Numbered from the whole stretch's first letter, positions 1 to 63,266 are shown. The stretch: DNA of 63,266 bases, filler included, from Lenisia limosa (GCA_001655205.1; 13 parts of 13 records of this genome joined end to end with filler, not necessarily neighbours in it), one strand, 5' to 3'. Made by a program: numbers and translations. Notes: generated by a model from the sequence alone, not told the origin.

Positions 1-3000
1 TCAACACCCAGCATACAACGACGAAATCAAGCCCCCGGCACAAAGGTGGCTCTGGAAGCGATGTAAACTCAGCTCAGTTGTTGCAAGGTTCTCAGCTGCA
101 GGAGGGGGAGGAAAAATAAGAATGAAACAAAAAATCAGATTGGGAGCAATGCACACAAGAGTATAAAATAAACAACACAAAATCTCAGGCTAGTGTTCGC
201 CGCTCCACGTTCATCAACTCTCAGGCTTTATTGGAGCTGAAAGTCACAGCTCACCAATGATAGAGTAGGCCCAGGACCAGGACTCATCAACATGGGATAT
301 CACAGAATCGCGGAAGCATTTGTCGTCAATTGCAGTGTCGCGTCCGAAGAACCGCTGCTCGTGTGGTTGTTTCGGCCTTGGAAGTAAGAACAGCTTAATC
401 AGACAGCCTTCCATGTTATCGTTTAGAGCAAACCTTGCGCCTGAACTGGCAACACTGGAAGGAGTTTTCTTCTTTTTCCTTCGTCGTCTTTTGCCAGATG
501 AGGAGGTTACTGATGACGTTTCAGTTGCACTCGAGCATTCGTCTGCTGAGTTAAGGAAGAGATTCATGAAAACCACACACACACACACACACACCACACA
601 CCCAAAAACAAATAGAAGCTGATTAGTGTGAACAAATATTCGAATTGAGTGGATCTTAGTCCTGCAATGTGCAACTGACCATAAACGGAGAAATCTTGCC
701 GGTGTTTTTGAACGGTTGGAGCTGGGCTTTGAATGAAGGTTTTGAGTGCACCGAGGTAGGATGAAATGATGACTTGCGATTCATCCGCCTATTTGGAGTT
801 ACCTTTACTGAGAAGGGGCGTGTTGGCATGGTTGGTTGGCAGTAATATAATACAAGACAACAAAATGTATGCTGAAGTGAGAAAGAATCCAAAATTTCAC
901 AGAATAGTTGAAGATTTCAGTATTGAGCCCACGCAGGGGGTTGGTGGTGTGGTGCTTGTACCCCTCGAGATTTCAGCAAAAAGCGAGGACGTTGATGGTG
1001 GTGGGTCTTCCACTTCTGTGATTAGGTGAAAAACAGTAATACATGCACATGTACACGTGTGACCGGGATAAGTCTTGACCGATTTGTTATGTGATTTCCC
1101 AAGGAAAATCGGTCCCTGGTCAATGTATGTGTCGTATCATAGTAATATGATAGTATTATATGTAATATATTATATGATATGATATATGTTGTCCAGAGAA
1201 GAAGATTCTCCCATACCACTGGTATGAAGCTTCTATCTCATTATTGTGTATTGTTGCGTCAACTAAAAGCAACTTCTCACCAAGATTAAGAGTCGTGGAG
1301 AGAGGGTCATCTTCATCTTCCTCGTCCTCAACTTTCCAAGGAATCTAGAGGGTTAAAGGGAGACAACACGTACAAACACTCCATGAACCACCAGCTGCCC
1401 TCCTCCCCTCACTTGATGGCCGTCTTCCAGGAGTAGCCCCGAGTGCTGCAGCTCATTAGCTAGGGTGAAAACATTTCGTGGGAGGAGAGCGGTGGAACGA
1501 AAGAGGAACTGAGCTATCATTGACACCAGTGACACCTGTGTGTGGGGGGGGGGGGGGGNNNNNNNNNNNNNNNNNNNNNNNNNNNNNNNNNNNNNNNNNN
1601 NNNNNNNNNNNNNNNNNNNNNNNNNNNNNNNNNNNNNNNNNNNNNNNNNNNNNNNNNNNNNNNNNNNNNNNNNNNNNNNNNNNNNNNNNNNNNAAACAAC
1701 AACAAAAAAAAAAACAAGCAAAACAAACACGAGCAAAAGTGGGGAGGGGGTCAAAATTGATACTTTACAACTCTCTGAGTCGTATGGGGTCGAAAAGAAA
1801 GCCAGACATACATCAATGAAGCATTCTGGGTTATCCAAGTAGTTGACCATCTACAACTGTCAAAAGAAACGCAGACAGAGATCACAGTCCCTGAAGGACA
1901 AGTATGAGGTATTTAAGGGTGCACGCAGCCAAGCCCACCAGGAGGGCGATGAGAGGAGCATCTAAGACATTGTGATTGGGTGTTGCCTTTTCTTGTTGGC
2001 TGAAAATCGCCTTTTGTAGCTGCTTCAAAATGGACCTTGCAGAAATGATGTCTAAACGAGATTATAAGACTCTATCTAGGTATATATCCCCATAGCCTTA
2101 CTATGGTGGAGGAGAGCCTCGATAATAAGGGGAACAAATGAGCGTTCCTGAGGAGCATGCATGAATAGAGACTCTGAGAAATTACTGCTTAAAGGGAAGT
2201 AATACGATCGGACCTAATATCTAATTCAGCTGCTTCAAATGAAAAAAAGATATCATATCGATTGTAATTATTATAATGCGGAGACCTGTGAAAGAACCAG
2301 ACCAAGTAAAAAAAAAAAAAAAAAATTNNNNNNNNNNNNNNNNNNNNNNNNNNNNNNNNNNNNNNNNNNNNNNNNNNNNNNNNNNNNNNNNNNNNNNNNN
2401 NNNNNAGAGGTGACGGAAAGCTCTATCATTGAGGGTAGTAAGTCGCAGTGGGGGATGTAGCGTCGGTAGAAGTTCTAGCTGGTAAAAAACCATAGTTTCA
2501 AAGCCTCATGTTGATATAAAAAGGTAATCAAAACAAATCACAGTAGAAATAGACGGAATCAGAACACACAGAGTACTAACCAAAAGGAGGGCGGAATCAA
2601 AACACACAGAGTACTTACCAAAAGGAGGGCGGAATCCGAAGAAATAGTAGAAGCTGCCAAGTCGAGAATTTCTCGGTTGTCTTGGGGGATGTCCAAACTG
2701 CATGGGTCAGAAGACACAAGTGAATAGAGTACCTAGTTGTGTATTATTTCTTCACAAAAAGAGGAATTGCGTATCGCGATTGGAGTGAAATGTGCGGGGT
2801 GACACAAATGAGGACGATGGCATAGAAGGTGTGTGTGTGTGTAGAAATAAGCCTGAAAACAAAAGAGGTACCCAAAAGCAAAACCAACATGAGAAGACAG
2901 TCCACAAGGATTGCAGCTAGGGGGCAGGTGTTGACCTAAGAAGTCAGTGAGGCTTGGGTTGAAGAAAGCTTCTCTGTGTTGCTATTAGATATAATATCTG

Positions 3001-3504
3001 TTCACATGTATCTTTTCCCAGAATTCTTAAGCGGAGGCTGAAGAAGAGCCAATGGATTGAAAGAATACTTCATCCACATTCCGAGGGAGTATTGTCAACT
3101 GGCTCACTTGGAAGGGCAAGAACAGGCGCATGCAGGATGTCACCACATCCACTGCCCAATCTGGGATAGCTAGGCCTTTAGGAACAGCTGGGGCAACTAC
3201 ACAAGTTGAGAGACAGTAAACATTGAAATAAACGAACTGACGTAGTCCCCCAAAATATTGACTCTATCAAGCCTATTAATGGAAACGTATCCCTTTCTCA
3301 ATTAACTCCCTCCCTACTTCGAACGGAGAGCTGGCAAAGCACATGCAGCCATGTGGTAGCGAATCGCAGAAGGTGCTCAATTCGCGCGGTTAGGACCTTC
3401 AGCTCCTTCCACTGCTTCGTGTAGAAAACATTTTTGGGGCAATCTAAGCGGGTCTGGGGTGTGTGATTTGTTGTTTCAATTCTACCCAAGATGAGACATG
3501 TCAT
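1..3504 (-). CDS. Uncharacterised multi-exon protein (Leu-rich helical, basic NLS-like patch); 3' partial
   Basis: ATG at 3504 (MTCLILGRIE...). GT-AG bounded exons read e.g. EAFFNPSLTDFLGQHLPLAAILVDCLLML, SLDIPQDNREILDLAASTISSDSALLL, ADESQVIISSYLGALKTFIQ...DFSVY spliced in frame to ADECSSATETSSVTSSSGKRRRRKKKK. No family recognised. Confidence 0.55.
1054..1125. mobile_element. MITE family B copy (CACTGACC-ended, Tc1/mariner-type)
   Basis: GACCGGGATAAGTCTTGACCGATTTG...AATCGGTC...GGTCAATG; same sequence at 30068 and 61894; TA flanks. Confidence 0.65.
2553..2637 (-). repeat. 38-bp tandem duplication spanning an exon/donor junction
   Basis: CAAAAGGAGGGCGGAATC starts at 2581 and 2619; about 2.3 units. 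Confidence 0.85.
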
Positions 3505-3942
3505 TTTTAGACAGTCGTAAATAATATACTAATAGTAATATATGATATTATATATAATATGATTATGTACTTATGTATCATACATATTATATATACTATA
3601 TCATATCATATATATATACTATATGATATTCATCATATAATATAGTGTGAGAAAATGATATGATCATTAAGAAAATGTCTGTACATATGATAAAATATAG
3701 AGTATCATATGATGTGGTGATATCAAAAGGTAATACTCCCCACAATTTTTCTTATATGCTGGACCAGAGAGCGGTAGTGTACTCCTTCAAGTTCCTTTGG
3801 TTCATTGACTTCGACAAAAACTAAGCACTTAAGCAGGTCCAGAGTCAATGACGTTGCAGCCACTATACTGAGACCTAGTGACTCTCGTGGCACAGCAAGG
3901 AGCGCTTGTATTCTGGGCGAATAAAAGAGGAGTTTCTTAGAA

Positions 3943-4042
3943 NNNNNNNNNNNNNNNNNNNNNNNNNNNNNNNNNNNNNNNNNNNNTTAATTAATTAANN
4001 NNNNNNNNNNNNNNNNNNNNNNNNNNNNNNNNNNNNNNNNNN
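3943..4042. other. Artificial contig linker
   Basis: 44N+TTAATTAATTAA+44N = 100 bp; stops in all six frames. Confidence 0.97.
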
Positions 4043-4081
4043 TTCAATTCTTTGAAAACTCCAACAAATTTACATTTCTTA

Positions 4082-7000
4082 GAGTAACACTTTCGAACAA
4101 TCAAGGTTCATTAACAAATGGAACACATACGTTCGAACAACTCAAAATAAGGGCCCCAGCCCGTTCAGTCCTGAACCTCATTATGACATCACCGAATGGT
4201 CCAAAGCAATCCGAAAATATCACTGTGACGGTTGGAAGGGGGGGNNNNNNNNNNNNNNNNNNNNNNNNNNNNNNNNNNNNNNNNNNNNNNNNNNNNNNNN
4301 NNNNNNNNNNNNNNNNNNNNNNNAACAGTATAACGGTCGAATCTGGTTAGTTAAAATTTGTTCACCTGATCTGTCATTGGTTGTTTGGTCTGAGCTTACT
4401 TGTTAGATGACGGGTTCCAGTGCTTGTGCCCCCCAGGTTACAGTGCCAAAATGAATAGCAGAAGTGAGGCTGTTCCCCTTTGTCAATCATCGTACCTTCT
4501 CTTTTTATTTATTATCTAGGTGAGATTATTAGCTGTGTGATTTGTGCTGCCGGGACCTTTAGTAATTCAACGGTATGGTGGTCGTCATGAGTCACGCTGT
4601 AGTCTTTGGATCAATGTACAGAATGTCCTTCACGTATGGACTCTGGCGTTGGTGCTGCATTTTGTGTCTGCGAAACCGGTTGGTTGCAAAATAGGAATGA
4701 TGATTTTCACGCTCTATCAGGATTTGTTATGGATGATACGGCTTCGGATGATGATTTCGACTGCGTGTGCCCGAAAGGCGAAGAGTTCAATGGTGTCGGA
4801 GTAGGAGGGGAGATATTTGAAGATTAGTCTGATTGACACAATGGACTTTCACCACTTCAGCATTGTAAGCCATGTAGCCAAGGGTTCTTCAAGGACTCGG
4901 ACTCTTTAGAGAGTTGTTCTGCTTGTCCAGGGACACGAACAACATTAACCACAGGAAACATCAACGCTGACTCTTGTGTTTGCAAGTAGGTGGCTCGGTT
5001 TTGGGTTATTTTGCCTCAGATAAATTGCACCAGTCACCTCCGTCTTACTAATATCCATTTACCTACTTAAACCCCTCTCAGCCCGGGCTACTTCCTTGCG
5101 GAAGAGTCACAAGACACAGACGACGGTACTTCAGAATGTGAGAAATGTCCTTCTGGAGGGTTCTGTGCAGGACAGAGTAGTGTCCCGATTCCCGATAGCG
5201 TTGGATGGGGGGTTCCATTGTTAGTATTTGAGAGTGCTGGTTCTGATAACAATCCTTTTGAAAACATCTTATCTGAAGTAGTAATAATGTTTCAGGGATT
5301 TTCGTTGTCTACTGAGCATAATACATATCTTGAGTGTCCGTACGAGAGCGCTTGTCCCAGGGGTGAAGCTTGTGCAGCTGGTTATACAGGAAGAATGTGT
5401 GCTGAGTGTTCCTCAGGGTGGGTGGGGAATCCTAGTTGGTCAAATTATGTTATTTATTCTGTCTTTGCCCTTACTAATCCTCGGTTTAGCTATTATCAGA
5501 GTGGATTGCAGTGTTTAGAGTGTGGTCCTGCCACCTCCATTCTCTTGCCACTGGCATGTTTCTTGACCGTGGCGGTGGTGTTCATTATTTACTATCTTGC
5601 TCTTAGGTGAGCATTTTCTTCATTGTATAAAATGTTTTTTTTTTNNNNNNNNNNNNNNNNNNNNNNNNNNNNNNNNNNNNNNNNNNNNNNNNNNNNNNNN
5701 NNNNNNNNNNNNNNNNNAGAGAAATCCAAAATGGGGAACACTTCGAATTGCTTTCAACTTCCTCCGTGAGATTTTTTCTTGTGGTTTATAGTTCTGTTGA
5801 AACACTTTCACAGCTTTTAGAGGTGACTTCTTTGTATACTGCCTTCCGGCTGAACTGGCCTGATGAAGTGAATCGAATGTATACCACTCTTTCGGTAACC
5901 AACTTCAATATACAAGTTACTGGTTTGTTGGAATGATTGCAAACGATGACTTTTACATTGTTCAAGCTACATAAGAACAATTACTTTCTTTCTCTGACTA
6001 CACAGCTCCTGAGTGCAGTATCCAAGCACAAGTCGATTTCTTTACCATTTTCTTCTTCAAGCTTATGCTGCCCTTCATTTTAAGTAAGTAATTTGCTCCA
6101 CCCCCAGTTTACTTACTGTCAAGCTTTATTGGTGTTCGTAGCGTGGTTAGGTCGTCGCACTTACCTTTGGATCTGCAAGCTGAAATTCCAAAACAAGCCG
6201 TTAGATGGGTTATTTTGAGTTTCTCTTCTGCAAACTATCTCTTTGATATACATATCTGCCATTTCAAACCTAGTAGTGATCTTGATGTGGAGCCACCTAT
6301 TTTGGTTTCAAGCGAAAACGACGTTTTTACCTCTTCTGAGGCAGAAATGAAGGAATTTCCTTTAAGCCACAAGACTGTGGAGGATGACACTATAAATGGA
6401 GCTGATATTGAGGGAGCTTTTGAAATGGAAAAAGGTTGGAATGTATTACAGTTTCATCCTTATGTGTTTTATTATTTGGATTAATTGACCCACCAGGAAT
6501 CTCTACAAAAGCGTTGACATCACGGGATATCGGACTGAAAGACTCTGAGAACTTAGAAACGGTTCTACTTCGCAGCCCTGCACCTTCTTCTCATGCAAGA
6601 GGTAGGGGGCTTTTCTTGCCCCAAATATTCTATGTGACTTTTGGACATTTCTGCGTTTTGTTTTGACGCTATAGGCTCACCAATGTGGCAAGCTGATCTC
6701 ATCCCACGTGCCAAGTATGTTCTGCATTTCTTCATTATTTTATTAAACAGTTGGGTTCAACAAAGCATGATATAATGGTTTAGATATGCCGCCTTCCGGT
6801 CTTGTTTCGCCTTGCTGGTACTTACCTACCTTCCTTTTGCCACTGCAGTTCTTGGCTATTTCGACTGTACACATGAGGTAGCTGGGCTTGAATCTGTAAA
6901 TGTCTCTTTCCGCTATTAAACAAGGCTTCACCATCCAACCTTATTGCTCAGAATGACGGGACGTATACTCTGAATATGTCACCTTCAATTGAAGTAAAAG

Positions 7001-8365
7001 GGATAGTTTGAGATCTTGCTTTCAAATTTTTTCAAAGAGATATTTCTCTCAAAGGGTAGCACAATTTTATTATCTTAATGCAGTTTCTTATCATTAGTGT
7101 TACACTGGTCGTCACGCTCAGTACATGCCTGTCGCCGCAATAGCTGCCTTTGTTTTTGTTATTGGTGAGTAAGCCCCCTTTCCCCTTTAATCTTTCACAT
7201 ATACCCCTTCATCATGGCTCTCAGCTCAATAGTTGCTTGCCAACATGAAAATTATTTTTACAACTTCAGGTCTCCCCCTCATTCTTCTCAAACTTCTGAG
7301 AAACAATTGTGAAAAAACGCTCCAGCCAAATACTTTTATGATGTGAGGAAATTGAAGGAAAGCTCTTCTGTTTCTAGTCTTTATGAACTTTTACACTCCA
7401 TGGTGTCTCTTCTTACCTTCGTTTAGTTATGGGTTCTTATACTCGCGCTACACAGATGAAAACTACCTTTGGGAGCTGACTATTCTCCTTCGCAAACTTG
7501 GAGTGGTGATTTGGTTCGTATTCCTGACAACCTATCCCAGCTTCCAAGCCCTCGCTGCTATTACTGTCCTTCTAGTATGCCATTATGATATATTTATTTA
7601 TCAAATGATATACAGTAGCTATGAATAATATATGATCTATTGTAGGTTTTTCCTTCCCCAGTTATCATAATGCATCATTACAGCACCTTTCTTCTGAATA
7701 TTCACTTCCTTTTAGACTGCCCTTATCTTCCATACTCGACTCTACCCGTTTACTGTCACCGCTCTCAATGTTTTGGAGACGTTCTCCCTTCTAACATCCA
7801 CAATCACGCTTGTGTTTGGCCTGGTATGTCGTTCGTATTTGTTTAATATGGAGTGACAACTTAGTGCTTTTTACAACCAAATTCTACCCATAATTGAAGG
7901 CTATAATCCTGCTTAATGTAGTTTACGTTCAAGGTGTTCCTCAATGAAGAAACACAGTCGTCAACGGTGGTGATTCTCACCGTGATTACGTTGGCCGTTG
8001 TTTTAATGAACATTATCTTCATTCTTGTGGCAATCGTTTTGGAAATGATGCAGGTCAGTGGGGGGGGGGNNNNNNNNNNNNNNNNNNNNNNNNNNNNNNN
8101 NNNNNNTTCGCAAATCCAAACAAGGCGACAAGCGCGGTTGGACTATTGTATAATTAGTCGTAATGACACATTTTGGAAAAAACTTCACTCCACTTACTTT
8201 TTCAGGGAGTCGCTGCTGCAGTTACTGGAGGGTAAGAGGATGACTAAACCAAGATGTTTCCATTTGGTTGTGTTTGATTTTATCTATGATAATTTGTTTC
8301 ATAATCACAGCGCTGCTAATGATCTTGGAATCCTACCGAAGCTTGTTTCGGAGCTGCCAACCTAA
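4082..8365 (+). CDS. Cys-rich (GCC2/GCC3, ephrin-receptor-like repeats) multipass membrane protein; 5' partial
   Basis: Spliced exons: CLCPPGYS, SCVICAAGTFSNST, CTECP, HCKPCSQGFFKD, CVCKPGYF, CPYESAC..CAAGYTGRMCAEC. Then TM block: LRIAFNFL, LNWPDEV, NFNI, YTDENYLWELTILLRKL, LNVLETFSLL. Stop at 8363-8365. Confidence 0.85.
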
Positions 8366-8731
8366 TTATTTTGTTTTTTTAGTGTTTCCATGATATGATA
8401 TAGTATATCATATATTATTATTATTCTCGATAGATATTTCCCTTTTTTAATTTTTGAATGTGCAATAGTTCTCATTACAAGTGCACAAGTTCAATGCGAG
8501 TTTGATAAGTTGGGTAGTTGAGAAGAATTGCATAAGACTTGATCTGAGGGGAAATGAGGAGATATGAGGGCTTGGGATGACGACTTGACCTGAATACATA
8601 ATTTAGTTAAATTCTAGTTAAATTAACCAAAACGAGTGGAGTCGCCACAATGCGTGAACAAGTAAATAACAAAAAGTTCGAACTGAGTACAGTCATAGAG
8701 CAGACACGCCTCCTCCTCCCTCCTCGGCAGA

Positions 8732-9112
8732 ATGAAAGCCTTCTATTTCGCAGTGGCATCTATCATTCTTTGTTGGTGCAGCAATCATGGTTTTTCTTTT
8801 AGGTTTGAAATAGGTGTTTGAATAACACAACCATTTAAGCTTCTCTCATTTACCAGAGTGTCCCCTGAAGGCAAACTGTGAGTTCATCGTGTTCAATGAT
8901 TATGTTTATTTTGTTATGTGAAATTTTTAAACCTACAAACAGCTGCACTAATGACAAATGATTAGACATGGTGTAGATGTGACAGTCACTACTCTGCAAG
9001 CTGAATCCATTTCTGCAACGATGATAAACGGTTTGGTCTTGGATATTGCCTTATTGTTCCTAACTGAACAGTTGAAAGCCTCGTTGTCAATGGTACCAAT
9101 ATCCTCGAAATG
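8732..9112 (+). CDS. N-terminus of putative secreted protein; 3' partial
   Basis: MKAFYFAVASIILCWC signal-peptide-like start; GT-AG exons give VSPEGKL HGVDVTVTTLQAESISATMINVESLVVNGTNILEM. Confidence 0.45.
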
Positions 9113-9336
9113 GTTAGTTTAATACAAATTAGCAGAAGTTTTTGACTTTTCTGACTGGTTGTAAAGTTGATTCTTACCTCTTATTAACATTTTAGTTTTC
9201 TGTCTCCAAATGTAAGCACAAAGTTACATTTTTGAGATTGAAGATCGCAGTGAAATTTTCCTGTTTCCTTTCTTTAGCTTTCTTTATCTCTCTATCTCTC
9301 CCTCTCCCTCCCTCTCTCTCTACTCTTTATATATAT

Positions 9337-9436
9337 NNNNNNNNNNNNNNNNNNNNNNNNNNNNNNNNNNNNNNNNNNNNTTAATTAATTAANNNNNNNN
9401 NNNNNNNNNNNNNNNNNNNNNNNNNNNNNNNNNNNN
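9337..9436. other. Artificial contig linker
   Basis: 44N+TTAATTAATTAA+44N. Confidence 0.97.
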
Positions 9437-12317
9437 AGGTTGGAGAAGGCGAGAAAATGGTTCGGTCCCTCTTTGCCGTTGCCTCCTTGTACCAGCCTTC
9501 CATTATCTTCATTGATGAGGTGGGTGAGGGGGCTCACATTTTGGTCTTTTATAACATGTTTCTCTCTCTCTCTCCCTTTAAATTGATTATATCCAATTGA
9601 CTTTTTATTATTTTTTTTATTTTTTTTATTCCTTGTGTTTTTTCATTTTACCCTGCAGATTGATTCCCTCCTTACCGCCCGCACAGAAAGTGACAACGAA
9701 AGCTCAAGAAGGATCAAAGTTTGTATTGTTTTAGAACAAAAATAGATACATCAAATGACCTTTGTGGGTTTCTTCTCGCCCCCTCTCCTCTTGTTTGAAG
9801 TTGTTTCCCTTCTAGAGTTGTTTTTTTTTTTTTNNNNNNNNNNNNNNNNNNNNNNNNNNNNNNNNNNNNNNNNNNNNNNNNNNNNNNNNNNNNNNNNNNN
9901 NNNNNNNNNNNNNNNNNNNNNNNNNNNTGACCAAGTTTTTGTACTAAATGATCGTTTTTCTGTTCTTTTTCTGTATATACTGTATTATCGGAATGTAACG
10001 TCACGCTTTAGACCGAGTTTTTGGTCCAGTTAGACGGCGCCTCCACGGATGGTTCCGAACGCATCTTGATTCTGGGTATGTTGGACGGGAGAGGGGGAAA
10101 TAATCAAGGTTTCACTTCAGTTTGGGAACATATCGATAGGTTTCGAGGATTTATCGAGAACATTCTTTTTTCGAACCGAAGCAGTATGATGTTATTTATA
10201 TGGTGGGGGGGGGGTAAATTTTGTGACCTTGTTAAGGTTGCATTTTCTTTCAGTACTGTGTTCCCTAGCCCTTTTATCGGTCATATAATAAATGAACTTA
10301 TATATATTGTATATATTCTATCATATCACTTCTGATACACCCGGGATAAACCCTCGTGTTATCTTCGTTCATCATTTCTTGAAAGTCAGTCATGAGATAT
10401 GGGTTAACATATCATATCACTCGTGGATATGGGTTAACATATGTAACTTGTTGGGAGTGGGGGCGTATTTTGTGTGTCATTTTTGTTTGGAGGTATGGGA
10501 TCTTCTGTGTTGTCTTTACAGGGAGCCTGTTCCAGGTTTCGTTGTTACTAGGGTTTCATCATGTCACCAAAAAAACCACAAAAACTATTAGGATATTTTT
10601 TTCGAGGATTTCTTGAAATGTATGGACCTTTTTTACCCATTTATTACGACTTAGGAGCAACCAATCGTCCAGCTGAGTTGGATGAGGCTGCAAGACGAAG
10701 AATGGTGGGTAGAGATGTGATACTTTGCTCTTCTTTTCCTTTTAATTTTATACTTTGCTTCTGTCATTATTCTTTTTTTTCCTTTTTTCTCACTTTTTTA
10801 TTTTTACTTTTTCTTTTGCCTTTTGCAGCGCCTTGTCGTACGAAATCGCAATAAAAGAGTCAGATCTAATGTAAGGTTGCTCATTCCAACACCCACAGCT
10901 AAAGCAGGAATAGCGCCTGCAACCGCACGACAAGACAAGGCAATGGCCAGCTGTTATGTGGCGTCGCACTGGCCTTGTGCAGGCTAGGGATCATTCTGAT
11001 GGCGGTGAAAAACAAAAAAACAGACGGCATGCAAAAAAAACTAAACCACGGAGAAGTAATAAGTCCCATAAAAAGGTCCTTCAAAAAAATCCCATAAAAA
11101 AACAAAAGCGACATACAAAATATACGGGTTGAGGAAGAAACGCCTTAGTTCCTTATACCTTGTTATCAGTCAACACCATCCACTCAATTGTGGAGGCGGG
11201 AATGCCGATCGGCGTGGTCGCCATCCGTTTTGGCGGGCAGTCATACGGCGGGGGGACATCATACTGACCGCTTTGGTTGCCAGAAATGACCGAAGAATCG
11301 TTATGGATAGATCGACACCAATTCCGAGGGAAGAAATTATTGAAATTGCGTATTCAACCGTCAACGGAATGCTCGCCATTAACCTTAATTCTCCACGAGT
11401 TATTGGCCTTGATCGGCCCAATCCAGTTTCAACCCACTGAAACCGGGGAAACAATTGGACTGGGGAGTGACATTAGTGGAAGCCCTTTACGCGTATCCAG
11501 CTTCGTGATGTCATGCCCGAGATTCAATACAACAATACTGAACAAACCCGAAACAAACATTTTTTGACACACTGATGTCCTGATTTTTGATCGCTCGAGA
11601 CAAATGCTAACCTTCTCGTCGAAGGTTAAATGATGAGCAGAGAGGTGGTGTCCTGAGTGAGATCAGCAACCCATGGGGAGTAAGCGGGGCATATCGACCT
11701 CAAGAGACGATGTAGTTCTTCTAGATCCTGCTAATTAGATACATTCAAATAGCTCTAACTTGGGAGCCGATGCGGTGAAGGTCGACCGAGACGCCTGGAA
11801 AGTGTTCAGCCATGAACATGAGGAAAGCCGCGAAGTTGGTGGAGTTCAACCCAATGTAAATAAACAAACGAAACCTTATTGGCCAAAATGGTCCTGGCTG
11901 TCTTGATAAAAAGCAAATACATTGAGGTACCATAGTCAAATTACCATCCCAACGAAAGGCAACATTTTTATGCGAATTGTTACTTTTTTCTTTCTTTCTT
12001 ATTTGGCTTTTTTTCGCATCCTTTTTATTTTCTTCTTTTTAAAGAAAAGAAATCATCTAATTGATCCAGGTGAAAAGACTCTACATCCCCCTTCCTGGTA
12101 TGGAGGTGCCGTATTCTGGGCAAATGATTGGGTGAATTATTACTATAATCCAAAAAATATCACTTATAAGCGTGATGGCGTGGACGGCTTAGTCCAAATA
12201 CAATCTTGTTAGTTCTCATTGCTATTTATGGGTATTTTTCTATCATGTTTAGTATCTTATCTGACATCCTCGTTCCCCCTCCCCCTTTCTCACCTCCACC
12301 CCTTCTTAATCAGTCAA
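9437..12317 (+). CDS. FIGNL1: Fidgetin-like microtubule-severing-family AAA ATPase (internal fragment)
   Basis: Exons 9437-9519, 9659-9718, 10012-10075, 10655-10704, 12070-12097 splice to [94 protein letters not shown] (Walker B, sensor 1, Arg fingers). Fidgetin-like rather than spastin is a judgement from memory. Confidence 0.85.
10110..10178. mobile_element. Degenerate MITE family A fragment
   Basis: ATATCGATAGGTTTCGAGGATTTATCGAG...TTCGAACCGAAG matches core of 48725 copy. Confidence 0.5.
10340..10445. repeat. Dispersed repeat family D
   Basis: ATCTTCGTTCATCATTTC..GAAAGTCAGTCAT..ATCATATCAC..GTGGATATGGG; also at 46135, 51245, 62765. Confidence 0.7.
10830..11965 (-). CDS. Candidate antisense gene nested in FIGNL1 intron (product unknown)
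   Basis: Visibly more GC-rich than flanking intron sequence; minus-strand GT-AG introns with CTAAT branch-like motifs; possible start [28 protein letters not shown] full frame could not be resolved by eye. Confidence 0.45.
12085..12212 (-). mobile_element. Family C dispersed repeat (HINE/MITE-like)
   Basis: AACAAGATTGTATTTGGACTAAGCCGTCCACGCCATCACGCTTATAAGTGATATT...AATTCACCCAATCATTTGCC; in FIGNL1 intron, left boundary approximate. Confidence 0.65.
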
Positions 12318-12417
12318 NNNNNNNNNNNNNNNNNNNNNNNNNNNNNNNNNNNNNNNNNNNNTTAATTAATTAANNNNNNNNNNNNNNNNNNNNNNNNNNN
12401 NNNNNNNNNNNNNNNNN
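12318..12417. other. Artificial contig linker
   Basis: 44N+TTAATTAATTAA+44N. Confidence 0.97.
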
Positions 12418-13652
12418 AGAATTTGACGTTGATCAGGTTGTACTTGAGGAGGCACTCGTAGTGGGAGAAGTAGGGGCGAGGGATGAGGACGTTGTCGACA
12501 TGGGGATTGGCCAGAACACTGAAGGCGAGATCGAGCGCGTGCGAGCAGCCGCTGGTCAGAACCACGTCCTGCACAAGTGAGAGAATGGAAAAGTGCTGAA
12601 ACAAAATCCCATAATCAACTCTAGGGGGCGGATAAGTAGAATTAAAATTGCATGTGTTAGATAAAATAAAGAAAAAAAAGGCCCATGTTAAAGAAATAGC
12701 TAAATCGCCATTACCCCCCCCCCCCNNNNNNNNNNNNNNNNNNNNNNNNNNNNNNNNNNNNNNNNNNNNNNNNNNNNNNNNNNNNNNNNNNNNNNNNNNN
12801 NNNNNNNNNNNNNNNNNNNNNNNNNNNNNNNNNNNNNNNGTGGGACAAGAATTGTGTGCTAAAGGGCCTAAATCTGAAAAAAAAAAACCGCCTTTCGGGC
12901 TATTACAGAAAATGTTAAAAGTAGTACCCCCAATCAACACAACAGTCCCTCACCGGCAGAAGGGCCATAACCGTTGAACTTCTTGGACTTAACGGCCTTG
13001 ATGACAGCCTCGTTTGCCTCGTCTGAGGTGGCAAGGTATCTGCATCGTCAAGAGGTGCCGGAGGAAAGAACACAAAATACTACCAAAAGAACCAAGTAGC
13101 AGGGCTAACAAGAGGAGCAGATTAATTCAAAGTTTGTATGAAAGAGGAGTTAATTTTACACTATTTGGCTTTCATAGTCCTGTGAAGATCGGTGGTTACA
13201 CAACACACAACAGAGAAAAAAGCTTACCCGAAAACAGTGGGGTCTCCGATGGAGAGGGGAATAACGTCAAGCTCGGGGTTAGGCTTAACCTACAGAGTTT
13301 TAGAGTCAGAAGTGCAGATAGGCTCAATGTTAAGATCTAGAAAAGGGAATTTTTCTAGAACAAATGAGGGTAGAGAAAAAGGGGAATGTACAACTCGACA
13401 AAAATTACATTATTTTAGTTAAAATTCAAAATAAACGGATAAGGAGGTCAGGAAGAGAGAGATCCGGAAAGATTTCTGACTTACCTTGAGATGATCGACA
13501 ATTGCTCTAATAGGATTGAGAGTATTGGCAGCGCGAGTAGACATCACGGTGTTTTGCCAGGCAGGGATAGTTCTCTGAAGAGAGACAGCAGTGCTCGAAA
13601 AGGCGCGAGCCAAAGACATTACTGGCCTTTGCAGCATCATCTGTGACAACAT
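12418..13652 (-). CDS. TAT: Tyrosine aminotransferase (class I PLP enzyme) with N-terminal extension; 3' partial
   Basis: Exons 13652-13485, 13289-13228, 13039-12954, 12568-12418: NPIRAIVDHLK VKPNPELDVIPLSIGDPTVFG YLATSDEANEAVIKAVKSKKFNGYGPSAG ... DVVLTSGCSHALDLAFSVLANP..NVLIPRPYFSHY. One exon probably lies in the gap at about 12726-12839. Confidence 0.92.
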
Positions 13653-13958
13653 ATCTACTTACTCCTTGGTAAAGTGTCGTGTCATCAAATTGAAAGAAAA
13701 TTGTTTATATATTTTTCGGACCTAGGTGTACGCCCATCCCAGTTAATCAGATAAATTTTTCAGGGCCAAACCTTCCTCTTGCCTGCCTTCCTCCAACCTC
13801 CAACCAAAAAAACTCCAACTACTTACTGGCTACTTAACAACATATATATACATATTATAAATTGATTATAAACAGATGATACTTTGTGTTCTGATTGTGT
13901 TCTGAATACTGAACGACACTAAGGAAGTAAAACAGATATTAATAACAGGACACAGTGA

Positions 13959-16900
13959 TTAGTCAGCAACGCCGAAGCCATCATGAGGGAGGAAAGAGGG
14001 GTGGCAGACAAAGCGTCCTCGGTTAGCTTCAAACAAACGGTAGGCCATCATGGCTGGGGGAGGGGGGGGGGAGTAAAACGAAGGAAATTTCGAAGAAGAA
14101 TATTGGCGTGAAGGNNNNNNNNNNNNNNNNNNNNNNNNNNNNNNNNNNNNNNNNNNNNNNNNNNNNNNNNNNNCGAAGTAAAACAAAACCACAACTCAAG
14201 AAGGCTCACCAAGAACAAAAGCAACCAAAATGAAGGATCCGCTTCCAATCATATCCATTTCAATGAAGGCTGAAGGTGTTAAATAATACACCATAAATGA
14301 AAAGAGTACGAATATATTTAGGGCCCTGTGCAATTAATTGAAAAAATAATTGCAAAATTTGAGGTCGGAATTATAACGAGACCCTAATTAATTTTCCCAA
14401 AAAAATTAATTACACAGAGCCCTATAAATACAAAAAGCAGTTGTCCAAATAGCATAGTTATTCAATTATACTGAAGCAATCTATATAACCCCAATTAACA
14501 CACCTTCTGTAAAGACAACACAGAAGAGAGCGAAGGCGGTAAAGAGCAAAATAAGAACTAGAGACTCCTGAATCCGTTAAAACTCCACAAAATTCACCCG
14601 TCACGCCACACCTCCAGAACTACAAAAGAAGGTAATGTTAATCATAGAGGGCAGTAGCTTTAGCATTTGAAGTAATTCCCTCACCATGAACTGCCAGGAT
14701 CTGTGATGTGGGTGGGCGGGTTCAGCGAGATAGCCCTGGAGCGGGCCGGGGGAGGGTGAGGGGCGCTCGCTTTCAGCTCCGGCCATAGACTGCTGTGTCA
14801 AGAAGAAGTGCGCTATTATCCGCAAAAAAGGCAGTTATAATTTAGAAGTCGGTGCAATTAATTTTTTTTTAATTAAAATTCTTGCATATCAGATGTACCT
14901 CAACCCTCCATACGCCATATCACTCTTGCCCCCCAACCCGGGTGACCCTGAGGCTCTTGGGTGTGCCTTGAGATTGTTGCGCGGAGGGGCGAAAAAACCC
15001 AAGAAATAAATCAATGGAATCCTGGGGGTACGTGAGGAATAAAAATAGTGCAAAAGCTCATTTCTTTGAAAAGAAATGTATACTATTTATTTTAGCCCAC
15101 TATTTCAACGTGTAATCCCACTTCACCAATACAACAAACAAACCTGTCGTTTGCCGTCACTGAAGTTATTGAGCACATATCGCGTTAAACTGTTGACACC
15201 GTCGTCGATGAGTCCCTTTAAAGTGCGGCGGCCAGTCCTGGGCAAAGTGAAAACAAGAAGTCGGATTGAATATTCATTTTAAACATTGGGAAAACTTCTG
15301 TAAATGAACAGTAATGTCTCACCGGGTGAAGTCGTTTTTGAGTGCACCAGTGCCGGAGTATTCCAATGACATCACATCAGCATGGTCAGCCCACACTGCA
15401 TAGTATTAGGTGACGTCATGCGAAGATGAACAGTTAGAGATTCCAACCTTCCTGGACTTCACAGAGGACATTTTAGAGATTTAAAAAATGACAATAGATC
15501 CCCCCACTGTGCTTGAAAACGGTATTGAAGCCGATAGCAGAAATCTGGTCTTCTTCCCCGGTTCTCTCAACGCCAAAAAGGGCAAGTTGCTTATTCAGGA
15601 GATTGCGTCCAATCATTGACTGTAACGTAAGGGCAGGAAGGATCAGGCTTCTTTGGAGTTCACAAAACAACAGTAAACCTTTCACAAAGTCCCTCTCCCA
15701 GAAAAAAGAAGCTTTTAATACCCCACCTGTACCACATTGGTTCTATCAAGGTTGTCAACACAGTTGGTGCGTACAACGCCATGCTGAACCTGACCCTCCG
15801 TCTTGGTGGTGAAGAACCTGTTGTGAGATTACGGCTTACAGAAGATGTGTAAGGATAATAGAACTACTGTTTATAGGATAAACTGTATGGTAGTACATAC
15901 TTTAACCGTCCCCAACTTACGAGTGAGTTTCCAGATCTTTCGAGATCATATCAAGCAGAAGGTTGAGACGATCGTACCTGTAATGGTCAAAATAAGGCAG
16001 AAAACTGGTCCCATAACATGGAAATGATGGACTTTTCGCTATTATTGAAAAAGTACCTCACCTCATTTTACTGCACTCCTTGTGGAAATCAAACCAGTAG
16101 TAACTGCAAATTGTCAATAAACAAGATTTCACTCGAGAAAAAATCAACTTACGATCCGAAAGTGTATTAAATCAATAAAGCACCCCTCTGCAGCTCACCT
16201 AAGATCGATATTTTTGTGGCTGTTGACAAGGGCCTCGTATTGTTCTCCAAGCGAGTTCTGACCACCTTCCGTGTAAGCAAGACGATGCAATATCACTATC
16301 CTGGTGGACCTCCAACTTCGATCAACATGACCAAATTGATATTAATGAGATGATTGTACCCACCCTTTTTGTCGATCAAGTTGACGATGGAAACTGGACC
16401 GTAGCGCTGCACCAGTTTGTTGAAGTGGTTACGGAAGGCCAATGACTGGGAGCATAAATGACAATTTACTGTTTGTTGATAGAGTTTTTGCCGTAAAGAT
16501 GGTATGAATAGCATCCCCCGCCCCCAAACATCTTCATCTTCATCACCAGTGAGTTCGAATTTGGGGTTGTACTTGAGGGTGATCCTCTGACGCCAGAAGA
16601 GCGGGATGGATCCTCTGTGTTTCGTTAGAAACAGGGCAAAATCAACATATGCATATTCGTAGCCTCAAAAAGCATACCTGATTTGAAGGTGGGTTGAAAT
16701 GTCGAACTTCCCATCTTTTTCGACAATAAGGAACTATAGTGGTGAAAAGCGTTGTTAAAAACGAGAATAAAACGTGGTAATTTAATAACCAGGGATTCCC
16801 CACGGTCCCAAAACAGACTGAATGTCCCGATAAATCCTCGGTAATATCGATATTTTAACAGTCTTTTTGAATCGTAGGGAAGCACTTGTAACTGAAAAGA

Positions 16901-17457
16901 AAACGCTAAAAATTGTGCTACTGTTTAGAATATGAGACCATTCATGATATCTTTTCTACAAAACAGCCAGAATATATTGTGTAAGAAATGAAGCCCTTCA
17001 AAGTTTGCAAACAAAAACCTGCGGACCTGCTCTGTGAAGGCAAAATTAGCGACGTTGCCCTCCATGTCCACTCCACGACGGGTATAGCGAGTTCCTGGGG
17101 GGGGGGAGTAAAACGAAGGAAATTTTGATGAAGAATATTGGCGAAAAGGTACTAATCACGAACCGAATAATGTAAAACTCCAAACAAACAAAAAACAAGA
17201 AACAAGGAACACGAGCAACCAACGCTCAAACAAAAAAAAAAGCCAGATGACAAAAACACAAAACAAAAACAAGCCCGAGCCAGCCTTTGAAGAGTCCCAC
17301 CACCGCTCGATCACCCAAACGTACCTGTAAGGCGTTAAAAAGTAAGGGAAATGTTTTAAAAAAAATCCGACTTATTAACGGTCACAACCCAAGCATTCGA
17401 CCCCCGAGGGGATCAAAGCTGGATGGACAGAGCGCGGACCAGACCAGACTGCAGAAA
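13959..17457 (-). CDS. SAC1: SAC1-type phosphoinositide phosphatase with two C-terminal TM helices; 5' partial
   Basis: [108 protein letters not shown], two hydrophobic exons, C-terminal [11 protein letters not shown]; stop at 13959. Confidence 0.93.
14054..14114 (-). repeat. Intron 3'-end module type I used as acceptor
   Basis: CGCCAATATTCTTCTTCGAAATTTCCTTCGTTTTACTCCCCCCCCCCTCCCCCAG|; near-identical at 17095. Confidence 0.85.
14319..14424. mobile_element. MITE with TAGGGC termini
   Basis: TAGGGCCCTGTGCAATTAATT...AATTAATTACACAGAGCCCTA inverted repeats, in SAC1 intron. Confidence 0.75.
16790..16888. mobile_element. MITE family A copy
   Basis: CAGGGATTCCCCACGG...ATATCGATATTTTAAC...CGTAGGGAAGCACTTG. 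Confidence 0.6.
17095..17152 (-). repeat. Intron 3'-end module type I used as acceptor
   Basis: TTCGCCAATATTCTTCATCAAAATTTCCTTCGTTTTACTCCCCCCCCCAG| immediately before the GTRY exon. Confidence 0.85.
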
Positions 17458-17557
17458 NNNNNNNNNNNNNNNNNNNNNNNNNNNNNNNNNNNNNNNNNNN
17501 NTTAATTAATTAANNNNNNNNNNNNNNNNNNNNNNNNNNNNNNNNNNNNNNNNNNNN
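17458..17557. other. Artificial contig linker
   Basis: 44N+TTAATTAATTAA+44N. Confidence 0.97.
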
Positions 17558-17660
17558 AACAAACAAAGCTGAAGCCAGTTCACTTCTGCAGCACCGCATC
17601 CCATCACTCCAGCGACGGGGGAAAAGAAGGAAATTTGGTGAAAAATATAGCGTAAAGGCA
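17558..17660 (-). repeat. Internal segment of the intron-module family
   Basis: GCTGGAGTGATGGGATGCGGTGCTGCAGAAG; also near 20795 (+), 23023, 25450, 61735. Confidence 0.75.
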
Positions 17661-19079
17661 CAAATAAAGAAGAAAATGATATGATATAATTTATGATTCA
17701 AAGTAAGCCAAATACTTTTATTAATTTGAGGCCAAATCGAGAAATAAAACCCTGAGAAAACACGAGGGGGGGGGGGTAAAACACTATAAAACNNNNNNNN
17801 NNNNNNNNNNNNNNNNNNNNNNNNNNNNNNNNNNNNNNNNNNNNNNNNNNNNNNNNNNNNNNNNNNNNNNNNNAAATCCTCGATTAATATCGATATTTTG
17901 ACAATTTTTTTCGGACCGCATGGAAGCCCTAGTCCCTTTTGCTTTTGGCCCGCTTTAGGGCCTACCGGTGTGCTCATTGAGGGGAATGTGCTCAAGCCAC
18001 TCGTGGTCCTTGAACACCTAAAATCATCATTTCGACAGATTAAAGTGCCAATATGACTTCAGTCTTATTTTGTTGACTTTCTTATCCTTAAACACCTTAA
18101 TCATTATGACATTTGAAAAAAGATACAATACCTCAAAAACGACAATTGTAACTGATATGGAGAAATATATGAAAATTAACACAAGTCAATTCTGACTGGA
18201 TGAATAAAACACTTTAAAACATCAGTTAAGTTGGACTCGTGCAATTCATTATTTGAAGACACAATTGAAATGAAAGGGTCTGAAATAGAATTCCCATTAC
18301 GGTATGTCCCCGCTTCAAATTTTGCAATTACATAGAGCCTTCGCTTAAAGTGTATATATATACAATGACAACTTTAACACAGAAACAATTTCACTGTGTA
18401 CAACACCCAAAACAACATCATTCGCTGTATATATGATTGAGAGATAAACGAGCTTTTTACTATAACCCTCACTATGAACAGAGTTTTATGACATGGTGAA
18501 TTCATATTTTTATCCAATCTTTGATAAAATATTGTGTGGACGGCTTGGGTCAGATAATACATCCTCCACACTATGTACAGAAAGAAGAGGGGAGGGTGAC
18601 AAGTTAAGAAACGTCGTTTCCCCACCTCCAATACGCCTTTATCACCACAAAAACCTTCCAACTGACCTGTGAGTACTCGGAGAAGTTTTCAGGAGGGAGA
18701 GAGGGGTGAATGACGGACATCTTTCGCTCCTTCTATGATTGCAACAGTGTTCTTTTGCTAAATGAACATAAATAAGATGGGTTTGGTAAAAAAAGGCTTA
18801 TTCGCTCGAACATTCCCTTATTTAACTTGAGATCGATGATCACAAGCCTCTTTTCACTGAACTTTTTCACACCCAACACCTTTCATATGCATACTTCCTT
18901 ACTCCCATAAATATATATCTAATACAGCGTTCAATTACCTGTCCGCCTATCCCAGGGAGTAATAAACTTGGTTATATTTATTACCCTAGCCCTACGACAT
19001 TTCTTCAAACTCCCCAGTTACTCCCAGATCTTAGCTTGGTTATAGCCCGGTGGTTGAAGGTATGCAGAGTACCGTATTT

Positions 19080-19143
19080 TGATTGTGATAAGTCTTGTTT
19101 TTTTATTTTTAGTCAATCGTGTCAGGACTTATCGGTCACTGTA
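19080..19143. mobile_element. MITE family B (subfamily 2) degenerate copy
   Basis: AGTCAATCGTGTCAGGACTTATCGGTCACTG|TA; cf. 35986. Confidence 0.55.
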
Positions 19144-19530
19144 TATTATTTGAAACATGATTTAATTGGTTAAGGCTTACCACGGTCACTTTCAGGGATT
19201 ATCCAAAATCACTCACTAGAGTTTCAGATACTATGTGTAATTTCTTATCTCAGCTTATCTCACGCGTTAAGAAATCATCTACTCATTATTCATAATCCCT
19301 GAGCTCATCCTTTCTTCTAGAGGGATTTCAGGGAATAATGCAAGAATTACACTCCTTACCGCAGAATTCAGGGAAAATCTATAATTTCTTATCTCATCCT
19401 TTCAGATGTCTGGGCTACAAAGTGCCAAAATCATGTTGATTGAAGAAGTGCTTGGAAAAACCAAGGAATTGGAAAACTCATCGGTTCGTCTTCTGACCCA
19501 GTAGGCTCTAGGGGCAAAATCTGCTGTAAG

Positions 19531-19630
19531 TAGGGCTTCTCTACGATCCCAAAAAAGACCAAATTTATCGATAAATCCTCGATAAATATCGATATTTTAA
19601 CGGTCTTGTTCGGACCGTAAGGAAGCGTGA
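19531..19630. mobile_element. MITE family A copy
   Basis: TAGGGCTTCTCTACG...ATATCGATATTTTAACGG...TTCGGACCGTAAGGAAGCG. Confidence 0.65.
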
Positions 19631-19693
19631 TGACGTGTTAAAATTTCTTATTTCTACCTGTTATATTTTGATATTACCATATTTTATCAGAAT

Positions 19694-19800
19694 AAAACAA
19701 GGTTGTATCCGGCCGAAGCCGTCCATACCGTCACACTTAGAAGAGATATTCGATTATAGTAAGTATTAATTCAGGCTTCGGCAAGATACAACCTTGTTTT
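19694..19800. mobile_element. Family C repeat, copy with inverted termini
   Basis: AAAACAAGGTTGTATCCGGCCGAAGCC...GGCTTCGGCAAGATACAACCTTGTTTT. Confidence 0.75.
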
Positions 19801-19917
19801 TTTTCTCATTGCCTTGCAACTCTATGAACTTCGTGCCTCTTCAGTATAACCCTAAAGTGTGGACGGCTTCGTTTTACTTCCCATCTCGTCAAACATCAAC
19901 AAATCCTCGAGAAATAT

Positions 19918-20028
19918 CTATATTATTGCCCCCATAGAGTAGAAGCCCAGAATCCTGTCGAGGACTTTGTGATGGTCATCAATCCTGACGGCTCCGGCGG
20001 CGGCTCTTTGAAAGTGTCCACTGACCTT
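19918..20028 (-). CDS. Short terminal exon of unknown gene
   Basis: GC-rich block after a module-type acceptor (AG at 20029); frame unresolved. Confidence 0.35.
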   Translation of the reverse strand, partial: KVSGHFQRAAAGAVRIDDHHKVLDRILGFYSMGAII

Positions 20029-20117
20029 CTGGGTGAGGGGGAGTAAAATTGGAAAATTTTGTTGGCTGACAACACACGAGGGTTGATAACAACAAAACAA
20101 ACAAGGGCCAGTCGCTT
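20029..20117 (-). repeat. Intron 3'-end module type II used as acceptor
   Basis: AAGCGACTGGCCCTTGTTTGTTTTGTTGTTATCAACCCTCGTGTGTTGTCAGCCAACAAAATTTTCCAATTTTACTCCCCCTCACCCAG|. Confidence 0.8.
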
Positions 20118-20835
20118 NNNNNNNNNNNNNNNNNNNNNNNNNNNNNNNNNNNNNNNNNNNNNNNNNNNNNNNNNNNNNNNNNNNNNNNNNNNNNNNNNNN
20201 NNNNNNNNNNNNNNNNNNNNNNNNNNNNNNATCTTTATCTTAAGTCAATCGTGTTAGGACTTATCATGGTCAGTGGTCAGTGTAGATATGGTACTAATTA
20301 CAGTATAGTTGCAAACCATACTGAAATAGTATCCCACAAAGCTAACCATGCAGAAACGCGGGAATTTCCCCCGGGTTCCCTATGGACTTTCATTGGCGAA
20401 TTATCAACCCGTCCCGGGGATATGACCGTAGGGGGAAAATCAGCAATGAGAAATACAAAATAAGTTTTTATGGCCGAAGCCATCCACACCATCACGCTTT
20501 AAGAGATATTCCTTACCACTCTGTGCACACAGCTTTCTGCGTGCCTAACCATACACATATTACTTATAGTATGTTGTGTATATCATATGATATGATATAA
20601 TATATAGTAGTATGACTATCAATCTTGAGTACAATACGGATATTTATTGAGGTTTTTTAGAGATTTTATTGAGGTTTAGTGAGGTTTCATAGAGAATTTT
20701 TTTTGTAACTCTTTAGCGTGAGGTGGTTCTTAGAGCTCGTGTTTGCACAACTTCTCAAGGTGGGCTGTGAGGAACCCACAATAACACATTATCTGGGGTG
20801 ATGGAATGCGGTGCTGCAGAAGCGACTGGCCCTTG

Positions 20836-20935
20836 NNNNNNNNNNNNNNNNNNNNNNNNNNNNNNNNNNNNNNNNNNNNTTAATTAATTAANNNNNNNNN
20901 NNNNNNNNNNNNNNNNNNNNNNNNNNNNNNNNNNN
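20836..20935. other. Artificial contig linker
   Basis: 44N+TTAATTAATTAA+44N. Confidence 0.97.
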
Positions 20936-20999
20936 GCCTTTTTTGTTCATAAATTTACTCCCCCCACCCTTTGACCATTTCACCCTTTTACCGCGACAG

Positions 21000-22922
21000 C
21001 CGCTGCGCTTAATTCCTCCCTCGGAAGCACTGTGTATGGTCGACGCGATTGCCCACCAGCCTGTCTTGTGGACAACCAGCAAGCCTGATTGCTGCAAGTG
21101 AGGAGGGGTGCAAGTTTGGTATGTGTCTGGGGGGGGGGGTAACTTTACATCTATCATTCACTTCCTGCTCTTTGTTTTTTTATTTAATTTCATTGGAGTG
21201 TGCCTTTTTACCAATATTCGGCTTTGCAATTTTCTTCGTTTTTACTTGTGTTATGTCGGGGTTTTGTTTGCGAATTAACAACAGTCTCAGTTTTTCCCCC
21301 CAAGTGACATCGGGCTTATTTGTTTCATAAATTTTTCAATTTCACCCCCCCCCCTCTCCCAGGTACATTACACGCACCCCTGGCACGCAGCTTGCTTTCA
21401 AGACCATCATCGAGGTTGCAGCGTATCTGGACGAACGACTTGAAGCCAGACCTGTTTTTATCTCCAAGGACTATATCGGAATTGAAAATGTCGGTTACGG
21501 GTGGCCTTTCAGTCTTGGTTCTTCTTTCTTCTTATTGTGTTCTTTCCCCCCCTTTACAATTAATTTGCCTCCGCCATTTCTTTCCCTTTTCCTGACGTCC
21601 ATAGTTCCCCATCGCCGTCGCCCTTAAAGCCACCTTAACTGAGCTGAACGACCACCTGAAATCTGGAGTGGAAATTGACCCAAAAGTATGGGGGGGCATA
21701 CTGGATCAAAGTGGTGGGCTTGAGTGTATCACCGTCGCTATAAAATTTAATAAGAGGAAATTCACATAATTGAACTAAGAATTCAGATACTGTACCGAGG
21801 CGTTGACGCCATGAAAACGCTCTCTGCTGTCTACCTTGTCCCTGCCCCTACTGCCATGGTTGCAACTCTGGTGGTGGAGCTGACTGGCCTGCTCGGCTCG
21901 GCTCTTGAGAAGGCTCGTATGGGGATGCGAATAATGAATTTATGTATACTGCGATGCTTGTTCAGAATTCGGAGTATTTTTTGGGCGTGGTGATATTTTA
22001 CAAACTTAAATTCACTTCATTTAAGGTTCCGAAGCTTCCGACGACAAAGTCATTGTTGAGGCGGCCAAGTCCAGAAAACGTAAGGGGGGTTCCGATATAT
22101 TCAGCTCATTGATACTATTGGTGAAGGTTTTGGTTGTNNNNNNNNNNNNNNNNNNNNNNNNNNNNNNNNNNNNNNNNNNNNNNNNNNNNNNNNNNNNNNN
22201 NNNNNNNNNNNNNNNNNNNNNNNNNNNNNNNNNNNNNNNNNNNNNNNNNNNNNNNNNNNNNNNNNNNNNNNNNNNNNNNNNNNNNNNNNNNNNNNNNNNN
22301 NNNNCAGAATTAACCGTATCGCCACCAAAACGCTCAGCGCACCTCTTTGCGTTGCGCACTGTTCGAGGCGTAGCCGCGCAAACCCTCGCAAAACTCACGC
22401 CAACTATGCCATACCGAATGGCGGAATGGAGCAATGGCGCCCTCGGTACCCGAGGCAAATTTGCCACTGTCGCTGACGAACTCCGTACCGTGTTGGACTT
22501 GCTGAAAACGGACGGTTGCCACTCGGAACTGCTGAGGGGCGCGGCCGCACTCCACGCCGCCCTACTTGGCATTCAGACCGTGAGGGGGTTACTAATGTAA
22601 CTCGTGTAACCAATTTAATCTCAAAAAACTGACCCTATGACAGGGCCCTGCGCCCCCAAGTTCTCTGAATGAAGGCGACCAAGACGCTTTGAAAAAGGTG
22701 GGTCCACGAAATGCAGAGTTGTGTGTTGGTAAACATGAAATGTCTGTTCCTTTCTGGTTATTTTGAGCAACAGCATAAATTAGCGTTTTTATGATACTGC
22801 TAGAGTCTTTCTCTTACACTTACCACTCTAACAGACCTTGTCGTATACTAACAAAATCAGGCCGTCTCGTGGTTCTCGGTGGACTCCCTCTTGGAAATGC
22901 TCCCAGTACTGCAAGACAACCT
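21000..22922 (+). CDS. Uncharacterised multi-exon protein (internal fragment)
   Basis: Spliced: PLRLIPPSEALCMVDAIAHQPVLWTTSKPDCCK|YITRTPGTQLAFKTIIEVAAYLDERLEARPVF..., ...ATVADELRTVLDLLKTDGCHSELLRGAAALHAALL..., GPAPPSSLNEGDQDALKK; canonical GT-AG. Confidence 0.7.
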
Positions 22923-23022
22923 NNNNNNNNNNNNNNNNNNNNNNNNNNNNNNNNNNNNNNNNNNNNTTAATTAATTAANNNNNNNNNNNNNNNNNNNNNN
23001 NNNNNNNNNNNNNNNNNNNNNN
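22923..23022. other. Artificial contig linker
   Basis: 44N+TTAATTAATTAA+44N. Confidence 0.97.
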
Positions 23023-24050
23023 AGGCCAGTCAGTCGCTTCTGCAGCACCGCGTCCCATCGGAGGGAGGCTAACAGAGAGCAGCCGTGTTATATCATGTGA
23101 TATTCGTTCATGTAATAATTGACGAAATAAGTTTGTTTTATTGCTGGTTATTAAAGTTGTTTTTTATATTGAAAGGATTATGTTTACTTCAAAATAACTT
23201 AATTTTTAACGTAAGAATTAAAATAGAAGTAAACGATATGACAACCTTTACAGCAATATACCAACCTACTTTGCCATTTTGGTAGTGAAACGTCCAAATG
23301 GGTTCATTCACCTGCAACATCAACTTTTGTTGGAAAACAAAAAGAGCACTCCTAACATAAAAAAAAAAAAAAAAAAANNNNNNNNNNNNNNNNNNNNNNN
23401 NNNNNNNNNNNNNNNNNNNNNNNNNNNNNNNNNNNNNNNNNNNNNNNNNNNNNNNNNNNNNNNNNNNATTTCTAAAACAAGGAGACAAAAACTGGAAATC
23501 AATTATCAAAACTAATACAAAAAGAGCACTCCTTCGCTTAAGATGACCCTCCCCCCTCCTTCCATTAAAGAAAAAGAGCTGGATTTTGAACAATCATGGT
23601 GGTTTAAGAGAAACCTTTATACAGAAAAGAATCAAGAATAACTGTACAGATTTTACACCGAAGTGGTTATAGAGGGATACATTGCGCTTTCACTCACATG
23701 GTAGGCAGTTACGCTGAGGAGACAAAGAAGTAGTGAAATAATCGCCGATATCGTCATATTTCCTCGTAAAATACTTCAACAGACCAGGTTATAGCTCTAG
23801 AAGAAGAATACACGTTAAGTTAGGTAAGAAATTCGACACCACAGCAGACTTTACATGACTATTTTCTCATTTAAAGTTACAACATTTCGATACTGCTACT
23901 AAACATATGATGAAAAGGCTCTGGCGGCCAAAAATCGAAACCAATATTGTATATTACATTATTTACATATGTAAGTAAAATTGTTATTTTTACCTAAACC
24001 AATAAATTCAACCATTCATTCACGGTAGAATAAAGGATTGAGCTGATTCA

Positions 24051-24402
24051 TTAACATTTAACTGGAAGAAGAATACCCACTACACGAAGAAGGGCGAAAT
24101 GAAGGGCCGTCCACCGCCAGTAGCAGTTCCGTTGCCCAAGTACGTCTTCAAGTCCGTCCTTGGCTCGTCTGACACCATCTAGAGAAACGCCACCTGTTGA
24201 CACTGGCGACTTTGAGGCTTTCAGCATCAGCGTAGGCTGGTGACTCTCTTGAGATTCCTTCATGTCTTCTTTTGGACCTCGTTATCACTAACCTCCCATG
24301 GCACTCTAACAGTGGCTTAAGGATCAATGCTCGTCCAATAAACCAATTTATTGGGTAGCTTTTTATTTTCTGTTTGTCTTTCTGGTATAACAACGACTCC
24401 AT
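24051..24402 (-). CDS. Possible short gene, unknown
   Basis: ATG ORF (84 aa) with an overlapping GC-richer frame; no family recognised. Confidence 0.25.
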
Positions 24403-24550
24403 AGCAATTTGTCATGACGAATCAGTCACAATTCTTGTTCTTGCACATGGAGAAGTGCGAAGATTTTGGCGAAGCTTTTTTTTTATGATTTTTTTTTTAA
24501 TTTCATGAGTTTGAGTTTCTAACAGTTGATCTGTGTATTTTCGTTTGTTT

Positions 24551-24650
24551 NNNNNNNNNNNNNNNNNNNNNNNNNNNNNNNNNNNNNNNNNNNNTTAATT
24601 AATTAANNNNNNNNNNNNNNNNNNNNNNNNNNNNNNNNNNNNNNNNNNNN
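24551..24650. other. Artificial contig linker
   Basis: 44N+TTAATTAATTAA+44N. Confidence 0.97.
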
Positions 24651-24868
24651 TATACGCAATGCAACGAAAAATTATTTATATGTTTTGTTTACATTGACCG
24701 CCATAAGACCTGACATGGATACTGAGTTTTTTCTCTGTCAATCGTGTCAGAACTTGTCGTACATACATAATACATATAATATTATCATGTAGCTATATGA
24801 TATACATTACGTACTGTATACATATGCATACCTACCCAGTCACCCCACCCCCCATCACTACTAACTTA

Positions 24869-24969
24869 TAGGGCTTCACTTTGGTTCGAAAAAAGACTGA
24901 TAAAATATTGATATTTATCGATGATTTATCGAAAAATTCAGTAATTTGTTGGACCGAAGTGAACATCGA
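24869..24969. mobile_element. MITE family A copy
   Basis: TAGGGCTTCACTTTGGTTCGAA...TTGGACCGAAGTGAAC. Confidence 0.7.
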
Positions 24970-24979
24970 GCCAACCTCC

Positions 24980-25164
24980 CTAAACAACACTCCTCGTAAA
25001 GTCATACAAAGCCCGCCAACCTCTCCGGGCGAAAATCACTTCATCCTCAACCGTGACCCTGTCATAGGTGTGCTCACTGAGAGCGACCGTTGAGAGGCGA
25101 AGTCCTGGGGTTTCCAGGAGCGGATCAAAGAGGTCCGAGAGCCATTGCGGGAATTTGTGGTTTT
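24980..25164 (-). CDS. Terminal exon of unknown gene
   Basis: After module acceptor at 25165: NHKFPQWLSDLFDPLLETPGLRLSTVALSEHTYDRVTVEDEVIFARRGWRALYDFTRSVV*. Confidence 0.55.
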
Positions 25165-25532
25165 CTGTGGGGGATGAGTGTGAAAATAGAAAATTAGCAA
25201 AAGCCCAAAATCAAACACACAAGGGTTGAAAACAACATAACAATGCCCCAAATTAAACACAAAGCCCAAGACAAATCTCTTCAGCTATTAGAAGCATATA
25301 GAAGGTGGGGGGCCTCTCAAATTGTGAACTATTTTCATGATGACCCCACAAACTGGAAACATAGAAGGTGGCCTGTAACTTCCCGCTACCTGTGGGGAGT
25401 AAAAATGTGGCAAATATATGAGAAAAAAAAGAAGCCCAAAATCAACTCTGTTGGCTTCTGCAGCACCGCATCCCATCACTCCAGCGTACCTGAGGGGAGT
25501 AAAGTGAGGCAAATATATGAGAAAAAAAGGGA
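25165..25532 (-). repeat. Three stacked intron 3'-end modules
   Basis: C-tract-CAG ends at 25490, 25390 and 25165; the first two are followed directly by GTA. Confidence 0.8.
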
Positions 25533-26350
25533 NNNNNNNNNNNNNNNNNNNNNNNNNNNNNNNNNNNNNNNNNNNNNNNNNNNNNNNNNNNNNNNNNNNN
25601 NNNNNNNNNNNNNNNNNNNNNNNNNNNNNNNNNNNNNNNNNNNNNNNNTAATGGAGTCGCTTGCTTGAATAAATACTGAAAACAAATACAAGGAGTTACC
25701 ACTATCAATAGTATAATTAAATGTTATAATTTCAAATAATTGTAAAATAAAGTAATTTTCTGAAATTGTCACATTTTTTATTCCATTTTCAGCTGAAATC
25801 GAAAATCTTGATTTCAATCGTCAAAAAAAAATAAAAAAAAATACGAAATATTTGAAAACTGCACGGTGTTTAAACTGTTATGTATTTATTTATTTCCTAG
25901 ATTTTTAATGTTATATATTATTTCTTGTTCAACAAATACAAAGAGAAGAGATCCCAACTCTTAATAGTGATCATATAATACCAATAAGAAGAGTAGTTCT
26001 CACTCTTTATATAATGCCAATGAGAAGAGTGGTCCTACTGTTAATGGTGATCAATATGGAGTAAGTGGAACCGGCAGAGATGACAGAGCTCGAGGGGTTG
26101 TTGAAGGTTGACAAGGATAGATGGTGCTGGGAGAGGTGAAAAATGGACCATACGATCAAAATGGTTGTGACAATATGGTACAAGTATCAGTGTATAAAAT
26201 GACAGTGGAGAAGAGACTAAAACATGAAAATTAGGAGTTTTTGGAATTATCAAGAGTCTTTTATCTTTTGATAAATATAGTTGAAAGTTGAACAAAAACG
26301 TTTTCTTCTTGCCCGACTAAGCTAAGTTTATGTATTTAACACAACCCATA

Positions 26351-27757
26351 TAGTCGCGGACAAAATTAATTACAGTAGTCCTGTTTTTACCCAAAATTTT
26401 ATTAAAAATTGTAATAAATGGGATATAACTCGCCGAAACACCAGAATTTCACCTCAAACCAGCATATATTTCGAAAGTAGGCATCTTTTCGGATTTGGAT
26501 TTTTTTTTGGTTGTAAATCCGTATTTTCAGCGAAAATATTAAAATAAAACATCAAACTCGAACCTACGACATTCATATTTGATATTCTCTAATTTCTCAA
26601 TCCTGCTTCATTCGTTGATGAAATAGTCCCCTCACGACTCGGAAATGGGCCAGTAGTTACATTTTGATGCTAATACACGTTACTTGAAAATGCCTTGAGG
26701 TCAGAATCCTTCTAAGTCAGTACTTAGTGGGGTAACCATCGTTTTCAATGACGGCCTGGAGACGGCGGGGCATAGAGCAGATGAGGGTCTGCATCATGTC
26801 AAGGTCGAAGATGTTCCATGCTTCTTGAAGACTACTGAACAGTGCTTCTTCGCTACAGAAGCGTTCTGGATGGAGCTTACGGACTTCATGATCGAGAACA
26901 TCCCATAAATGCTCGATGGGGTTGAGATCAGGGCTTTGAGATGGCCATTGACACGGTTGACCTTGTTGCGACGGAAGTATTCCTGAGCGACACGTGACGT
27001 ATGCTTGGGGTCGTTGTCCTCTTGCCAGAAGAAGTCAGGGTAGGTAGGGCAGCANNNNNNNNNNCGTGTGTCTTGGACCCAGTATAGATCACCGACGCCT
27101 TTCCAGCCAAACGCACCCAGACCATGCCCTTACGGCGGTCGACTCTCTTGAAAGACGGCAACAGGTTCTGACCTTTCCGTTCTTCTGGAAAAGCTGGTAC
27201 GGAGACTCGTCCGAAAACGCCCAAGAGTCCCAAAATTCCGCAGGCTTGTCGATGTACTTGCGCGCGAAGGTAAGGCAAGCCACACGGTCCTTCTCGGAAA
27301 TGTGAGTGTGCTTACGATCAGAACGCTGGTATGCTGCTGACTTTCAGGCAGCGGGAGGCCCTACTTAAATACCCAAGCTTGAGCCCGGTTAAAAATACGG
27401 ATTGACAACCAACATGAGGACATATGTCTTGGACAATCTCTACAAAGAGGCCGTTTAGGGTTTTGAAGTATGTACACCATTCTTCGTTCCATTTCGGAAG
27501 ATTTGTTACAGCAGTTTTGAAAAGAATTATTGATGGGGAGTTCGACTCCTGGTGTTGACGTTTTATTTTTATCTTTTCGCTGAAAATAAGAATTTACAAC
27601 CCAAAAAACCCCAATAATTCCTTATCCGAAACGGTGTGTATACTGGTTTGAGGTGAAATTCTGGTGTTTCGACGAGTTATATCCCATTTATCACAATTTT
27701 TAACAAAATTTTGGGTAAAAAAGGACTACTGTTTTTATTTAATTTTGTCCGCGACTG
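26351..27757 (-). mobile_element. Tc1-family DNA transposon, decayed, with ~205-bp TIRs and TA TSD
   Basis: TA|TAGTCGCGGACAAAATT...(26351-~26556) vs ...AATTTTGTCCGCGACTG|TA (~27555-27757), aligning over ~200 bp; encloses transposase remnants. Confidence 0.93.
26717..27495 (-). pseudogene. Tc1 DDE transposase pseudogene
   Basis: FWDSWAFSDES, MVW(G)AFGWKGVGDL, QEDNDPKHTS, WPSQSPDLNPIEHLWD, SMPRRLQAVIENDGYPTKY*; several frameshifts. D-34-E spacing if one lost base is restored. Confidence 0.92.
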
Positions 27758-27989
27758 TATCCCCGCCCTAGCCCTGTGAGGAGGAAGATTTAAAAAGATG
27801 ACTACTGGAGAATCGAACCCTCGACAACGTCAGCAACTTTCATGGAAATCAGCAAATAAAAAACAGTCAGCAAAAACAAATGCCGATATATTTGTATTGT
27901 ATGTGATATTGACTAAGGATTCTTTTTAAGAAGTTGGAATTCTCATATTTTACATGGGAATTCAATCAAAATTTGGAGAAAATTATGTT

Positions 27990-28270
27990 ATTCTCAACAA
28001 CGCAGCTTGATGATTACAAAAAAAATGACCAGAAGTAGACTTAACCAGTATTGGTCACAAAATATGTTAAACAAAACCTCAGATAATACCAACTTCTTTC
28101 ACTGAAAACTCGAAACGATTGTACGTGTTATGCCCCATCAAATAGGAGTCTGTCGGAAGAGATTCCTCAGCATCTACAGGGTAAATCGTGTAACTGCTGA
28201 TGAATCGGTCTTTCTTTGGAAATATTGCTTTTCTTACATGGAAGGAGGGGCAAGAAGGTCGCTATGAGAA
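27990..28270 (+). pseudogene. Possible piggyBac-like (DDE_Tnp_1_7) transposase remnant
   Basis: Motif order RLNQYWS..SDN..KL..RKRFLSIY..VTADESVFLWK resembles YWS/DN/F..Y/DE of piggyBac transposases; in-frame stops, no termini found. Confidence 0.4.
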
Positions 28271-30067
28271 GCAACTTTATAAGAAGCATCTTACGACAAT
28301 AATCCATGAATCTTTCATTTATTACACATTATTACTGCATTATTCTTCAGACGGATGAAACGACCAGAGCAGCAGACCGGTAAGAGATATATACACCCCA
28401 TGGGACAGAGATATCAATATTTTTTAGTATATCATCCATGCAGGGTATAAACACCGGGTGTGTATAATACTGCTGTCAAGTTGTGAAGGAAATGTGGGTC
28501 TTCTTTTACGATGTTTCTTGTCAATTTAAAACTCTTCTATTTTGTATCATTTAATTTCTCAAGTTACATACCAGACCCTCTTCCTTCCTTTCATCCAAAA
28601 CCTCAGAAGAATCTCAAAGAAAAGCGTCTTAACGTTTTAATTGGGCCTATTGATTTTCCCCACAGACTGCTGAAAAGTTGGTTGGGGGTAGGGGATGGAT
28701 CGTCTCGATTATACGGTGGCATATTCGACATAAATCCAATTATTTATCATTTGTGAGAGTGATTAAAGATATTTGGAGTAGTCTAGAATCTGGAAATCTG
28801 GTATGTATCCATGGTTTTGATTTGTTTATTTGCTTGTTTTCCCAAATATTATGTTTTCCTTTGCTGTTTTGATTACAGGTATTCCAGATTATGTTTTTCC
28901 TATTCGAATGATCCAGATTATGATTTTTCTCGTCACATCAATGTTACCGGAGTTACAGTACAGATTATGATTCTTCGGTTTTATGAATGTTTCAGATATT
29001 TCATATATGTTATGGCATTTTTGAAGAAGCAAATCTACTATACTATACTATGTTTTATAGTATATCATATCAATTGGGAAATAATAAAAACAACAACCCT
29101 TTTCCTCCACATTCCAGAAAATTATCCTTCATTCAAGCACTTTCCCCCAGTAGAATCACTTGTTGCAAATTTGTCTTTTTTTTCCCTTCTATCTATTGTC
29201 TAACTAGCACTCCCACAGATGGACTTGAGCTTTTTCTCTGACAAGAAAATAGCCTCCGCGTTTTCGCGGGCAATCGCCGAATTTCCTCCATCACGTTCAT
29301 GCAACACCGTTTACACTTTCAGAGGAAAGAAATACAGTAAGCAGTTAGCAGTAATAATAACGATACTTGTTTTTGATCTTAAAAACTAATTTATTAAAAA
29401 CTATGCTCCAATTTAAAATAGCCAGTTTGAACCAAAATAATATGATACATGTTGCAATATCTCATGTCTTGTGTGTGATTTTTAAATTGTTTTTTTTAAT
29501 ATATAATTATTTTTAATACTTCTGAGGAGGTTGGTACAATTGTATATATGAGACAGCTTATTTTTAATTAAAAATTTGGACTCTGCACAATTATAGTTTG
29601 TCAAGAAATTAATTGCAAATTATCAGTAAGTAGAAATTTATTGCATTTTTATATAAATAAATGTCCAGTGAAATATCATGTCAATTAAATTTTGGGAATT
29701 TCTTGAATTTTGAAGATCGACATAAATTTTTTTATGTTGAAAATCAGGACATTATTTCAAAACCATAAGAAAATAATTTTAATTGCAAAAATTAAATTCA
29801 AAAATTATTGCACTATGATTGTCATAATGACCACAATTTTAGTTAAATTCTCGTAAAAAGTAGAAAAATATGACGTTACCAAAAGAAAAGTTTGTGTTCG
29901 GATATCCGTGACAACCGCAACTTGTTAATGTAATATAACTATTATTTAGTGAGATGTATATTTGCCTTAGGATACATGAATAAAGTATTTTTTTCAATAA
30001 TAATGACCTCATGATAGGATATTTGTTGAGAGTTTACCTGAACAAGAGGATTTTCTTTTCAGACATC

Positions 30068-30162
30068 CACTGACCGGGTCTTGACCTATTTTTCTTGAGA
30101 CCACATAGCAAATCGGTCAAGACTTATCAGCAAATCGGTCAAGACTTATCACGTCCACTGTG
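30068..30162. mobile_element. MITE family B copy with internal duplication
   Basis: CACTGACCGGG...GCAAATCGGTCAAGACTTATCA repeated twice...TG|TA. Confidence 0.65.
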
Positions 30163-30204
30163 TATATTCCTATTTACATAAATGAAAAATATATAATATA
30201 TATA

Positions 30205-30262
30205 TAGTCAAAGCTCCGGACATCATTCAAAATCTCCGGACATCAAAACTCCCGGACAGCTT
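30205..30262. repeat. CTCCGGACA direct-repeat cluster (second cluster 30858-30897)
   Basis: AAAGCTCCGGACATC..AATCTCCGGACATC..AACTCCCGGACAGC; transposon subterminal-like. Confidence 0.55.
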
Positions 30263-30714
30263 GAATTTTCCCTATAAAAGTACTATAAACTTCATATTCC
30301 CGTTATTTTCGAAAATAATTTCAGTCATAATCACAGGATAGAATGCCGTTTTTACATATTCTTGGCTCAAACCCAAAATAAGTCACTTGGCTACCCGTTT
30401 GCGGCCCTTAAACTGCCAAAAAGAAAGAAAGCACTAATTTGAACATTTTCCTCTCAAAATTCACAATTACATAGCCAAATCCATAACCAATTACTCCGAG
30501 GGGTACAAATTTTTGTTTCTTAACACTAAAAGAGGGATAAATTTCGAAAAAAAAACCCGTGAAAAGGCAAAAGGGGCCACTCCCGGGAGACCAAATTCAC
30601 GGATTTTTGACACTTGCTCACGAAATTATATAATTATAATATAATATCAGATATATATCTATTATATATATGTTGTATATGTATGCTGGGGAAATACGCA
30701 GAAAGCTGTGCACA

Positions 30715-30812
30715 GAGTTGTAAGGCAAAAGAATGGGTGAATTATTATACGATAATCCAATATCTCTTATAAGTGTGATAGTGTGGACGGATTCGGCCAA
30801 ATACAACCCTTT
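30715..30812 (-). mobile_element. Family C dispersed repeat
   Basis: AAAAGGGTTGTATTTGGCCGAATCCGTCCACACTATCACACTTATAAGAGATATTGG...AATTCACCC. Confidence 0.65.
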
Positions 30813-31154
30813 TTACGACTCTTCGCTTTATATTATATAATATATATGTGGGTCCTCAAAGCTCCGGACAGCATTCCAAATTCACCGGACACATCAAAAG
30901 ACCCCTTGTATGGGTCAACGGTAGTGTTTAATACAAAACCGGTTCGACAGATATATAGAGAAAGTGTGAATGTTACCCAACTTTTTTTTTCAATTTTGAT
31001 TATTTTTAGGAACTGGTTCGAATTTATATAAAAAATTGTTCCACATATTATACTTCTGAGGAATGAGAAATGAGAATTACAAAAAACAAATAAAAAAAAA
31101 CAACTTTCTGCTACCTCATTCCTCAAGCTGTTCTGTTCTAATTAATTACTTCAG

Positions 31155-31783
31155 AGAGATTGGAAGCCATTTCAGCCTATATCGGCTACCACACCGGATC
31201 GACTTGGAACATCAACAAGTGTCGTATGGATGTATTTAGGTTCAACAAGGCCAATCCAGGGCATCCTTTGGGCAAAATCAAGCCCTATTGGAACGACCGA
31301 CTGAGACAGCTGCTAATCAAAGCCAAGAACCAGACAGGAAAAGTACCACAATCTTCACCCAAGACAAGTGGCTACAAGACGATTGAACTGTTTCTCACTT
31401 TCCTTGAGCCTGATGACGAAGTTGCGACTCCTAATATGGTACAGGAATATTGGAAACATCATGTGGTAAAAAGTTCTGGAGCGAGAAAGCCTCGTTCTCG
31501 TGCTGCACCGAAGCCAAAAGCAAAGAAAGCCCCAATGATGGTTGAAGAAGACTCGGAAAGTGATGTTGGGAGTGACCATACGGAAACTGAAACAGACAGT
31601 GAAAGTGAAGATGAAATTGAGGCTGTTGATGGAGAATACCCCTCCAAATCTGGAGCTAAGACTTCTGCTCGAAGGTCTACCAGAAACCGAGTACAACTGC
31701 AAGGCTATTTCGATGATGATGATGACGAGGAGGTCGGAAGTGACTTGGACATTGAGACAGAAGAGGAACAGGAAGAATCTTAG
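31155..31783 (+). CDS. Large terminal exon: basic region plus long acidic tail, unknown protein
   Basis: Acceptor CTAATTAATTACTTCAG| then an open frame of about 208 codons ending EEEQEES*; no upstream exon identified. Confidence 0.6.
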
Positions 31784-32036
31784 TTGGAGGGCAATAAGTT
31801 TGTTTGAGTTTCAGTACAAGTTCCAAACTACCTATTATTGTAACTCTCTTTTTTTGAAAAGGACAATAAAAAATTATTGTTTTTGTGAAATAAAACAAAA
31901 CATTATTATAATATTTCAACTTTCCCCAGTTTATTTCTTCTATATCTCTAGATTCCCATAAAATATCTATTTATCTTGCTCTCAATAAAACTTACCCAGC
32001 AGTGAGACTGAAATTCGAACCTGGAGAGCCCTTTAT

Positions 32037-32136
32037 NNNNNNNNNNNNNNNNNNNNNNNNNNNNNNNNNNNNNNNNNNNNTTAATTAATTAANNNNNNNN
32101 NNNNNNNNNNNNNNNNNNNNNNNNNNNNNNNNNNNN
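32037..32136. other. Artificial contig linker
   Basis: 44N+TTAATTAATTAA+44N. Confidence 0.97.
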
Positions 32137-32539
32137 GCCACATTCAAAGAATAAATGTCAACTATCCGGGAAAGTTAACCCTCGTATAGAGTGCTATTAT
32201 GAGTATTCTATTTCTTCTATAAGACCACATCACAGCCAAGCAATGGGGAATCACCACGGAAAGCCTCAACAGAATGTATTCCCCAGATCCCAGATATAAC
32301 ATTTTCTCTACCCACCTGGGTNNNNNNNNNNNNNNNNNNNNNNNNNNNNNNNNNNNNNNNNNNNNNNNNNNNNNNNNNNNNNNNNNNNNNNNNNNNNNNN
32401 NNNNNNNNNNNNNNNNNNNNNNNNNNNNNNNNNNNNNNNNNNNNNNNNNNNNNNNNNNNNNNNNNNNNNNNNNNNNNNNNNNNTTTGGGACTGAAACGTA
32501 CTTTGTCGTTAATCAGTCGTTAATAAAGTGAATAACTAT

Positions 32540-33300
32540 TTCAAGGATTAAATTTTGATTTATAGACTTGAAGATTGGCTGAAACGACCCCAGACTTGAC
32601 AGAAGAGCAATCAACAACCAAAGAAAGAAAAAGCAAATGAAAATAAAAAAAATACTTTAACAACACAAACTAAAGCTGACTTTAGAGCATTTGTCTTCAC
32701 AAAATGAAGGTTGACTGAGCAAAATGAGGTAACATATTGTACTGAGCATATTGAATTAAAAATCCAGAAGAAAAGATTGTCTGGCTGGGAAAGTATTTCT
32801 TTATTAAAATGCAAAATCTTGAAATTGCAGGAGACAATTTTTGAATTAAATCAAGCGCCAAAAGTGACATTTCGAAGAATGATGATCCTCTATACTGTTT
32901 AAGAATAAATGAAGCTCTATTTGAAAAATGATCCATAATTATGCCTCCTTTTTCATCAACTAAACAAACACCAGTTCCCTAAATTAGCTTTAAATGAAAC
33001 AGTCCGATTTTCTTTAAGATATTCAACTGATGATGTAAAAAACATGCTATAGGAAAGCTCTATTAGGTAAAGTTACACACAAACACTTCACTAGACAACA
33101 AAAATACTGTTTCAAGCTTTCTATGACAACTTAAGACAACGTCTTTCCCATATAAAAGAAAAGATAAGAACCGATCATTAAAAGTCTCCAAATATCGGAT
33201 GCTAATCTTGGACGATAACACAAACGAAAACATGTTTTAGATTCAAAAAAAAATTTCGAAAACCAGCAAATTGACACAGGAATAATGTTCCTGGACGAAA
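32540..33300 (+). pseudogene. Stop-riddled A-rich coding-like remnant, probably TE-derived
   Basis: Protein-like frames broken by many stops; no definitive motif. Confidence 0.25.
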
Positions 33301-33624
33301 AGTGCTCAATGTGAAATTTTGTATTTGAAAAGCAAATGTAGTCCGAAACAGGTAAAAAAAAAAAAAAAAAAAANNNNNNNNNNNNNNNNNNNNNNNNNNN
33401 NNNNNNNNNNNNNNNNNNNNNNNNNNNNNNNNNNNNNNNGTTGTACGCGACTGGAACTCCATCAAAACAATCAGGGATATAAAAGAGTATCTTTCCAAAG
33501 TGTATATCAAAAACACACACAACGAAATAAGCGCTACTCATTTACTAACTTTATTAAATCTAATCCTCAAGAACCCAAAAAATGAAAAAAGCCATTGGGC
33601 AACTATAAACAAACTATACACCCC

Positions 33625-34193
33625 CTAGCCTCGATTTGGCCTCGATCTGGGCCACGATTGCCTCGAGCAAGGGGCCACAGCAGACCTGTGGATTTTGAAG
33701 ATCCCAAGATCTCTCAAAGATCTCCGGTCAATGCGGAGGCCAATATTGACGAGGTTGAAGGGCATTTTGGGTAGCCACATCTTCGCCTCTACACCACCAA
33801 CCGCTTGGCTCAAGTAGCGCGTGAAGTGTACAATGAAAGACCAAGTCAGCAAACCGCCTCAGAAAGGGTATGTTTGTTTTGATGTGGCTTTTACTCTTAT
33901 CACACTTAGTTGGCTAACCCTGGCTTGGCATCTCATGTTGAGGGTGCCATTTGACTTCCACCTGCGCGTTGACACTGCCCGGCCCATCGGCAATCAGGTC
34001 ATGACAGAGTACAAATCCCTGGGGGTTTACCACCCTTGAAGTTCGGCAGAGTGAGCACTAGACCTGTGAACTCTAGCTTTAAGAGACCGAAGTCGAGGAA
34101 GATCCAAGGATCTGGGAATGAGTGCACCATTAGTGATGCCATCATGGAGGCGTGAGAGTGGCGTGGTCAAGGTGTTCACAAACGCTTCAATCT
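33625..34193 (-). CDS. GC-rich coding-like fragment, unknown; 5' partial
   Basis: Open frames IEAFVNTLTTPLSRLHDGITNGALIPRSLDL... and WSFIVHFTRYLSQAVGG...; exon structure unresolved. Confidence 0.35.
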
Positions 34194-34293
34194 NNNNNNN
34201 NNNNNNNNNNNNNNNNNNNNNNNNNNNNNNNNNNNNNTTAATTAATTAANNNNNNNNNNNNNNNNNNNNNNNNNNNNNNNNNNNNNNNNNNNN
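34194..34293. other. Artificial contig linker
   Basis: 44N+TTAATTAATTAA+44N. Confidence 0.97.
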
Positions 34294-34369
34294 ATACTAT
34301 ATATATGATATGATATAGTACATAATATATTATATGTATATAGCTATGTATAATATACTATCTGATGTA

Positions 34370-37300
34370 TGTACCTTACTTTCTTCCCCCATACTTTCCA
34401 ACCATTGAAGTGTCTTCCATACCAATAATCATCTGAAAAATTAATAAAAACTCTTTGAGTTAGAAGATTTCTATACCCCCTCCTACATGAGTATCACTGT
34501 TGTTAAATCCCCAGATAATACTCTCTTCAACTGGGGAAGTGATAAGTCCAACAACGCCATAACCACCAAACTAAATAGTAAGAAGATAAAGCTTTCCTTT
34601 GAGCTTACAGGATCAACAGCTGGCGTGGTTGGAGTATCAACGAACCAACTTCCGCTGCTTCCTAATTCAATAAGATTTGAATCATATCTACTATGTATCT
34701 TTGTATACATAATTCATCTCTCATTTCTTCATAGCCTCCCCCCCCCCCNNNNNNNNNNNNNNNNNNNNNNNNNNNNNNNNNNNNNNNNNNNNNNNNNNNN
34801 NNNNNNNNNNNNNNNNNNNNNNNNNNNNNNCCTGCGAAGTTTTAAGTTGTCAGTGAAAACGAAATAAAAACGAAGAGTTCCTTCAGCTTTACTCAAATGA
34901 TACTCTTGAAACCCACATTATTTCCAGCAAAGTACGCTTGTTCAGGGAGGGATGGATCGTAGAGCATTCGAGTGTCTTTAGAGAAACGTGGGAAAGTCTT
35001 AGTCTTAGTTTGCGTAGAAGTTGCATAGTCCTAAAAAGGACGTTAGACATAAGAAAAGAAACTGAATTCATAAGAAGTCAATTGTAATGGCGCGACAAGA
35101 GTGGGCACCGCCTGGTCACGAACAGATTTTCTAGAGTGAACACTGGGAATTTTGGGAAGGAATAGAGAAACTTTTGTCACAAGTCAATTCGAAAACGAGC
35201 ACTTAAGATTAGTGTCTCTGTATAAAAATTATTCTTGCTATTTTACGACAGCTAAAGAAGTTTGGAATTATGAATCAGGTGTCAACTGGTACACTATGGA
35301 AGAAACAACTAACCATCTGGTGCCATCCGAGAGTGATGTAATCGGATCCGCTTGTAGCTCGCAAATAGCCTCGAATAAGTCCCTGAAAATTACAAAAAAA
35401 AAATACCTCAAAACACACACCCAATGTAAGATACTTCATGGAACTATACTCAACAATAAATAAAATTTTCATCGTATTAAATACTAACAACATCCAAGCC
35501 TACATCCTTACATCCCATCATGATTGGTTTACCATTGTTTCCCCATTTAGTACTTGAGTAATCTATCTTTGAACCTAAACAATAAAAAAACGCTATTATT
35601 TCCATTTGACACGCGTAATGCTATGTACCCACCAGTAATAGAAAGTTGGTCCGTGTAATTAACTCTAATGACAGCCATGTGACAATCCTACATGTGAATC
35701 AGGTTGCACTTGTTCAAACAGAAAATCAGGGAGTGCAAAAAAAAACACAACAAGTAAAAGCCATATTCCTACATGAATATATGCGGTATGGGTAGCTGCA
35801 TCCATGCAGAAACTGGATCTGTTCAAGAGATCCTGGTCAGAAGAAGAGTATCCGAAGTTCATGATCTGGAAAAGTCAGTCTGTCATTTTCTGAATCGGAG
35901 TGAAGCCCTAGATATTATATAAAAATTATATTAATATTAAAATATAGTATGATATAGCATATAGCTATATGCATACTAAACTATACACTGACCGCGATAA
36001 GATCCTGAGACGAATAATGAGCATTACCTCCAGTCAATCGTGTCGGAAGTTATCGCGGTCAGTGTAGCAATTACTATGATATATACATAATGATATACAT
36101 AGCTACATATGTATGTAGATTGTGTAAGCTACATATCATATCATATGATATCATACAGTAATATATAGAAAGCTGAGATATTTACCTTCGTCCCTTTCAA
36201 CTTTCCATTGCGTCGGGGAATACCCTCAGATATCAATAAATAACTCAAAAAGGTACCAATAGACCCTTTGCAAAAGGTGCAGTAAGGAGATCAGTTCATA
36301 AATGAAACAGGAACGGTCTGTATAAAACCCCAAGTATCCACGGCCATATCATATGCATTGACCCACATGCCATCCAAATAAATGAGATATATTTATGGCG
36401 TGGTACTAATCAAAAGTATGCTTGTAATAATAATATCATAAACCAGATTATTTACCTCCCCCCCCCCCTCCACCATCGAACTGGTTTCTTTGGTAATCGG
36501 GTTGTACTTTATAAGGTGTCTTTTGGCAGTGTTAGAATACTGTACTTGAATAAACACCAGGTTGTTCACCGTGTCAACCTTGTGGGTCAATATCAGGAAA
36601 GAAAAGGAATTTCAAATCAAGTATTGTTTTTTTGTTTTTGCTTTCATTCAAAAATGGTTTCATTCTCTCAATGAAATTGTAGAACTCCAAGCTGACCATA
36701 GCAAAAGGCTTCTGACAGTCGAGTGCAGAGAAAGAAGCTGAGTTGATCCAGGGTAAAATTGTTCCTGAATGAAGGCTTTGGAGACTGAAAAATCAAAAAA
36801 AAAAAAAAGATTAAAAAAGTATATCATATGACTATTTGAACGTCAATAATGTCTTGGCCAAAGAAAAACCTCTCACTCAACAAAGGTTTGTTCAAGAGTC
36901 TGTGGGTCAGTGTAGTAGACAACCAAGTCAGTCTCCTAAAGTAGTGAGACTGATCTGTACAGAAAGGAATGGCATTTTGTGCAACTCTCACCTCTACAGA
37001 ACAGCCAACAGGCATATGCATAATGCGACCTAAGGAATAAAAAAAACACAACAGGAAGAAGTAAGAATGAAGAGTGTAACCCACCATCTGCCATTGTGAA
37101 GTGGTTTCTGGGAGTTTGGAACATTAAGGCGCGGTCTCTTTTGGAGCACTGAATAGTATAAAAATTATGAAAGAGTTTAAAAGTGAGTAAAAGGTTGTCC
37201 AACTTACGGTGGCCTCGGCCCCGTTAAAAGAGCAATAAGTATGACTGTTCACAAAAACAGCATTCTTGGAAAACTAAATGGATGAGAAGAAGCAGTTGTT

Positions 37301-37788
37301 GACAGTCAAAGATACTACCACATACCTTATTGAGGCTATAGACTTGGACCTTAAGATTGGGATCAGATAAAGAAGCGCCAATTGCACCATCATAAATTGC
37401 AAATTTAACCTAGACAGTTACAACAACCGCCAAAAAGAGATAGTTCCACCAAGTCTTCTCTAGACTGTGTATGGCTTACATGTTTGTCAGCATTGTCAGA
37501 ATAGGTGAATAAATCTGTAGCAGGGTCAAGCATCTTCACCTCAGGTGCAAGTAGAGAGTACACTACAGGCTGGAAGGATAAGTGAAGAAAAAAAAAGTCT
37601 CGAGTGTCACAAGAATTAAAATTCCACCATACAAGTCCAACAGAGCTTTGAACAGCCTTTGTGGTCTTATCCAACACAATAGCAGAAGTGGTGTTGAAGT
37701 AGTAGACGTATTTGTTGGAAGCAAGGATAGTAGCAGCCTGGAGTATAATTAAAAGTGTAATTGAAATTAACCTTTGAAAACCCCTCAT
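34370..37788 (-). CDS. Secreted, beta-rich multi-exon protein; probably 3' partial
   Basis: Signal peptide MRGFQRLISITLLIILQAATILA; many short GT-AG exons (APEVKMLDPATDLFTY, VDTVNNLVFIQVQY, DTRMLYDPSLPEQAYFAG, VGLITSPVEESIIWG). Confidence 0.65.
35986..36064. mobile_element. MITE family B (subfamily 2), intact 79-bp copy
   Basis: TA|CACTGACCGCGATAAG...TTATCGCGGTCAGTG|TA. Confidence 0.85.
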
Positions 37789-37966
37789 ACACTTGATTCA
37801 AATTCAAGTTCAACAAACAAAGATATTGTTGGTACCTGTATTTGTAAAAAAAAACGGGAGGACTGTCTCACAAAACTTGTCAAAAAAAGTTCAAAAATAT
37901 AAAATCTTACTGAAGTGTGATCAGTGAATGTGCACTTCATAATGACCTCGATAATATCTAAACGAA

Positions 37967-39009
37967 TTAATATCTGACTGGCAGAGGGCAGCTCAATGGC
38001 TCCCGCAAACTGGCAGCTCCATCAGTACAACGGACTGCGATGAAAGATTCATCAGAAACGATTTCCGTCATTGAACGAATAGTAGCCTGTAGGATAAGCG
38101 GAAAAGAAAACACACAAACATTGGCGTTGTGAGTGACTGGGCAAGCAGCCAAAAGAGCACTACTAATATCAGCCGAGGCACCAGTAACCGGAACAGCAGG
38201 GTTAGAAAGGTCAACCTAAAACAATTACAATAGCTAAAAAACTCGATGATGGCATAGTTGGAAACCAAGTATCCTCCCCACCATGAACACAGTAGAGGTA
38301 GAATCGACAGCAAAACCGTAAGCAAGATTCATGGCACAATGGTTGAAAGATGCAGAATTGGCGATGGTGACTTTGTTGATCTATATGGTCAAGAAATGAA
38401 CGACCCCGTATCCCTATCTTTACAACTTGAAACCTACATTGTGTTTATTATCAACAGACACCGTCCAGAGTTCTCCATCTCGGGTCTGCATCTCAACTGC
38501 GGCTCCGGTGGATGTTGTCTTGGGAAGTGAGCAACAATGTAAAAAAAAACACCACCAACAACTCACCATTGAGCAAGGGGTAGTCATATGATCACTCACA
38601 GTGCTGAAACCGGACCTAGAGCGGATGGCACTTGGGTCAAAGCTAAATGGTCCTCTTCCATTGGGCGCTGATAATAGAAAGAAAAGTCAGAGGTAAGTTA
38701 AAGGGTAAAGTGATTAAAGAGTAATAGTGCACTCTTGCGAACCAATGTTGACAAGAGCAGTGTTAGAATAGCCTTGAATGAATGCACGTGGTGAAGAGGA
38801 GCCAGGAGTCACGTTAATAATTGACTTAAGAGGTAAGGAATGAGGATTCCACTATGTCCACATACCTGAATTTGAGTCAGTTTGGTAGTGATAGGGCGAG
38901 GAGTATTATAGAACATGTATCTTTGTACTGATGCAGCTATAACTGACTGCGAGAAGCAGAGTGCCAATAGCATCAGATATACCAACATATTGGTTTTCAG
39001 CCCCATCAT
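37967..39009 (-). CDS. Small secreted protein, multi-exon
   Basis: Signal peptide MMGLKTNMLVYLMLLALCFSQSVIAA; exons TTSTGAAVEMQTRDGELWT/INKVTIANSASFNHCAMNLAYGFAVDSTSTVFM/VDLSNPAVPV... Confidence 0.65.
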
Positions 39010-39519
39010 TATAACTCAAAATCTCCTGCCTTCCTACTTCCCAACACAAATACAATCAAAAACCAGATACAAAAAAATATAACTAGAAGAAAATGCAAAT
39101 ACCCCGATCCGCTCCAAACCCGCCTAATCATCCGACTCCGACAGGGCGGCGGCGTTCCAAAGCGATGGCCTGGTAAGGCTCATCTAAAAAGGGGGTGGCA
39201 GCGTCTGTAGTTAAAAAATAAGAAGAAGTAAAAGTAGTATTTTTATGAACAAAATTAAAAAAAAAAAAGGTTAATTTGGGTAAATTTTGTTGAGCTTCAG
39301 AAGCACCGCACCAGTTAGAATTTCATACTTTGGTTCCTGTTACGTTCAAACTCAAGGGGAGATTTTGGGGGGTCCAGAGTGGGTTTTAGCCTTTTGAGAG
39401 AGTTTCGGCGATTTTTTTGGGCGAAAAGAAAAGGAGGTGTGAACAAACGAGGAACAACAAACAACCGGGACGTGTATATACTCCTCAAACAGCTCACAAT
39501 CCCTCCCTCAAAAAAAAGA

Positions 39520-41072
39520 ATGCCAATGGATTCATCCTGTCGTCATCGTACGGTTTTCACACCTCGAATCCCCGATCCTAAAGTCCACCACTTTTTCTTG
39601 CCTTGCCCTCCTCCACCAAAGCCGGCTGCCAAGAAACAGGAACCGCCTCCAGTAGAATATGTACCCAGTAAGCATGGATNNNNNNNNNNNNNNNNNNNNN
39701 NNNNNNNNNNNNNNNNNNNNNNNNNNNNNNNNNNNNNNNNNNNNNNNNNNNNNNCCCTTCCCCTTTTACTTGTGTTTTAGATCTGTTTAATATTCTTCAG
39801 GTAATGTTAGGCTAACAGAGCCACCTGCAGAGGCCTATGAGGATGGTGCCTTTATTATTCGTGATAGGTAAGATTTGGCAATGCCTCTTGGAAAGAAACT
39901 GGCATAGAATATAATATCAAAAAACAAAGAAGCCTTGTTTCTTATCTGTAATATTCTCGATATTCATTTTTCTATCGACATTTGCGTAGAGTGATATCTT
40001 AGTTTTAGGACATATTCCAATTCAACCCTCCTCCACAACCTCTCCCCATCAGTTTTCTCATTATTCAGAAACAATGATTATCGTTCCTACATTTCAAGTG
40101 AAGGAGAGTGTATGTATGAGGGTGTGAAAGCAGTGTCATTTTGTAACACTATTATTTTGTCATTGTTTCACTAGATTTTGAGCTTCTGTCTGATAGTTCA
40201 GTAACAATTGTCAAGAGACCATCGGGTTTATCTCTGATAACAATGCCGGAACTGCGTGGGGGGGGGGGTACTTTCCTTTTTTGAATGGAATCTCTTCTCA
40301 CTTTGCAGTGATATGAAGTACCTTGGAGTTCTCAAGGACGGCAACGCTGGCGACCAATGGTTCATCATGGACGCACAGGACGAAATCATTGCCACTGTTG
40401 ACAGAGGGCGCGGCTTGGTGGGTTTTACTTTTGCATCACTGCGAGGAGCCCACTGGGGTGTTTTACTACAAAGGTATAAATATACACGAGTTTTTGGTGA
40501 ACAGCAACAAAATTGAGTTCCTTGATGGCGTTTTGCCGGGAGAGAGAGAATAGAGGTTCAGATGAAAACAGGGCAAGGGCAGAATTCCAAAGTTCTATCA
40601 TAAAGTAGCCAGTTGAAAAGTGATATAGAATGGGAAATAGAGATATTTTTTAAAAGAAACACATTTTTATGGTTCCAGCGCAGGATTATTGTTATAACTT
40701 TTTCTTTTTTTTTTGCGTATAGATACACCCCCCCCCCCCNNNNNNNNNNNNNNNNNNNNNNNNNNNNNNNNNNNNNNNNNNNNNNNNNNNNNNNNNNNNN
40801 NNNNNNNNNNNNNNNTTGCCGAATTCAGTAATGCTGGTGAAGTTTCTGGTGGGTAGCAAAATTCTCTGATTTTATTTGTTTTTACTTGTAAATTTGATGG
40901 GTTCTTCTTTCACCGTTTAGGGCACTGGGGTGGCTACATTGGGCAATTTGAGCCATATTCTTTCAGAGAACTCGACACAATGGCACTCGTACGCTCTCTT
41001 TGGTTCCTCTTTTTTATTATTTAGTATATGATGCTTATTGACCCGGGAATGCTCTCTGAAGTTGAGGGGTAG
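39520..41072 (+). CDS. Small beta-rich uncharacterised protein
   Basis: Spliced: PPVEYVP..GAFIIRDRNNDYRSYISSEGE..IGFISDNNAG..YLGVLKDG..WFIMDAQDEIIATVDRGRG..AEFSNAGEVSGHWGGYIGQFEPYSFRELDTMALYMMLIDPGMLSEVEG*; start uncertain. Confidence 0.7.
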
Positions 41073-41611
41073 ATCGTTTTTTGTTCGGTTTTGATTCAAT
41101 CAAATTCAAGTTCGCATTTATTACCCCACCAAAGTAAACTGAGGGTGCTTCTCGCAACCTCCCTGGCCTCGTAAACTAGGAGAACTCTCTACACCCATAT
41201 GGTCTGGTCGTTGATTGATTGAAGTGGTCTTAGCAAGCATCATAGTCACGATGAGGTCAGCCTTTGTCCACAGCTTTATGCAGGAACGACTCACCCATAA
41301 GTAAATGAGTATAGAATATGATCTAGTATACTACTCAGGTTATCTGATCAAAGGGAAATGCTGAACCAACATTCTCATCCTTAGTTATAAAAGATTGGGT
41401 CACTTTTAATTCCGTTCTCCTGTGATGTTTGCAATTCCGTGGCAAAAGGCTTCAAGGGAACCTTGCAACAGACAATAAATATCATAGCATGGATGGCCAC
41501 AGCAAAATAACTTTTTGATTTCTCATCTCATAATTCCATGATATTAAATTGTCAACTAAAAATATAAATATATATCACATAATATATATCACTGAAGTCA
41601 TAATACCCCAA

Positions 41612-44600
41612 TTAGGTTCTGATGCTCTCAACGGCCATCTAGATGTCAGTTGAAGATTTAGTTGACAAAACCCACCTTAAAGGCCTTACGCATCTTCAGT
41701 CTCACCCCCAAATCCGAGGTTAAAATTGCAATGTCGCTATGAATCAAACACTGACCATCTAAAAAGCCATTATTTCACATTTGATGTTGACCATACTTAT
41801 CTTCAACTTCCGTGCTTCTGCAACACAATGACCAAAACGTCTTGAAGTTAACCAGTTACAGACTTCTTCAACCGTCCATTCCTTTGCCTACATGAGTCAG
41901 TTAAAAAATCAGGAACCAAAAAGTTCCAACGTTTTGAACTGAAGGGGTGATTGGGGCCACGGGATCCACAGACACAGGAAGAATTGGCGCAACTGATTTG
42001 TGGTTATGATAGATGCAGCGAGAGAATTAGAAAACAATTCAGACAAACCCTGACAAACCAGCTGTTGGAGGTGCGATTGTTTTCTCAGTTTGACTTTGCT
42101 CATTAACTTCTTTCCCGTATTCCACTTCTTTTTCCACTTCTTTATTCACTTCTTGCATGTCTTCTTTCACTTCTTTCAAGTCTTCTTTATTCACTTCTTT
42201 CACGTCTTCTTTCACTTCTTTTACGTCTTCTTTCACTTCTTTTACGTCTTCTTTCATTTCTTCTTTTGCGTCTTGTACTTTTTTCACTTCGCCCTCTTCG
42301 TTCACTTTCTCTTTTTCTTCATTATTAGTTCCATCCAATAACTCAGATTCAAGTGCTTGCTTTTCCTCAAACTTAAAAGTGAATCATCTCAGGAAATATC
42401 GCAACCAAAATTAGCTTATTATCCCAACATACTTCAACTTCCGTTTCTTGTACCTCGAAAATGGAGTCAAAGATATCTTGGCAGAACTTAAGGACGGCAT
42501 CTAAGCTTTCCATGTATTTCACTCCGTCTAATCTAGTATTGTCAATGTACTGATTTAGACACACACACCCCTCTTCCTCACAACTAGTTCCTATCCATGG
42601 CAGACCTGGCATCGGTAGTACGGACAAAGACATTCACAGATTGGGCAAGAGACTCGTTAATGGCGTTGACCTGCGTAAGTCGTCAAGTAAGATGTGCATC
42701 GTTTTGAGAAGATGTTAGTAACCGCTCTGCTTACAATAAAAACTTTCCAATTAGATAAATTTGAATTTCTAGGAAGACAATTAATTTTCCCTCAAGAAAA
42801 CTAAAAAAAGAAAAAAAAAAAAAAAANNNNNNNNNNNNNNNNNNNNNNNNNNNNNNNNNNNNNNNNNNNNNNNNNNNNNNNNNNNNNNNNNNNNNNNNNN
42901 NNNNNNNNNNNNNNNNNNNNNNNNNNNNNNNNNNNNNNNNNNNNNNNNNNNNNNNNNNNNNNNNNNNNNTCTGACCAAAAATACAAACCTTTATTGGGAG
43001 TGATTTTGTGAAGTGTTGTAACGTTGGTCCATGTACAATGGCAATTTCTCGAACAAAAGCTATAGTGTTAATGTCAATATATAAGGGATTATTATTGAAA
43101 TACAACCCTCAGACTTGAAGCACTTGCAAGGGATTTTGTGAGCAGATTAGCATTCGACAAAAGAGAAGATAATACCACATTTATAGGACCTACAAGGTAA
43201 ATTGAAAATAGTATTTAAAAAAACTCTTTGTAGATGTGCATCATCTATCATATGATATACTAAAAGATATTCTTCCAACCAACTTTCATCTGTATTGTTT
43301 TTAACTAAGCTACACAGGCGGGTCACCTCGGAAATGGATTCAATTGAGGACACTGTACACGGCAGGTCTCTGATAAGAGGGGAAAACCTTGACTTTTAGC
43401 ACCGCTTTTAACATCTCGACATACCAGTTGTTCGCAGTTATTTCAGATGACTTCCAACTGGCAACAGTGTTTCGAATCAACTGGAGGGGGACGGGGTAAA
43501 AATTGGAAAATTTACAATAAATAATAATAATAATAATAATCAACTCTGTTTAATAACACACGAGGGTTGAGAACAANNNNNNNNNNNNNNNNNNNNNNNN
43601 NNNNNNNNNNNNNNNNNNTCGGTGCAGAATTTTTACCACTTTTTTTTTAAAAAAAATTACCGGGAAAACCAACAACAAAACCTTGGAAAATTATCATAAA
43701 AGTGTTATCTCACCTAAAAGCAATTTCCTTATTAAAGCGAGATATGCATCGCAACTTTTGGGATTCAATTCTTGTACAACTTTGTTTTTTATTGGAAAAA
43801 AAAGGGGGGCGGGGAGTTTTCTCATTTTTCTTTTTGGGTGATCTCAAATAGTTTCCTGATCTCTATCCTTTGCTCTCTGAATTGATTGTCATTGAAAGAT
43901 ACAATCATTTGAAAAGAGAAAAGAGAAAGAGACGCATTAAACACCGAGAAATCAGGAATTTGCCCCATCAAAGGAAGAAAGTATCCAAATCCAATCCTGG
44001 CTTTCTCTGAAACAGAGGGTCATCGTGCTCTCTTGAGCTTTCCTTTTCGGGAATGCAAGTTTTATTCAATTAAACAGTTTTTTGCGGCGGGTAGAGAGGT
44101 TAGCAGTATTATCTCCCGGTGCACATCTCGCTTTTAGTACCCTGACAGGTAGCTTTCATACAGAACCCTCATCTCTTTCATTATCAGTTTGACTTTCCAC
44201 TCACCTCAATTGATTTATTGATGCGGGTGAAGGAAGACTGGCAGATACCAACTGCACCATCACCTGGAAAATGAAACAGGCACAAATGTTATGACTTAGA
44301 GCACTAACGATTGATATAAAAATCCAACCGAGCACTGGGCCTTTGACATCCCCTGGTTGAGTGAAGCGAGATAGTTCACCAAGACCAATGGAAAGATCAG
44401 CCGTTGCCAGGTTGAACTCCTGAAAAAATAATATTGATAACGAAAGATATTTATAATGAAGCAGACAGCAGATCCAAAAGCTTACTGTGATGAAAGAGGT
44501 GACTTCTGCTTGCATTTTAGATAGGCGACTTTGAACACAGCTGTATCGCTGAGGTGAAGCAGAATGTTTCAGCTCAAATTTTCATCATTGTACGAGTATT

Positions 44601-47432
44601 ATCTTATTTACACAATATTCATTTTATCAGCTTACGCCTGAACATTGTTGTTAACCTGAACAGCGTCGGAGGTAATTGCCACTGTATCACGGATAATCTA
44701 TTCGGTTATTTTAGTCATATGTACGTGATCCAAAACAGACAGAATGAGAAGAAGGCAAACCTCGTTTCCATTGCGTTTATACTTAGGAAGCAAGAGAGCA
44801 AGCGTTTCAATTTTGGACAATATAGATTCTGCGAAAATAATGCTTCTTTTGATGGCAACAAAAATTCCCTTTCTACAAACCTGATGAGGATGAAACAGCC
44901 GCAAAGGCCTCAAATTCAGGGAAGGACTTCGGTGCTTCCCATTTATCCCGACATTTTTTTACCTTTGATTGAAGCTCCACAGATGCCTCTTCAAGATAAT
45001 CCTGAAAGATTAAAACAAATAACAGCTTAACGGGACTCACATTTTCAAGCTGCATCAATGTTGCCTTGATATCAGCTTCTTTGACTGTTTCTAAATGATT
45101 AGAATGTGTTCATAAGATATTTTCTTTGTTGACTTTTCAAGAACAGCAATTAATATTAATATTAATTAATATGATATGTATTATTTTTGTTCATCGTTAA
45201 TATTAATCGTATTAATATTAATATTAATACAATATAATATATTGTATATTGTAAATAGCAATGAGAAATAAAAAATAAGGATGTATCTGACCGAAGCCGT
45301 CCACACCATTTGGATTATAGTATAATATTAATTCACCCAATCATTTGCCTTAATGTGCACAATTATTAATAAAATTAATATTTTATACGATTAATTGCCC
45401 GGAGATCTCATGAAAACTAACCCGAAAAAGTATTGAATGCAGAAATGTAAAAGATCTTAAACGGCTCCAATTTCTAAAAGAATAAATAAAGTTGATATTC
45501 TAACCTCTCCACACGTTACAAGAAGATTTTTACACTCAAATGCAACTTCCGTGAGCTGTTTCTAAAAAAGTTAACGTTGTATATATCATATGCACATTAT
45601 GGTGTATATGATGATATGATATACTAGTAGATTGTTTATCATTTACAATAATATTTGAAAAGAAGCATTTAGGTTGTATAATCACAGGTTAGCACATCAA
45701 CCACAAACTTGTTTATCAGCAGCCCCATGGGACGAAGCGTATGCATTGACAGCGCCCACTAAACTGGAGTTCAGCCGAATGGCAGTCGAAAATATTTCCT
45801 GTGCTCGTAAACAAATACTTGCAGTAGAAATAATAAATGTTCCATACTTTCATTTCATTTTGAACTTCCTGAGGGATACTGTGAGAAACGCTGACTGAAC
45901 TGACTGCCTCAGCAAAGGCAGCAAACGCTGGGGAGAAGATATTGCATGCTTCAACAGCCTGAGGGCGATAAATCAATATGAAGCCCAAAAAAGACCAACA
46001 TCATTTGGCTGAAACTCGTCATCAAAAAGTGGGAGTAGAGCATTTAATGAGGCATCACTAACAATCTGTGTGTTTAGAAATGTGTCTTTGTTGCCAATAT
46101 AGTTTTATAGGTAACTTAATGATACTCTAATACACTCGTGCTATCTTCGTTCATCATTTCTACTCGAAAGTCGGTCATATGATCATATCACTAGTGCATA
46201 TCATATGGATTTCCATATCACGTGTACGGTTTATGCAAACACATAGGATAACACGATTTTCTTCTCAGACCGTCACATTACCGTATTTATAACATCAGTA
46301 TGTATGTAAATAATATAGTGTTCTAGACTTTTTTTTAATACGATGGAACAATTATTAAAACAAACCTCAGTTCTTTTAGCCGGAACCACTCCTGCAATTT
46401 CGGATAATTTACGAAGGGAATTCACTAAAAAGTAATTGATTGTGGAAGTCTTTTTGGAAATATTCGTGTCATCAAGATTTTAAACATCAATTCAAACAAT
46501 GTGCAATATGATTGTAATTTGATCAAAGGGTAGTTTGTAGATAATACATGATATGATACAGTATTGTACATAGTATATATCATATATAATATATGATATT
46601 ATATCTAGTATGAAATATAAATATGTATGTAATATATGATATCATATATAATACATATGATATCAATACATTATTTCATGAATATACTATATGACATCTC
46701 ATAATCATATGATATGTAAATATCGAAATACTACTTTCTTACCTAACGTGTTGATGGAATCAGCCCCTTGCTTGAGGACGTCTGGAGAATCCTCCTGTGT
46801 ATCTGTGGAATGAGTGATACTTCCCAGTAGATTTTCTTACGGATAACCCAAGCTTCAAGATCATGTTTGGCAGAAGCCACTTCAGCCTAATTGATGAGAA
46901 CTGTAAGGTCCTGAGAGCAGCAGCCAAGACAAGAAAAATTCAGCCTTAGCAGATGCAATTCCCCTATTACCTCGAGATTTGACTTGAGTTCGGAAATACC
47001 AATATGATCGAAAGTTAATCCGTTTACCTGTGATTTTCAGTACAATATCATGTGGAATACAATGTAAACTGAGTTTTTTGTCCTTCTTCCTAAACAACAT
47101 CTCCTCAAGGCTTGACCAGCATACGAGACTGCTTGCAAGGTCGATAAATTGGGCGGAAGAAGCCAGAGCAATGTTTTGGTTTTGAATGACTGCTCCAGGA
47201 ATAGGTTGTCCCTAAAAAAGAAAGTGAGGGGCAAGGGTTAATATAAACAAGTTTATTTACTAGTGAGTAGAGATATATATAAAAATATACTCCTCCAATT
47301 CCTATTTGAGGGTTGCGCGATTTTTCATTCAAAAGGCGCCTCCTTACCAAAACCTACAGAAACTGCACATTGTCTGAGAGTCGGGTAGCAGGCGGCAATA
47401 ACATCAATAACAGAGGATAAAAATGCCTCCAT
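41612..47432 (-). CDS. Multi-exon protein with helical N-part, Glu/Lys/Val repeat and C-terminal SAM domain (could be two genes)
   Basis: ATG 47432 (MEAFLSSVIDVIAACYPTL). C-terminal exons AKEWTVEEVCNWLTSRRFGHCVAEARKLKIDGQCLIHSDIAILTSDLGVRLKMRKAFK match the SAM pattern. Stop at 41612. Confidence 0.65.
42130..42290 (-). repeat. Coding tandem repeat (KEVKEDV-like heptads)
   Basis: KEDVKEVKEDVKEVKEDVKEVNKEDLKEVKED in ORF 42039-42338. Confidence 0.85.
43481..43576 (-). repeat. Intron 3'-end module type II used as acceptor
   Basis: CAACCCTCGTGTGTTATTAAACAGAGTTGATT(ATT)n..GTAAATTTTCCAATTTTACCCCGTCCCCCTCCAG|. Confidence 0.8.
43736..44132. mobile_element. Possible non-autonomous TTAA-flanked (Kolobok-like) element
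   Basis: TTAA|AGCGAGATATGCATCG ... CGGTGCACATCTCGCT|TTTA; 14/16 inverted match. Confidence 0.4.
45275..45350 (+). mobile_element. Family C dispersed repeat
   Basis: AAGGATGTATCTGACCGAAGCCGTCCACACC...GGATTATAG...AATTCACCCAATCATTTGCC. Confidence 0.65.
46135..46260. repeat. Dispersed repeat family D
   Basis: CTCGTGCTATCTTCGTTCATCATTTC..GAAAGTCGGTCATATGATCATATCAC. Confidence 0.7.
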
Positions 47433-47561
47433 TTTAAGTCAGTGGGTGGGCCTCTTGGCGCAAACCAGTTTTATTTCGGAAACCTTGTCGAACGGACGGA
47501 ACGAAACTCTGACAAAACTGCGAGCAGGAAGGATCCCAGTAACAATACAACTAAACAAGAT

Positions 47562-47569
47562 AAAAAAAA
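47562..47569 (-). terminator. RNA polymerase III terminator (T8)
   Basis: Eight Ts directly 3' of the tRNA on the minus strand. Confidence 0.85.
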
Positions 47570-47641
47570 GGGGTCATCCGGGGATCGATCCCGGGACCTC
47601 TCGCACCCTAAGCGAGAATCATACCACTAGACCAACAACCC
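47570..47641 (-). tRNA. tRNA-Pro (anticodon AGG), intronless
   Basis: GGGTTGTTGGTCTAGTGGTATGATTCTCGCTTAGGGTGCGAGAGGTCCCGGGATCGATCCCCGGATGACCCC; 72 nt, cloverleaf, C discriminator. Confidence 0.95.
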
Positions 47642-47810
47642 TCTTGAAAATTAATTTCACAAACTGATTAACGATGGAAGGTTATATTTATTCTGGGCAC
47701 AAAAAATAGATTTTATATATGTATTTTTTGAAAAAAAAATTCAGCTCAGTATCGCAATTACCAAGGAGACTCTTGCATTGCATACGAGACTTCGTCGAGT
47801 TGACACCACA

Positions 47811-50800
47811 ATGAGGAGACAACGACTGGGGGAGAGGAGGAGGCAAATACGCTTCCTCCTTTCACTTGCAGCTGCATTTACAGTTGTGGTTCTTGGGTCA
47901 AGATCTCTGCTAACTGTTCAAGACCAGCATGAATTCGTGTAGGTACTGGAAAATAAAGGATATGTACTTGTATAATATATATATATATATATAGATAGAT
48001 AGATATAGATAGATAGATATAATACAACCTTCATTGCTATATATATAGATAGATAGTATATTTCCCAAGTTGGTTGCATTCCCCTTAAGTTATAGACGAA
48101 CACTTCTTTCCAATATGGAAAACCAGTCTTGTGAAGAGATTCTTGGTTCAAAAGAAGGCACTTCTCAAACATGTCCTTTTATTAAAACAGCCTGTCTGGT
48201 ATGAATGTTATTCTCATCTCTACATATCACAAGCTAGACAACACCTTGAATAATTGTCACTTTTCTCCCATGGGCTAACGTGTAATGATGGATGTTTTAT
48301 TCATATTTAGGAAGATTATGGTTCTGTCTACAACTTCCCTTATATGTACTACTGCTCTCTTGGAGGACATCCTTGGATGAGTCTTTCCCTTATGGTAAGC
48401 CGAATTATTTTTGAACCTACTTGATTTATTTTGTAGGCTGGTATTCTTATGGTATTATTTTATGTTCTTGGCACGGTAGCGGATGAGTTTTTTTGCCCTT
48501 CTCTTCAGGTTTGCCAGGTTATTTACGTGGTTTTTATCCACTTGTGCCCTATCACATTACTTCTTTTTTATATTAATGAACAAAGACAATATGGGGGTTC
48601 ATACCAAATGTATATTTCATGGATACTTTCTGGTCAATTATAACACTTGTGTATCACTGCGTGAAAACCCAATTGATGAATGTAGAATACACTCTTTAGG
48701 TACTACTTCACTATTTTATATACATAGGGCCTCACTTCGGTTCGAATAATATGGGTAAAAATATCGATAATTTTCGAAGATTTATCGAGAAATTTAGTCT
48801 TTTTTTTTTGAACCGGAGTGAAGCCCTAATTATATAGTATATATCTATCATAATATAATATATGTAGTGTATCATATGTCTCTTTTCACTCTCCATTTTT
48901 GTTTAAACTGGTTGGAGTTTGTAGGAGTAATGGATTAGGTTCTTTCTGATGCACTTCACCTTTCTCATAATGTTGCTGGAGTGACCCTTCTCGCCCTTGG
49001 AAACGGGGCACCTGATCTTGGAGCATCATGGATTTCTTTCTCTTCTGGTCAGAATAGGCAAGTAGACTCCTTCTTGCGATCTTTTCCATTGGAAATTGAA
49101 TTATTTTTCAGGTTCGCCTGGAATTGCAATGGGTGCCCTTTTGGGAGCTGGTCTTTTTGTGACTGGAGTTGTTGTTGGAGTAGTGGCATTGGTTGCTCCT
49201 TTCACTTTAACACGACGACCTTTTATTCGAGATGTTTCATTCTACCTTGGTTTGTTGGAAAATTAAACCTATGTACTATGAGTTTTTTATTGTTATACTA
49301 TTTTGACGCTTTAGTTGCTGTTCTTTGGGTTTTTTTAATAGTCATTGATGGTGACGTTCGGCAGTGGGAAAGCTGGGTTGGATGGGGTTGCTGACCAGCT
49401 TGGATCTTTCGAATATGTTTTATCTAACGTCCTCTTTATAGGTTATTTTCTCATGCTATTTCTTCTACGTACTTCTTGTGGTTGGTGCCCGCGTTGTTTA
49501 CCAAAAAAACAAAAAGACAACTCCTGTAAGCTGCTTTTTTAATACTTTTCGGTTGATAAAAACATTGTTCCACACAAACTAACAATGCTATGAAGTGATC
49601 AGTTTACAAGGGGTGAAATATTGTTTGAACATTACTCTAACCTGCTTTTATTCTTACGAAATTGGTTTTATAAATTAGATTCTTCCTAACAATTTAGAGC
49701 ACTTCAGGATATGTTGAGCTTCCAAACTCTCATCAAATTCATCCTAATATGCCAGCTGTCTCAAGAATGGAAAGCAGTCTTGACTATATTGTAACTGAAA
49801 GGTGGGCTTCTACTTCACAGCATTACAGGGTATTTGTAATGTTGTCTTTTGGGCTCCATAATTGAGAAATTAATTTGAAAATATGAAATGAGACATATTA
49901 TCTTTTCATTCATTTTTAAAAAAAATTTAGCTTCCTCAACAATATTAATTGCGCGGAGCCCCACTTTTTATGTGCTATTATTTAAATCACCATTTAGCGA
50001 TATTCGTGACGCAATTGAAGCAATCTCAAAGCATCCACACACCAGTGGGATTGACGAGGGTATTTTCATGATCTCCCCCCCCCCCCCNNNNNNNNNNNNN
50101 NNNNNNNNNNNNNNNNNNNNNNNNNNNNNNNNNNNNNNNNNNNNNNNNNNNNNNNNNNNNNNNNATGATGACGAAATGGTTACGTGCTGTGGAAAATTAG
50201 CCGATAACGTCGGATGGAGTGAAAAATCTGGACTGTCAAAGTTCATAACAGTGATTACGTGGCCGTTGTACTGGAGCCTGTGGATAACCATCCCACAGGT
50301 GAGACCTATTCAGTACACAGAAGTACTAATATAAATATGTTTAGGTTGATGATGACCCCTGGAGCCCGATTCTTTCTGCTTTTCATCCTATCACATCGAG
50401 TGCTTTTATTCTAACAGCTTTAGATTGTAGGTTTTTAGGTGGTGATTTAAGGATACTATTAAGGTATTACCTTCTTACCATTTAGTGTGGTCAACCGTTT
50501 TAATCGAAAGAGTTCTCTTTTGGCACGTGACTATGATGATGTCATCAGGCCTCTCCATTTATATTCTCGTTACTACTGGGTTTGCTACATGGTCATTTTT
50601 CTTGTTAATTATATCCGTAATAAACTCTTATGATTCTCAATCAGGCCTCAACTTGTTACTACGGAGAAGATATTTCGTCCAACGCTGAGAACAATAATGG
50701 CATGTTTTGCTTTTGTTGCATCCGTCATGTGGATTATGAAAGTTGCTGACATCCTTGTTGGGCTTTTGAAAGTATGTATTAAATATTTTCAAGAGAATTT

Positions 50801-51642
50801 CCTTTATTTCTTCCTTTTAAAGCATTTGATTTCACCACATCAGACTGTTGGAATAGTATTTAGCATCTCCGAGGCGCTTTTAGGGATGACTGTTCTGGCT
50901 TGGGGTAACAGTCTTGGAGGTATGGGGGTTATTTTTAATCAATTCTCTTTTGAATAACTATTGTATCGTTGTCTTTTTTGAGCGTTTATGAATATTCTTA
51001 GATATGGTATCAAATCTGTCTGTTGCAAAACAGGGTATGGCTGGAATGGCAGTTTCTGCTTGCTTTGGTGGACCTTTGCTAAGTGAGTGGGTTTTCTTTT
51101 CTGTTGTAGCTCATATCACTTTTTGGATCATTTTCACCCGTGAAGGATCATTTTCCACACAGGGATATTATACCACATATCCACTCATGTGATAATTGAC
51201 CGACAAGTATACATTCATGATGAACTCTTGGAATGGGAGGAGCTTTCTTCGTCATATCTGTGAAAGACGGTCATATGATCATATCACAAGTGGCTATTGT
51301 TCTCTAAATTTTTTTAAGATCTATTACTTGGAATGGGAGGAGCTTTCTTCTTTATGACGTTCAAATCACACACAATTTACCTGGGTGAGAGAAGGGCTGA
51401 TTTTGGAAGGAAAAGCACCCCACCACCTTATCTTCCCAGATGTTGAACATAGTATCTTTTCGGCATTGGCAGGTTTAACCGTCAGTCTCCTGTTCTCAAT
51501 GCTTTACATTCCGTTTTCAGGGTACAGAAGTAACAAGCTGGTAAGTTTTTACAATGACTTATTCACTGAATAGTATGGCGTGATTACAATTGGTTTGTAC
51601 ACCATCTTCCTCAGTCTTGGGGTGATTCTAACGTTTGCCTAA
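47811..51642 (+). CDS. CCX: Cation/Ca2+ exchanger, CCX/NCLX (SLC8B1-like) subfamily
   Basis: ADEFFCPSL, alpha-1 NVAGVTLLALGNGAPD, GALLGAGLFVTGVVVG, RPFIRDVSFY, alpha-2 LLGMTVLAWGNSLGD, MAVSACFGGPLLN; stop at 51642. Confidence 0.93.
48725..48828. mobile_element. MITE family A, best-preserved copy
   Basis: TAGGGCCTCACTTCGGTTCGAA...TTGAACCGGAGTGAAGCCCTA. Confidence 0.85.
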
Positions 51643-52215
51643 TGGTTAATTTATGAAGGTTTTTTTGTCCATAAATTCTCCGATAATTTGTATTTGATTT
51701 TTAATTAGAGTATCAACTAATTTAGAATATAGTATTATAATCTCCAATACACGCTGACTGAAACAGGACCCAAAGTGTCCTTAATATTGCCTCCTATTCT
51801 CGATATCTGTCTTATTATCTGTATATAGTGCGAGGTTACAAAAGATTCGAGAAATATGCTGAAAAAATCTGAAGGAAGAAAATGAACAATGGAACCCAGG
51901 GGGGGGGGGGAACTCCCAGGAAATATTACAACCAGCATGGTGCTATGAAAAAAATTTGGCTGGTGTGACATTTACTGGGAATGACCCCCCTTGATAGAAC
52001 CACAATAGAAAAATAAAAGATAAAAAGATGAAAGACAAGCCAAGAGAAGAATTCCCTTCACCCTACCAATACCTGATCCAGCATCAGATCATTGATCCTC
52101 TAGGTGGACGAAAGACAAAAAGGAAAAAGGGAAAAAGGCGCGTTGAGGAAGAGTGAGGGAAGCGTAGTATTATAGTAGTTAGTGTAGAAGCAGTGTTTAG
52201 GAAATATTTTTCAGA

Positions 52216-53952
52216 ATGTCAAAACTTTCAAGTGAACTGTCTGAACTTCGTGTTGTTGACCTTAAAGAAATGCTTCGTAACCAAGGTCTTCCTGTTTCTG
52301 GAGCCAAGTAAGTTTGGAATTTCTGGACTTCGTTTTTGGCGGGTTTACTATTCAGGGATGAGCTTATTTCCCGTCTTGTGGACTACAAGGAGTCTGCTAC
52401 ACTTGGTTCTGGAAGTATGAACTCCCCTATGGTCCTTGATACGCCCACACCTTCAACTCCTTCTCGTCGTGGACGTACTCCTCGCGCTACGGCAAAGGCT
52501 CCCACTCCTCGTCGTGTGAGAACTCCACGCAAGACCACTAAGGCCGTGAAAGAGGTCGAAACTCCTAAGAAGGGCTCACCTAGAAAGATTTCTTCTCCTC
52601 AGAAATTTGACCTTGCTACACCTCCCAAGGCTAAAACTCCAGTTAAAACTCCACTTGTTGAAGAGAAAGAGGAGCTCACTGAGGCTGAAAAAGCTGTTGA
52701 AGAGGTTTCTAAGCAACTTTTCTTCTCTGAGGAGCAAAAGACCACTAATGATGATGAAGGTGATGATGTACTCTCTGTTGCCGAGGCTGCTCTCGAGGAG
52801 GAGCTTGTCATTGCGAAGGAAGAAGAAAAGGAGGAATTGAAGCCTGTTTGCACTAAACGCCCCCGCGGAGTCTGGTTTGTCTACTTTTACTCTTAAAATG
52901 TAAAAGTTAACCTTTTAGCTGCGTCTACCTCTCTTCTGTCCTCATGCTCATCATGTGTATGTTTGGTTTTGATCACTCTTGCCTGACTGCCGATCTCGAA
53001 ATTAACTGAAAAAACAGGTGCTGCAGTTTACATTGCTGGAGCTGATGAACTTTCTTTCCAACGAATCTTCAAAAACCTTGTAAGGTGTTTTTTTTTTTGT
53101 TGTTAGGTTTGATTGTTTCACTTAATCTTATGATGTTTTTTTTTTTTTTTTTTTTCTGACTGAAGATTAGGTTGTTNNNNNNNNNNNNNNNNNNNNNNNN
53201 NNNNNNNNNNNNNNNNNNNNNNNNNNNNNNNNNNNNNNNNTTGTTTGCAGGGATATGTTAGTCTTTTGGCTCAGAATACAAGCTTACGGTTTTTGACATT
53301 TTAGGGTCTTGTTTCACCTCCCTTTTCTTCTGCTGCCATTCTCAGCTTCTTCCTCCTTCCTTTCCTTTGCATTCTCCCTTTTGGTAAGCAAAATGATGAT
53401 TTGCTTATTGCCAGCATGCTGTATATGAGGTTCCTCTTATTTATTTAGTTATGCGTCGAGTTTCAGAGAAATGCTGCCCTTGTGCCCCTGTTGCGACAGC
53501 TGAGGACCCCAAGAAGAGCAGTGCCATTTGCTGCCTTGGAATGAAGTGCTGCCCAATGAAAGCCATTGTAAGCATCCGCACTTTCTCAACAATCGCATAT
53601 CAGTCAGTTTTTTTTATATTCTTAGCTTGGTCCTTGTCCCTGGGGTGCCACCGTTCGCGTTATGGCTTTCCTCTTTGTCTTCGTCCCCACCATATTGGTA
53701 GGCCACTCTTTTAACAAAAGTAATGCTTTTTTTTGCGTATCTTATTACTCACTACTCAAAGGTTGCCCTTCGTCTGTGCCCCTGTTCCGCTGAAACTCTC
53801 TTCCCTGAAAACTCCATTGCTCTTATTAATAAGTAAGAGTGTTTTATTTCAGACCAATATTTTTCAAGAGGCTGTTGAAGAGGTATATCTGGGGAGACCA
53901 ACCTGTTATAAGGCCTTTCCCTCTAACCAAAGCTTTTAGGTTTAATAATTAA
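52216..53952 (+). CDS. SAP-domain protein with S/T-P-rich linker, acidic region and C-terminal hydrophobic/Cys-rich segments
   Basis: MSKLSSELSELRVVDLKEMLRNQGLPVSGAK|DELISRL (SAP); TPRR, TPRK, TPKK, SPRK, SPQK; then CVYLSSVLMLIMCAAVYIAG and further TM-like exons; 3' end approximate. Confidence 0.75.
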
Positions 53953-54378
53953 CATAGTTATACAGTTGATAGAACACAACCTGTGAATTAAACCTTCAAC
54001 GAAGAGCTCAGGGCGAAATTTTTTTCGAATGAGGTGCTTTTTATTTTGAGGATACTCTGAGAAGGCTATCACCTTTAGAGTAGATATAAAACAAAACAAA
54101 ATACAGCTTTCAATGCGGTAAGATCAGGGAAATAAGTGGCTCTAAAAATAATATTTGAGTGCTTCCGATGAACAGCGGTTATTCGATGCATAAGTTTAAA
54201 AGTATGTTAATTAGATTTTTAAAAACTTTCGAAGCTTTAAGAGGCTGTCAGGGGGTTTCTCCGGATATACCTCTTCAGCAGCCCCCTGTATTTTGCCTTT
54301 CTAATATCTTTAGTTCTCTTTTCTGGAGCTTCATCATCTATATGTACATTATGGTAGGTATTCCGAAAAATATTTGTT

Positions 54379-56800
54379 TTATTGTGTTGCTTCTCCTAAC
54401 TGATGCAGTCGCTGATTGCCTTCTTCGTGAATAAGATTTCTGCCATCCTCTTCCTTTCTGCTGCTCTCCTCCACACACCCTGGTTCGTTGACATTGCTCT
54501 CAAGGAGGTTCTTCCCTGTAAGCTTGAGAAGGGTTTCCGTTGGATTGGTACTGAATTCTTCTCTCACTGAGTTCAGATATTGTTGAATACGTTCAACCTC
54601 ATCCTGTACTTTGGGGACGAGTATGCTTCCTTGTTGCTGTTGCCTACCACGCCGTTTCTCGTGTCGTAGCCATGTGCTACAGCAATTGCAATTGTTAGTG
54701 TTGAAAATGGTTTCTTTGTTTTATGTACAATAGCATCTTTCTTGGTTTTTAGATTCTTTTTTTTTACACCAAGAGATAATCAAGAATGATACATCGATAC
54801 CTTACAATTAATTAAGAAATACTGGCGCATCTTCATCCGAATCCTCATCCGAAAGATCAATGACGTTCCCCTATAAAATGGTTATTATTATCCAAAAAAA
54901 ATCAGGTGTGAAGTAATCGCCCATCGAAAAAGTGATTTCTGATTTAAGGCCAAAAAACGTAATATCATAAATGGAAACATTGAATTACCCCGTTTACCGG
55001 ATACATTTCATTCAATGAAGAGAATGCATACCCACATACAGAAACAGGAGCAATTGGTCTCTGAGGAACCCTGAACTCTTGCACGCTTCGGTTTGACTCG
55101 GGAATAGTTGTCCATTGTGATGGTCTGGATGATAAGATACCTTCTAAGCAAATAAAAACAAGAAAATTGAAACCTACTGAATTCAGAAATAATTTACACC
55201 TTACTTGGGAACTTGTGTGGGTGTCGATAACTGTACTGATGATTGGAGGGGTGGGATAAACAGAATCTCTTCTTGAGGAGGGTTTGGAGAAAAGTGCTGA
55301 TCGGGGATTGTGAGGTCTAGATAAGTGAAACCCAATTATGACAGTACCAAATAACTAGTACACGAGATAGTATACAGATATAGTCCATAGTATCGAGCTT
55401 AAAAAAAAAAAAAATCTCTTATAGTATTACATATCTATGATGTGATAAGATTGAATCTCACAGGCGTTTCGATATTCAGCAATTTGTGTTTGTGATAAAA
55501 TCTCTCATTATAACATTGAAGTCCTGTACCTTGATTGTTGTTTGACGCTGACATACTATTTGCTGTTTTTCGCCTGAAGAAAATGAACAAACATATCAAC
55601 TTTTGAAGTGTCAAAAAAAGGAAAAAAATCCTCTGGTACCTTGGTGGTACAATAATTGGGAAATTGCTTGCGGGGAGCGATGAAAGCGGATATCCGGATC
55701 GAGTTGGAAGAAGATTAGTCATATCAGCGAGAGAATCATTATCATACATTATTTCCCTAAGCAGTCATGAGCATGAAAGAATGATTGTATGTACTTTGGT
55801 TGCCTTCAACGTTATACAATAAAAGCCAACCGTCGCCTTGGTAGCAAGTCGTCCAGCTCTGCTCCTACTTTGGTAAAATACAAGACTAATTCAAAACTGT
55901 TTTTATTTCTTTTTCCTTACCTGTCGTCAACCGTCCCGAATTAGGATGCCATTTTTTTTGAGGGAAAGGAGGTTCCTAAACAGTTAAATAGGAACCCCAC
56001 CCCCCACCAATTAAAAACAAACTATTCCTATCATTACAGTACATGGGATTACGATATGTAGGCATGCTATAATTTGAGTATTACCTCTAACCATAAAGCC
56101 TCAAAAACTAAGGAGGTACCTCTAATCATAACCTCAAAAACTCAGGAGGTACCTCTTCCATAAAGCCTCAAACTAAGACCAATTAAAAGAAGAATAAGCA
56201 AGAAAAAAAAGAATAAGAATACTACTTCAATCATTTCCAATTATGAAAAGCTGTATAATTTGAGGTGATGCTGTAGCAACTACCCAAGACAAGCCTCCAA
56301 AAATAAGAAAAAGTAAAAGAAGACTAGAAAAAAAACAATCTTTTCCAAAAAAAAAATCTGCAAAGAAACACATACTTGACTCTTTTTGAGTGGGATTGAG
56401 TATTGTTAGAATGGTTAAAATAAGCGCAATACCATCGTAAATAGCAATGAGAAATAAAATAAGGTTGCAATCTAGTTGCAATACCATCATGTACCATGTG
56501 AATACAATCTGAACAACAAAGAGACTTTCCTGTTAAGAGAATACAGCAATGAAGTACTTTTAAACAATATTATCACATTTTATAATTAGCCTTCTGCACC
56601 TGAGTAGGACGGCAAGCAGGACAGCGGCTTTGGATATTGAGTCCAAATTTGGTTTCCATCAGGGCTGCCTCACACCATTGCTGAATAATAAAAAAGAATG
56701 GGGAACGAAAAAAAAAAAATACCTGTTTGCAGCGGTCGCACGTTAACCCATTAGAGTGAGTTTTATTACACATGTGGCATATGTGACTTGACTAGGATGT
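54379..56800 (-). CDS. Protein with Cys-rich zinc-finger-like N-terminal exons and low-complexity C-terminus
   Basis: ICHMCNKTHSNGLTCDRCKQQWCEAALMETKFGLNIQSRCPACR; terminal exon ...QDEVERIQQYLNSVREEF...LGEATQ* (stop 54379); start not located. Confidence 0.55.
56082..56179. repeat. ~35-bp tandem repeat, about 2.7 units
   Basis: TACCTCTAACCATAAAGCCTCAAAAACTAAGGAGG-like unit. Confidence 0.75.
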
Positions 56801-57175
56801 TAGACAATCTATTACTAGATGTGTAAAAATACTTCTCAGTTCAAATTCAAAAAGGTACACTACTCAAAAGAACATCGTATTGTTTCTATGGAAAACTCAT
56901 CATTTTTTAAATCATTGACTCAAAATCTGCGGTTCACAATTTTCACAGATAATTGATAACCAAGACCCAACAAGAAACCTAACCGAAAAGTGACCTGTCT
57001 TTGGTTAAAAAGGTAAATGCTGTTTTTTTCTTTTATTCTAGTATACATTGAATTGCTATAGTGTCAAAGTAGTGAATGTGTTTTAACAGAGTAACTCAAA
57101 TATACCTCTCTCATTGGATCAATGTACTGATATCTCTGCTCTAGAGCCTCAAATAAATAACAGAAAGTCTATGAG

Positions 57176-57275
57176 NNNNNNNNNNNNNNNNNNNNNNNNN
57201 NNNNNNNNNNNNNNNNNNNTTAATTAATTAANNNNNNNNNNNNNNNNNNNNNNNNNNNNNNNNNNNNNNNNNNNN
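57176..57275. other. Artificial contig linker
   Basis: 44N+TTAATTAATTAA+44N. Confidence 0.97.
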
Positions 57276-57379
57276 GGGGCTGAATTAATTCCAAAAACCT
57301 TCTTTAAAAATGTATTATTTGCATGCCTAGAATGTATTCGTTTCCTTTCTCCCAAATAACGCTGATTCATCTTTGCAGT

Positions 57380-59640
57380 TCCGAAACAGCCGGTACTGAC
57401 CTCTCTTGTCATCGTATCAACACCTAAAGTTCCCTCCGCTCCCCTCTGCCCTTCAGTCCACCTCGAGTTCCCCCTGAGAGGTGCGAGGCTCAATTACTGT
57501 TTGTATAAAAGTTCGGAATGAATGAGAAGTGTCCCAATTGGATCGTTTGCAGCACTATTAAGTGACGATGATAATTCTTGCTCGTTGATTGTTTTTGTTG
57601 CAAAAATTCCTTCTATAGGTTTATTATCGCCAATATCCCGAAATTTCCCTCGGTTGACAAAATTGATTTTGAATTTTCTGTTCCACAACTTTCTTCACAC
57701 CCCCCCAGGCTACCCTGCCCAAGATTCGGAATCGATGCCTTCGGACCAGTCGGACCAGCCCGGGCTTCTGGCGGCCACGCACAACCTTGTTACCGACCTG
57801 ATGCCGGCGGACCTCACGCACAACTCCAGACTCCAGCAGTTTTCTCTGGTGAGATGAGGGTATTATTTTCACTCTTTTTGTTGTTATTGTATTGTTATTC
57901 TGCATTGGGGTGGAGGGGTGGTGTGGGATGGATTTATGGATCCTCCTGCCCTCCCAAGGCATGCCTTTTTGCCCATCTTACAATACAAAAGATCAACCCT
58001 TTATTGAGTATATCATTTCTTTTGTACTACATATAATATATTATATCATATATCCTAATATAGCTATATCATATTAGACATGTAATATACTCTATATTAT
58101 AATATGCATATAGTATATAACATATCATAATTGTTGTGTATTTTTTGAAAGAATTTCCAGCATTTTGGCCATAGGGATACAATATTGCACTTTTTTGAAG
58201 GGAAGTAGAAAGAAGCGTTGAGTTGGACAATTATGAATTAGTACATGTAATATACAATGAAATAACAATTATAACAACATGGGGTACTGATATCTCATTA
58301 TTACATTAACAAACCTAGGCCCCCACTCGTGAACTTCAAAGTGCTCCTGAACCCAATATGGCCACCCCTGTTACTCCTGCCACCGCCATTTCATCTCCAA
58401 TGGTAAGGAGGGCGATGGCTGGCAATTGTTGAAGCGGATTTCGTCGATATATTGGAATCTTTTCTCGACAAATGTGATTTTTTTTGGCAGATTCGTGACA
58501 TTGAGCCTTGCTCCCCTTCTCATTTCTGCCACAGGTCTCAACTCCTAACACTATTCCTGACCCCTCAAATGAATTTGCAGTTTCCCCTGTTACGCCGCTC
58601 GAGCCTTCGCAAAGGTTTGCTCCCTGTGCTACACGTCATCGAAATTCCACTCTCTCCTCTGCCACCCCCGATAATGATTTAGATTCAGCCACATTGTACC
58701 CGGGCAAAAAACGAAGCCTCCAGCAGCACCCCGAAACGGACCATCTTCCCCTCCCCAAAACTCATTCCCCGCACCGGTCACTCCAAAACTCCCCGAAAAC
58801 GCCTCAGTATCCGAAGCTCCGTTCATGCCGACCCGTGCTCAGCAAGACGCCACTTTTGTACCATCTTCTCAATTGGTGCGTACGCCTCCGCAGCCCCTTC
58901 GCAACCAGGCACTTCTAAACGGCACCCCGGAACCCCATGTTGTCCCGAAGCCCAAGATTGAAGGACCAAGTGGTGGTGGTGGGGGGGGGTACTCTGAAGT
59001 TATGTACCACAGAATATCATATTGAATTTGGAGCGACAGATTAACAATAAAAAATTATGCTCTTAACACATATTCACAATTTTGGTGATACCTTAGTGAA
59101 AGAAGAGGTCGTAGCCTACAACTCACTGGACCCAACCCAGGTATGACTTCTTTCCAGCTTTTTTGCAGCGTGATTATCTGAAACTCTCATAACTCCGTGC
59201 CTACAGATTTCGCAAACACAAAAATCCTACTCTATTTCCTACATTAGCTTCTCTTTTATCTTGAGCCTCAGATATTAATATGCGGAAAACAAATATCCCT
59301 ATCAAAGCTCAAAAGCAGCAATAACCGCCCCAGCCCACCCCAATGAAGCAAAAGATTGAATGTGAACTGGACCTTTCCGATGCTTCCGTCGGAAGAGTCG
59401 TTGCCGGTTCCGACACGGCCTTCAACGTCGACTATCAACTCAAAAGCCTCAAGCCGCTGGTCTTCAGAATCGAAGTCGCACCGGGTGGGGGGAGGGTGAT
59501 GATGACAAAGGATGATGGGTATTAATGATGATATACTCACCCCTTACCCCCGTAGTACATAGAGCAGTCTTCCCAGAAACTGAAATTCTCCTTGAACCCG
59601 GGTCCGGCACTTTCACCCTTCAACTCAAGCCGCAAAAAGT
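57380..59640 (+). CDS. Pro/Ser/Thr-rich, probably disordered protein (fragment)
   Basis: GT-AG exons e.g. GYPAQDSESMPSDQSDQPGLLAATHNL, VSTPNTIPDPSNEFAVSPVTPLEP, MKQKIECELDLSDASVGRVVAGSDTAFNVDYQLKSLKPLVFRIEVAP. Confidence 0.55.
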
Positions 59641-59910
59641 GGGAGGGGGGGCCTGATATGGGATGGCGAGGGATATGGTAATGTCGGCTTTTTGATGATG
59701 GTATTTTCTCATAGTATACAGTATATATATGTTCNNNNNNNNNNNNNNNNNNNNNNNNNNNNNNNNNNNNNNNNNNNNNNNNNNNNNNNTTTGTTTTTTT
59801 CTGTTGTTTTTTTTTGTGAGTTTTTCTCTGTTTTCAACCCTGTATGTTACTTTTAGTAGTGTATTACCAGCGCAGATTATAATTTAATATGACGATATTG
59901 TTTAGTACTT

Positions 59911-59968
59911 TGGGGTTAAAGAATGCGTGAGACGTGGAATGGGGTTAAAGAATGCATGAGACGTGGAG
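59911..59968. repeat. ~29-bp tandem duplication
   Basis: TGGGGTTAAAGAATGC(G/A)TGAGACGTGGA twice. Confidence 0.8.
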
Positions 59969-60208
59969 TGAGAAAAGGGAAGGGTAACCTACAATACTTA
60001 ATCCCAGAATAGCATAACTTACCCTAAAGGCTCAATCAGTATCCACAATGCTGCAGTTGTCCAATTCCTTCAGCTGCGCTACCATGACCGTCTCATATGA
60101 GGTATGTGGGGGCTGTAGTTCCATCAATGTTGTTATGTTTTCACAAATTCACACCCCGCCCCCAGACAGTCTATTTACTCATTTACCCCCCTTCCATTTT
60201 CCAATTTT

Positions 60209-60308
60209 NNNNNNNNNNNNNNNNNNNNNNNNNNNNNNNNNNNNNNNNNNNNTTAATTAATTAANNNNNNNNNNNNNNNNNNNNNNNNNNNNNNNNNNNN
60301 NNNNNNNN
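60209..60308. other. Artificial contig linker
   Basis: 44N+TTAATTAATTAA+44N. Confidence 0.97.
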
Positions 60309-60329
60309 AACTAAATTGCCCCCACCCAC

Positions 60330-61569
60330 TTCGATATTGCAAGACACAGTAGCATCAATAATCTTGACATTCCTCAAAACAAGTTCCACATTCGTCATAG
60401 CCGCGAAGAAACTTCCGGTGAAGTCTAACCCGGAAATGACGTGACCGTTACCGTCAATTACTATACGGGCGTTACCAACGTCTTGGTTGAGAGATCTGGG
60501 CTGGGCGTCAGCGCAATTGAGATCTTGCGTGAGCGTAGTTGTGGCGTTCGTGGCGTGGATGAGATCGAGGCAGCTGAGAGGGGNNNNNNNNNNNNNNNNN
60601 NNNNNNNNNNNNNNNNNNNNNNNNNNNNNNNNNNNNNNNNNNNNNNNNNNNNNNNNNNNNNNNNNNNNNNNNNNNNNNNNNNNNNNNNNNNNNNNNNNNN
60701 NNNNNNNNNNNNNNNNNNNNNNNNNNNNNNNNNNNNNNNNNNNNNNNNNAAAAGCGCCAGAAAGGGAGGCTGCGTGCATTGAATTGAAATATTATTTTTA
60801 TAATGTGAAGTGGGGCATCGTGTCACAAAAACCCTTTAAATAATTTCCTCAAAAAATGAATTGCTTTTGTGCAGTAAAGTCTATTGAAACTAAGATCTTA
60901 GAGATCAAGCGGTTGACTACACAAAGAAACATCCACAGAATTGCAGCCCTACACCCATCCTATCTCTTTCCCTCTCTCCTTGCTCTCACTCTCACTATCG
61001 TGATATTTAGGTTTGATTTGATTCAGCTCTTCATTCAAAGTCAAATCCGTTGGTTTGGATTACCCCCCCCCCCACCAGGCCAGTCGAGTGGCCGCTACAG
61101 TCAACTCCCATTCCCCGAGGTTNNNNNNNNNNNNNNNNNNNNNNNNNNNNNNNNNNNNNNNNNNNNNNNNNNNNNNNNNNNNNNNNNNNNNNNNNNNNNN
61201 NNNNNNNNNNNNNNNNNNNNNNNNNNNNNNNNNNNNNNNNNNNNNNNNNNNNNNNNNNNNNNNNNNNNNNNNNNNNNNNNNNNNNTGTTGGCTGATAAGC
61301 CCAGACATACCTTTGTAACTAATACCCTTCGTAACCTCCCGATACCCCCACTGAGACACCTCCTCCACAAAAACCTTAGTATCCATAAAAACACACACAG
61401 AACCTACTCCCATACAGAAACTTAATAACGGCATCCCACACAAACCTTAGTGATGGTAACAACCCACATACCTTGGTGACAGTAACGCTGTCGACATTGA
61501 GGCCCTCGGTCAGGTCCTTGGAGGGGTTGACAATGTAGGTCAAACTGCCTGAAACGGTGTGCATGGCTC
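60330..61569 (-). CDS. Extracellular protein fragment with GLUG-associated/beta-helix-like module
   Basis: TLTQDLNCA...RIVIDGNGHVISGLDFTGSFFAAM..VLRNVKIIDATV; other exons NLGEWELTVAATRL and GAMHTVSGSLTYIVNP. Confidence 0.6.
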
Positions 61570-61830
61570 CTGTGGGGGGGGGGGAGTAAAATTGAAAAAC
61601 AAACATTTAACAACACACGNNNNNNNNNNNNNNNNNNNNNNNNNNNNNNNNNNNNNNNNNNNNNNNNNNNNNNNNNNNNNNNNNNNNNNNNNNNNNNNNN
61701 NNNNNNNNNNNNNNNNNNNNTAACAAAACAAAGCCTAGGCCAGTCGCTTCTGCACTGCATGGGAGTAAAATCGGAAAAATATGAAACAAAAAAGGAAATT
61801 ATTTTGAAGAATATTGGTAAAGGTACTGTA
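61570..61830 (-). repeat. Composite intron module (type I internal, type II terminal acceptor)
   Basis: ACCAATATTCTTCAAAATAATTTCC..TTTTACTCCCATGCAG..GCAGAAGCGACTGGCC [gap] CGTGTGTTG..CAATTTTACT-C11-ACAG|. Confidence 0.8.
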
Positions 61831-61893
61831 CTAATCACAAAACAAATAATATTATAGTGTTTTTGAATTTATAGAAAAAAGAAAATGGATAGA

Positions 61894-61966
61894 GACTGGG
61901 ACAAGATTTGACCGATTTGCTATGTGATTTCCCAAGAATAATCGGTCAAGACTTATCCCGGTCAGT
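61894..61966. mobile_element. MITE family B copy
   Basis: GACTGGGACAAGATTTGACCGATTTGC...AATCGGTCAAGACTTATCCCGGTCAGT. Confidence 0.7.
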
Positions 61967-62050
61967 ATATGTACTATATGAAACAACAACAAAATCATAC
62001 AGTCCAAAAGGGAGGGAGGAGGCGGGTGAGTGATAATACATTAAATAAGA

Positions 62051-62150
62051 NNNNNNNNNNNNNNNNNNNNNNNNNNNNNNNNNNNNNNNNNNNNTTAATT
62101 AATTAANNNNNNNNNNNNNNNNNNNNNNNNNNNNNNNNNNNNNNNNNNNN
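62051..62150. other. Artificial contig linker
   Basis: 44N+TTAATTAATTAA+44N. Confidence 0.97.
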
Positions 62151-62226
62151 GTGTGTTGTCAGCCAACAGAGTTTATTTGGGCTTTTTTGCTTCATAAATT
62201 TTCCAATTTTATCCCCCTCCCCCCAG
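62151..62226 (+). repeat. Intron 3'-end module type II used as acceptor
   Basis: GTGTGTTGTCAGCCAACAGAGTTTATTTGGGCTTTTTTGCTTCATAAATTTTCCAATTTTATCCCCCTCCCCCCAG|. Confidence 0.85.
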
Positions 62227-63190
62227 GCTATGCTTGGCCTTTTGGTGATTCTGACTGCGCTGTTCCTTCAAACCGCCGCGAACCCCTATCAACTACGCTC
62301 CCACAATTGGCTAGTGGGAGGGGGGGAGGTTGAATAAGAGAAATCCTATTCCTGAGAAATCGAGTGAAACAAATTCAACAAATTTCCATTTTTACTCTCC
62401 TCAAAGTAACATTATTCATTGAAATTTCCTTCGTTTTTTTTTTCAATTTTACTCCCNNNNNNNNNNNNNNNNNNNNNNNNNNNNNNNNNNNNNNNNNNNN
62501 NNNNNNNNNNNNNNNNNNNNNNNNNNNNNNNNNNNNNNNNNNNNNNNNNNNNNNNNNNNNNNNNNNNNNNNTTTGGGCTTTTTAGTTTCATGCAGTTTCC
62601 AATTTTACCACCACCCCCAGGAGTTCTTCCTGCTTAACTGCCAAATGCTGATCCTCTTCTTGGGGGTCATAATGCAGGGCACTACGGGAGAAGACGCGAC
62701 TCAGAGCAATGCCGCGGATGCCGTGGGGGGTTTTGAATGGGGAAACATAAGACAAATAAAACTTATCATTTCGAGTTGAAAGTCGGCCATATGATCATAT
62801 CACAAGTGGATATGGGTCATTATTTCGATCATATTATCATATCACTGGTGAATATTGGTAAACGTACGCCAACAACTTACGATTTAGGGTGTCATTCTCT
62901 GGATCCTTGTCATAACAGTCATTCTTGTCCTCATCGTCATCATCGTTGCGATTTTAGCCGAACTCTTCCCTGGTAAGCCGACCTCTTTTTTAAAGCATGA
63001 AAGGTGTCTTCAAATCATATGTTATGATACTATATCTGACTAATGTTGATTGAATATATATCTTTCTTCTTCCTCCTCTTATTATTCTTTCTCACTTCTC
63101 AAAGGAATCCGACGGTTCATTCGGGGCACATTCGGCCGGCCCGTTACGGTCAAGGACCCCTCGGAATCCTCCAGTGCCGTACTGGCCAGG
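62227..63190 (+). CDS. C-terminal TM region of a multipass membrane protein, likely same family as 4082-8365 (fragment)
   Basis: MLGLLVILTALFLQTAANPYQLRSHNWL|EFFLLNCQMLILFLGVIM...|GVILWILVITVILVLIVIIVAILAELFP; the P(Y/F)....N.LE pattern also occurs in the 4082-8365 protein. Confidence 0.65.
62765..62845. repeat. Dispersed repeat family D
   Basis: ATCATTTCGAGTTGAAAGTCGGCCATATGATCATATCACAAGTGGATATGGG. Confidence 0.7.
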
Positions 63191-63266
63191 GTGGGTTGTA
63201 AATAGTGTATCATATAGTATAGTATAGTATAGATATCATATCATACGGAAAGGTGGGGGGGGGGGG

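What the first reader, a model, noticed from the sequence alone, without database searches (positions are those of the whole stretch)
14054..62620. Introner-like family: unrelated genes share the same intron 3'-end modules, ending exactly at the acceptor AG
Seen: two related 50-100-nt modules end precisely at spliced acceptors on different scaffolds and strands. Type I (GCCAATATTCTTC..AAATTTCCTTCGTTTTACTCnAG) is the acceptor twice in SAC1 (14054, 17095). Type II (CAACCCTCGTGTGTTG..CAGCCAACAGAG..TGGGCTT..TCATAAATTTTCCAATTTTAC(T)CnAG) ends at 20029, 21362, 25165, 43481, 61570, 62226 and 62620. An internal segment, GGAGTGATGGGATGCGGTGCTGCAGAAGCGACTGGC, recurs near 17590, 20800, 23030, 25460 and 61740. 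Many N gaps fall inside these introns, as expected for a high-copy repeat. Known: introners are transposon-derived repeats that create new spliceosomal introns. Inference: a recent or ongoing intron-gain system whose element supplies the 3' splice site.
Basis: partly seen in the sequence, partly recalled or inferred. Interest (0 to 1): 0.8.

Follow-up and report, generated by a model that had tools for sequence, protein, structure and literature searches.

The report
Stacked repeat supplying intron 3' ends
A very abundant repeat sits, often in head-to-tail stacks, at the very end of introns in unrelated genes of this intron-rich eukaryote and supplies the splice acceptor (shown by RNA at two sites); it likely colonises the ends of existing introns rather than making whole new ones, so standard searches for intron-making elements would likely miss it.

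Summary
The modules are real and far beyond chance. All 9 cited sites carry the module, a C-run and AG. DNA contigs pile up to summed depth 168,259 and 143,455 against about 30 on unique sequence. An RNA contig uses both type I AGs in SAC1. No type II AG has RNA support.

Corrections:
- 20029 is likely not an acceptor. The copy lies antisense at the donor of a + strand gene.
- Types I and II and the 'internal segment' are parts of related GT…AG monomers (230 and 100 nt) that stack head-to-tail.
- Intron 5' ends are not shared (0 of 15 pairs, against 12 of 15 for 3' ends). There is no consistent target-site duplication, so the published introner criterion is not met.

Of 13 arrays, 12 are sense and none lies outside genes. 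All 10 visible C-run ends abut an exon.

Intron gain is neither shown nor refuted. Three testable module introns are unshared with fungal orthologues or a paralogue, but so are most control introns.

Best reading: an intron-derived element copied in at G/C-run splice ends, likely through RNA. New variant of a known kind.

The parts
14054..14114 (-). Type I 3' module with branch-point-like TTTAC, C-run and the acceptor AG of the last SAC1 intron (14209->14054, about 156 nt with gap)
   Evidence: RNA contig 9 piece ends at 14053 and its record offsets fit exons 14210-14269 and 14504-14567 next (my arithmetic)
17095..17324 (-). Complete type I monomer, 230 nt, begins GTACG, ends C-run AG = used SAC1 acceptor; preceded directly by another AG (AG|GT)
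   Evidence: RNA loose end behind 17095 continues into the upstream SAC1 exon
17325..17365 (-). Upstream degenerate 3'-end unit ending in AG; shared with other genomic copies, so part of the repeat
   Evidence: contigs 7 and 10 align to 17362/17365; depth 3,699 at 17332
17558..17656 (-). Type I end joined head-to-tail to the 5' segment of a type II monomer; sense in a - strand intron; runs off the scaffold
20029..20117 (-). Type II module lying likely antisense in a + strand gene; the donor GTGAG at 20033 lies in its G-run and the module's terminal four bases are exonic
   Evidence: in-frame four-exon chain 19406-19500 / 19938-20032 / 20354-20427 / 20717-20759; no RNA laid here
20792..20835 (+). 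5' segment of type II monomer, sense in the next + strand intron; runs off the scaffold
21204..21362 (+). Degenerate type I end followed by type II end; predicted acceptor at 21362
23023..23062 (-). 5' segment of type II monomer at scaffold end; host strand inferred
25165..25285 (-). 5'-truncated type II monomer; predicted acceptor at 25165; this intron's 5' end is a partial inverted match to its 3' end
25390..25489 (-). Complete, internally deleted type II monomer, 100 nt, GTACG...CAG; predicted acceptor at 25390
   Evidence: 139 DNA contigs leave the window at 25488/25489
25490..25532 (-). Tandem upstream 3' end ending in AG (AG|GT joint); closest to its neighbour, so likely a local duplication
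   Evidence: 83% to 25390 against 50-67% to six other copies
43481..43576 (-). Type II 3' module; predicted acceptor of a 724-nt intron (44204->43481)
61570..61845 (-). Array: type I end, type II end, truncated 5' segment, gap, terminal 3' end; predicted acceptor at 61570
62151..62226 (+). Type II 3' module; predicted acceptor at 62226; position has no intron in the scaffold-2 paralogue
62405..62620 (+). Array of several 3' ends across a gap; predicted acceptor at 62620; position has no intron in the scaffold-2 paralogue
13976..17094 (-). Host gene: SAC1 phosphoinositide phosphatase, C-terminal 407 codons in 16 exons; 2 of 16 intron positions carry the module

Best explanation
A high-copy repeat sits at the 3' end of introns in unrelated genes and carries the acceptor AG (used in RNA at both SAC1 sites), and it likely spreads by copying itself, probably through excised intron RNA, into the G/C-run ends of introns that already exist.

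Shown: related 230-nt and 100-nt monomers that begin with GT and end in TTTAC, a C-run and AG; head-to-tail stacks; fixed 3' ends with variable, unshared 5' sides; strong sense and in-gene bias.

Inferred: the C-run-AG end of the template pairs with a nicked or broken G-rich strand at a splice boundary and primes copying. That would put 5'-truncated copies just inside acceptors, make resident copies the best target (stacks), and now and then place a copy backwards at a G-rich donor, as at 20033. The incoming copy brings its own branch point and AG, so splicing is predicted to survive. Local duplication and microhomology deletion then likely make the mosaics. A full-length GT...AG monomer landing in an exon would create an intron, but no such single-monomer intron was seen.
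For: - RNA uses both type I AGs.
- Summed DNA depth is thousands of times the unique depth.
- 12 of 13 arrays are sense (p 0.003) and 0 of 13 lie in the 25% of non-N bases outside gene spans (p 0.023).
- All 10 visible C-run ends abut an exon: 9 acceptors, 1 donor.
- 3' ends are alike in 12 of 15 intron pairs, 5' ends in 0 of 15.
- Many 'goes back' joints, and the consensus of 51 loose ends before 17097 holds the monomer's 5' word. Both point to head-to-tail stacking genome-wide.
- The 139 contigs that leave the window at the monomer's GT continue into purine-rich (sense pyrimidine-rich) sequence. So that GT is usually inside an intron, not its donor (consensus agreement only 0.42-0.43).
- The two monomer starts are related (2 of 2,000 shuffles as good).
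- G-runs near donors (20 of 82) and C-runs near acceptors (10 of 82) also occur in predicted introns without the module, so suitable targets exist.
- Micromonas introners are sense-only, gene-only, and occur nested or merged (PMC3879977, passages).
Against: - No reverse transcriptase or autonomous partner was found in the window. The RNA step is inference only, and DNA-templated repair leaves the same footprint.
- One of the two AG|GT joints looks like a local duplication.
- Two introns show 5' sequence that is an inverted match to their own 3' end, better than all 53 control introns (25353 intron; 21119 inside the 21098 intron). This hints at a TIR element.
- None of the 3 testable module introns sits at a position shared with an orthologue or paralogue. 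Colonisation of old introns would allow shared positions but none was found.
- Host strands for most arrays and all type II acceptors come from my own gene models.
- The strand call at 20029 has no RNA or homology support, and the codon test is neutral (+1.1).
Confidence: 0.45

Rival explanations
1. An aged introner made these introns. A non-autonomous DNA element with short G-run/C-run inverted ends inserted into exons in either orientation and supplied the acceptor (sense) or the donor (antisense). Its left part has since decayed or been overgrown by tandem duplication.
For: - All visible ends abut exons, including an antisense copy whose terminal bases are exonic.
- Partial inverted matches in two introns.
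- Module introns at 62226 and 62620 are absent from the paralogue, and 17095 is absent from 72 of 72 relative SAC1 loci.
- The genome is rich in MITE-like repeats and holds a Tc1-like remnant.
- Polarella elements make introns in both orientations with a bias (10.1101/2020.10.14.339549, parts 1-2 of 4).
Against: - 5' ends are unrelated in 15 of 15 pairs while 3' ends stay 80-95% alike. Both ends should age alike.
- No consistent TSD.
- No module-to-module opposite-strand joint among the 30 joints listed of 113.
- The Tc1 ends do not resemble the module.
- The position tests are not significant: Fisher p 0.5-1.0, and the paralogue's own control introns are also unshared.
Confidence: 0.25
2. No mobile RNA is involved. 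The repeat spreads between intron ends by DNA-templated break repair or gene conversion seeded by G/C runs and by its own homology, like a dispersed satellite. It persists at 3' ends because only there is an extra branch point and AG harmless.
For: - Mosaic units with microhomology-type deletions.
- A local tandem duplication at 25390/25490.
- Host introns carry G/C runs of their own.
- It explains the antisense copy equally well.
Against: - It does not explain why two related monomers both start with a donor-like GT directly after an AG.
- It does not explain how one family reached such abundance at the start.
Confidence: 0.2
3. It is an ordinary dispersed repeat that inserts at random, and selection alone removed copies elsewhere.
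For: - Introns here are T-rich on the sense strand, and a copy with its own AG in mid-intron would be harmful.
- Weaker remnants lie off the splice site: 20954 ends about 30 nt before the AG, and there is an antisense core at 10218.
Against: - Intergenic copies should be neutral, yet there are 0 of 13 (p 0.023).
- MITE-like families of the same window occur mid-intron and between genes (my reading of the coordinates).
Confidence: 0.1

Closest known systems
Micromonas pusilla introner elements (PMC3879977, passages read)
   Same: Repeated intron sequence in unrelated genes, sense orientation, transcribed regions only. Nested or merged copies and remnants inside conserved introns were reported. 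An RNA route was proposed.
   Different: There the whole intron is the repeat and stacking is occasional. Here stacking looks like the rule, only the 3' part of the intron is shared, and one copy is likely antisense at a donor.
Introners as defined by Gozashti et al. 2022 (PMC9860276, parts 1-2 of 7 and method passages read)
   Same: The element can carry the 3' splice site; high copy number; enriched in genes.
   Different: Their pipeline needs similarity starting within 10 intronic bases of both ends and treats one-ended similarity as secondary insertion. These introns fail at the 5' end.
Dinoflagellate introner-like elements of Symbiodinium and Polarella (10.1101/2020.10.14.339549, parts 1-2 of 4 read)
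   Same: The element end serves as the 3' splice site. Some classes work in both orientations with a bias.
   Different: Those have TIRs and 3-8-nt TSDs. Here no TSD is found and inverted ends are only hinted at in two introns.
Sister stwintrons and introner-like elements of Hypoxylaceae (PMC8469720, passages read)
   Same: Composite intron-in-intron units that proliferate without TSDs and give cropped derivatives by microhomology deletion. RNA-mediated insertion at DNA breaks was proposed.
   Different: There the inner intron splits the donor and the unit has 45-55-nt TIRs. Here units abut at or before the acceptor.
Antisense Alu elements supplying acceptors, and recursive-splicing AG|GT sites (recalled, no call)
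   Same: A repeat supplies the pyrimidine tract and AG; AG|GT joints inside long introns.
   Different: Alu acceptors make new exons and insert without regard to splice sites. Here the repeat takes the constitutive acceptor of coding exons. Recursive use of the AG|GT joints is untested.

Membership tests
Introner (Gozashti 2022 definition) | Many introns in non-paralogous genes share sequence | tested here: met
   13 arrays in at least 9 different gene models; DNA depth and contig counts
Introner (Gozashti 2022 definition) | Similarity reaches both intron boundaries | tested here: not met
   Six sense introns with both ends visible: 3'-3' significant in 12 of 15 pairs, 5'-5' in 0 of 15; donors are predicted, except that of SAC1 intron 14209, whose junction an RNA contig supports
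Introner (Gozashti 2022 definition) | Intron is spliced at the element end | tested here: met
   2 of 2 type I sites laid with RNA cover; type II not covered
Introner (Gozashti 2022 definition) | Intron lies at a new, lineage-specific position | tested here: inconclusive
   17095 shared with 0 of 72 relative loci, but 8-9 of 14 control introns are also unshared; 62226 and 62620 absent from a paralogue whose own two introns in the aligned part are unshared too; no close relative available
MITE-type (DNA transposon) introner | Terminal inverted repeats | tested here: inconclusive
   Own 5' end beats all 53 controls for the 25353 intron and for an inner site at 21119; not for the other five starts tested
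MITE-type (DNA transposon) introner | Target-site duplication of fixed length | tested here: not met
   Flanks of module introns show no common repeat; one 4-nt match at 26038/25389; over 85 predicted introns no excess over shuffles
MITE-type (DNA transposon) introner | Autonomous transposase with matching ends | not testable with these tools
   No genome held; the one Tc1-like remnant in the window (DDE_3) has unrelated ends
Reverse-splicing introner (Micromonas / fungal ILE type) | Sense strand only, genes only | tested here: inconclusive
   12 of 13 sense, 0 of 13 outside genes; one likely antisense copy lacks RNA proof
Reverse-splicing introner (Micromonas / fungal ILE type) | A complete GT...AG unit forms the whole intron | tested here: not met
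   Both complete monomers sit inside longer introns; 0 of 6 sense introns with both ends visible begin with the monomer start; genome-wide flanks of that GT are pyrimidine-rich
SINE / non-LTR retroposon | Fixed 3' end with variable 5' truncation | tested here: met
   Arrays end at the C-run and start at different points (25285, 61760, 25489, 17324)
SINE / non-LTR retroposon | tRNA-, 5S- or 7SL-derived head; partner LINE | tested here: not met
   Rfam and ARAGORN find only an unrelated tRNA-Pro in the window; a partner LINE could not be searched for without a genome
Recursive-splicing site | AG|GT joint is used as an intermediate splice site | not testable with these tools
   Only assembled poly(A) contigs are available

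The most novel reading that the evidence does not exclude
An intron-derived retro-element homes to splice boundaries. Its RNA ends in C-run-AG and primes insertion at G/C-run intron ends. It stacks as AG|GT units that can be spliced recursively, and it has taken over the branch point and acceptor of thousands of introns. When a full-length unit lands in an exon it makes a new intron. It would be a 'half-introner' that current introner pipelines discard by design, and a natural system for testing intron transposition.
Probability: 0.25. Interest if true: 0.8.

Novelty: new variant of a known kind. Interest (0 to 1): 0.52.

Why it matters
How introns spread and lengthen is an open question. Large surveys count only elements that match both intron ends (PMC9860276). 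A family that replaces the 3' splice signal of many introns would be invisible to them, yet would rewrite splicing signals genome-wide. Here the branch-point-like A lies 11-21 nt from the intron end, against mostly 9-12 in control introns.

At this abundance, a long-read assembly plus nascent RNA would directly separate RNA-mediated homing, DNA transposition and gene conversion. It would also show whether stacked AG|GT units are spliced recursively. The repeat also accounts for part of the fragmentation of this assembly: at least 4 scaffold ends and 5-6 of 28 gaps abut it.

Tried and rejected
- Whole-genome analysis: no genome is held.
- Exact 25-nt module word in metagenome contigs and in viral contigs: 0 matches each. 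This is weak evidence of absence.
- RNA check of type II acceptors: the scaffold-8 gene had no exon cover, so no inference is drawn.
- Naming the + strand gene at 19406-20759: it resembles TEN1 of the CST complex by recall only. Single-exon Pfam, PDB and homologue searches found nothing, and the Atlas look-up gave no result. The first codon test held one out-of-frame training exon and was redone; the result is neutral.
- Lineage: not resolved. The tyrosine aminotransferase's named relatives are a fungus and animals at 45-47%; a SAC1 exon hits an oomycete and unnamed proteins.
- SAC1 intron comparison: 80 of 402 loci were returned, 72 distinct. They appear fungal (my reading; the contigs carry no organism names) and intron-poor, and some of their predicted introns are alignment artefacts. 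The test has little power.
- Donor at 21119: rejected, because an in-frame stop lies upstream, so the TIR-like start there is 21-29 nt inside the intron.
- Reading 17325 as the old host acceptor: weakened, because that stretch is shared by other copies.
- Weak T-rich matches (1694-1736, 59790-59848, 53078-53149, 61286-61300): not counted; near or below the shuffle maximum of 35.4 bits.
- Helitron: rejected by eye (no 3' hairpin with CTRR end; defining features recalled).
- Literature: searches found no paper on a repeat family anchored at intron 3' ends in tandem stacks. The library is partial. Supplementary species tables of PMC9860276 and PMC12130899 were not read and could list this organism.
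- Earlier scan notes: nothing for this genome or sequence. One search listed other introner cases, none of this form.


Full report
SETTING. The window is 13 scaffolds joined by a stop-codon linker from an intron-rich eukaryote whose lineage I could not resolve. No genome is held. One DNA data set (X1) and one poly(A) RNA data set (X2), both as assembled contigs and from one study, hold the sequence. X1 may be the source of the window.

OBSERVATION. At all 9 cited coordinates the stated strand reads module, C-run, AG. Profile scans built from the window's own copies give 23 hits, which I group into 13 arrays. Shuffled controls reach at most 10.5 bits. The independent evidence is the DNA run. 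On SAC1, 3,780 contigs were laid, with summed depth 168,259 at 17144 against 27-41 on unique sequence. On 24900-26200, 2,484 contigs were laid, with 143,455 against 32. The tool states that this is no copy number, and overlapping unitigs inflate it. Hundreds of contigs with long unique flanks imply at least hundreds, probably thousands, of loci (inference). Most laid contigs are 90-95% alike (2,009 of 3,780, a set that includes MITE contigs), so this is not one very recent burst.

SPLICING. RNA contig 9 has a piece ending at 14053, and its offsets match the two exons upstream. An RNA loose end at 17095 continues into the conserved SAC1 motif that precedes the exon (alignment A1). Both type I AGs are therefore used. 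The type II gene I laid had no exon cover. The other acceptors rest on in-frame models. The module's TTTAC matches the branch-point-like word that lies mostly 9-12 nt from the end of control introns; in module introns it lies 11-21 nt away. Its role as branch point is inferred.

CORRECTION AT 20029. Four + strand exons (19406-19500, 19938-20032, 20354-20427, 20717-20759) join in one open frame across canonical introns, and skipping the second gives a stop. The neighbouring exons score as + strand coding (+4.3, +8.6, +4.3), while the exon itself is neutral (+1.1). So the module there is likely antisense, with the donor GTGAG at 20033 inside its G-run. I put this at about 85%. No RNA or homology search confirmed it. 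The protein recalls TEN1, from memory only.

ANATOMY. Types I and II are relatives. Two complete monomers begin GTACG and end C-run-AG: 17324-17095 (230 nt) and 25489-25390 (100 nt). Each follows another AG directly, and their starts align better than 1,998 of 2,000 shuffles. Monomers stack head-to-tail in the window (17620, 61760, 25490, 62456) and elsewhere: the DNA contigs show many 'goes back' joints, and the loose ends after a type I end carry the monomer's start word. At 25488/25489, 139 contigs leave the window into sequence that is pyrimidine-rich in sense, so the monomer's GT is usually inside an intron (agreement about 0.43). The 25490 end is 83% like its neighbour and 50-67% like six others, which points to local duplication.

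DISTRIBUTION. 12 of 13 arrays are sense (p 0.003). None lies in the 25% of non-N bases outside my gene spans (p 0.023). Ten arrays show their C-run end and all ten abut an exon: nine acceptors and one donor. Three run off scaffold ends. For six sense introns with both ends visible, 3' ends match in 12 of 15 pairs and 5' ends in 0 of 15. No common TSD is seen. Against my reading, the 25353 intron and an inner site at 21119 match the reverse complement of their own 3' ends better than all 53 control starts.

INTRON AGE. SAC1 has 16 intron positions in 407 codons. Among 72 distinct relative loci from metagenomes, five control positions are shared (six with a poorly aligned one), against about 0.4 expected by chance. 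One locus, L036, shares 4 of its 5 in-range introns, so this organism keeps ancient introns. The module intron at 17095 is shared by 0 of 72. The one at 14054 lies in a poorly aligned region. The contrast is not significant (p 0.5-1.0). The scaffold 13 gene has a paralogue on scaffold 2 (score 100, shuffle maximum 71 of 5,000). Both module introns are absent from it, but its own two introns in the aligned part are unshared as well. Intron gain is therefore open.

MECHANISM. Fixed 3' ends, ragged 5' sides, stacking, gene restriction, sense bias and an exception that sits exactly at a G-rich donor are most simply explained by insertion primed on G/C-run splice boundaries. GT...AG monomers point to an intron RNA as template (0.45). 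An aged DNA introner (0.25), DNA-only conversion (0.2) and random insertion plus selection (0.1) remain. No mobilising enzyme was seen; the Tc1-like remnant at 26348-27760 has unrelated ends.

COMPARISON. It works like an introner in that a repeat supplies a splice site. It fails the published membership rule of similarity at both ends (PMC9860276). Merged copies are known as occasional events in Micromonas (PMC3879977). Both-orientation elements are known in dinoflagellates, and composite proliferating introns in fungi (PMC8469720). PMC12130899 and PMC11282704 were seen as passages; other papers only as search listings. Searches found no description of a family anchored at intron 3' ends in stacks. 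The library is partial and supplements were not read.

VERDICT. It is a new variant of a known kind, interest 0.52.

Noticed in passing
window 10127, 16785, 17874, 19527, 24870, 48714; 12119, 19695, 20437, 30724, 45252; 1060, 30052, 61858; 19102, 20234, 24690, 35984; 10350, 46132, 51243, 62765: At least five other short repeat families, several palindromic (MITE-like), mid-intron and between genes. DNA contigs show some joined directly to module copies elsewhere.
   Followed up: partly
window 26348-27760: Broken Tc1/mariner-like element with about 210-bp inverted ends (81% alike) and a DDE_3 match.
   Followed up: partly
window 13976-17094: Very intron-dense SAC1 (16 positions in 407 codons), five shared with fungal-looking metagenome loci; L036 shares four.
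   Followed up: yes
window 7270-8053 and 62227-63190: Paralogous membrane-protein genes with no shared intron position in about 90 aligned residues, suggesting high intron turnover in this family.
   Followed up: partly
window 12726-12839: This N gap is 80 nt in a DNA contig and hides an exon of about 64 nt of the tyrosine aminotransferase gene; it abuts a poly-C run, not the repeat.
   Followed up: yes
window 19406-20759 (+): Four-exon open frame that recalls TEN1 of the CST complex (from memory); not confirmed.
   Followed up: partly
window 47570-47641 (-): tRNA-Pro(AGG) gene between two divergent genes.
   Followed up: no
window 31155-31782 (+): Intronless 208-codon frame with an acidic tail in a repeat-rich stretch; only weak low-complexity Pfam matches.
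   Followed up: no
window 1536-1811, 61286-61309, 59790-59848, 20936-20999: Possible further module remnants beside gaps or scaffold ends; the one at 20954 ends about 30 nt before an ordinary acceptor.
   Followed up: partly
whole window: G-runs just after donors (20 of 82 predicted introns without the module) and C-runs before acceptors (10 of 82), mostly in GC-richer genes (the GC link is my impression).
   Followed up: partly
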